A stretch of DNA of 64,000 bases from the NCBI GenBank assembly GCA_002633005.1, contig NMRA01000885.1, positions 33,842-97,841 on the forward strand, read 5' to 3'. A program made the translations under genes and the position numbers. Numbering within the stretch: the first letter of the stretch is position 1; the number at the start of each line of letters is the position of its first letter. Under the pieces are notes generated by a model. It did no database searches, was not told where the DNA came from, and was given only the letters and a program-made list of their open reading frames with translations. This document shows, in pieces, positions 1 to 64,000 of the stretch. The stretch is from Phoronis australis. Lineage: Eukaryota; Animalia; Phoronida.

Positions 1-934
1 CACATTGCATGTGTGGTTTTTTTATCTTTACAGGGAATTTATTTTGTTATTACTCATTGTTACCTCATGACAAGTGGCAATTTTCGCAAACCCCACTTTC
101 CTTTTCATCTGCGGAAATTTAGCAGGGTCTATGTTCGTCACGGAAAATTACCATCCAACAAGCTAAAAATAATTTCATTTCAATTAACTACATGAAACTC
201 ATGAACATTAAATCTTTTACAGGGTCTAATTATCCAAACAAACCTCCAAGAATAGATACCAACTTACTAAAACGGCTGGTATAACAAATTCCCAGCTGCA
301 CACCATCGTGTAAATAAATGAAAAATCCCTCGGTCCTGTTATGTCCCATTTTACAAAAGGCCCCGAATCTGAGTGGACATCCGGCTCCGTAGTTAGAATT
401 TACATTTTGCTTCCATGCTATCTTGCGTTTGGTAAGAGATGATGTAGCCCACATAAGATAGGGAGGGGGTTCATACATATAGTTACAGTAGACAACTGCA
501 TTTCCTTGACATTTTTCACCTGCGTCCAATAACTTGCCAGAATCTCGAGTGGTGCAGTCCCACCGGATGGAGCACGCGTCTTCAGCCTTATTTGGCAGCT
601 TGATTGGCCTGCAATCCACGACCATCGAAAATTCGACGCCTGTGCGTTTTTATATGTTGTCAGTTATGTGAATGTTAACATATCAGTTTGTTACTTCTTA
701 CGCAGAGGCATTTCTTAGCCTCATGTTCGCAATGTTGAAACATTTATGCATGTGCGTAAAAACAGCAAAACGTGGAATGTTTTTGTTTTGGACACATATA
801 TTTTCTATTGAATTTTGATCACATGTTTTCTGTAAATATGTAATTATGATTTCTGTACCTTTAAGTAACCTTTGAAAATGATGTGTAGTAATATTGAGAA
901 TAACTGCATGAGTAAACAGGTCACCAGAATTCGT

Positions 935-1197
935 TTAGTTACTAGATTTGAATCTGACAGGTCTTATCTTCATACTGGTTCTCTTCATAGAGTAGAGGCC
1001 TTTGTAATAGTACCAGATGACTCGTTCTCCTCCTGACTTGTGGTTACCGTGATGATACAGACCGTTCAGGTTGGAGTAATGACAAGCGTTGTACCACCAC
1101 GCGCCTTTATAGTCAACAGCACAGTTTGCAAAATGGGCGTCGTTATCTCTGTCCTTGGTGGTGAAGGGTTGACCGTTTTGGTAGATTAAGGAATCAC
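935..1197 (-). CDS. Gene A FReD terminal exon (GDSL...FTTKDRDND...[15 protein letters not shown]...MKIRP)
   Basis: FReD P-subdomain motifs; CAG acceptor; TAA stop at 935-937. Confidence 0.93.
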
Positions 1198-4100
1198 CTG
1201 GATTAGAAATATTAAGATGAATACATAATCGTGACAAGTTTTGTAGTCCTGTTGGTGATCATATTCTGTCATGAATGGGACATTATGGGAAAATTTTTGG
1301 CTGATCTGAATACCGGTGTGTCCTTTAGTGCCAATTTTAGTTTTTTACGTTGAACGTGTATCTTCGGAATTCCTTAACGGATTGTCATAAAACTTGGCAA
1401 ATATGTATCCATTAGAGAGATAACGACATGTTCTCGCTTTCGAAAGGCGAATTTCGGATGTATCCAATTACCGATATGTCCCCTAGTGACAGTATTAGTT
1501 TTTCACGTTTATCTCTGTATCTTCGAAGTTCCTAAACGGATTTTCATGAAATATGGCACATAGGTGTCCATCAATGAGATGACGCTATTCTTGAGTTTTG
1601 GATAGATTCGAGGTATTTTGCGCCATCTACTTAACATTTTTTTTTCTGTTTTCAAGATTTTGTCGCCCACCCTCTATCGACCAAACCGGCCTGTGATTAT
1701 GAAAATTGGCATGTATCATGTTCGTAGTGTAAAAAAACGGTTGACGACGATTTTCCGACGGCCATTTTACTGTTTTCTAGTTTGTTTTAGGCATCTGCCC
1801 CTATATCGACGAAACAACTCTAAGGATGAAAATTAGCGTTGATGTTTCTACTGTAAGAAGGATGCTTATGATGATTTTCGGACACTCGGACTACCGTGGT
1901 GCTTACTAGTGGCAGTGTTTTGCATATATAGCATCTGCTAAACCCTCTGCAGGATCTTTATTAAATTTGGCAAGTGTATTTCTACGAAGTTGACACTAAC
2001 AACGACAACATTTTGATGGAACCAACTACCGTGGTGCTCCCTAGTGGCAATTTTTGTTGTCAGCTGTGTCTTTGAAACTCATTGGCAGATTTTCAATAGA
2101 TCTGTTTCTATTAGTAAGATGACGAAGACGCCCTCTCATTTTCGGATGGATTTGATGTATTTTGCACCACTCTGTTGCCATTTTAACAATTTTTGAGTAC
2201 GTTTTTGACATCACCCTCTCAATCTACCAACCACTTGAAGAATCATTTCTAAATTTGGAGATACTGTATGTTCCTAATAAGAACAAGTATGACATTGATT
2301 TTCGGACATGTTCAACTTATTTTCCCCTCCCCCGTCCACGGCTGTATCTCATTAGCCTTTGCAAAATGTCTTCCTGAAATTTAGCTGATTTGCTCCTAAT
2401 GGAGATGGTAACTGATGACGGACAGTTTCAGACCAATCCAACTACAGCTTTGCTCCCTACTGGAAATCTTATTTTTTACATTTGCCTCAGTCTGTAACTT
2501 CAGAGTTCCTTGATGCTTTGTCATGTACATGTAATTGGGCCAAATTTTGTATCATGAAGACAACAGCATGTTTACTTTTGCTGATAGATTCGATATACAT
2601 GTATTACGACACAAATAGAGCCATTTTTAATATTTTAGTCTGTTTTTGTCTCCTGCTTTTGTATCTGCCAAACCAAGCAGAGGATCGTTATGAAAATATT
2701 GGAAGATGTGTTCATTCTGACAAGAGCATGACTGACTTCAAACTGGTCCAACTACTGACAGTGATGGCTTCTTTAGACACTTATTCGCATCAAAGTTTGT
2801 ATCTCCTAAACCCTTGTAATATTTTTTTTTGAAATTTCGCAGTTGTATTTGCATTAGCTTGACAGCAGATGGATGGATTCAACTACTGCAGTGGTTGCAA
2901 ACAGTAGCTTGTATTTATTACATTTGCCTTTGTATCTTTTGAGTTCTTTGACAGATTTCATAAAATTTGGCGAATGATTTGGAAAGACGGCGACACCTTC
3001 CCATATTTGGATGGTTTCAATATATTGTGAGCCATGTAACTGCCTTACTTGATACAAATAATCAACCCATCACTGTTTGTGGTGCATTCGTGGGCGCATT
3101 TCATTCGCCTTGCTCTATTAACCAGACAATTGTACATGTAAGGCTGATTTTGAAAATTGGCTTATATATTTTGACTGTGAAGTGGACAGATGACGATGGT
3201 GTTTGGACAGATCCAAGAACTGTGACACCTCCTAATATTTGCGTCCGTGCTTTATCTCATAAAGTCTCCGCACGATCTTTGTTAAAGTTGGCAAGGTGAT
3301 AACAGATGATAACCCCTTTTGGATGGATCCGACTACTGCTGTGACCTCTAGTGGCACTTTTATTTTTCCCATTTCTTCTTTATCTTTGGAATTCCTCGAT
3401 GTATTTTCATTAAATTTGGCATATAAGTTTCTAAGCAACAATGACACTCGTTTCCAGATGAATTACGCATGATGTACATCTTCTAGAGGCCATTCTTTTT
3501 TTTCGTTCATCTCTATATCGGCCAAACCATTCAAGAATGGTATATGCGTTCTTACTGGGAGGAGCATGGCTGGCAATGATTTTTGGACAATTTTGAATAC
3601 TCTGTTTTTCCTTAACCTCTGCTAGATCTTTATAAAATTTGGCAAGTGCAAAATCTTCACCCATGCCGTAAAATGTCAGAAAATCATTTACACTTAAAAC
3701 GATGGTCGTTTTTTCAAATATAATGATTACTTGGACTGTGAATATTAAAAATATAAGTAAACTGCGGGCGTCCTGGCGCTCAATGGCTTCAATGCTAGAG
3801 CTAAAATGACTGAACAAGATTTCGTTACTTTGGTAAAACAGATTTTTGTAACCTTCGCTTACCTGCGTTGCCAGAATAGTTGCTGATAGCTAACTTATAT
3901 TTTTCTCTCTCTGACCCAATAGAGAAATCTTCGTAGGCAGCGTACACTGCATTATTGCTGAAGTCTTCTAATTCCACTCGTAACTTGTAGGCGTCTTGAT
4001 GTGTTAACCGATTAATGTTGTCGTTGCCTGTAATATTTATTTAAACCCACTCATGTATAGGCAATTAACAATCACAAAGCTCCCTTTCGGGTGTTTGGGA

Positions 4101-7100
4101 ATTTTCTTTCTTTCTAATTTCATTTTGAAATGTGTTTTTAAACCATTCAAGGTTATGGTATTAGACTGAAGACTTATATGCATTTGAATCGTCCAGTGTA
4201 GGGATGAAAAAATCTTACCCAACCAAAACTCTCCATTAAGATAACCAAATCCTGCCTTATAGTCGGACCATCCTCTATAGAAGTCAACGGACCCATCTTG
4301 ACGTCTCTGGAATACCTGGTTGTATCAAGTAATTCATTGTTAATATAACTTGCTTTAATAACCATCTTTAACGGCGGGTTATTCACACAGAAACAGGTAC
4401 ATGTAAATGATACAAGCATTTATATGAAGTTTCCATGTGTATGCATAGTGGTCAATCAAGTTTTTGGATGTTGTAAGTAGTTTTCATCTAGTAGATTTAT
4501 CAGTTGATTATTTATAAAGGTTTGTTATAAAAAGAACACGTTACTTTGTCCCATTCTCGGCATATTTACCGTCCAGCCTCCTCCGTTGGTCACCATGTCA
4601 CAGTAAACATCCATGTTACTAAAGCCATCTTTCGGTTGAATAGCGTAAACACCACTTTGTCTAAAGCCATTGTTATACAAATCTGCACAATCTTTTCCTA
4701 CAATCGGAGAAATGCGAAAACTTGTCTTCCATGTTCTTATCAAAGATTCCACCAACCATATTCCATCATTCATACATACACGCGCACACATACACGCGCA
4801 CGAACGNCAATCACACATGAAGCAAAACCAATAGAAAGAGAATGCAGTGGGAAAGGATCCTCAGAAAGGTATTGCAAAATTGCAACATTTAATTATTCAA
4901 GCTACATGTACATGTATGTTCCATTATATAAACATACACACACGCCCACATCCGCACACGCACGCATGTAAACATACGTGAAACAAAACCAGCAGAAAAA
5001 CAATGCAGTAGGAAAGAATCCTTCAGAATGGTATGACAAAATCTTTATAAGCAACATTTAGTCTTAATGCTATACACATGTAGTTATCCAAGAACCATTA
5101 TTTGGATGACGTTATTAAATTTGGGAATTAAAGTAAGATTCTTGGTACAAACATAATATACATAATATTGACCAATAGTTTTAACAGTTGCTAAATCTCT
5201 TTGAAATTTGGCACCTGTTTGTTTTTCAATATTTTATTGTTTCCTCTAACAATGTTAAACTGTATCATAAAAATTAGTCATCTAATTTTCAGCCGAATAT
5301 ATTCATTTAATGTATTTCAGACAGCATGAAATGTAATATAGCTGATTGTATGTTACGCTGTGACTCATGCCTTGAATAATGATCAAGATTGCGGTATTTT
5401 TGAGAAAAGTGTTTAGCAATTTTTGTTCATTATTTCCAGATATCAAGCCAGAAAATTTACAGATTAGCTGAAGAACACACTGAAGTTGTGTCACATTGGT
5501 AAGCTGAACATAATTGTTCAGAACAGAGACAAGCTGTATTTGTAGTATATTAAAGGGAAAACTATGCAAAAATTATTGACTTTGGTTATGGCGACTACAG
5601 TTGCAAAAGTATTTAAACAAATAATATTGAAAATTGTGAAGAAATGGTAAAAGAAGGAAGATATAATGTGACATGCATGTTTTTGGTTTACAGCAGCCTC
5701 ATGTTTCGGAATGAGGTCATAAAAATGTAGTTAAAGGAAATCATTGGCCAAAAGAGAGTAAAGCTTCTCAAAGTCTGACGATTTTGGTTAGAAGACATTT
5801 ATTTTTACAATGTTAAGTTTGTTGCAGGCACGCGTCCTCCATGGATAGTACCTGAGTGATCATGTTTTTAATTTCTAGTTCAGTGTTTTATTTGTGACTC
5901 ACGTTACTGTGCACTTTGTCCACGGAGCTGCTGCTGGAGTGGGTAATGTTGATGTAAGGTTGACAGTCTATTACTTTAATGATTATTGTACGTGATCAAG
6001 TTAGGAATGAAAGATAATTGCTTGACTTTGTTTATAAGTGCAGAGGTGGAACTGCATGAGGGGTTCAGGGGGTTCAACCCCCCCCCCCTCGGGACAGGAT
6101 CAAAAATTAAAATTTAAAAAAATGTCGCCAGGAAAACAAACTCACTTACTAAAACCAAAAAAAATCTTACACGGAGGACTCCCCTCCCACTGCGCCCCTC
6201 AGATTCGCGCAAATCTCCCTTACTGAAAACTTACATCTGCGACTGAAGTTTAATGTATTCGATGCTCCGTGTATGTGGCCAAATGTACACTGTAACAGTT
6301 AGAATTTAATTGTTTTATTCCACCGGTTACCAGTGACAAACGATGACGTATTCTTGCCAGTCAGAAAATTCTCGTTTAGGAAAAAAAATTGATTGAGACA
6401 GTGGAAAATCAATTTCATTTTTTTTCAGATCAAAAGTTATGTCAAGTTTTCGAAATAACATTTCAATTTTGATTCTCAAAAATTGGCAAATTTACTAAAT
6501 GCTACATATAAATACAGAGTTTTGTGTTTTTGCCAATTTGGTTTCCCAAAATCAGGAGACTCCTTTTTGAAGGATGAATATCTGAGATAGAAAGTTATTA
6601 AATCCAGAATGAAATGTTGTGAAAATATAATATTAAATGAAATTCTATTGATTTTTTGGTCTTTTTCATTTCATTCCAACATTAGTAACAGATACACTTT
6701 CTTGCATACAGCTTGAAGTTCTTAGAAGTACGTTCGAAATCTGTGTACTGTAACCGTGAATTAAATGTAAAACATGGTGAATTCCCTCTAATTCCCTAGT
6801 TCTTCAACTGCCATCTGTATTGGTTTCGTAGTTAGTTGTGTAGTTCGCTACATTTTTGCAGAAGCAAAACTAGTGTTATTTATAAGTGCGAGATTGTACC
6901 CCCGCAGTATCTGTTACAAGATAATTTGTTGACAATCTAAAATGACCTTAGCAAAAATGCTGTTGATAACGGAATAGAAATACTTTTTTACCTTATTTAC
7001 GTGTAAAACTTACTTTCCAAGCAACCATTCTGTGTCCCAGTTTGTCAGTTTTTTTCATTTTGAGCGCTATCCTGTCGCTCAACTTGGATTTTAAGGCTTT

Positions 7101-10100
7101 ATTAATAATAACGGGCTACCAGCGAGATTGCCGCCTAAAGGCTATATGTGAAATAAAACGTCACGTGACCACATAGGTGCAGACGAAAAATCTTTTTGTC
7201 ACTAATGAAAAATGGCGGAGACTACTGGAATCCGCCAATTCAATTATATAGTTAACAAACCATTACACATAATTCCAAAGTTCCTCAAGCAGGGAGGTAA
7301 GGTGGCCGAGCAGGGAACAAGGTGAAAATCAATCACTTCATGTGGCAGTGGCCTGTTGAAAGTCTCAGCGCAATGCATCGACATTTTTATCAAAAACTTT
7401 GTCACAAAATTCAAACATGACTTTTGTTCTGTTGTAACCATTGGTAACCTTCCTGAGCGGACTGAAAAATGGTGATCAGATAGTTGAAAATTCTCGCTTT
7501 GATTTTTTCTATTGAACTTTTAGCCTCAGCATTAGACGTTAATCGTCGGCAGTCACCGAAAACTTTGGTATGAATTCATTTGTGCTAAAAACAAGCTAAT
7601 CATACTTTGTTGGAGAAGTTTTTTGTAAAAAAATTATCAGCATATTCAACATGACGAGATAGCCAACCCCCTTTTTCATCGCTAAGGTCACAGTTTGTGT
7701 GTATAGTAAAGTAACGAAAAGACGTAATACACCGTCCAGTCTTCAACCTGTTAACAACGATAAGACCATCGACACATTTGGTTGAGATATCCATTGTTCT
7801 ATTTTAATGTTAAGCAGATACGCACCTTGCAAATGGACTCTGCGTTAAGCACTACGCCTATAAGATTAACTACATGTTGTGGGTCATCGTGTATCTCATG
7901 ACTCGTGAAAGCGCGTCGTGTCGATACTACCAATCAGAAAGACTTAATGAAAATTATTCAGGGCATACAGGAACCGAAGCTGAAAATAAGTGGCCGTCAG
8001 ACTGTATAACTGAACAGATGCTGAACGCTCAATTTGCCCGTTCTTTACACAAGAAGTATCCAAAATTATCATTGGTCATATTGACAAAATACCATAACTC
8101 CACGCATACAAGCAGTGACAACTTTATAAAAAAAAAACAATGAAAAAATAACGGGTTTGTCTCTAAACCGCAAAAACCTGACGTGCCGAGCTGTGCTTTA
8201 GAAGACTTATTGATGATTAACAGTGTATTCAATATACAGAAGTAATATTCACCATTAAAATGGCCACACTTTTAAACACTAATTTTTAGCTTTCACCCGC
8301 AACCAAGGCCCCGCCTTCCATCATATTATTGGGTCCTAGAAACGGCAAACTTGTTATTTGACAGATGCCGCAGATGAATAACGATCAGTCTCAATTTTTG
8401 TTAAGTGAACAGAGAAGCTGTTGACTAGTATGGGGTCATCTGTGAACGTAGGGCCCCAAGTGTCTACTTAATTGCCTGAATGCCACTGAAGGAATGTTGA
8501 GTTGCTCATTCACTTACCTTTCGTCTTTGTCTCATTCATCAACATAGCGTAGGTCAAATTCAAATAACCTGTAATATTCAACAAGCTATTATATCAATCT
8601 TAAATCAATAACAAACTACATTTGGCATCGTATGTGAGAGCTCACAAGTGAATTAATTGCTGTAATCTCAAATTTTATTAGATGGTATGATGATCTGCGT
8701 AGGTTTTTCATCAATTAACCTTTCGCACGATTAGCTTTTTGCACCGCAGTGTTAATCTGCCAACCAAAATGTACCTGAACTCAAATCCCCCCGGGCTCCT
8801 TTGGAAAATACAAAAGTTCTGAAAATAGTGCTCACCACTACTGACCACCATGAGCTGACCACATACTTGTGGTGCTTATGAGAACGTTGTGACACCTGAA
8901 GATGGGTGGAGCAATGGTCGACCAAAACTCGGCAAATTGAATGTAAAGAGGCGAGAAGTTGGTGTAGGCCAATAGATTTTAAAAAGAATGACCCAACTTA
9001 TTTAGTCTTTCTACTGCTCAACAAGAGTGCTGATTTTTGTTTTTGAAGGGTTTGTATTCTACAAACTGTAAGTGCTCAAATTCTTATAACACATTGTTAG
9101 CAACTGTACCATCCAAACCATTCTAACAACAAAATAAAACGTTTCTTAATTTTAATGAAATTTCAATCGTCTGCCAAATTGTGTATTGAAAGAAACAATT
9201 CACACTGTAATTTGATAGAACGATTTAAAGAAACAATTTACATTTTTAAATTCCTATTTTCTTTGTGGTGAACACTGTGCACTTCATTGTGCGACTGGCA
9301 TATAAAAAGTTACTTTTGGCAGTAAAAATTCTTCAAAGTCATTTTATCAAAGTGAATGAGAGCATCAAAACACACCAGAATGATGAGAAAATACATCCAA
9401 GCATTGAAATAGTTTTATAATTCAAATTTCATGAAGTGTTCTTACTTTCGAGATCACTAAGCTCCGTTTTTAATATAACCTGCTGCATTTGTAGACCTTG
9501 TTGTTGGAACTTGAGGAAATCACCAGTTTCCTTTGCTTGTTGTGTGTGGTCACTAAAATCCTGCTCAAGACTGTTGTGGGCTACGTCTAGGTTGTTCAAG
9601 TCTGTATTCAACTGCTTGTAAACGCGAGACAAATATTTCAGGTGTGTAGAAGTCTTGTGGTCTTGGGCTGTCCTCTCTTCTGATAACCTGTTGAGAAATG
9701 TTTCTTGCTGTTTTATCAGAAGGCTTTGGTTTTGCTGCTTTCTTGAAAATGTGTTGATTCTTTGTTGCATTACACTGGTTCTGTTGTTAATGTTTTCCAT
9801 GCAGTCTGCTTTGTATTCGTCTACTTTCATATTGCATGCTTTAATCAATCGAGTTTGGTCGGTCATTGCCTTCAAAACAAGAATCTGTTTGTCGCGTATC
9901 TTTGTTTGTGAAACTCTGAAGGCATCTTGCTCACTTGTCTGGTTCCAGCTGACCTCCTTCTGCTCAGCCAGCTGTTGGGCAATATCGACTTGGGCACTCG
10001 TCAGTGATGTAAGCGCAGCCTCACACTTATTCAGCAGTTTCTCTTGTTCAGCCACTTGCTTCTGTAGGTCGTTCAGCTCAGATGCCTGATCACGTGAATG

Positions 10101-10505
10101 AGTCATCATCAGATTTTGACGAGCCTCGAGCAATGACTGTTTTGTCATCAGGTTTTGCTGTGATTTCACCACATGGACCCTGTGAGACAGAGAGGCAAGA
10201 CCAGTCCCGTATCTCTGTTGTCTCAATTTTAAATTTTCTATTTCCTTTTCAAGGTTTATGGTCTTTGCTTCGTCTAACATTCTTAGCCATGGTAGTTCGA
10301 TATCATTTGAAGGCCTGTCAACGATATTTTTAGAAGTCGACTGCTGCGTATTAGTGAAGACTGAATTCAGCACCTTCTTTAGCAAGTCCAGCTCAGTTTT
10401 GATGGCGTCCCTCTGATTACGACACTCTGAAGCTGTCAATGGCTCTTCTCCTGCTAGTACATAATGCAAAAACAGTATTGCAGTGAGACACTGCATGCAA
10501 GCCAT
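935..10505 (-). CDS. Gene A: secreted coiled-coil + fibrinogen-related domain protein (angiopoietin-like/FREP architecture); join complement(9446..10505,8518..8568,4570..4697,4219..4315,3863..4027,935..1197), 587 aa
   Basis: All six exons have GT-AG boundaries with matching phases (1,1,0,1,1); 1764 nt, no internal stop. Hydrophobic signal peptide, ~330 aa Q/L/K/E-rich heptad region, FReD motifs [57 protein letters not shown]. The link between the coiled-coil exons and FReD exons is inferred from phase and the absence of another candidate downstream exon. Confidence 0.8.
1290..3600 (+). mobile_element. Non-autonomous element with degenerate internal tandem repeats (Helentron/DINE-1/pearl-like) in gene A intron
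   Basis: Many diverged subunits sharing CC(C/T)TAGTGGCA, GATGGATTCG and AAA(C/T)TTGGCA motifs; end segment TGTGGTGCA..TTCGTGGGCGCATTTC (3078-3103) shared with 26566-26592; family assignment is inference, boundaries approximate. Confidence 0.55.
3863..4027 (-). CDS. Gene A FReD exon 3 (GNDNINRLT...LRVELEDF...YSGNA)
   Basis: Canonical FReD motif; 165 nt; AG/GTAAG. Confidence 0.93.
4219..4315 (-). CDS. Gene A FReD exon 2 ([32 protein letters not shown])
   Basis: Canonical FReD motif; 97 nt; AG/GTAAG. Confidence 0.93.
4570..4697 (-). CDS. Gene A FReD exon 1 (GKDCADLY...[13 protein letters not shown])
   Basis: Canonical fibrinogen C-terminal domain start; AG/GT boundaries; 128 nt, same as paralog 21149-21276. 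Confidence 0.93.
4770..5085. repeat. Diverged ~160-bp tandem duplicate with CA-rich tracts; single-N join at 4807
   Basis: GCAAAACCA..AGAAA..AATGCAGT.GGAAAG.ATCC.TCAGAA occurs near 4822 and near 4983. Confidence 0.6.
5440..5498 (+). pseudogene. CDKL5-like kinase pseudo-exon ([17 protein letters not shown]), with stop and 1-nt deletion
   Basis: ttccag acceptor, GTAAG donor; matches the DIKPENLLI...LKLCDFG exon of CDKL-family kinases; 59 nt where 60 would keep frame. Confidence 0.75.
5918..5944 (+). pseudogene. Deleted remnant of CDKL5-like activation-loop exon (STELLL + donor only)
   Basis: GTCCACGGAGCTGCTGCTGG-GTGGGT aligns to the 3' end of 26737-26827; flanking non-coding sequence is homologous. 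Confidence 0.65.
6040..6246. mobile_element. Short MITE-like insertion (CAGAGGTGGA...TCTGCGACTG)
   Basis: Absent from the homologous position in unit 2 (~26925); degenerate inverted ends like the 63193-63321 family. Confidence 0.45.
8518..8568 (-). CDS. Gene A 51-nt phase 1-1 linker micro-exon ([17 protein letters not shown])
   Basis: ttacag acceptor, GTAAGT donor, open frame; paralogous exon at 30113-30178 with conserved splice sites. Confidence 0.8.
9446..10505 (-). CDS. Gene A first coding exon: signal peptide + long coiled coil
   Basis: 358-aa ORF; [19 protein letters not shown] signal peptide; phase-1 donor GAA A|GTAAGA at 9445; 1060 nt = 353 codons + 1. Confidence 0.88.
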
Positions 10506-13369
10506 TCTGCTTCTACAGTGTTCAACAAATTTAAAAAAATAAGAACGTGAGGCAGCTTTTATTCTTCCTGCAGCTTGGGTAGATATGGAAGCTAACGCTT
10601 ATCCTGGTGTACATCTGGTTAGACGTAACTTCCCCATTGTTTTGAACAAAGCAGTTAACCATTACGGCTGTATGCAGGGATTTTTAATGAAGGTCGCGTA
10701 CCCGGTAGTCTTACGACCTACCATTGTTAAGTTGGAAATTTGTCAACATGAAAATTGTTCAGTATTTAATAAAGATTTTAACTATATCTTCATCGTAGCA
10801 ATAATTCATATAGTTACCTATGAAGATTCAAAGTGACAACCCTTTGATTTTTCAATTTTGACACACGACAACATTGCAACAAACATTCAAAATGCAATTT
10901 CTAAAGGTAATTCTTGAGATTCTGGAGTCAATAATGAAAATTTTTTGCGACTATCACAAAACCAACAGGAAAATATGTATGTACAATATTTACAAACAAA
11001 TAAGAATATAAATCAAGAGTTTTTACTCACAATGTACCAGCAACTCAAGTCCTTACACAACTTGTCCATGTCTCTGTTTATTCTAAATTATCGTTGTTCA
11101 TAGTCGTGAAATCTTCATCTGTGAAAAAGCCAAAAAAATATCAAGTTCCATGTATTTTCGTTTGTTTGAAAGCCTCAGTATTGTATCAAGCCTAGGTAAG
11201 CTAGCAAAGGTTTTGACTTAAGTGCTGCCAACAATTTGCGTCTCACACATTAAGTAACTCGCACACTGATCTGACAATATTTTAGACTTTCAGAAGTTAT
11301 TTACATTTGATGCTAAAGGTAACAAATGTTACAACAGATGAGGATTATCAAAAACATGCAGTTGTAATTAATTTATGGCCTGCTTCACGACAAAATTTGT
11401 AATACATTTAAAATACATATCAGCAAATGACTTTAAACAACAAACTAGCATCACGTGACAATGGTAGCGAAAACTTCAGATGAAATTGAAGACATCTTTA
11501 AAGACATAAAAGTTGTAACCATACCAAAAAAGAATCATCCGTCCTGAAATATCCAAGAGAGCACCTCAGTCCAAATGGTCCATTGGGTGCCATCTGTATT
11601 ACTATCTGGCAAGGAGATTGACGTTTCGTCCAGGCTATTGGGTTGTCTCTCACTTGTACCATAATCTTCATTCTGTGTTTTTGAACTCTTTCTTAGTCTT
11701 CAAGTTAAGAGTCTGGCAAACCAGCCATGGGAAACATAACTCCATTTTTGTCTGGCCCTTTGTCTGGCACGGTAACTTTAATTCGCTGTTCGGCCTCTGC
11801 ATTTTCGCCACAGTTGAGGCCATTACAAACTACTCCAATAAAGAAAACTAAACGATACTGGTTGAATAAGCTGATTAAAAATCACGAGACTTGTTTAACA
11901 GAAAATTACGTATCATTCCCACCTATTCTTATTACATTGAAGAAAGTCATGGTGAAGCATAAAACGTCCAAGCCCATGCTGGTTGTCATATTTAATGTCA
12001 ACACATTAGGGAATAGGAGAATATATAGAACTCGAGAAAGAAACATCGGCTAACTTAGTTTTAACAAATTTCTTGAATTCTTCATTGCCTTCTGCTGCCA
12101 TAAACAGATGTGACGTACATCTACATGTGACTTATGGAGCCTTAATTTTGATACCATGAACAATTTTCCGATTTCTTGGAAACGAATAATTCCCTTAAAT
12201 GCATTATTGTCACATATAATTATGTTCACCCGTCGTAGCGTATTCTTAATACGGTAATGGATTCAATGACTTGGTCTATGTTATGGCCCTGTGGTTAGTG
12301 GACTTTGAAGAGCTTTCCCCTATTCAATATTGGCATTTTAGTTTTGTATTTTATATAAAGGTTATGGTAAATTTTACTTTTCTTTAAGCATTTAGGTAAT
12401 GAATTATTCATGTCGTCAACAGCATTTTGCAATTTTTTAGCATTTGTATTGATGTACTAATCTTTTATAAACAGAAAACTAATTTTTGAGCAATTATTTT
12501 TGTAAAACATAGAGAATTTCTGCAAAATGTCACATTGTGAATAGTGTATGGGACCTTTGCCGTCAGAGTAGATTGACATTTTTACTGCAATCCGCGGTTT
12601 ACTCAGGCCTCAAGTCAATTTGTTCTTTCAAAGCCGTAGTGGTAATATTGTACATACATGTATACCCAGCATCCCCTTTGTCCAATCGCATGTTGTTACT
12701 TTTGCTCCTCTGCTGATTATACGAAAATGGCTTGACAGATAATGGATGCACCGACAAAATTCGCTTTACAGACAGATTCGACCACCGTAGCACGGCCACA
12801 TCAGTTTACAGCAAGACTCCTTGGACTGTGGATTGTTGTCAAAACAAACTTGACACAAGGGTTTATTGTTAGATGTGCTGGCACCAGTCAATTTAAGAAT
12901 GACATTAACTCCTTAAGCACCAACTGATAGCCAATGAATCAACAAAAGTATTTCTTGGTTGTTTCTAACACATCGGCTTGATAGGTTTTGGTGTAATTTG
13001 ATGTAAGGGGTCAAATACGACTGGCAATACGTTCTTAGATGGTGTTGTTGCAAAACATGCAGTCATAACGTTATTAAATTGTTATCTCTGTGGCTTGTTT
13101 TAAGTTGACATCAAATGCACGAGGTATTGACGTGTTTGATGATGGGACATGTCATAGTTGTTAAGTTTATTTGCTTCCAGTTTCTTGTCTTGAAATGTCC
13201 TCAAACTTTGGAAAACCCTTATCAAGAGGTAATGCGTGGAGTGATGTTGAACCGTATGAATGTACATGTAAGTGGCATTGTAATGAAATGCTAGGTCGTA
13301 ATACCACACCAAGGTGACTAGTTGATTCTTTAAGTATTTTGGGGGGAAATTTTACTCAATTATTGGGGA

Positions 13370-14400
13370 TGCTAAGAAGAGCCGCCGCTGTCCACAACGA
13401 CCTCTGGAGGTGTGCCAACCAAATTGATCAGGCTCGGTCCATTACAGTATGGCTCATCTCGTCTCTCCTACTACTTTATTGGCGCAGCATCAGGAGCCTG
13501 CCCACTTCCCGTAGTCTTCTTGCACCACTGTTCATTCCTCTTCTTCCATATCCACTGCGACGCCCTCTCCGCTCGCTCGCTTATAACACTGATGGCCTTC
13601 TTCCTTTCCTTTCCTGTCACCCTTAATGCACGAAATGCCCTCCATACTGACTGCCCAACAAATCCCCTGCACCCAACTTCAACTGGCCAGTACCATACTC
13701 TGCCACCCCCTACTTCGACATTCCTCGCACAACTGTTGATATTTCTCTTTCTTCCTTCCATGTGCTTCTTCTATCCGCTCTTCCCGTGGCACTGTCAGCT
13801 CCAGCAGTATTACCTCCATCGTTGCCGGTGACCACATCACGATGTCTGGTTTCAGACTTGTCTCCGCTGTCTCACTTGGGAAGGTCATCCTTCGGTACTG
13901 ATCGACGTTAGTCTTCCGCAATGTTCAGCACACCTCCTCCTCCTGTCTTTCCTTGAGTTGAACTACCCGCCAGCACAAAATTAACACACTGTGACCCCTT
14001 CAGCACTTTCTGCTCCTTTTTGCGTTCCCTCTCGAGGCTCTCCGCGATCACCTCCAACACCTGGCCATCCCTCCATGTATATTGTTCGTCTGACAACGCT
14101 GATGAGCATGATGACAGCACGTGTTCCAGGTTTTCTGGCTTCTTACATTACACACAAGTCGGATCTTCCATTAACCAACACACAGTCACGCAAATAGGAT
14201 GGGCTGGCCAAAACATCATATAGAGACCTCAGCAAAAACCTCAATCTACTCTCCTGCATTGCCCAGATCTCTTGCCACTTCAAACTCCTCTGTCTAACTC
14301 CCTGCCAATTCAGCCAACTGCCTTGCTATCTCATGCCTGCTGCTCTGTCTCTTCTTGTTTCTTGTTCCATGCTTCTCACATGCTGCTGTACTATGATACG
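13370..14400 (-). mobile_element. 5'-truncated, frameshifted non-LTR retrotransposon with restriction-like endonuclease (HERO/NeSL-R2 group)
   Basis: Zn-knuckle region ..MLSSC..AL...YTWR, then LKPDIVMWS..VILLELTVP.E...EEAH.RKK.KY and PVEVGCRGF...AERASQWIW, split over three frames. Confidence 0.85.
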
Positions 14401-14429
14401 TCTCTGTTAACCGTGCTTCCTCGTGAATA

Positions 14430-14555
14430 TGAGTCCGTGTCCCGGGTATATAGGTGCGTGGAACGTGTTTTGTGAGTCCGTTCCCGTGTTTGTGAATCAG
14501 TGGACGGTGTTTGCAGTCCGTGAGTCGTGTTTATGAGTCCGTTGACCGTGTAGTT
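14430..14555. repeat. Degenerate ~21-bp minisatellite (CCGTGTTTGTGAGTCCGT-like)
   Basis: About five imperfect copies visible. Confidence 0.45.
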
Positions 14556-16180
14556 TAGGTACCTTGTAGATGGAGTGCTAGTTGTTACATATTCCATCAA
14601 TGCTTTCTGCACATTGAATGAATGACCGTTACTGTATAGAATTTTACCACCCTAATAGTTATTACCAGTATTGTTTGTTGTTAACAGAATCAGCCATCAT
14701 GATGTGAAAACAGGATTTTGTCTTGTATTGTATGTAATCCTTTCAGCGGTCCTGTTGCCCAGATGTCTGCCTTTGAGATAAACGTCATGGCTCAGTTGTC
14801 TTTCTCAGTCTACCAGTAAATGATATTTTCTCACATGGTCTGACCTTGGGATCAGACGACCATGGACATTCAATGCATTACTCTTGTAAAATAGTCCTCG
14901 TTGGTACTGCTGATCTGTGGAAATTATCCGTTCAAATGTTAAGACTTCTAAATCAAAAAGACTAGGTAGGCATATAGACTGTGGTCATAGTAACGCTACG
15001 GTAATACTTGGAAACTCATGCAGATGGGGGAACTTAAATTACCACTGGAGCCGACAGAGTTAAGTTGTATTATGCACAGATCTGTCAACTGTTGAAATGC
15101 TGGTATGTTCCTCAAAATTGGGACATTCTAAGTCCAGGATTATGGGTAAAAATTCTTCAGTGTGAGAGATTCTATGACAGACAAATGGAATTTTATTTTG
15201 TCAAAATACTCAACTAAGGAATTTCTAAGTAAATTTAACATGGCATATACAGTTACCAACTGTTACCAAACGATTCATTTGGAACATTGTAATGGGCTTT
15301 TGAAAAATAGAAAACATTCTCAATTTTAGCAGTTATTTTTGCCAAAATCAATGATTTTACACAATATTTTTTCCCTTTTTGTGGTGAGTGTGTTGAGAAA
15401 ATTAATATTATTTAACCCAGTCAAGTTTTTTAGTTTGAACTTCTCTTTGGCACCCCTTGATTTTGATCATTTGTCAATATGTTGTGTTGTTGTGTGTCAA
15501 TGGATTTGAAATTGTTACCAAATTACCATTAGTACCAAGACCTATTCCTGGACACTTATTTGTCATTTTTAGCGTAATAAGCATGTCTGAGGGAGGCTGT
15601 CTCTAGAAATCATTTATATTTAAATTTTATTTTTAAGGTATTGCTAATATATGGTTAACACTTACTAACAGATGACCTAGAACTGAACTGTTCTAGGAAT
15701 CTCAGTTTACTAAATAGTAAAAACTGGTTACAATTTATCCTTAGTAATCGGAATTTGTACTTACAGTCGCAGTGGTAAATACATGTATTTTGTGTGAAAT
15801 GCTGACAAGAGAAAGTGTAAAGAACTTCATGTTAAATACCGAGTTACACTGTGCCAAAATCGACAACATGGAGTAATTTACTAACACCAAGATTATGAAC
15901 TTACAGTAATTGGGTTCCGTATTTCTTCACCTATTTATTGTGCTATATCGGAATTTTGTTTTGTCATATTTCTAAGCAAAAATAAAAATTGAGAAATTTT
16001 ATTGTTGGCTATATGAGTACCCTGTCATAACACATTTTTTTCAAAATATCCAATATTTGTATCTGAAGGTAATCAGTGTTTGAAAAATAGAAAAATGACA
16101 AATTTGGTGATTACTTTTGTGTGAAATAAATGAAGAAGTACTTATATGCACAGTAATGCCGGCAATGGTTCTCTTTGTCT

Positions 16181-16905
16181 AGTCTGGGAGGATAAGAATT
16201 AAGTTTAAAATCCTACACAGCACTAATTTGGTCAAACGACTGAAGTCACCAACTTCAAACTTGAATAATTCAAGTAAGAGATAATGATGAATCATTGCCC
16301 TCATTGGAATCATCCTTGAACTCCAATTGGTTCATTTCATTACCCAATGTAATTGGGAACAGTATTCACTGTCTTAAAATGGCAAAACAGGATTCCATCC
16401 TAAATATGAACTAAAGATGGCGCTGTGTGTGGCTTTGACTGCATTTGTACCCCGTAGGACTAGCATTTGTGCTTTTTCATTATAATTAATGTAAATAGTG
16501 GTAACATGTTTAGTATTTTGCTAACCAATCGTGTGGTCCATCTTGATCTTGTTTTGCAGTTTGTTACGATGGTAAGTCATTCATCATTTGGGAGTTGATG
16601 AATATGATGAAAGCAAAAGCACACGATACATGTATTTTTTATGGACGCTTTCCCTTTTTTCATCGTACTCTGAAGTGGTTTCCTGAACTATTTAATATAC
16701 TCCTGTCCATTCAATGTGTTCAGTATATGGGTTCACAATTAAGACTGCCCAATACGTAGGTGACATTTTTGATGGTGACAGTCCTAATATAACCTCCGTA
16801 TAGAGTGTCCCCCATGACTCTGGTGTCATACCTGCCTCTATCTGCCAGCGGAGCACCTTGGCATAAATGTGCATGTACTGTATGTTGACATTCAAATACA
16901 GTGCA
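16181..16905 (+). repeat. Direct repeat, high-identity copy of 32421-33146
   Basis: Colinear match over ~720 bp with scattered substitutions and small indels. Confidence 0.9.
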
Positions 16906-18311
16906 CACCACCGTTAAAATAAATGAAAAACTTCCTTGGACCTCTTAATGTCACATTTTAGAAAGGGCTCCGAAACTAAATGGACATCGAGCTCCATAAA
17001 CAGAATTTATATTTGCTTTCATACTATCTTGCATTGGTGCTGCCGGCCACTCAGGATGGGGAGAGGCTTCATAGTTTCAGTAGACAAGTGCATTTTTTCG
17101 ATTTTCTTCACCTGCATCCAAAAACTTGCAGTCCCACAGCTTACGCCGATGCTCTCATCAGACCCGAGTTAACTCAGTATGAAAAGACTTACAGAGCTGT
17201 TGTGCGCATGTGATAACATCTAGATCTTTTGTTAACTGACCAGCCCATTCTTTTTTGGTATGATAACATGCCGACCAATTATCTACCCGCCTTAATACCG
17301 ACCCAATGTGAACACCGTCAAAACAAACCGTCGAACAGATAAGATTGTCTTAATATCTTCAGTTGTGGTTGGTCGATTTTGGTGTTTGAAAGACTAAACA
17401 TGATCCGCAATTGGCGAGGAATTCATTAATGTTAGTGGTTTATGGCCAAACATTTTATGATATGACTTTTATTTTTAACAGCGCAGCCCAATCAGACTAG
17501 ATATGATCTTAGCTGAGATTAGAGATAATATCAAACAAAAAACCGCTTACCCACTAACCTTAAATGCCAGAATGAAATTTATCAGTCTTGTAACATATTG
17601 GCTACAGCAGTCATCTACCCAACTTGTTGCTGTGCTATGCAACCGAACAAGTTGGACTCAACGAGACAACGCCGTAATGGGCTTTGAATTGTCCTCTTTA
17701 AAGTGTATTTCCTCTTTCTAGTTTTGATTTCCTATTCTTTGATTTCCATTTTCCTGTTTTTTGCTCTTGTTGTCATTATTTTGATTTTTATGCTAAAACG
17801 TTATTTCAGTTAAGTTTTACAACACAAAATATATTTCTACCACACAAGCCAATATGTGGAACAATACGACACCTGGAAAAATTTCCTCTTCTTTATACAT
17901 TGTCATTCCAAGCCTTCATTTCATTAACATAATCAGTTTCTTACTTCTCACCCAGAGCTGTTTCTTAGTCTCATGTTTGCAAAATTGATAAACATGTGCG
18001 TAAAGACCTGCAAAACGCGGGATGTTTTGAACATGTGTTATTTATTTTCTAACGAATTTCGACAACATTTTTTCCATAAATATGTAATTTTTATTTCTTT
18101 ACCTTTAAAAATAGTGAACAATATTTAGCATAATTGCATGTTGAGTAAACGTGTCTGGATTACCCTCTTCAAAATGCAACATCTCTACATGTACATGTAC
18201 GAAACTACTTTTACTCTTCAGTTATCAAATGCCAGTAACTGTTCATGCAAACAGGTTACCAAATATCAGGCACAAATCAATAAAAGCTGAAAGGCATGTA
18301 TCGTGATATCA

Positions 18312-18317
18312 TTTATT
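18312..18317 (-). terminator. Candidate polyadenylation signal AATAAA of gene B
   Basis: AATAAA on the minus strand ~45 nt after the stop codon. Confidence 0.45.
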
Positions 18318-18360
18318 TTCGTATTCAAGTCAGTTACCTCTACACGTCACCATAATTCGT

Positions 18361-22625
<4,265 letters not shown>

Positions 22626-22724
22626 TTGATCGAGATGCAGCGTCATTGTTCTCATTCGGGTTAACACGGTGAAATGTTGTTGAATGTTCCTGTTGCAGTG
22701 CCACTGGTCTTTCGCCGAGAAGCG

Positions 22725-22731
22725 TTTTATA
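22725..22731 (-). promoter_or_regulatory. Candidate TATA box (TATAAAA) of gene B
   Basis: About 100 nt upstream of the ATG at 22625, with a CCAGT Inr-like motif ~25 nt downstream. Confidence 0.5.
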
Positions 22732-24920
22732 GACGGCGATCTTTTCACAAGATTATAAAAACCCTTGAAAAAGTATCCGTTATCGATCGGTATCTCTACA
22801 ACCAATCGGATGCGAAGCATCCAACTCGTAACTGACGACCTATGTACATGCAGCTAACTTCGTCTGGGGTAACGGGTGATATTTATCGTCTTTAAAGGCG
22901 AAGGCAACCTGTTTTCATGTCATTTTTAGCAAAAATAAGGTTCGTTGATTATCTCAGCCACATTTTTCACTTATTTAATGCTTTTCGTAATTTAATTAAT
23001 TACTCTTTACTTTTTATAATAAAATCTGAATAATTTATTTGTGATGCCTTAACTTTAGCTTGATATTCATAATGTCTGAGCCGAAATGGCCCCATTAAAT
23101 TTAATATGTTTAATTTTTTCATTAATACAATTTTAGGAATCAGGAAAGGCTGATGCTGAAGAAGCGGCTTCTGCTGAAGTTGGAGACCTGCCGATTATTA
23201 GTAAAGGTTGGGTATGGAAAAGTTCAAAACCAGCAAGAAATTACCCTTCTGGACAACTAAGTGAGGGGGCTAGAGAGAGACCGAAAAGTCTACTCCCAGA
23301 AGATATGTCAAAGAGAATTTATAACTTGAGGAACGAGTCCGGGAAAAAGTATTTGCCAAAGATTACTGGGTTTTACCACAACAGGTCCAATGTAATTTGT
23401 TGAGATAGGCCGCTCTCAGTAAATGTGGGGAAACTGGGACAGAGGAAGTGGAGTATGCATTGAAAGAGGCAATCTGCGATTGTCAAGGATGTAGCATTGT
23501 AAAAATTCAAAGGGAGGAGACAGTACTGTGGCTGGACCTGTAAATACTCTGGCTGATTTGCTAAATCCATTGGTGGTATCATTATGTCAGCACAGCTGTG
23601 TAGGGAAGTAGTCTTGTGTATTTTTGCAAGCTTTGTTTGCACCAGAACTGCTGTGTGAATAGAACAAATCTAAATTTACCTGTATTGATTTTTTGCCCAG
23701 CCACCAATCATGATCCTGGGCCAGTGGATTATGTTGGTACAGCCACATTGTAATGGGTACATTATTTTTTTTGTTTAGCCACTGGATTTTTTGGTCTGAT
23801 AGCATTTTTCAGTGTGGCCAACACATTTAGACGTTTGTTTCGTGATTTCTGACCAATGTACTGTTCCTTTTCCTTGAAACTGTAAAATTGATCAGAAGTT
23901 GTGTTTCCGCATTTTATTTACCATTAGAGATTTTTGTTTGTAAATGAGTATTTATTACTGACATTTGAGCCCCTGTTGTAGTTAGGCTGGTTGTAACACT
24001 CCTTTCAGGAGGTAAAGTTTTGATTTAGACCATTTACCTTCATAAAATTTTCTCAATTATGTTCCTGATGCAGATGGGAAGTGATTTCTGGAATTGCAGC
24101 AAATTGACAGTTTGTTATTCCTCAAGACCACGCTGTGTGCATAAAATCACACACCGTTAGACAAGCCATCTTACAGAGCCTGATCAGAATTGACTAGGAA
24201 ATAAAATACCTATTTCATGATGGTAAGTTGTCTAAATCAAAAGTTGTTTTATGTGATAGTAGGCGGGTTTATGTCCACTTCAAAGGATGTTTTGTTGCAG
24301 TACTGAAAAATGTTAGCACATTAGCCCTGGTGATTGTGGTGGTTATTTTTGATAAGAACATGGATGTGGTTCCGACAGCTACCTCAAAGTTGTAAAGAAG
24401 GAGAAATTTACAATGTTGCCAGCGACATTGCAAAATCCCTTTCTCGCAGTGAGACTACATCACCTTAAATGTAATTCCCTGACTTCACTTGATGGGTTTT
24501 ATGTGGTTGACTCTGTCCTCTATCAATGGGGCTATTCGGAGAATTCTCCTCGCGGTGTCGCTGCTGTACTAGTGGTGATTGAATTGCGCATGCGTGGCTG
24601 TCTGCATGTAAACAACTGGTAAAAGATGGAATTTTTATCAAAATACGTCGTCTCGCTAAGCCTTATTGACTTGGGTTGTTGTGATGAAAGTAGCAAAAAT
24701 TATTTGTAATGAAAAATTATTGAAAACTGTGTGAACAAAAGGTGACAAAAAGACATATGGTGACTTGTTTGTTGGTTTGTAGTCACCTTTTAAGTTTGGG
24801 ATTGAGGCCATAAAAATTTCAGTTAAAGACTGTTAAAGGTAATTATTGGCTAAAAGAGGGAAAAAGTCACCACGAATAGACTCCCAAAGTCTGATGATTT
24901 TGGTGAGAAGATATTTATGT

Positions 24921-26614
24921 TTATGCGCGCACACATTTATATGTGGATGCAATATGCTGTCATCGGGCGTCTGTCTGGCGTCCTCTGCTCTATCTCCCAA
25001 ACCCTTTGGCGTATATGTTCACGAAAGTTTGCATGTGTGTAACTTTCTTTCGTAGATTAGTGAACTTTCGAACGGTTTCGAATACTGGCGTGACCCCTAG
25101 TGGCAATTTTAGATTTTTACGTTTACCTCTGTATCTTCAAAGGTCCTCAATGGATTTTCTTAAAATTTGGCATGTAGGCATCTATTAGTGAGATGATGCT
25201 ATCCTCTCGTTTTCTGATGGATTCGAGATCTTTTGTGTCATCGAGTGGCCATTTTTACTGTTTTCAAGTCTGTTTTTTGGGCGTCGTCCCCTCTATCAAC
25301 CGGAATGATTGTGAATGTTCTTACTGTGAAGAGGACAGCTGACGATGATTTTCTGAAGACTGTGGCTATTCCTAGTGGCAGTTTTGCTTTGTTTTGCACC
25401 AATGGCTGTATCTTCTAAACACTGTGCAGGACTTTTTATTTACTTTAGCATTATTGTATATTTACATGAAGTTGGCAATGGATGACGACGATTTTCCGAC
25501 GGAGCTGAGTGCTGATGTGCCCCCTTGTGGCAGTTTTAGTTTTTTAAGTTTGCCTCTCTATCTTCAAAGGTCCTCAACAGATTTTCATGAAACTTAGCTT
25601 AGCCATCTATTATCAAGATGACGCTATCCTCCCGTTTTCGGATGGATTCGAGGTATTTTGCGTCACCTAGTGGCCATTTTTTCTGTTTTCGAGTTTGTTT
25701 GTCGGCGTCCACCCCTCTGTCGACCAAACCACTTTAAGAATGATAAATTGTGAAAATTGGCATATATGTTGTTATTATGAAGAGAATGGCTGAAGATGAT
25801 TTTCCCACGACTTTGACCACTGTGGTGCCTCCTAGTGGCAATTTTGTTTTTTGTTCCCATGGCTGCATTTCCTAAACCCGCCGTATAATCTTCACTAAAT
25901 TTAGCAAGTGTATAATGAAGGTGACAACAGATGACGACGACTTTCGTATGAATCTGACTACCGCCGTGCCCCCTGGTGGCAATTCTATTTTTTTACATTT
26001 ACCTGTATCTTCAAAGGTCCTTAACGGATTTTCATTGGTAAGATGATGCTATACTTCCGTATTCGGATGGATTCAAGATATTTTGCACCACCTGGTTGGC
26101 ATTTTTGGTGTTTTTAAGTCTTTTTTTGGCGTTGGCCCCTCTATCAACCAAACCACTCTAAGGATGTTTTTAAAAATTAGATTGTGTTCTCAGTGTGAAG
26201 AGAATGGTTGACAACGACAACTTTGACTGCTGTGGTGAATCCTAGTGGCAGTTTTGTTTTGTTTCGCGTTCATAGCTGTATCTCCTAAATCCACTCCAGT
26301 ATCTTTATTAAATTTAGAAAGTATGAAGTTAACACAAGATGTCGACTTTCAGAAAGAACCGATGAACGCTGTGTCACCTAGTGGCAATTTCATTCTTTTC
26401 GGTTTTCCTTTGTTTCTGTCAATTTTTTTGACAGATAAATTTACCATACCTTTTTATTAATATAGAAATGATGGCATGTTCTCGTATTTGGATGGATTCG
26501 ACGTATTTTGTGCTATCTTGTGGTCATTTTTTGATACAAATTAGCAACCCCATAAACACACCATTTGTGGTGCAAATTCGTGGGCACATTTCAGCGCTCC
26601 GGGTTGCACTTGTT
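24921..26614 (+). mobile_element. Helentron/DINE-1/pearl-like non-autonomous element with internal tandem repeats (same family as 1290-3600)
   Basis: Interrupts sequence that is contiguous in unit 1 (~5805); GCGTCTGTCTGGCGTCC near the 5' end, repeated CCTAGTGGCA/GATGGATTCG units, ends ...GCACTTGTT. Confidence 0.65.
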
Positions 26615-26736
26615 ACAATTGAAGTCTGTTGCAGGCATAGTTACTCCATGCTAATAGTGAATAATTGACGTGTATTTTTGTGAATCTGCTTTTAGGATTT
26701 CTATATCTGTGACTGATGCTTGTGTGCACTTTGCAG

Positions 26737-26827
26737 GATTTGCCCGTTCCATATCGGGGATCGGCAGCGGTAACTACACTGACTACGTGGCCACCAGGTG
26801 GTACAGGTCCACGGAGCTGTTGCTTGG
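26737..26827 (+). pseudogene. Orphan CDKL5-like kinase activation-loop exon ([31 protein letters not shown])
   Basis: ttgcag acceptor, GG|GTGGGT donor, 91 nt; TDY motif and [13 protein letters not shown] as in CDKL kinases; SPE changed to STE; no other intact kinase exons found in the window. Confidence 0.75.
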
Positions 26828-28015
26828 GTGGGTAACATTGATGCAAGATTGACAGTCTAACAGTTCAAAGATTCTTGTATGTGGTACTAGTCAGTAATGT
26901 GAGACAACTGCGTGACTGTGTTTAACGTAAAATGCAATCCATGCTCGGTGTATGTGACCAAATATAAATAAACTTTAAGAAAAATACACTGTTGGAAACT
27001 ATTTTTTATTCCACTCGTTTCCAATGACTCATATCGATGCTAGTCCTTATTTCGCTCTTGAACAATTGTGCTAGAACATTTTCTTGCAGTGTAGGGCATA
27101 GATGGCGCATTGTACTAGCATTTTGTCATGTCAGTATAACAAAACATGACACCGTTATAATCTCTTAAGCATTTTTTACCAAATATCTTACAATTCGTGA
27201 CAAATTGCTGCCCAAATTAGTTCATACCAGTAAGTATCCAATGAACTTCTTGCACAATTACCAACTGCTATATTTCCTTCTTGTCTCTTGTTAAATGGTC
27301 GCAAGTATCAAGACTCTGATCTGAGGAGGCTTGTTAATTACCAACGCCAGAAATTTGTAACATGCACTACTGCGCATGCGCTAAATCTTGCCAGCAGCCC
27401 TCCATAAGAGCAGGCTATAATCAGGAATTTATAAGCGAGGGGAGATAACTGCACAATTTGCCGATAGCCTGTCGCATAGAGTGTATGTTAAGACTTGTTA
27501 CTGCCAAATATCAGCGTCATTGGTGAAAAATTTTCCACGTCTCTTGAAGTTTGAAGTTTGTTCCATTCAGGCCTATGTTAACGATCGTCCGGAAGCCCAT
27601 ATCTGAGCGCATAGCTCATTTTGAAGTCAAGTTTGTGGCTGAATTCATTTTGCCATCGGATTTGCCGATAGCGGAGGTGATTACCAGGAGTACTCAGAGG
27701 TTGCTGGTTCAAATTTCATGCTGTTTTTTGAAAAATTTTCCACGTCTCTTGTGTTCAGAAAATGGATCCACGTACAGTGCTGTGAGATTAAATGTTGCCG
27801 ATCGCGCCGGCTGTCTTGCAATGGAATTTGCACTGAAGCTGTTCAAAGATTTGTACTTTGCTTTAACTTGAATTTATAATCAAAGAAATCTTTTCAACTG
27901 GACTATTGTATCATTAAGTTGAATGTAATAATCTTATAAACTGAAATTGATATACTGCTAACAGCCAATTATGAAAACAGTTGTTGCCAATGGACACCAA
28001 AGAACCATTATAAGC

Positions 28016-28791
28016 TTATTTCCACGTTATTTCTACTCTTAACTGATGACCCCTGTCCCACACATAAAGCACTTTATCCATGGGGTCATAATGAGCGTGT
28101 GCTGCATAGCCATATTCATTACTGTAACTTATACCTGGGTTGGTGACAATGTTGTTGTCACATGTGTCAAACACATGCGAGATGGAGCTGCTTTCATAAC
28201 GATAGCTGTCGGTCACGTAAAGTTTGCCGCAGACCATAAATGCATTGCCCTTTGACGTTTTTGTGATGGGAATTTGCCAGGTTTTGTCAACGGCGAATGT
28301 CAGTGGGTCAACCCTGCCCAAGACGAAGTTACAATTTTGGTCTACGTTTGCCCAAACAATATAAACCCCTGATTCATCGAATTCAATGTCAATATCAGAA
28401 AATCCGCGCCACTGGTAAGAGCATTTATTTCTAAAGGCCACGTTAGTGCCGAAGTTTGACAATTTAATCAATTTGTATGGCTTGCTCAAGTTTGCCAAGT
28501 CATACACAAGTACCAGTGATGCATTTGTCTGTGCGCAGAACAGTTTTCCACCAATCATCTGGGCTTGAGCGCCATCGCAACCTGTTGGCAAGCGGTAAGA
28601 CTTGACATTTTGGTTGTTTGTGAAGTCTGCCTCTGAAGGATATAGGTTTAGAGTTCTTGCATTATCGTAACCATCCATGCTGTAGAACGCTCCTGTTTTT
28701 GATAGTTGGTCCCTTCCAAATGTACCTTGAGTAGAGCCTCTTTGGGAGAGAACCTGTCCCTTCTTGAACCCCAGTATGTCTCTGCATTTGG
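28016..28791 (-). CDS. Gene C terminal exon: complete olfactomedin (OLF) domain on one phase-1 exon
   Basis: Frame open for 257 codons + stop from the ttcacag acceptor at 28792; OLF motifs YQWRGFSDIDIEFDESG, GNAFMVCGKLY, YDPMDKVLYVWDRGH. Confidence 0.9.
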
Positions 28792-30112
28792 CTGTGAATG
28801 CAATTAGTTATGCGTGACTACTCCACATTCAGCAACTGATGGGCAGATTATGTTAAATATTATCAACTGTACAAAGTATAGTCTGTGAAAATGCCTTTGT
28901 TTAGGTGAAATTATTTTGATTGAAACGGTGGAAAATAAATTGCAATCTGTGTTCTTCGGGTAAAAACTTGTCTCAAGTCTTAGACATTAAATGTCACAAA
29001 AATTACCACAGTTCCAAAGGCTATACATGACTACACTTATCTGTACAAAGTGTGTGAAGTTTTGCGTTTCATGACCGCGTTTTGTCGTTCAGCAACTTTT
29101 CCAGACGTGAGGGGTTCTGAACGTGCGATAACATCTGGCTCTTTTGTTAACTGCCCAGCACATGTTTTGTGCCGTATGACAACAAGCAGGCCAATTATCT
29201 CCCAGGCTTCAAACGGTTACCGAAACCTGGCAGAATGGATTGTCTTAACTTCTGTAAGTTGTAGTTGGACAATTTTGGTGATTCAAAAACTATAAATATG
29301 ATCACCGTTTGACAAGGAATTCAGAAATGCTGTTTGTTTATATTCAAATATGTTACAACTTATCTTTCATTTTTAGCAGAACAGACCAGTTAGGCTACAT
29401 ACCATATGATCGGTGATTAGAGTAATTATCGAACAAAAGAGAGCTGGCCCTCTAACCACAAATGCGAAAAAGAAGTTAATCAGTGGTGTAAAATATTGGC
29501 TACAGGGGTTATCTCCCCAACTTGTTGTTGGGCTATAGAATCGAACTAGTTGGGAGCAACGGGAAAACGACGTAATGTTTCAGGATTTTTACTAGGACAC
29601 CTAACAAAATCTTAGGATGCATTGGTGACCTGCTTGTCGCCAAATTGAGCCCTGGCATTTTTGGAGAAGCATTAAAATGCTTTCTAAAGATGATAACATT
29701 GCAGCTCCAGCATATCTCTTATAAGATATTTTGTTTTAATTTTCTAAAACGACTTTAGCAAAAATGATATTGACAAGGAAATGCTAACAATTCTTTTTGA
29801 CTCACTTGCTTGTAAAATCTATCTTCCAGGGAACCAATCAGGATTCAAGTTCTGTCGCTTATTTTTATAATGGGCAATATCCTGTCATGGATTTCATTGT
29901 TTTAGTCCTAACTACTGCAAACTTGTTATTTGCCAGGTGGCGCAAACGAATAATGAGTCTTGGTTTTTGTTACACGAATAGAGAACAGAGAAGCAGTTGA
30001 CTAGCATGGGGTCATTCCTGAACTTAGGGCCCCACGTGTCTACCTAAGTGCCTGGATGTCAGATGGTATCATTAACTCTACCGTAGGAATTTCGAGTTGT
30101 CCATTCACTTAC

Positions 30113-30178
30113 CATTAGTTTCTTTGTTCTTACTTACAGTCTCATTCATCAACATGGCATAGGTCAAATTCAGGTGAC
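30113..30178 (-). CDS. Gene C 66-nt phase 1-1 linker micro-exon ([22 protein letters not shown])
   Basis: Paralog of 8518-8568; ttacag/GTAAGT; in frame with the OLF exon. Confidence 0.75.
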
Positions 30179-30249
30179 CTGTAATTAAATTAAACGAGCT
30201 GTTACAATTTGCTTAACACTGACATCAACAAACTTTGTCTCAGTCATCT

Positions 30250-30304
30250 TTTTTGAAAGTCTAGTTTTGAAAGGAGTAGTGTACAAATTTATCTGTGCTG
30301 GATG
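30250..30304 (+). mobile_element. Tiny Penelope-like GIY-YIG fragment (VVYKFICAGC) at the inversion breakpoint
   Basis: GTA GTG TAC AAA TTT ATC TGT GCT GGA TGT resembles the VVYKFxCxxC start of Penelope endonuclease domains; very short. Confidence 0.4.
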
Positions 30305-30509
30305 TCTGCACAACTGAAATATCTGTCTCGTGTTTACAAGCAAATGAATACAGACTTGAACAACCTAGACGCAACCCACAACAAACTGGAACAGGATTTT
30401 GCTAACCACACACAAAAAGCAAAGGAAACTGATGACTTCCTCAAGTCCCAACAACAAGGCTTACAAATGCAGCAGGCAATATTAATAACGGAGCTTAATG
30501 ACCTTGAAA
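30304..30509 (+). pseudogene. Inverted, 5'-truncated copy of the coiled-coil exon (3' ~68 codons) of gene C, followed by inverted intron 1 to ~31365
   Basis: [19 protein letters not shown]...ELNDLE A|GTAAGA matches the end of the gene A coiled-coil exon but on the opposite strand; 30510-31365 matches the reverse complement of ~8640-9445. Confidence 0.88.
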
Positions 30510-31389
30510 GTAAGATACTTCATGAAATTTTAATTCGATTTCAATGCTTGGATGTCTTTTCTCATATATTATTTTGAAGTGCAGAGATGACTACATTAAT
30601 GTGAAAAAACTTAGAAAATCTTACTGCCAAAAGTAGCTATTTTCTGATACTGTAGCAACCATACAATGAAAATAAGACAATGTGTTAATTACGAAGAGAA
30701 TGGAAATTTAAACCTGTCCTATAAAATTTATCTCATCTGTTTCTTTAAATCATGCCATCAAATTACTGTAATCCTATAAATTCTTTAGTTAAGGACATAA
30801 TTTGGCAGTCGATTGTAATTTCATAATGTCAAATAGCTGGGCTACTTCAAAGTTAAGAAACAGTTTCTTTGTTGTTACCATGGTTGGAATGGATGGTACC
30901 AATTGTAATCAAAAATGTTTTACAAGAATGTGAGCACTTGCAGTTTGTGGAATCCAAATCCTTCAAAATCAAAACCCAGCAATTTTGTCAAGCAGTAGGA
31001 AGTCTAAATAACAATGAATCCCCATTATAATGGTCTATAACAACTTCTCGCCTATTTACATTGGCAAGACATTTCAGTCGGCTATTTTTGCGGTCATCCT
31101 CAAATGTCACAACATTCTTAGGAGGACCACGGGTATGTCAGGTACACTGACTTGTGGTGGTCAGTAGTGGTGAGCACATATTTCAGACTTTTCCCCAGGA
31201 GCGAGGACTAACTCAGGTACTTTGCCTTTGCCAGTCTTGCACTCTAACAAAATTAGTGTAAAATTTAGCTGATCGTGTAAATGGTCCATTGATGAAAAAA
31301 TTATGTGGATCACGTTGTCCAACAACATCTGAGGTTATCTACAGCAGCTGCAGTAAATTCACTTTGACATGTTTCGGTGTCATTTATTC

Positions 31390-32040
31390 TGTAACAGGAG
31401 TGCCCTGAACATGATTATGTAAGTAAGATATATGCGCCCTCTAGTGGTCAAGTTGTGTATTACGTATGGAATTTTCCTATGATGTTGAGTCCTTTGGACA
31501 TGGCCAAATATGGTCAGAGCCTAGGAGCTATGGGCCTCGCCCTTCAGATCGTGTCTGATTGGTTGAAATTGTGTACTTAAGCTTTGTCTCTGTCAGACAC
31601 GAGGAGTCCAGTCGCAGAGTTCAAGAAGCAAACATTTACACCTTCACTCACACCAAATTGCAACTGTTTGTGCAGCTTTCGGGCTCCTCCCGAACTTGGT
31701 TGCCAATAGTTTAGCCCCAGCAATTCTCGGGCTCCTCCCGAGCTTGATTGCATCTCACTTTTCGGATCTGAATAACCAAATTGCCCTGTTCTTGCACACA
31801 CAACTATTAATCAGCGACTGGCTTGCCCGTGTATCAGAATGACTGTATAAATCACAACGCTGCGATACTAAATCATTATTGGAACAACTGGATTGCTTGT
31901 AAGTGTGAAATATTGTAGTTAAATATTCTTACAATAAACCTATGTATTATTCACCAACTTTTAGTTTTCAATATCACCCTCAGTCCGCACCGGGCTCGTA
32001 AAATCGGGGCGCATTGGTCGTAGATACCGCCCCCGTTACT
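31390..32040 (+). mobile_element. Solo LTR (651 bp) with 5-bp TSD TATTC
   Basis: TATTC|TGTAAC...GTTACT|TATTC; internal TATAAA (~31846) and AATAAA (~31933). Confidence 0.75.
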
Positions 32041-32420
32041 TATTCAAACACCATCACCAGAAGAGAGAATACAGTGGCCACCTAGCTAGGCCCAGCAACA
32101 AGTGATGAAGCACAGAATGATAGTCAGTTACAGGGAGTGACAATAAACCAGACCAACAATGACAACCTGTTGTGTGCCAGTTGCCTTGAGATTGTGCTTC
32201 CCCCTGCTGGTGTGGACAGCCTCACAATTTTAAGCTCCTTTGTTGTTTCTGCCTGGTCTATTATTGCAAAGTCATTGAAAGAGCACTGCTGATAACAATG
32301 ATTGGAGCTCTGTTGATGAATATTTACTTGTGAACTTCTGTCCGAATTTACGGTATGTTCCCTGGTCCTGTTATTTTTAAATGGCGAACAGTTTCGTCAA
32401 CATAAGTGGAGCCAGTGGCT

Positions 32421-33146
32421 AGTCTGGGAGGACAAGAGTTTAGTTTAAAATCGGACACAGCACTAATTTGGTCAAACCACTGAAGTCACCAACTTCCAAC
32501 TTGAATAATTCAAGTAAGGGATAATAATAAATCATTGCCCGCGTTGGAATCATCCTTGAACTCCATTTGGTTCATTTCATTACCCAATGTAATTGGTAAC
32601 AGTATTCACTGTCTTAAAAAAGCAAAACAGGATTCCATCCTAAATATGGACCTAAGATGGCGCTGCATGTGGCCTTGATCATGATAGCGTTTGTACTCCG
32701 TAGGACTAGCATTTGTGCTTTTTCATTATAATTAATGTAAAATATTGGTAACATGTTTAGTATTTTGCTAACCAATCGTGTGGTCCATCTTGATCTTGTT
32801 TTGCAGTTTGTTACGATGGTAAGTCATTATTCATTTGGGAGTTGATGAATATGATGAAAGTAAAATCACACGATATTTTTATGGACGCTTTCCCTTTTTT
32901 CATGGTACTCTAAAGTGGTTTTCTGAGCTATTTAATATACTCCTGTCCATTTAATGTGTTAATTAATTATATGGGTTAGCAATTAAGACAGCTCAATACC
33001 TAGGTGATATTTTTGATGGTGACAGTCTTAATGTAACCTCTGTAAAGAGTGTCCACCAGACTCGGGTGTCATACCTGCCTCTATCTGCGAGCTAGTGGAG
33101 CACCTTGGCATAAATGTGCATGTATGTTGACATTCAAATACAGTGC
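32421..33146 (+). repeat. Direct repeat, copy of 16181-16905
   Basis: Colinear high-identity match. Confidence 0.9.
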
Positions 33147-34258
33147 GGAGTGCTGGATTAGATTTTCACACGGTCCACAAGCTATAACAAGTTTGGGGTC
33201 TGTCATCATTATCATTACCCCCTTCCTCCCAGTCAACTTTCGATGGGCCCCTGTGACCGGATGAGATGGTCCCCCAATTTTTACTCTCCCAAATTGTCAA
33301 TTGTCCAACTGCTCTCCCTCCATCACCATCGGTTGATGTGCCCCTGTGACAACGAGACAGGTCCCTATTTCACTTGAGGCCCTACTTGTAAGCTGTAGCT
33401 TATAGAGCTGCGCCAAATTGGTAAACTGACAGTGCAGGCAGGACTCTGTGTTTAAGGCGACACTGAGCTCTACTTTGGCATTGTTCACCTCTTACAGATA
33501 GCTAACCTAATTTTACTTTTAGATACATTTTGTTTCAGCTTCGCCTTCTAGTTGCGGCGCTCGGCTAGGATCATCTTCTTCAAACCTGACTAAATATCAT
33601 TGATACGGGAAGTTATTTCTATGGTGAAAGTTGTTAGTGCTTGATTGACTGCTCAGTGCTAACAGGGTTTATATGTTGATCTTAATAAATAACAGAAATT
33701 TGATTGAAACTTCTGTCTTTTTCAACTTTTAGAGCACCTGTGGACGATCGGCAGTCTCGCATGGGCGCAGTGTTGTGGGTTTTTTGTTCTAACGTAAACG
33801 TGATTCGTAGTTCACATTCAAACTAACCACTGGAATGAGTGGCTTTCTCAGTAGAAATACAATATATGTGTACGCCCGTCTGAGTTCAGGCCAGACGTAA
33901 CAGTTTAATAAAATGGATTGGTCTTACCACAGGGTGTCTTCAGGACTACTTTAATTCTGCATGAAAGTGCTCACGTTTTGAGTTTGAGCTCTACAAGAGT
34001 GAAGTTACAAGTTTTGCAACACACCATTAAGCCATTTTCATGTTTTATTGAGGTTTGTGTAGTAGATGAAAAAGAATGCTACACGAAGTTTTGTTTGTTA
34101 AAGGGATGTTATCCGAGTCGTTTTGGAGGTCGATCAAAAAATTATTTTTGGAGTTGTTGTTTTGATGATATTAAGTTTGACCAGATCTGTAAAATTAAAT
34201 TCGTAGTATTTTAGTGATTATATTACGGATCTTTGTTTTTCACCTGTGTCTGTCAGAA

Positions 34259-35568
34259 AAGTGTTGTAATCGGTAATGTTCGGATATACAGACATGGGAT
34301 CCAGTTCAGGTTCGATTCCGCGATGGCACTCATCAGGTTACTTTCTTTGTCGTTGATGTCACTTAAGATATAAAAATTTTACAGGGTTTCAAAACTTCGA
34401 CACAGTTTTGTTATCGGCGGAAAATCGTCTACGATATGGCGGTGATTTTCGTAGAATCTCCCAACAAATGGACCCCTTGTAATCTTGCTTATTCACACAA
34501 AGCCGTCCAACTATTTGAACGTCTGAGTTTGGAATAACATCGAAGGACTAGCGATTAACAAAGTAATTGTATGTATGGGAACCAGCTTACAGCCGAGTTT
34601 CAATCAGTGGTCGATGCATAGGAAAAGGGTCTCACTATTTCATGTCTCCCGATCTGAAACTGATTTAATTCTAAAGGCCCGTACATGTAAAATGCGCAAA
34701 TACTGAGAAGTCCAGGGTGTACACGGTAGGCAATCGGATCATAGCAAATGCGCAATTTTTAATTTGAAAGGCAGTGTTCTTAAAAAGTTGCCAGAAAAAT
34801 GCTTAAATAAACATGTCCCACTTCCCATTTTTGGCGTCTCTTGCTGACTTTCATTTTCTGAAACTCCCCGCTATGGATCGATAATCAGATAATGAAACGT
34901 GGCTCTAGTATTGNACAAGTGTTGTAATCGGTAATGTTCGGATATACAGACATGGGATCCAGTTCAGGTTCGATTCCGCGATGGCACTCATCAGGTTACT
35001 TTCTTTGTCGTTGATGTCACTTAAGATATAAAAATTTTACAGGGTTTCAAAACTTCGACACAGTTTAGTATCGGCGGAAAATCGTCTACGATATGGCGGT
35101 GATTTTCGTAGAATCTCCCATCAAAAGGACCCCTTGTAATCTTGCTTATTCACACAAAGCCGTCCAACTAGTTGAACATTTGAGTTTGGAATACCATCGA
35201 AGGACTAGCGATTAACAAAGTAATTGTATGTATGGGAACCAGCTTACAGCCGAGTTTCAATCAGTGCTCGATGCATAGGAAAAGGGTCTCACTATTTCAT
35301 GTCTCCCGATCTGAAACTGATTTAATTCTAAAGGCCCGTACATGTAAAATGCGCAAATACTGAGAAGTCCAGGGCGTACAGTAGGCAATCGGATCATAGC
35401 AAATGCGCAATTTTTAATTTGAAAGGCAGTGTTCTTAGAAAGTTGCCAGAAAAATGCTTAAATAAACATGTCCCACTTCCCATTTTTTACTTCTCTTGCT
35501 GACTTTCATTTTCTGAAACTCCCCGCTATGGATCGATAATCAGATAATGAAACGTGGCTCTAGTATTG
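34259..35568. repeat. Near-identical ~655-bp tandem duplication around single N (34914); probable haplotype-overlap artefact
   Basis: 34259-34913 vs 34917-35568 differ by few SNPs/indels; N lies at the junction. Confidence 0.8.
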
Positions 35569-36004
35569 TGTGAGGTCCGTGTACATTAATTCAGAGAATT
35601 TTCTGAATAACATAAAAATCCTTAGACTAGACCCATGCGTAAACATGTGAGGAATCCGTTTTTGTACGAAAATTCCCAGTAGACTGAAAAAAAGTCCTTG
35701 TTGGCATATTAGTGGTAATGAGTTCAACATAGGATCTTGTACTGATATAGCAACAAATCAATGTCGCGCCCTCGGCCTCATTCCATCGACATCATGACCT
35801 TTTCATGTGTTAGTTTTTTATGAAAACTCGCGTAAAACACAGTCAAATATTTGTTTTCATTCAAAAACAAACATGAACTTTGAGCTACTTCGAAAATAGA
35901 TGTCTGCGACAAATCTCCTGAAAAAATGGTCAGATAGAATAGCAAATGAAGAGATTTGGTGGAAAACTCAACATGAGAGTATAGCGCTAGAGACTCATTG
36001 CAAA

Positions 36005-36232
36005 TAAATCGGCGAAAATGGAAGTGGGTTGGAATACCCTCAGCATCACAAAGCAGGCTCTGTCCTGAAATCCACAGGGAAGTCGAGTCGAACATGGAGA
36101 CCAGTTCAGACCTGGAAGAGGACAATGGAAGCAGAACTTCTTGAAACTGGATACAACACACAGATGGCGATGGCGCTGAGTCAAAAATACCCTATTCACC
36201 ACGGGTGGTAAGGGTTTTAAGTCAAGTAAGCT
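36005..36232 (+). mobile_element. RTE-clade LINE 3' end fragment
   Basis: KWKWVG...ITKQALS*NPQG...RPVQTWKRTMEAEL with frameshifts; AAGT-type tail. Confidence 0.7.
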
Positions 36233-39200
36233 AACTCACGTTACCTCATCCAAGTTTCCGGTAATCATGCAAATATACACACTGGGCCCTCAATCCCTCA
36301 AATTTGGGGCCCAATATCGGCCCTATTCCCCTCTCAATCATATTGAACACGCGAAATTCCACCCAAGAGGCATAAAAATTCCCCTAGTGAAAAATCTCTG
36401 AGTTCACATCACCTGTAACCACACAGGTGACAATTTTTAAGAGCACAAAAGGCTACTTTAAATTGAGGAAGAGCCTATGAGAGCTTGCAACAGGGCGGCG
36501 GTGCTATTGATGGTGATCGGGAGGTAGATTGTTCCCGCCCTCACTCGGCGAAAAAATCGCCTCTCAGTAGGCACTGGCACCGTTCCCCTCGGATGAAAGA
36601 GGCTTCTGCAGAAACCTGATAACTATGATTGCATTGTCCAGTTAACTGAAATTGAGTTCTAAAACGATGTTATGTTTTGGACGAACGAATTACTAGGTGT
36701 TTTAATTTTAAAATTCAACTTGGTCCAGATTGATATTTGAAATCTAACACATGAAATAGACGTAAGAATTATTACAACCAAGAAAGCATTGATGGTCAAA
36801 TAANGTAACCGATATTGCAGTGTCGGTGCCGTTTTTACTGACATTGGTCATGAACCTATCATGTGATATCAAAATTGTTCAGAAACGATTCTGTTTGAAG
36901 CAGAAACTGGAGTAGAAAATTTGGTCAAAAATGACTTGTTCCACACCAAGAAATTGCCTCATTTTGCCCCCAAGAACACTTCCCTTGTATCTCCTAAACC
37001 ACCAAACTTTGTGGTGTCATACTTCACCCAATTTCTCTCATCCCTAATGTGATTTATCAGGCTAAACATGGATCTGAATGGCTGACCCCCCACCTTGCCG
37101 CTTGTTGGCTGTACAGTGGTCGGTGGATCCGTGGACTGATACTAAATGGTTATGAGCATGCTTCATACGCTGCAGGATTGTTGCAGCGATTCACTGAATT
37201 TGCCCAACATTGTGTCGAACATTAACTAGCTGTCACCTCTTCTGTTCCAGGAAATTATCTCTCATTTGAACAAAAACAAAAATTGCAGAGATTACTTGCC
37301 TTCCACGACTACCCTTGAGCAGGACTGAATTTTTTCTTTGTGGATTTAGCCATGATGGGCATCAGACGGAAAATGCCTGGAGACGTCTTCCACAAAAACG
37401 CGAACCAAGCTTTTTGTGAAGCTGTGCTGGTTGCTGACGGAGGATTTGGTGGCCGTCATTTACCACACACGGTAACCTAGCAACTTTAACACTTTAAAGA
37501 TAATGAATTCACTCAAAAATTTTCTTGTAGGAAGTTCGTGTGTAAAGGATAGGGATTTGTAAGTGGCAATAATCTGTCTTCAATAAAAGCAGTGAATACC
37601 GGTTTGAACCCTTTTTACTTGGTCGAACATGTTCATCAAAGTGTCCCTCCTTGGCAATGTACGTAATGCACTCTAAATTTATCGGACGCTGGGAGCATGA
37701 GTATTATTGTACCGAACACCGTTTAAGACACTACATGAATAGGAAAGAGACGAAAGTCGATTGAATGCAGACAAGAATTTTAACTGTATCTTTTAAATTA
37801 GAATTTTGTTTGTAAATCACCCCACTAAGGTAATTGTCTATCATGACATCAGCGCTCACAGTCCAACCATTTCCTGCGGAGCTACAGTGCTCTCGCAAGT
37901 AGACGAGTATTTTAAGCGAAGTCTTCGGCCTCATTTTAAAAAAAATAGTGAAGCCCAACGGCGAAGTTGTAAAGATAATGCAAAACAATGAAGAATTTTG
38001 TTGTTTTAAAGGTATGGTAGAGTAACTACTTCAAAAAGTCTATCCAATCCACGTAATGAATCTTGATTCTTGAGCAAGAAGAGTACAGAGGTGAAGTGTA
38101 CTGTATGTCTCTGCGCATATCATATTTCTTACAGTTAAGACATATTATGTTATTGTATGCATATGCTTGGCAACGCAATAATGTACTAGGTGTTTCTTGT
38201 ATTTTATTGTGGATTTTTGTAAAACAACTCAAATGAAATGAGGAACTTTTCATAACGGTGCTCTCTAGAGTAATGAGAGCACAAAGGTCATTTCCGTATG
38301 ATACCCGTTAAGATTTGGTGGACATACATTCAGCTACTAATAGAGGTTCATTAATTTAAAAGCAGGGGGGATAAATTCCACTCTCAGTTGCTCCCATTGA
38401 TTAACAAGTTCACTGATTTGTTTGATTGTTTTTTCTCCCGCTGTGATCGAAATTCAACCGCTTTATCAGCCACAGCCACAGGCTTTGTAGCGGATTCTGG
38501 GAAATTCATGGAACATGGTGTCCACGTTCATCCATTCATATTACATAATGTAAGGCATTGGTATATCCCACCGCACAGCAGAGGGAATTTGGAATGGTGT
38601 TTTAACACAGTTTTAAACAACAGTGTTCATACCAGTAGGTTGAAAACTCCCGTTCCTATTACATTGGATGAGTAGGTGGCGCTGAAAACCTGTCCATCAC
38701 AAACCTGATCGTAATCTAGCGGGAAAGTGAATTTCAATACGATGCAGGTATTTCGAAATTCAGCTATTTGTTCTTGTTCCGTTTAGCTTTGTCTTGGCTT
38801 TGGCTAATACTCAAAATACTAGGCGACATGGTAAGACGTGGACAGTTTGCCTCAGCATGGAGTCATATTCATCCCTAATTGAATCCCTGAAAGTTGCGTA
38901 ATAAATTCTTTTTATTCAATCCTTTCAGCATCATATTCCAATTATCTAGAATTAGCTGAAAAAGAAGATCTTGGATAACATGCAACTGAATACTTACTTA
39001 AAATAATCCGATATCTTTAGTTTCCGATTATCAACTTTCCTGAATTACACATTGAAAACATTAAGCATTTGACGATGTACTCTTAAGTTTTCGCCAAGCA
39101 TTAGTCCATAAAATGAGTCTCACAAATATTTGCGGTTTCACTACCAAAATTACAGCAAGTTCATATAGAGCAGGTCAAGGGCGTATCATGAGCTGTGGTT

Positions 39201-39476
39201 GCCAACTAATTGGTTGCACGCTTTCGAAATTCAACAATGTTTCTGTACTCAGTTTGATGTCCTCTGTTTGAGAATCGTTGTTAAAAGAGTATCGTTTGCA
39301 AATACGCTTGGACTAAATCGGCTTATATGTACATGTACCTAACAGTACGCTTTGCTATGAAGTGCAGAGAATTCCCTTTGAGAAGCAAACACACAATTGT
39401 CAATATGTCATTCCAGTTACGTTCAAGCGATGTTGGATAAGAGAGAACTCATTATGTTCATGTTAAAAAAAGACTT

Positions 39477-39664
39477 TTACGAGTAAACTGGGTTGTCTTT
39501 TCCAGTCAAAACGACCTGCTTCTTCGCCTGTGCCCCAAAGTAGGCAGCGACGCCAATGGTTATCGTGAGAAGTTCCGCAAGTACAACGACAACCACGTAG
39601 AAAACGGTGTTGCTGGTATACCCAGCACAAAGAGGTTGCAAATCTGTCTTGTTCTCGTTGTTTT
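39477..39664 (-). CDS. ZP gene terminal exon: TM helix and cytoplasmic tail ending DNPVYS
   Basis: 188 nt, phase 1, tttcag acceptor; VFYVVVVVLAELLTITIGVAAYF hydrophobic helix; TAA stop. Confidence 0.8.
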
Positions 39665-42600
39665 CTGAAATATACATGCAGAGAACGCCTCTGAGTATAC
39701 TCTGCAAGATTGCACGTGTATGATATGGCACTATACATTTATTGTATAGAGGGGGAGTGAAACACTGAATGTGAGAGAGGTTTTCTAAAAATATCTGTCG
39801 TGTAATTAAACTATCTACTACGATTGATCAGCCAAATTCATGACGACCAATCAAGCGGTAGGTCAAAGTCTGACTACATGAGCACTCTTCAGAAACCTGC
39901 TCAGGGTTCAAATGCTGTCCTACCAGAAGCCATAACCGCCGCCAAATCCGCAGTCATGCAAGAACGCCCGTCAGACATCGTAAAAAGCGCCGTAAACATC
40001 GAGACTAACACTAGAACAAGTTAAAAAAAAAAAACAGTGCAGGTGGTCTGATGTCATTTGCGGTGCATCAGACGTGCGCAGGCCTCATGGTTGGGCCCAT
40101 TGCCCAAAACACCTAAGCAAAGGCACGAGACCCCAATTATGGCTCCTCGTGAAGAAAGTTTTCAAGTCTGCCAGTCTCCTTTAGGAAAACGGACAGACGT
40201 TTCCATTTGTTGCCATGCACTATATGTTGTAGGCATGTAACAGTGCCATGCAGTAGATTGCTCCTTAGCCTATAAAAAGCCGGGCAAGGCTCTACCAGGT
40301 GTTTAGGAGATTCTACGTCAGTACCACACTCAGGACACACAGGGCTCCCCATATGCCCATGCAGTAATGTGTCTGTGTCGGGCTAGGTTGCAGTGGCCCG
40401 TCAAAATTTGAATGACGTGTCTTATACCCATACTAAAACAAGTTACTCCTTGAACGAGTGTCGCTAAGCTTGGGGTTATCTGGACGCAATTTGCCCCACT
40501 TGTGACATCTTATTCCACCTTGTACTTGTTCTAGAATAACTTACGTCACATCACATCCCAGCGGTCTCAAACATGGCGCAAGGCGGTTACATGGACTTAT
40601 TTTTCGCGCCGTATTCACATCAGCTGTCCGTTGTTATGCACAAATTCCGCCTTGGTCAATTTATCGGATATATACATGAGGACGCTCCGCTTAAAGTTGC
40701 AGTAGTGCCAGTTGTTCCGACTGCGAGCCGGAACTTTTACTCAACCTTATCGTGCCAGGGTAACTTGCTCTAGAGTATTGCTGTGTGTCCGTAAACGAGG
40801 GGCAAGGCGGACGTAATTATCACTCAGATGCCGTTACATTGAGATGGGACATCTTTTTTGTGCCGTATTTGCATCAGGCGTTCATTATCATGCACGGATC
40901 GACAAATTCCGCCTTGCGCTAGTTAAAGTGAGGCAAGTTGGACTAGAGCAAATTGTTCTAGGGTATCGATGTCAGTGTGAGAAAGGGACTATAATGTCCC
41001 CACTCAAAGGTGACCACTGCTTACTTAAGGTTTTCCAGGCTCGTTTTACGTAAAGGTCAAAATACGGATCTTAGGTTTCCCTCTAAGAATGCAATGCAAC
41101 ACTGGGGGAGTTAATTGTCCTCCTTGGTGGACCTCAAGGCGACTTCTTATTTATTTTCACACGATCCTCCGCCTTTTCCTCGTAAGTCGCAATTATAATC
41201 TTCCGAATACATTTTTCATTAACACATTTGATATAATACGGTAAACACGTGATGTAATTTTCACGCATGCAAATCCCACAGCCCTGACAAGCACACGCTC
41301 AAGTCCCAATGGTTCTGCAGACGCTGGTACATGTACAACTGAGTGCAAAACGCGGATTTACTTCGCATCGCTTTCGTCAGACAATTTCGCACATTTAATT
41401 TGTAAAGCGATCCTGTTCCTCGCAAAATTGCACTACCGGTAGTCCTTCACTGAAAACCTCTGTTGACGTCGCCATGAGGTAGACTGAGAGATTTAAAGAC
41501 TGGTCACGAAAAAGGAAGACAAACGCGTCGGGGAATTGCGAAAGCGCAAGTTACGAGAAATAAGGAAGTCAATTCATACAATCAAAATATTTACTTCTCA
41601 TGACTTTTGCTGTGAGTACTAATCTAACAAATATCCTCATAATGGTTGCTGATTACTAACTCTCCGGTTCTTACTACAAGTAAATAAGCTGATACTGAAA
41701 CGACAGTTCGTTAATGAGACTTTTTTCTTATCTGACTGCAGGGTCCCTTGGGGCTCGGGAATGTCTGCGCTCAAAATTCCTTTGTGTCGCAGGTTATTCC
41801 CCTCTCACAGATGTATATTCCCCATCCGCACCATTTTGACGTTTCTCAGACATAAATTTTCGCATGGGTCTGTTCCAAAAACTGACTAAGCTAAGACAAA
41901 TCTTAACTTTTAGTAAATTTTATCATAAAAACTTAAATTTGTCTAAAGATCGTTTCAAGAAAGAGGTATTAAGTTTGAGTTAGGTTTGTGATAAAAGTTT
42001 TGTCTTGATTTTGTGGCAGTTTCAAAGTTTGGAAGTTAAGACAAATCTTAGACTTAAGTCAAAAATGAACTTGAATCAGTTTCTTTTCTGCTCCTACACT
42101 CCTGTCCGCTAAAGTTACAATTATTCTTTACCCTCGTCCGCCGTTCCCATCTTTTGGGATAGTTAACATTACCTTATATAAATCCCCGACCTCAAATAGA
42201 TTCAAAACGTATTCCCGCCATTTTTCTGTTATTCATTTTTAACAAAATCGTTTCTCTATTACTGCCCTTAAGCTATAAAATGAAATCAGAAACAAATCAA
42301 ATAGTCATGAACAGAAAATATATTTTAGCGATACAGTGCAATACATGTATACATGTAGCATTCCCATTCTCGTGAGGACTGATCTCGTGAACACCAATAC
42401 TGATATAAGTTTTTCAACGAAACTTGATAATCTAGATAACATTCACAGTTTTGTTGTGAAAATAAATTTGCGTGTAATTTTGCGATATTCAAATAATTGA
42501 GAAATAGAACCTGTAACCGTTAGAGGTTAACACTGACAAAGATAGTTCAGCAGCTCAAGCGACGAAATTGNCCCGCCATTTTTCTGTTATTCATTTTTAA

Positions 42601-45600
42601 CGAAATCGTTTCTCTATTACTGCCCTTAAGCTATAAAATAAAATCAGAAACAAATCAAATAGTCATGAACAGAAAATATATTTTAGCGATACAGTGCAAT
42701 ATACATGTAGCATTCCCATTCTCGTGAGGACTGATCTCGTGAACACCAATACTGATATAAGTTTTTCAACGAAACTTGATAATCTAGATAACATTCATAG
42801 TTTTGTTGTGAAAATAAATTTGCGTGTAATTTTGCGATATTCAAATAATTAATTGAGAAATAGAACCTGTAACCGTTAGAGGTTAACACTGACAAAGATA
42901 GTTCAGCAGCTCAAGCGACGAAATTGTCCGTGAGAACGGAACTACATGTAGCACTGGAGTGAAGGGACAGGGTTGGTATGCAGTCGTGAACAATGACTTG
43001 CGTCTGGTATGGGAGAGGAGAATATGTGTCCGTGAGAGCGGAATGCATAACGTGCCTGAGCCTGAAAGGAGTCTTGCGTGCGGGTAGGTCACTGCATGGC
43101 AAGAACCCTGGAGTAGGTTACAATTCTTGAACATGCGTGAGTTCGAATTTTACCCTTTTACAGCATTCGTTCTAGGAAATGTACTCACCTTTCTTAACAG
43201 ACACGGTGAAATTGGCGTGGGCAAAAATGACATTTCCTTGGCGAACGTCACGTCTTCTTCGTTTTAACGAGCAGGTGCTCTAAAATATGTTTAGAGCACT
43301 TTAATCCAGTTTCACAACGATGGTGATCATACTGCTTTTAATGTAAAGGATAAAGTCCCAACAGTATATGTGAGCAAGCAGTTTGACCTCCTGCTCCTTC
43401 ACTTTGCAACAGAGCTGTTAGATTTCTGTTTCAACGCAGATTAACTTGTTTATTAAAAACATTCGATGGATTTGTATTTATTAGGTTATTTGCCTTTTCA
43501 AGATTTTTATAGTTTTTGCAGCTGGTATGCTCGTTGTTACACAAAGTTGTTTTACCGTATGTGCCGGGCAAGTTATTCAAAATTCTGTCGTGTCTACTAC
43601 TTGTCTGCCCATCATACGTCTTTGCTTTATGATCATACATGTACAAGTCAGTAACTACATGTATGTTTAAAGAAATTCTGCTTGTTGGTGAACCAACAAG
43701 AAAAAGTAAGGAACCAATGGTTTGCTTCATTATGTGTTTATCAATCAAAACTTGTAAAATCATACGACGAACCATAGACTATAGTACATGTGTTGTCTAT
43801 AATCTATGGACTAACTGATTTGTTTACCCGTGAATCTCTGCTGTATTCCGGTGTAGTAAACTAGAACCGAGTCTGTTTTCACTTCTTCACGACATTTGTT
43901 AACATTTGTTTTGAAGTTGCAGTGAGATTTTGTGAAATAAATGGAATGAAATTTTCAAAAAAATATATTCGAAGCTTTTATTTTTCTTTCAAGTGACATA
44001 AATTTCGTGATTTCTGTCCAAAAATAATAAACGATTTCAACCACTTCTCGATTTAAATTTGGTTTTATCGTGTTCTTTAATCAGCTCAGAAGTGATCTTA
44101 GGGCTCGGGAATAGCTGACATTTTGTTATTCCCAAAGGCCAAAGGCACACAACTCACGGAGTGACCTATGATCGATCTGGCAGGACAAGAGCACGCATTT
44201 TCATGAAGTGACCTATTAACGAATTTTTAATTCTTTCAAAGCCCTGAAATCACCACAAACTTTACTAGAGAACATACTGAGACCAATATTACAACGGTGC
44301 ATGTACAGTAACGGACCTACATGTAAATCAAAACTTGCTTTTGAGAGATTTAAAGCCGTTTTAACATGCACAATGTAGCTGAAAAGAAGTTTATATCACC
44401 CCGTGTCTGGAATAATAGGAAAGTTAGCGGTGGAAGTAGCGATGGTGGTGGTGGTGGCGGTGGTGGGGTTAGAGTGGTATTGGTGAAACTGGAGGTAGAG
44501 AACAGAAGAATTTTTTTGTTAAAAGTCATCTATACATGGTATTTACGATGGTTATGGCCGTGGTGGTGATGGTGATGGCGGTGCTAGTGATTGTGGTCAT
44601 GGTGGTAACAGTGGTGGTTTCAATGGCCTGCATGGCGTTGGTAGTCCCGAATGCAATATGGATGGATACAACATTCCAGTAATATTTATTGCTGAGACGG
44701 CGGTAATGGTGGATATCTTTACTTGGGAATAATTCTGTAACAGTAGCATTGCGCGATGAGTAGTTTTCTCCAAAACCGATTTGCACCGGTTGTTTGGCAA
44801 TCCCGGACATTCGGAGCACGTGACGGATCACGCGCATACTTTTCAGCAAGGTGTGACCGCGTAGTAGGCCCGGATGCAGAGCGTGATTCGTGGAAATTGA
44901 ATTTAAACCCCTGACCTTGTCCTGGAGTGTGAGCATACATGTATTCTGGGACACCGTTAAATAACATGACTTAAACTGACGAACGGATGGACCAGCTGAC
45001 AGCGACATTCAACCAAAACCAAAAATATAGTCCGGTGGGTGAAAAAGGTACTTGCAATTAAGTTTTCCCTTAGTTTATTGGCCGACAACATTTCTCTCCC
45101 CCCAAACAAATAGTGAATTAACAAAATTTCATCGTAAACCTCCTAAGNATTGGTTTTGGTCAAGTTCTCATTTTTTCTCAAGTCGCCCAAACGCATGGGT
45201 AAAGCCAGTTTTCAACCGATGAGGCTGGTTTTGCGCTTTCATACACTAAAGATAAATTATAACTTCAGATTGACAAGCGTAAGCGCCGCCCCCGCCATGG
45301 TCGCTGTCAATCGGTGCGCCACTTACGCTGGTTAAGACGACTATGAGGAACCACGCAGCTAAAAATGCCGCACCAAAACGACGCAAACCAGAATCAATTA
45401 AACCCTGTCTTTGATATGGAGCAAAATTAATGACGGAAGCTTCATTGTAAATAAAACCGTCCATACCACTGGCTCGCAGTTCGTGTCACCTGCAGTCACA
45501 CATATCGCCAATTCGACCTCTACCGTCAACGTCTCGGACAACGGGGGGGGCAAACATGACCATCTTCAATGTAGTTGAGTCCGTGGTAAGAGTGTTCCCA

Positions 45601-48600
45601 TCTTTTTTACCTGTTTGCTGAATGGCGTTTTTAAGAGACGTTTCTCCGCCAGTCGTGCAGCTTAATAATGAGAAGAAAATGTTTTCAATCGATAATTGCA
45701 TAGGCAATGAAATCAAAAACAAGCGTTTTATCAGTCACAAAATCCAACGTTGGCACCGGCAAACTTACATGTACTATCATAGTTGCCCATTGATGCAAAC
45801 AAAACCGCAGAAACAGTGGGTATGAGATCACCAACAGAGTATCCAGTTCTTGTTGCCTACTGCAACATCAGGCAGTCACCCTGAGAACTCCTCGAATAGG
45901 AACGTAAGGTCATTTGGACTAGAGTCCAGTTGTTGGCTTTTGATATGCACTGAGATGTGAAATATCGGCCATTATGTTTTCTGGGTGTCTGAGCATAGAT
46001 ATATAGGCAGAATAGAGTACATTGTACTGTTGGTAAACACAGGCACGTTCAAACAACACCGGAAGGTTGCCAGTCTTGTTTCTTAGTTTCTTGGTGATTT
46101 TAATTTACGTCTTACCCTGTCTCAATCACCTGAATGCTGTTTGTTGTACCTGACTTGTACCAGGCATTAACGATTTTTGCAAGTCCAGCATAGGTCCCTG
46201 GGGCTACAAGATCGAATAAATTAATAGATATCATGACTACGTTTTTGAAAATTTTCGACTTACGAATGCAACTCAACAGTTAAGAGTATAGTTGTGTACA
46301 TGCATCAAAACTAGGTTCCACTGTAGCTGTTCAGTGACCTGAATGAAACCGAAAATGTTGCCGTTCTGTTTTCCGGGACGCGTTCTGCTGACGCAAGACA
46401 GCAGAAGTTAACATGACCACGTGCTTCGCTTGTATACCCCGGCGATATCCAAACAAACACTTATGCGTGATCTTGTATTTCCTTCAATAACTTGCGTGTA
46501 CGGAACGCAGCCCAGAATGTTGAGATTTTGTTCAAAACTGAAAGGAAACCACCCCATTAAATCCTAATAGGCCTATATTCGTGTTCAAGTCATTACAGTC
46601 ACAAAACAAAGGTCTTGTGGCTATTTTTTACTTCGTGTTTTAGATCTTTACAACTCTTCAGAATTGAAAAGATCAGATTGATAAAAATAGCACCCGGTAC
46701 GCCCGGTCGAGTACATATTGCGAACGTGAAGTAATCTTTATAATGGAAACACTGTAAATAACGGATACTCCACCATAGAACGCATTTACACTTGAAGGAG
46801 AGTTCCATACCGGTCCCGCCAACAAATATGCAAATTGGCAAGAGCAATTAATGTACAAATTATAAATCTTAATTTCTGCTAACACGACAGATTGAAATGA
46901 AAGAAGTACGAAATTACTCTCGCTATACTATATTCATATTAGCAAAACCTATATTTGCTATTTAGTGAAATGCAGCGGAACAAGCAGGGTCTTGACTTTG
47001 GCGGGCTAATGCAATGACGTTTGACCTAAAATGGCTCAAAAAGTATGTCGGTGACCCACATTTTTTCTATGTCATAGCAAAGTCGTTGAGCATCAAAATA
47101 GGATATTAAAATGTTAACATAGTCTGTAATTATTTGTGTAAATGCTAATTTGTTAAAATTCAACGTAGTCAAAATTAAATCCAACGAAACCGAACTAAAA
47201 TCAGTGAACTGGCAAATATATTCAATACCACAATAAGATGAATGTGACATTGGGCAGCGAGATTGTTCCGTTTTCAACAAGACTTCAGTCATTAGTTTAA
47301 TTATGCCTGGGTTGTCAGTGACCCATTTCAATTTCACATTGCTAGAGTTGTCTCGCTTCCGGCTGCTGTAACGAAAAAACTGAATTCCGTGACATGTAGT
47401 TATATTGTATATTTGTAGTAAACCGGACAACAAAATATGAAAATTGCATATCAACAGAAACTTAAAACTATGTCGCATTTCCTTAGAAACCGTCATCATT
47501 AACCGCATTTAATGAACTAAGGTGTAGTCAATGAGTCCATGTCTTAGCTCAACATGTATGCCTTTAATTAAATTACAGTTTCGTTTATAACTGGCCATAA
47601 CTTCAAGAGCTAGGCAAAATAATGGACCGACAATGAATCACCCTGTCTTACACCAAATTCTAAACGAAAATAATCTGTAGCAAAACCATTATAGACAACA
47701 AAAGCAGTTGGTTTATTGTAATTTTTTTCTACCCATCTTGTAAAACCTTCTCCAAAATTAAAAGCCTTCAAAGATTTTAAAAATAAAGCCCCATTTATAT
47801 AGGCATTGCAAAAGTCCAAAAAGAGAATGTGTCCTTGACGACCAGTAATTACATGTATATCCTGAATGATACGAACTAAATTTTACCCATTAACAGCGGT
47901 TTGACCTGGGTGAACCAGTTTTTCCATAATATTATTTATGAAAGATCAGGAATCTTCATCACCATTGCGTGCTGTTTGACGAAATTTTCTTTTGAAACCA
48001 AAATGCTGTAAACTTGCGGCTATGTAAAATTGTTAAATGTTTCATCAAATTAGGTGGTGACAATTTCTGAGGCTGACATACACAAATTAGTAGGACGCTT
48101 CCGGAAATTGGCTAGTTCCGTTCAATTCATGATAAAACTGCTTCAGTAAGAAATGAGGACGCTGGACTGACGAACGGACAGACTCACGGTAGAACAGACA
48201 GAGATAGCCACAAGACGCATTTGTATGCAGGAGCATAAGATTGAAGTCCAGTTGCATAAAAGTTATACGCCGTATAGCAACAACGACGTCGCATTATCAC
48301 GCGTCACGTTGCTATTGTTGAACAAAGCACCTGACGTCAAAGCAACAATCACACTTATCCAGAGGATAATTTTAAAGTTTTATGCAACCCAGCCGTGATA
48401 ATGTTAACACAATTTCTAGGGCACCAACTGCATACATCGCTTCGAGTTGTTGTTTTTTATCAACGTCCACAAAAGTAGCTGATACACACTGAAGAACCTC
48501 AAAACAAGTCAGACTAAACTAGATCACTTAAAGCGGCTATACACCCACCATCCATTGTAAAATATACTTTTGATTTTCACCACTTCCCGTTATGAAATCG

Positions 48601-51600
48601 TTTCTGTAGTCAATTTGGACATGATTTCATATCTTCGAAAGAACACTGATATTGCGCGAGGGCTTGTTAAGTTCGCTTGTTGCCAAGTCATTTTATGCAT
48701 CCTGCACTGTCCATATCTCTTTTCATCTTATTAAGAAACACATGAAGACAATTTCAATGTGCGCAAATGGTCTTAATCAAATGTTTGCCTCGTGGGCAGA
48801 ATTCTTGGTGTATAGTTTTACACACTTACTATCGTCAAAAGTTACACGCAACTTCACTGCTGTCCCAGCTGCAACCGGGTTGGTGGTCGAGTAAACGATA
48901 GTGCCGGCATCATCAATGATCTGCAATGTCAGCGCTGGCATGGTTTGTGTCGCTGTGACATCGCCGAAAGCTCCCCTGAAGATGAGCACGGTGAAGTTCA
49001 GTTATCCCGGAGCATGAACCACCACAAAAAACGTGTGACAATTTGCTGATAAGTTAAAGGCAAGAAAGGTGTGTGTGTGTGTGNNNNNNNNNNNNNNNNN
49101 NNNNNNNNNNNNNNNNNNNNNNNNNNNNNNNNNNNNNNNNNNNNNNNNNNNNNNNNNNNNNNNNNNNNNNNNNNNNNNNNNNNNNNNNNNNNNNNNNNNN
49201 NNNNNNNNNNNNNNNNNNNNNNNNNNNNNNNNNNNNNNNNNNNNNNNNNNNNNNNNNNNNNNNNNNNNNNNNNNNNNNNNNNNNNNNNNNNNNNNNNNNN
49301 NNNNNNNNNNNNNNNNNNNNNNNNNNNNNNNNNNNNNNNNNNNNNNNNNNNNNNNNNNNNNNNNNNNNNNNNNNNNNNNNNNNNNNNNNNNNNNNNNNNN
49401 NNNNNNNNNNNNNNNNNNNNNNNNNNNNNNNNNNNNNNNNNNNNNNNNNNNNNNNNNNNNNNNNNNNNNNNNNNNNNNNNNNNNNNNNNNNNNNNNNNNN
49501 NNNNNNNNNNNNNNNNNNNNNNNNNNNNNNNNNNNNNNNNNNNNNNNNNNNNNNNNNNNNNNNNNNNNNNNNNNNNNNNNNNNNNNNNNNNNNNNNNNNN
49601 NNNNNNNNNNNNNNNNNNNNNNNNNNNNNNNNNNNNNNNNNNNNNNNNNNNNNNNNNNNNNNNNNNNNNNNNNNNNNNNNNNNNNNNNNNNNNNNNNNNN
49701 NNNNNNNNNNNNNNNNNNNNNNNNNNNNNNNNNNNNNNNNNNNNNNNNNNNNNNNNNNNNNNNNNNNNNNNNNNNNNNNNNNNNNNNNNNNNNNNNNNNN
49801 NNNNNNNNNNNNNNNNNNNNNNNNNNNNNNNNNNNNNNNNNNNNNNNNNNNNNNNNNNNNNNNNNNNNNNNNNNNNNNNNNNNNNNNNNNNNNNNNNNNN
49901 NNNNNNNNNNNNNNNNNNNNNNNNNNNNNNNNNNNNNNNNNNNNNNNNNNNNNNNNNNNNNNNNNNNNNNNNNNNNNNNNNNNNNNNNNNNNNNNNNNNN
50001 NNNNNNNNNNNNNNNNNNNNNNNNNNNNNNNNNNNNNNNNNNNNNNNNNNNNNNNNNNNNNNNNNNGTGCGTGTGGGTGTGCGTGTGCATGTGCAGGTGT
50101 GTATGTAAGAAGCGTCAAAGGGTTTTGAAACGAGTATCTTTCTGCGCGAAGACATATGCTTAATTTACGCGTACTTTTGCTTAATCTAAAGGCATTTTGC
50201 TTAATTTGCACGTGGTTTTGCTTAGTCTATGCTTACTTTTAATACGCTCTATTTTTCTTATTCTACGCGAACTTTTAGTTCTTAAACGATCATGGTTCAG
50301 GTCTTAATCAATTAATTTGAGAGCAACGCCGCCGCTTTTAAACGATCATCGTTCTGCTCTTATTCAACTACATGTACATGTACATGAAATTTGGGAGCAC
50401 CGGCGTGATTGGACTATATGAACTGATGTACGTGTTGATTAAAACTTTGCGTCGTACAAGCGTCGATTAAGCGAAAGTGCACTTACATTAAGCAAAATTA
50501 CACGTAGCTTAAGCAAATGTACAAGTAGATTAAGCAAAAGTACACGTAGACTAAACAAAAGTACGCTTAGATGAAGCACATAAATGTATTTGTTAAAGAA
50601 CCCTTATGCGCTTCATAGCCGCCAGATGAGAACGAGTGCATAGCTTCTTTCTTTTTTCGCCAGGGGAACGCAGGCACCACTCCCGAGTGAAATGCACTCG
50701 TATTAAAGAGTGCACAATTTTGTTCTTTTACAGCCAGCTGGATACTGGCACTTGCGAGTAAAATGCACTTGTGTATCATGCATTATAGAAGAGCCTGGCT
50801 TCGAGGCTACACTCGCTGGTTCCCTGCTTGCCACCAGGTGGTCAGTAACCAGCACGCAGGTATCACTTAAATTTTCTCGGGAATTTTTTTTACACCGGCG
50901 TTTCTGATTGGCTAGTCGAATTCTCAACAGGCAACGCTTTACGCAAACAAACTGGCATCACATATACCCCATAGTCTACGCTGGCATGACAGATGGACTG
51001 AATTGTAAATGAGGTCTGTTGTACAGACTTTATGTTCAGGAAATATGCGAATTCTAGAAATTGTAGTTGCGCCTTTTCGGAATGCATCTTTCTACTGTCG
51101 ATGACTTTTCTTTACGATAGTGTCCTGTATTCATACAGTATGAATAACACACCGGTTAAATCGGCCAGATGTGTGCTTGTTGTACATGTACAGTATGAGC
51201 TTCAAGCACGCAGCTATTAAACACCACTAGTGCCGAAACGAAATAGTTGCTGGGACGCCACTTGCATGACAAGGCTAAAAATCGTTCACAGTCCGCCATT
51301 TTTTCACGGTGTTGTAAAGCTAACCAATGACTGATGAGGTTACATCAACGAATGCTAATGCGCGTGCCACTGCGTGATACCTGCGTGCTGGCTAGGCACG
51401 TAGGGGACCAGCGAGCGAGGCTACATTCATTTGACGGAAATGCACTCCAACATGCCTGCGTCCGGGACACAAGTGTAAAATAGTGCAATATAAACGTTCG
51501 CATTAACCAAAACTGAGCGGACACAACTTTCCGATCCATGCATGCAGACGATCGGAGCATTCCGAAGTGCATGAACTTGTGCCTGAGTCCGCCTGGCGGC

Positions 51601-54600
51601 AAAGGGACAAACCTATGCAATCCTGTGAACGAGTGCATTACACATGTTCCCCAAAGAAAACGTCCGCGTTTCATGCATGTGTTCTGGTGCGGGTATGAGT
51701 ACGCAAGCGCGTGTAGCCTAACTGTCCGTTTCTGCAATTGTTTGAATGTATTCATGTAGGTAGGTAGGTGTAGGTAGGTTTGTAAGAATATGGATATACA
51801 CATGTGTATTAATGTCAACAGGCCAAAGGGTCCCTTCACAATCACAGAAACAGACAATGCAAAGTGTAGTAGAGTACGCACGGTTTGTCACTCTGCAACA
51901 TACTCTGGTCTACTTTCAACCGTAGCTCATTAGTCAGTAGTCCAAGGCGCATCAAACTAACGCTATCTGCACATTTGAAAAGTAACACTCGACTGGCAAA
52001 CTTTGTTACATTGGACACTCTAACAGAAAATGGAACGTTATTCTCGATAGCATTCACTTAGCATATGATACGCTTGCTTCGACCTTCAAAGATTCCCGTT
52101 TCAATCCTTAACATATGGTTTGAACCATGAAGTTTGGCTAACTGTCTTCTAAGCACCGATCTGTGAATTGCTGAGACGAACATCTCCAAGACTGGGTGTC
52201 TCAAAACGTTCGTGAAGACTAACTTGTGGGTAGATAACATTTCTGCTAGCCTGTATTGATTGTCAACATCAGCACAACACTGCTTGGAAATAGTACAAAA
52301 TAACACTTACTAGTTGGTTGGAAACCTCTTGAATTGAACGAAAATCAGAACAAATCAGTCGTGCTCTGGATGATCGTGTCGGAGCACCTGTTTACACAGT
52401 CGACAGATGTGCACGTCGTAGACGACAGTCAGAGTGTCACTCAGGCACTGTGACCTGAGTGATCCTACAGAACAGTTTTCTTTTCTCCTAGCTAAGTCAC
52501 GACAGGTCACAAACTATCGTGTCACCACTCTATCTGTTCTGATATGTCGTATTCGACAATCGAATTTGACAGTCGTACACAACCGTGGACAGTGTTCGCA
52601 GACTGCGGTCGTGACTGACGAATTTTCAACAATTATGTGTAAGTGATGGGTCAAAGTCAGTAATTCACGTTTTAAATAACAAGCATCATTCTAAATGTCA
52701 CTTTTCATAAAAATAAATCAAATTACTAACGTCGCATTAACGTTGCTGACTGAGCTACCAGTCAGAGTCGGTTCTCCGTTCGCATCATAAGAACATGTGT
52801 AGGTGTGCTTTGTGTCGGGGGATCCAGTGTTTGTACCATCAGATAAGACGGTAGCAAAAATTGTGATTTCCGCATCGCCAGCTCCAGATGGTTTCTGAAA
52901 TTATAACGTGATTCTCTAGTTACAAGATTCACTTTTAACTGCAGTGTATTGGTGTAAGGCAACATTTATGGATTTATATAATGTACACAGTTATGCCTCA
53001 TGCTGAGGCAAGGTCATATGAGCCTAATTAGTATGATAATCTGATGAGTGTGGTACGTAACTAACCGTTAATGGCCGAGCAATAGCCTGCCGACTATGTT
53101 CTCATCGAGAACAGGGGTACCTCTTAACTGGTGTAGGAAGTACTTAATGGAGGAAAGTCTCGTAAATGTTTTATTTAAGATTGAGTGTCAAAACCTTTAA
53201 TAATTACGTGTTAACACCGGAAAAATGAGTGGCGGAAACCTATCCACTAAACAATTTGAGTGAGGGGCGCTCGCCCCTCCTAGCCCCCTCCCTACCCTAC
53301 CCCGCTTCCTATGTATATGCCTTCTACGCAGAATACCTCCTGGAATAAATATTTTGCTGAAGAAAAATGACAACAAAACTTGATAATCCTAAGAAATCCG
53401 GGAGAAATAGGTAGGGCAAATTGAAGTCGCAGGGGTAAGAGTTCGCATGACATCAATATTTCAAAACCCTCCAATGTGTACTAATTACTTGAATGAGCAT
53501 CTTTGTCCAATTTCTTTTAGCCTTCCCTTATCTTTTATCTAATGTCCAATTCTTTGAGGTACTTGCACAACCTACATGTGCGTTACGTTTAAGCAAAATT
53601 CGTCATGTCGCTAGGTCAAAAATGGTTAGCTAAGTAATTTCTTTTCGAAACCTATTATTGCCCTTGGAGTTTTGCCACAGTACTTTGTTTACCCCAAAAA
53701 TCCTGCCACACACCTTGCTGTCAAATTTCAGCAAATTTCGTTTACTCAATTCGCCAACAATTGACGGTAGGGAGACTACTGTAGAAAACTAAAGCCTACT
53801 CATAATGTGTGCTGCAGAAGCGGACTCCGCCCTAAAATTGACAGACACAGGTGTCGGCCCATTCCCCCTGTGAAAGTACGTCGCATTTCATCATGATCTG
53901 TCCCGTACTGGTTTTTCGAGAAAATAGACGCAAAAGTAAAGAACACGAGGGGGCCAGAAGACACTGGACGGAAGGACAAACGGGCGTGTATCCAACAAAA
54001 AAACATGAACTTATATGTAATACAACGTCTTACGCTCACGTCTGTTATTTGCAAATTCTGTTGCTTGTTTAATTCTGTTTAATCCATATTTCTTGTTTCT
54101 AAAGTTGCTTTTTAAATAAATTCCCACTATAAAACTACAGAGGGTCTGGAGTCAAGTGTCTTAAACAAGGTGGTTGTGTTGGTCACTNAGTAGGGCAAAT
54201 TGAAGTCGCAGGGGTAAGAGTTCGCATGACATCAATATTTCAAAACTCTCCAATGTGTACTAATTACTTGAATGAGCATCTTTGTCCAATTTCTTTTAGC
54301 CTTCCCTTATCTTTTATCTAATGTCCAATTCTTTGAGATACTTGCACAACCTACATGTGCGTTACGTTTAAGCAAAATTCGTCGTGTCGCTAGCCAGGTC
54401 AAAAAGGGTTAGCTAAGTAATTTCTTTTCGAAAACTATTATTGCCCTTGGAGTTTTGCCACAGTACTTTGCTTACCCCGAAAATCCTGTCACACACCTTG
54501 CTGTCAAATTTGAGCAAATTTCGTTTACTCAATTCGCCAACAATTGACGGTAGGGAGACTACTGTAGAAAACTAAAGCCTACTCATAATGTGTGCTGTAG

Positions 54601-55833
54601 TAGCGGACTCCGCCCTAAAATTGACAGATACAGGTGTCGGCCCATTCCACCTGTGAAAGTACGTCGCATTTCATCATGATCTGTCCCGTACTGGTTTTTC
54701 GAGAAAATAGACGCAAAAGTAAAGAACACGAGGTGGCCAGAAGACACTGGACGGAAGGAAAAACGGGCGTGTATCCAACAAAAACATGACCTTACAGAAC
54801 GTTTTACGCTCACGTCTGTTATTTGCAAATTCTGTTGCTTGTTTAATTCTGTTTAATCCATATTTCTTGTTTCTAAAGTTGCTCTTTAAATAAATTCCCA
54901 CTATAAAACTACAGAGGGTCTGGAGTCAAGTGTCTTAAACAAGGTGGTTGTGTTGGTCACTCGCGCACGTACAACCTGTCCGAGTTGGTCCCGCAGATGT
55001 TCGATAGGGTTCTAGGCTGCATGCGGGCCATTCCATTTGCTGTACATTTGAAAGCTGCAAACTGGGCATCCCAAACCCATTTTGCATAATTGCAAGTCAT
55101 ACTGAGCTCGCTAACATCATGAGTTCCAGTGTTTCACAAATTTACATGTAGTGTTCCCCCGGTGTTTATCACCATCATATAACAGGTGGTGAAAATCAGG
55201 GAAATTTGCAACATTCACTTTGAGACCACGCCCTCTTTGGCAACAAAGTTACGGAGCATATCAAAAAGTTGTTGACAAAATTTGAATGACCGAGTTTTCC
55301 ACTGGTAACAACATGATTTAACTAATCCTAAAGTAACGAAAACACGGAAGAATGAACACAAATTTCCAAAAATTTTATAAGGTGTTTCAATACATGTACT
55401 TAAAACCGAAGTGATGAGCTAGAAACCTGACTCAAAGGTCTAGCCGTGTTCATAACTGAGTCGTGAGCCAATACTAGAAATTGAACAGAAACCGAAAAGT
55501 CCTGAAGTATTTTGCACGATAAAAGTAACTGGGGGTACTGAATGTGGTAGTGATCTTGATAACGGGGACTTCGGAAAATCTAATGAGAACAGTAATGTAT
55601 TGGTACACTAACTGTCATGATACTGCAGTTTATAAACGGAACGGCTAGTGCTAACAGTGTACTCACCGTCACTCCGCAGTTGGCATACCTAAAAGACAAT
55701 GTACCAGTGCCGCCAGACATGGCTACCTTGCAATATCCGTCAGCGGCTTTGCCTTCCACATACATTAGTGTTTTTGTATTGTCAGCCCCTGCTATGGTAA
55801 GGGACGAACCATCTTTTTGACATATGTATGTCC
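39477..55833 (-). CDS. ZP-module (zona pellucida domain) type I membrane protein, 5'-incomplete; join complement(55667..55833,52731..52894,48830..48975,46116..46203,45467..45660,43189..43279,39477..39664); 1-nt excess in G8 run at 45543-45550
   Basis: Seven GT-AG exons with chained phases 1/0/2/1/2/0/1; four ZP-N cysteines (YIC, GYC, NCG, YTC), ZP-C strands, KRRRR furin site followed by a hydrophobic patch, TM helix and short tail. Confidence 0.82.
40040..40560 (-). mobile_element. Degenerate non-LTR retrotransposon 3' end (I/R1/Loa-like)
   Basis: IQILTGHCNLARH...SPVCPECG..VESPKHLV..CPAF..LR zinc-knuckle C-terminus. Confidence 0.65.
42214..42926. repeat. Near-identical ~355-bp tandem duplication around single N (42571); probable assembly artefact
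   Basis: 42214-42570 vs 42572-42926. Confidence 0.8.
43189..43279 (-). CDS. ZP gene exon: furin site + external hydrophobic patch (STCSLKRRRRDVRQGNVIFAHANFTVSVKK)
   Basis: 91 nt, phase 0 to 1, ttttag/GTGAGT. Confidence 0.85.
44425..44645. repeat. Degenerate (GGT)n simple repeat
   Basis: GGT/GAT triplet runs. Confidence 0.6.
45467..45660 (-). CDS. ZP gene exon: ZP-C end (CTTGG...KMVMFAP/PLSETLTVEVELAICVTAGDTNCEPV), +1 frameshift in homopolymer
   Basis: 194 nt where phase arithmetic needs 193; removing one base from the G8 run restores frame to the phase-0 donor. Confidence 0.75.
46116..46203 (-). CDS. ZP gene exon (TPGTYAGLAKIVNAWYKSGTTNSIQVIETG)
   Basis: 88 nt, phase 1 to 2, ttgtag/GTAAG; joins to give ETG|C. 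Confidence 0.78.
47560..47930 (-). mobile_element. L1/Tx1-clade reverse transcriptase fragment
   Basis: LVHPGQT...ILFLDFCNAY...FLKSLKAFNFGEGFTRWV...VVYNG...FRLEFGVRQGDSLS. Confidence 0.8.
48830..48975 (-). CDS. ZP gene exon: linker/IHP and ZP-C start (MPALTLQIIDD...GTAVKLRVTFDD)
   Basis: 146 nt, phase 2 to 1, cttcag/GTAAGT. Confidence 0.82.
49069..50104. other. Assembly gap (N 49084-50066) flanked by (GT)n microsatellite
   Basis: 983 N; GT-rich on both sides. Confidence 0.95.
50120..50603. mobile_element. MITE-like foldback element with inverted arrays of ~21-22 bp subrepeats
   Basis: TTTTGCTTAATCTA-type repeats at left, TAGATTAAGCAAAAG-type at right; GGGTT...AACCC ends. Confidence 0.6.
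51880..52300 (-). mobile_element. Degenerate LINE ORF2 3' end
   Basis: LAKLHGSNHMLRIETG...KRIIC followed by a decayed E..H/F...C knuckle. Confidence 0.55.
52731..52894 (-). CDS. ZP gene exon: ZP-N second half (KPSGAGDAEITIFATV...HTYTCSYDANG...)
   Basis: 164 nt, phase 0 to 2, tttcag/GTTAGT; this reading frame is not in the ORF track. Confidence 0.8.
53411..54961. repeat. Near-identical ~775-bp tandem duplication around single N (54188); probable assembly artefact
   Basis: 53411-54187 vs 54190-54961; explains the twin ORFs 53800 and 54583. Confidence 0.8.
55667..55833 (-). CDS. ZP gene exon: ZP-N first half (GTYICQKDG...YCKV...YANCGVT)
   Basis: 167 nt, phase 1 to 0, GTGAGT donor. Confidence 0.82.
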
Positions 55834-58800
55834 CTTTAGAAAGAAACATAAATTTAAATGCAGTACAAAGTGATAAAAGTTTCAACATTAATTTCGGGGT
55901 ACATTGGGTCAGTCCCCTTCATAAACGATAAGTAAATGGACATGTACTTGTCACGTAGTCATGTTCGTTCCCCTCTAATTCCCCGTGGGTATGTATTTCG
56001 CAAGCTATTCGTAACATGCGAGATCCATGCGTAAGGGCGTCTCATGGCTCGAGCCTGCGGGACGCTACCATTGTTTTCCGTTGTTGCGTCTTAACGTCGC
56101 ACGGATATCGTACCTTGGGCGCCCATCAGCCGGTTACGATATATGCTTACCATTATCTTTATTATAAGAAAGAAAAATAAAATGAACAATAGATACGCCT
56201 ATCTACCGATATGCATGTGACAAGCTTGCTCCCTAGTTCCCGTGGATCCTGGCATTGTCCAATTACACGGATTACTATCAAGCGACCTCATCAACAGCCC
56301 CCCCCCCCCTTCTTCCTTTTTTATTGCTTCAAAATGTAGCTGACGCCAGTAGTGATAGAAATAAATGACATCGTTTTTGTTAGACGAGAAGCGCAGAGCA
56401 TTGTTGAGAAAAATCGCCACATGGTGAACAGTATAGATTACAATTTCTGGAAATTCAAAAATACGTCTAACTGAGATTACAACGTTTAATATCAAAGGAC
56501 GTAGCCTGGTGTCTTGGGAGTCATAAGTAGGGTACAGGTGGGGGCCGCTCACTCAAAGTGTCATCAACTAACATTGCAAACAAGAACTTCGCCCAGTATT
56601 CAAATACATTCAAGTTTGTGGTCAGTGTGTGCGGGACTGGTTAGCAATCAATGGATATGTCGTAATAACCTCAGCGGCAGCTTGGCGGATTACCTCGAAC
56701 AGGAAAACTGTATTTCTTGTCGCTCCGTATCAAATAATTACGCAGGAGCCCAAGGTGTCGTTAAACAATTTATGGAGCGAATCACTCGAGCGCAGTGTGA
56801 CGTAAACGAAAAGCCAGGCCCGTAGGAAGGCAAAAATTATTGGCGGTGGGGACAAAAACCATTTCGATTTCGCCAAACTATCCACCCCCACCGCCCCCGT
56901 GCTCCCGTTGCCATCCTATTTGTACCGAATCTCCTATGTCCGCCCTAGGTGGGGGGCAATCCCGGGAATGCAACCATTTGAGTAACCGGAGAGTAAGAAT
57001 TGGCCTAGGACCAGTGCACCGAAGGGTAGCAAGGACTGCCTCAAGTAACTGTAGATGAGATCTAACAGTGTGAAAATACGAAATTCTCGATGAACTAAAG
57101 CTAGTCGCTGATCATCTCAGTTAGATTCACTTGAGACAGGCAGCTTAGCTCGTACATATCCGTCTGCGCTGGCTCTATGGTCGAGATTCGTTTCGTTATG
57201 ATCCAGTTTCGGGAAAGGTTTATTTCATTTTGGTCATTCTTTGAATGTGTTTTTTGAAAAAGTGAGATCCGAGGTCCCTGGTATAGTGCCTCTGGGGTTG
57301 TTTCAAAGCCCTCGTTGAAACACAACCAACATTCATTAATATCATTGAGACTTACGTGGGGATCTGATGATAGATCGAATTTTCCCAATGTCAGCCTGCA
57401 GCTAAGTTCACTGAAGCATAGTCATTTCTTAAAAGATACACTTCTAATTGGCAAAAAATCATCTACAATCAGTCGATTTTTGAAGATACATAAACATGTA
57501 AATCAGCAATCAACAATCGATTCCATGAGCAATGTGTTTACTTTGATTTAATGACCCATTTTCGTATTTGAATTGTGACTATATTTTTGGAAATTGTTCG
57601 AAATCCATCAATGTCTCAGCGTTATTCTAGATAGGCAATAATCGTCTAAGTGTACAGGTTCCTAGGTGTACTTTACTATTTGGGGATGGGGTTATAGTTT
57701 CTCCAATATTTGCTGCCACTAAATTCACTAAAATAACATAAATTCCTACAAGATTAAGTTAATCAGAAACCAACGAATGTGTTTATCAAAACGGAAATTC
57801 ATAAGCAAATACCGTATGCATGCTTGCAGACTTTTGACGGGTAACCGGGGAATATGGGAGATGGGGAATTCGTATTAAGCTGTATTTTGCTCATTTCAAA
57901 CCTACCTATAACATGAACTTCACTAACAAAGAACGCTGAAATGTTTGTTTATAATTGCGAAAATTCTTTGAGTACCCCCGTTCGACATGTACAGGGCGTT
58001 CACGAATAGTAGCCTCGACAGCAGTGTTTTTCCACATATGGGAATTCCTTACAAACAACTCATAGTAACCATCTTCAAAAGAGACACTAATCTTGTGATA
58101 CTATGAGAAACAGAAACACTATTTTATAACTAACCATCGGAAATAGCCATTTTGCTTAATTCACATATAGTGAACTTCACGTTCTTCGATGGCGGTCAAT
58201 GCTATTGCATTTTTTACATTTTTGGTTGTTTGCGTCGAATGTCTTTATACTGCTGAGCTGCGTACAGATGTTTTGTGGTTTTTGATGAATTTGGAATCTC
58301 AAGTTCCCTCTTCATTACTTGGCAGTGTTGGATTTACACGTATAGAGGCGCAAAGGGACATTGTCCACGAACTGCTCCATGGAGAAGGGGTCCCGTCTGA
58401 AATGGGACACTATAAGATAAAAGTCTAAACATCATTAAGCTTGGAAAAGTGTGACAGTTCATACCACTGTTGAGTGGTCACAAGACGGTGCAGGAAGTGA
58501 CCTTGTTTAACATGAAAGCCGATTGCACGATTTCACAAAGAATGGAAAATAGAGGTAACCGATTCCTCTCTCCGTGAGCGACCCCTTGCGAAGTTGCCAA
58601 TAAAGACACAAAAACTGTGGCCACTTGAATGTCATCAATGGCTTCTTTTAAGGGCGAGGACCCTAAATATGAAAATATCTATATTTTCGAAATCAGGAAA
58701 TGTGCTGCAATTGATGTTATCTGTCAGGTGATAAATTGTTCTCAAGTGATATACGATTTCGAGAAAAAAATAACGCGACAGATGTGTCCGTTATCCCTTG

Positions 58801-59199
58801 CCAAACAGGGGCCTCTGGAAATAAAATAGTTTTGCATTCGCAAAATTCGGTTTTATTGAATTAAAAAATCGAGTAAATCAATACGCTCCGCAAAAGCTTC
58901 GCTTCACAAATTTTCTCGATTTTTCGAAATATATGTATGAGTGATTACGTGCACGTTTCCACGTGCATTTAGACGACCTGTGCTGCGAAAGCGGAGACCT
59001 CAACAACAATGTCCTGGACACGGTCCTCAAAAGGTACACCAGGCACTGCTGATACAGAGTTGTTATAGACCGGGATCCCAGAGCTTTTTTGGGTACGAAA
59101 ATTTAACCAATTTTCTTTGGTGCCGGCACAGCGGTCTATGGGTATCCTGATGCTTGGAAATGGCCATCTGGCAGGTTCGCTCTGGTGGGTGTGGTCAGG

Positions 59200-60170
59200 G
59201 GAGCCAAGAGAATGACACTAAAAAATTGAGCTAGATCAAGTTTTCTGGTAACCACTTCAAACTGCCTCGGATACCTACTAAGTAATCCACTGTATCAAAA
59301 TTGGTCATTGCCAGACAATTTCAGGGGTGGGGAGTATTAGCCAGTCGGTTATAAACAAGGTGAAAAAATTGAGCTAGATCAATCCAAGAGGTAACCGCGT
59401 AAAACCAGTTGCAAAATATTCACCGTGAGCCCAGATATCACGAATGAACACTGCCAGACAAATATAGTGGTGGGTTAGCCCCGCCAGACACGACCAAATA
59501 CTCGAGTTGAGCTAGATCAACCCTCCAGGTAGCATCACTGTAAATTGCACAACTGTTAGATGCCAGACAATTTCAGTGGTGGGGTGCCCCTGCTAGACGT
59601 TTATCAAAAAGGATGAAAAATTGAGCTAGATCAACCCGAGAGGTAACCGCTTATAACCAGTTCCAAAATAGTCACCGTAAGCCCAGGTACCACGAATAAA
59701 CACTGCCAGACAAATATAGTGGTGGGTTAGCCCCGCCAGACACGTCCAAATACCTGTGAGTTGAGCTAGATCAACCCACGAGGTAACCGTTTGAAACCAA
59801 CTGCACGATGCTCAGCATCAGTGCACATCGTGTAACAGTTAGATGCCAGACAATTTCAGTGGTGGGGTGTCCCTGCCAGACGACTAAAGAAGGGATAAAA
59901 TTTCAGGTAAAACAACCCAAGAGGTAACCGCATGCAACTAGTTGCAAAATATTCTACGTAAGCCCATGTAACATGAATAAACACAGCGAGACAAGTCTAG
60001 TTGTGGATTAGTCCCGCCACACACGATCAAATATCTGAGTTCAACAGATTTACCCGCCAGGTAACCGTTTGAAACCATTTGCATAATGTTGAGCAACATT
60101 CTGCATGCAACAAAAGGTACTTTACAGACATTTTAGCGGTGGGGCAGTAGCATGCAGAGGTTAGGTCGAT
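59200..60170. repeat. Diverged tandem repeat array, 114-143 bp subunits with an apparent ~250-bp dimer
   Basis: GAGCTAGATCAA near 59228, 59371, 59509, 59623, 59763, each followed by GGTAACC/GGTAGC and GCCAGACAA motifs. Confidence 0.8.
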
Positions 60171-61885
60171 GAGGGGCAACTTTTTATTTGACCTCCCTAT
60201 CTCTCTACTCAAATGCATATATCCTATTCAAGTCCGTAGCCAGCATTGAGCGGGGGGTGGTTCGAATTTCAAAAACGGTGGACCTTTGGTATTTTGCAAA
60301 CGTCGACACTGTAAAAACTTCGGTAAGGCGTTTGAATGAGCTTAATTAGGGTGAAGAGAACATTCTCACATAATCTCCTGTCAAAGTTTCACATCAGCCA
60401 TTCTTAAATGAATGTTTACACCTCATTGCATACTCAAACGGTAATATGAAGTCTAGTTGGCGAATGACTTCACAAAATTGTTCATCTGGTTGTATTTTAG
60501 CGTGTTACTCAAGTTGCTTACATCGCTGAAATGGGAATGTCCTACTATTTTGAAGGTTCACTAGTTCGACGATTCACCAATCCGAAGATTCACCGCCCCA
60601 AAAATATCTAAACTTTCAAACTCAGATGTGACTTTTAAACTTTTACAGGCAAAAATAAACGATATTTCGGTTATTAGCTGCACCTACTTGTATACGGAAA
60701 ACAACATCCGAGCCCTAAAACACTCTGTTTGGATTCCATGTAGACAGTGACCACCGTCTCCAGCTGGCCAGAACAACTAGAAACCGTAGTCAGATTTCAT
60801 GTGCATGCGAAATTACCCGCATGTCTTAAAAAGAGTACGCACTTGCATTTTAAAATAACACGAAGTAGGAATACTGTTGGATTATCAACCATGACACAAT
60901 TCATCAACTCCATGTCAAGACCGTATGGCAGCGCGACGCACACGGTCAGGTCAAAACTAAATGAAGTTACTAGCCCACCCTGCCATAGCCACTTCTCACG
61001 AAATCAGGGAGTCCTATTTAGTCTTCTTAAATTTGAAACCGTCATTGGTCGCCGTAGCCGTGCCCCAGATGTTGCCTCTGCTTGAAAATGAGTCGTGATC
61101 ACAGAATCAGTGTAGTGAACTGTCGGAGTTATGGGCCCAGTCTCGAATTTTTTTACTCGAAATGGAATTCGAAATTATGTTTGGCATTTTTTACTCTACT
61201 TTAGTGCGAACTCAAGATAAGTGTCTATTACTGTATATGCTCGAGAACATAATGACTTACGTGGATGATTTATTAGTCCTAGTTTGCAATTGACAAATCC
61301 ATCATTAAAGCTAAAAGTTCGAGTTTGAACTCGAAATTTCATGTTTTTACTCGAGGTTGTAGCACGAATATAAGGGTTTTTAGGTGCAAACTTGGACTAG
61401 AAAGTCATATGCGTAAACTATAATTATTCGAGCACAGTCTCATAACCACTTATCTTGAGTTACCCCAAACGGAGCAGAGATATTGCCAAAAATAATTTCA
61501 AGTTTGTTTCGAGCACAACGATTGGAGACCGAGCCGTGGTTTTGGAATAGTGGAAATTCAAAGAAGTGAATTTTAGAAGATCACGAAGCTTCGGAGTAAT
61601 GGGCGTTTGGAGTACTGGACCTTCGGAGTATTGAACCTTCGTCATAGTGAAATGGAACCTTGGAAATCTTTTCCATCAAGTTTGTAGCTCGTGCGAAGTC
61701 TGCAGGGTTGTGCACAATTGCCATCGATTGATTACAGAAGATTTTCATTGACCAAAGTTGAGGTCTACACCTACTTTTCCATCATAACACGAAAATGCTC
61801 AACGGTGTACTCTGACTCCAGAAAACACGGTAGTTGAGTGTCTGTTTTTTTTAAAACGACGGAGGACTGCCTATAATGAACTTAC

Positions 61886-61897
61886 CGTCAGCGTGTA
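61886..61897 (-). CDS. Candidate 12-nt phase 1-1 micro-exon of the ZP gene (xHAD)
   Basis: ttttcttttaaattcag|TACACGCTGACG|GTAAGT; in frame with 55833, giving HADGTYIC. Confidence 0.35.
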
Positions 61898-62469
61898 CTG
61901 AATTTAAAAGAAAACCGTTCAGGCATTCATGTCAATCCACCAATCCACAATCAAAGCGGACACTGGATGAACAACATATTTGGATTTTTGACGATCACTT
62001 TCAATTCAAAATTTGAAAATGCTTACACCACTACAGTACTATGATTGCAATTAAAACCAAAATAGCAGAATACCAAATCTCAATTTTCTGCTGTTTTGTT
62101 TCTTGGCCGAGTTTTAGACATTCAAATCGCACTACTTTTGGGAGCTCTCTCAATGCTATATACAAAACATGCATGTTACTTACTAAGGTTGTAGGGCTAG
62201 ACTTTTATGCTTAAATTCACATCTGGACTCACCTGTTACCCTTTGGTGTAGCCACCACGCGCATGGTTTATGAATTACATAAAGCCTCCTCTTATCATAT
62301 GCGCGATCCAGTCATCTACAAACAGCGGCACTCGGGCGAAGTTTGCCGAGTACGGCCCGATGACATGTGAAGCGCTTTGAATCAGAGGCAAATTCAAAAT
62401 TATTACTAACTTAATTATCATTGTAGTTAGTAGTATAAGAATCAAAAAATCTATTACTGGACTTACGGT

Positions 62470-62760
62470 ACGTGGAGATGGCTACAGTACGTTGCGTCCT
62501 CCTCTCGAGGACTTCATCAGGTCACTGAGTTGTCACGTGACTTGTCATGTGATCTGTCGTACAGTTTCCGCGGGATTCTCTTCAGCGCCCTATCCCATGT
62601 CCTAGGTAAGTGAACCCCCCCCCCGTCTGTTGAGGCTAGGATTCTCAATTCTTTCGTAGATAGCTTCTTTGACCCCTCTCCGAAACCAATTTTCTTCTCT
62701 ATCCACGATCTTCACATCTTCCATGGCGAAAGAGTGGTCTGTGGAAGCCATGTGACTAAA
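62470..62760 (-). mobile_element. Penelope-like element 3' end (GIY-YIG C-terminus + pLTR start)
   Basis: HMASTDHSFAMEDVKIVDREENWFRRGVKEAIYERIENPSLNRRGG, then a CTGATGA-hairpin motif. Confidence 0.8.
62484..62526 (-). ncRNA. Degenerate minimal hammerhead ribozyme motif of the Penelope pLTR
   Basis: CUGAUGA-a-GUCCUC(gagag)GAGGAC-GCAAC-GU; the core GAAA reads GCAA. Confidence 0.5.
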
Positions 62761-62859
62761 AACTGCAGAATCATAGCAGTCCCCATAACTGGAACTCTGA
62801 TGTTGGTTGAAACGACTTTCCAGGGCTTGGAGAACAGCATATCAAACATAAACAATACG

Positions 62860-63170
62860 GACTGTTCCAAAGAGAGGTCAACAACCGTTCTACTGATATT
62901 CTTTCTCGTACGTAGCACTGAGAGCGCACCGTTTTCCAGCACTTCACGTAATTTAAATTTGGGCCTGCGGATTTCAACTTTTGGTAAAACAATGTTCCCC
63001 ATCTGGCGTAGTTTGGTCGGTTCTGGGCAAAGAATACATCTAGCAAAGTCGGGAAAATGTTGATATAGCCACTGACGTCATTGTTTTTGTCGCATCTCCT
63101 GAGTTCTCTCTGGGCTCGGTTTGGAGATTGCCCAAAACTGATCAGTTTTACCAAATTTGCCATTAATCAC
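62860..63170 (-). mobile_element. DNA-transposon transposase fragment (possibly Academ-like), frameshifted
   Basis: FFAQNRPNYARWG..Y...L / LREVLENGALSVLRT....SR..VDLSLEQ; superfamily uncertain. Confidence 0.55.
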
Positions 63171-63192
63171 TGTGTAAAATGCAGGTAGTTGG

Positions 63193-63321
63193 CAGGGGCG
63201 GATCCAGGATTTTGAGTTGGGGGGGCAGGGAACAGTATTAGCCAGGATTTTGCCTGTCAGACATTCACACTGCTAGGTGGACTCTTATACAATTTTAGGC
63301 CCCTCTTTAAATCCGCCACTG
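63193..63321. mobile_element. MITE with TIRs CAGGGGCGGAT...ATCCGCCACTG and 5-bp TSD GTTGG
   Basis: GTTGG at 63188-63192 and 63322-63326. Confidence 0.7.
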
Positions 63322-64000
63322 GTTGGCGCGCATACATAACGCAGAAGACAGCAAAAGACGGCATTTTGATTATTATTCCTTTTAGAACTTGCATCAAATG
63401 ACTCGTCCGAAAACAGAGGGACGCAGCTTAGACTGGTAAAATGGGACAACGACAAATCGAAATTCGTGCAACACAATGTGATATCCGTCTCTGACAGGTT
63501 TCTGGGTTTTGTTTTAAATAGTGAGATTTATGGCACTCTGACATAAATCCTATTATTTGGGCAAATACCATTATAGAGCCCTTCACGCTTCATATCCAAC
63601 TGCTGGTTAGTTCCTACCAAGTCCGATGGTTGCGCTGTTTGTTCTTTCTCTCCAGCTTCCTGTTGGCCCAGCCTCAAGCAACAGTACATTCACTCGTAAG
63701 TTTTCCTAATTAGACAAGTTTATACCTCTCCCGCCCTCCCTACCCGGGGTACCACAAAATTTCACGTCAACCGTTTTCTACCTTTACCACGCTCCATCCC
63801 TTTTGCCGAACAAAATCTGCTGTTGGTTATTGTTGTTTTTACAGCCACTGCTGGTACCTTCTTCAAGCCCGGAGCGTGTTACCGTCAGGCAAGAACCGAC
63901 GTCATTGGCTAGCGACCAGACCTGTACTTGAGCGTCCATTACTGCAGCTTGCTTCTCTCCACCCCGGTCACAGCTCTCGGCACATACTGAGCCACAACAC

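Follow-up and report, generated by a model that had tools for sequence, protein, structure and literature searches.

A phoronid FReD gene that probably took its coiled-coil stalk from an olfactomedin gene through deletion after tandem duplication

Gene A, a gene of Phoronis australis, is modelled with a coiled-coil stalk and a FReD head, and we consider it probable that here a FReD gene gained the stalk of an olfactomedin (OLF) gene through deletion after duplication. The window, that is the whole stretch of 64,000 nucleotides analysed (contig NMRA01000885.1), is intron-rich DNA of animal type with a GC content of 39%, and an Rfam search of it gave 0 matches. As an earlier sequence-only reading of the window had claimed, part of it is duplicated in tandem: a blastn self-comparison and inspection of the junction delimit unit 1 at 297-16904 and unit 2 at 16902-33146, neither with a strand of its own, with a 3-bp overlap, TGC, at 16902-16904. 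The possibility that the two units are alleles was considered and rejected, given their dS of 0.34-0.47 versus the 96-97.6% identity of the overlap repeats of the assembly.

The units share non-coding landmarks in the same order. All five pairs proposed in the sequence-only reading (5572~24660, 5820~26630, 6250~26930, 6900~29700 and 8340~29910) and two more, at 5918 and 6364, beat each of 100 shuffles, with scores of 46-201 against shuffle maxima of 24-33, and these landmarks align at 76-86%. For the three repeat-free unit-2 landmarks covered, DNA reads indicate a low copy number (depth of about 100-190, one locus giving about 75-90). Unit 1 was expected to lack the OLF and PAN exons, and tblastn finds neither of them there. 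The gap left by the OLF block, previously estimated at about 550 bp in unit 1 versus about 2.6 kb in unit 2, is real but of another size, an 18-bp scar at 6346-6363 (no strand) being the counterpart of 1.85 kb at 27040-28886 in unit 2. A high-copy repeat near 28910-29790 accounts for part of the earlier 2.6 kb.

Gene A lies on the minus strand of unit 1 as an open model of 587 aa, with a frame of 1.76 kb in six exons and GT-AG borders at all junctions. The signal/stalk exon (9446-10512) starts with an ATG at 10505 and has 353 codons and a phase-1 donor, its signal peptide being recognized by eye; it is followed in the gene model by a 51-nt linker micro-exon of phase 1-1 (8518-8568), covered by about 9-11 sense reads per run as estimated via bin depth. 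FReD exon 1 (4570-4697, phase-1 acceptor), exon 2 (4219-4315) and exon 3 (3863-4027) come from the gene model and spliced reads, and exon 4 with the stop (935-1197) from Pfam (E 2.8e-25), the gene model and a spliced contig of RNA run X5. Together they encode a C-terminal fibrinogen C domain of 217 aa. No alternative first exon turned up for this FReD; the N at 4807 falls, in register, within a two-copy repeat of about 115 bp, and a possible 5' UTR exon (11118-11031) is covered by no reads in any of the four RNA runs.

The stalk of gene A, about 330 residues long, has a heptad period of 3.5 in four segments (p=0.013-0.031), is modelled, with low confidence from the single sequence, as long helices throughout (pLDDT 60), and carries cysteines at positions 28, 161, 224 and 235. 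It matched no Pfam family, Noelin-1 included, and no collagen; a search of 3951 candidates of 213-681 aa gave no scoring homologue, Atlas has none at 0.9 (the best, at 0.86, are generic coiled coils), and Foldseek gave no fold match at E<=0.001. Purifying selection since the duplication is evident on the stalk relative to its unit-2 remnant (dN/dS 0.31, p=0.007), on the linker relative to that of unit 2 (p=8e-5), and on the FReD, which is 82% identical in nucleotides to that of gene B, the FReD gene of unit 2 (dN/dS 0.32, p=2e-7).

The FReDs of genes A and B are sisters with an SH-aLRT of 99 in a quick tree that has 34 of its 88 forks open and leaves the taxon unplaced, and their best matches, at 60-67%, are in corals and a brachiopod. 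The last FReD exon matches FIBCD1 (E 3.5e-22), TL5A (1.2e-21), ficolin-2 (2.3e-21) and ANGPTL6 (9.1e-21), followed by ANG2 (5.2e-18) and ANG1 (3.3e-17). Thus, of the proposed independent origin of an angiopoietin-like gene, the likeness of layout stands, but the last FReD exon is nearer to FIBCD1, tenascin-R, tachylectin-5A and ficolin-2. By alignment, gene A keeps the calcium ligands Asp393 and Asp395 of FIBCD1, its Tyr405 and its Cys414-His415 pair, and in the S1 pocket Tyr431 and Ala432 are both replaced by Gly and Trp/Tyr443 by a gap. Since Tyr431, Ala432 and Trp443 are missing, the ligand is probably not a classical N-acetyl group.

In unit 2, gene B is an open PAN-FReD model of 336 aa on the minus strand, in which a signal peptide (by eye) and a PAN domain share one exon with a phase-1 donor (22304-22655; Pfam E 4.2e-5), followed by four FReD exons within 18361-21276 (21276-21149, 20913-20817, 20691-20527 and 18629-18361; gene model, with a Pfam E of 4.3e-29 for the last exon). 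The putative TATA box that had been assigned to the PAN exon is present as TATAAAA at 22731-22725 on the same strand. The PAN exon was found in none of 55 longer proteins; PAN and FReD are combined in proteins of a coral and of a sea star, and the excerpted text of one study reports such proteins in other animals too (PMC11741071). A 28-nt inverted match between 4728-4754 in unit 1 and 24337-24364, upstream of PAN, beats 200 of 200 shuffles and may be the sole sequence trace of a loss of PAN from unit 1, the weakest step of the scenario proposed below.

Also on the minus strand of unit 2 lie a 66-nt linker micro-exon of phase 1-1 (30113-30178, gene model) and a single-exon olfactomedin domain with a stop and a phase-1 acceptor (28016-28791), which form an open exon pair; homologues of linker and stalk lie directly upstream of the OLF acceptor. 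The OLF domain has a Pfam E of 1.9e-49, a noelin match of E 1.4e-35 and 4xat as best PDB match, and reaches no more than 38% identity with any of the representatives; none of 36 OLF proteins scanned, from 150 OLF matches listed, contains a FReD. The sequence-only reading had held that all the borders through which stalks and heads could be exchanged are in one phase, and indeed the donors of coiled coil, linker and PAN and the acceptors of OLF and FReD are all GT-AG borders in phase 1.

A coiled-coil exon had also been described in transcription order in unit 2, which is not so. Only codons ~285-353 are found, as an inverted 3' remnant on the plus strand (30305-30509; 70 residues by tblastn, 68 open codons, donor intact), and the start of the unit-2 stalk exon, with the signal peptide and ~285 codons, is absent from the whole window. 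An intact coiled-coil-OLF gene is therefore missing from the window, and what this assembly has in unit 2 is a disabled relic. The remnant and its intron form an inverted block on the plus strand (30305-31367) that matches 9650-8642 and is bordered by repeats, with a DNA depth of 1,600 in the left bin and of 10,000-57,000 over 31341-32445. Because high-copy DNA borders the block, a repeat-linked inversion with deletion is likely; no terminal inverted repeats were found at 31364-32445. No listed DNA contig crosses either breakpoint by 31 nt, the contigs stopping at 30303 and about 22 nt past 31367, and the block may instead have flipped between the repeats rather than being a fixed inversion, the 285 missing codons staying missing either way. 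Since the remnant is open, keeps its donor and has a dN/dS close to that of the FReD, the unit-2 stalk gene was probably functional during much of the period after the duplication. Two further candidates were rejected: a second linker copy within the inverted block (score 20 versus a shuffle maximum of 26), and an un-inverted third copy behind a 30185->31187 joint, the pieces of the DNA contig with un-inverted linker and stalk intron beginning at the exact seed matches of unit 1.

Debris of a CDKL5-like kinase gene gives a hint of the direction of change. In unit 2, the CDKL remnant noticed earlier proved to be a plus-strand exon (26737-26827) whose best match in a PDB search is CDKL5 (E 2.7e-6) and which has Pro changed to Thr in the RSPE motif by base 26811; Pfam found no kinase in the 60 of 90 ORFs scanned between PAN and OLF, satellite ORFs being left out. 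Unit 1 keeps the 3' end of this exon (5918-5938, plus strand), its 5' part being deleted (74-nt gap in the unit alignment). A frameshifted stretch at 5440-5498 on the plus strand, with AG and GTAAG ends, we take from a kinase motif to be the probable preceding CDKL-like exon; it has no significant match in a PDB search, and no unit-2 counterpart was found. The linker-to-FReD intron of gene A therefore contains antisense CDKL5 exon debris, as expected for a join of once separate regions.

DNA run X2, possibly the source of the assembly, contains two equally deep OLF contigs; the second of these differs from the OLF of the window at 111 positions in 690 nt and runs on into the same CDKL exon. 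Base 26811 is A in both units and C in RNA reads (11 of 11 and 36 of 36), giving Pro as in CDKL5. The depth of DNA reads without C at this base (48.8) is lower than that of the second OLF contig (80.8), and also lower than one-locus depth; by this arithmetic the second contig should carry C, and its locus would be an OLF-bearing outgroup to units 1 and 2 in the same genome. The derived base that both units share against this OLF-bearing locus points to OLF having been lost, most simply, from unit 1, at 6346-6363, with the reserve that it is one base only and that gene conversion could mislead.

RNA runs X5-X8 were mapped on 900-17000 at 90% and on 26700-33300 at 82%, the PAN-to-FReD joint and 30113->21276 lying outside both ranges. 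Splicing of the FReD introns is seen in 105/94/119 and 12/11/3 reads, and an X5 contig spans the last of them. Sense reads (48, 22 and 1) run from FReD exon 1 through intervening letters to stalk sequence at 10048. Because these intervening letters are absent from the window and the last-exon reads differ from gene A at several sites, the source is either a paralog with a shorter stalk or an allele of gene A that has diverged strongly. The predicted coiled-coil-FReD mRNA is thus found, stalk and FReD families sharing mRNAs, in a close relative of gene A, but the 8518->4697 joint of gene A itself is absent among the best 15 of 74 joints. Reads at least 99% alike to the gene A region number 26 of 2276, 11 of 2071 and 19 of 2079, totals that include many repeat reads, and the FReD reads of X6-X8 stem mostly from the paralog or divergent allele. 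The linker and the 3' end of the stalk have sense reads only. In X5 the stalk contigs differ from gene A at 0-1 positions; this run also has near-identical intron contigs (5387-5696), and the stalk contigs may thus derive from unspliced RNA or from DNA.

OLF reads are likewise sense-only, at a depth of 3.6-45, and come mostly from the second OLF copy, few matching that of the window; a 979-nt X5 contig of the second copy has 109 differences and its first 92 nt unaligned. X5 also contains a third stalk, with 25 differences in 204 nt, at a depth of 68, with no alignment to gene A at 90%. As its depth in X5 is similar to that of the OLF (68 versus 59; unequal in X6) and a 63-nt linker would fit, third stalk and second OLF may form an intact stalk-OLF transcript encoded elsewhere in the genome, the linker fit presuming a 30-nt contig overlap from a word length that we take as given. 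The best 15 of 98 joints include no linker-to-OLF joint, such as the 30113->28791 junction foreseen earlier.

These observations are consistent with the following sequence of events. A piece of a CDKL5 locus, with an antisense stalk-linker-OLF gene, would have landed upstream of a PAN-FReD gene, and the whole block would then have duplicated in tandem. Unit 1 would have lost OLF and probably PAN, whereupon the linker could be spliced in frame to FReD exon 1, all junctions being in phase 1. Unit 2 would have kept OLF and PAN-FReD, its stalk being later inverted and truncated between repeats, and related genes that differ from gene A in stalk length would have arisen and been expressed. Of the chimera by OLF and PAN deletion suggested previously, the core is upheld by the stalk-FReD mRNA of the relative, by the second, expressed OLF copy and by the one CDKL5 base, the loss of PAN being its weakest part. 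Coiled coils cluster heads and thereby allow avid binding; the predicted product would be a secreted coiled-coil oligomer clustering calcium-binding FReD heads, an agglutinin or a pattern-recognition protein.

An unlikely alternative, in our judgement, is that the locus before duplication already made stalk-OLF or stalk-FReD by skipping of OLF, gene A having fixed an existing splice form. The phase-1 fit permits linker-to-FReD skipping without any change in DNA, and the stalk-to-FReD scaffold is common to both units; such a skip, however, would have to jump over a terminal exon, the CDKL debris and the promoter of PAN, and no such isoform was seen, 30113->21276 lying beyond the mapped ranges. 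The amphioxus model P0158, with OLF among five FReD stretches, could be a parallel, but its OLF is only 23% identical, and it either arose independently or is an artefact of merged annotation. A present-day choice between OLF and FReD heads by splicing at one locus, the other option of the sequence-only reading, is impossible on this haplotype, the unit-2 stalk being inverted.

Alternatively, the stalk and FReD of gene A might not share one mRNA, gene A being a weak relic or having another first exon while the shorter paralog does the work. The missing joint, the scarcity of 99+% reads, the dominance of the paralog in X6-X8 and the zero depth at 11118-11031 speak for this; we nevertheless hold it to be very unlikely, as 1.76 kb are open across six exons, the FReD is constrained (dN/dS 0.32), reads at the linker and stalk 3' end are sense-only, and no other first exon was found, the N at 4807 being in register. 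Hardly probable, in turn, is the reverse direction, with an ancestral stalk-linker-FReD gene and insertion of OLF and PAN into unit 2. Coiled-coil+FReD is widespread, including coral P0191, several stalk-FReD relatives are expressed here, and two sequences alone cannot separate insertion from deletion; however, the second locus has OLF beside a CDKL exon in the ancestral state, part of that exon has demonstrably gone from unit 1, the coral FReD stalk tested shows no relationship to the one here (E 0.94), and the ancestral gene would need to have been interleaved with CDKL5 exons.

Several known systems come close to gene A. The available parts of the sources describe coiled coil + FReD proteins of FreDC2 type in the nemertean Lineus (FreD-C3/4/7/11; PMC9835746), and others in scallop (CfFREP), oyster and prawn (PMC11741071); like the gene A model, these have a signal peptide, a coiled coil and a fibrinogen C domain with no collagen, and a multimeric pattern-recognition role is proposed for them, as predicted for gene A. 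Unlike them, as far as these excerpts go, gene A has a stalk of ~330 residues with no homologue detected, whose origin is traceable because its paralogue precedes an olfactomedin exon. Amassin, a coiled-coil OLF protein that according to the accessible text of its study clots sea-urchin coelomocytes via disulfide-linked oligomers (PMC2173732), shares with noelin and myocilin a coiled coil and a single terminal OLF starting at a cysteine, as in the inferred parent, and cysteines that could cross-link chains, as in the gene A stalk; unlike the noelin type, the stalk has no Noelin-1 Pfam domain, and the OLF copy of the window has lost its stalk. Gene A resembles angiopoietins and ANGPTLs in the order of signal, coiled coil, linker and FReD, but no stalk homology was found, and its last FReD exon is nearer to four others, though ANGPTL6 is close. 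With FIBCD1, tachylectin-5A and ficolin, as covered in the extract of PMC3908420, it shares calcium ligands, Tyr405 and Cys-His, and differs from them in the missing S1 pocket residues and in having no collagen or transmembrane part. In Drosophila yakuba, chimeric genes arose out of tandem duplication, the 5' part of one gene being joined to the 3' part of another, as proposed for gene A (PMC5460883, in its available part); unlike those chimeras, gene A appears to involve later internal deletions, has a considerable age (dS 0.34-0.47), evolves under purifying selection, and would have had whole globular heads exchanged. A literature search with most subscription journals outside its range showed, among the papers listed, no traceable OLF-to-FReD swap and no paper joining olfactomedin, fibrinogen, coiled-coil and exon shuffling.

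Architecture and mechanism being already known, the head swap exemplifies a known process and is no new kind of system. Coiled-coil FReD proteins are proposed invertebrate counterparts of ficolins, and to our knowledge the origin of their stalks is rarely visible. Here the olfactomedin parent, deletion scars and CDKL5 passenger debris survive side by side, which makes a convergent origin of the layout testable and offers a natural protein pair that shares a stalk but has unrelated heads. It is even conceivable, though doubtful, that the lineage possesses its own secreted coiled-coil chassis bearing OLF or FReD heads by way of a phase-1 linker, gene A marking the point at which the olfactomedin stalk passed to a FReD; since the stalks are still 87-93% alike, both kinds of chain might co-assemble, and such mixed oligomers would couple microbe recognition to amassin-like clotting.

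The last 730 bp of each of the two tandem units (16176-16904 in unit 1 and 32416-33146 in unit 2) share 89% identity, well above the 76-86% found for the other non-coding landmarks between the units. This high likeness may reflect either a conserved element or gene conversion. The segments are present in 2-4 copies in DNA, and their plus-strand RNA depth is low. A candidate 12-nt micro-exon (AG...GTAAGT, plus strand) is identical at both unit ends (16560-16571 and 32807-32818).

Diverged satellite-like repeats (1300-3600 and 25060-26600) are inserted at differing places in units 1 and 2, and RNA reads indicate that their transcripts come from other copies. High-copy repeats, with a DNA depth of about 1,700-158,000, lie at 27363-27804, 28910-29793 and 31341-32445, and two of these three flank the single olfactomedin (OLF) exon of unit 2 (28016-28791, minus strand). 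When this exon is aligned to noelin, its calcium triad, placed by myocilin numbering, reads Asp-Asn-His, as against Asp-Asn-Asp. Variation of the OLF calcium triad is described in PMC6719662.

Among the RNA read runs, X5 contains at 9807 and 9819, alongside the own sequence of gene A (the unit-1 stalk-linker-FReD model), another long-stalk form with about 93% likeness to it; in X6-X8 this other form is the only one seen at these positions.

Self-comparison revealed direct copies of 96-97.6% identity around a single N (34259-35568, 42214-42929 and 53411-54961), which are probably uncollapsed allelic overlaps in the assembly, and local tandem repeats of ~460 bp (18711-19630) and ~255 bp (59309-60098) have 77-78% identity. 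Dispersed minus-strand exons at 39480-55830, the last of which (39480-39660) is transmembrane-like, resemble by eye a ZP-domain membrane protein, a likeness not confirmed; Pfam gave no convincing match for two ORFs of this interval, and tblastn with a ZP-bearing protein no match within it.

The amphioxus comparison model P0158 (Branchiostoma lanceolatum, 1317 aa) carries one OLF domain and five FReD stretches, and may represent either a real fusion or tandem genes merged in the model.
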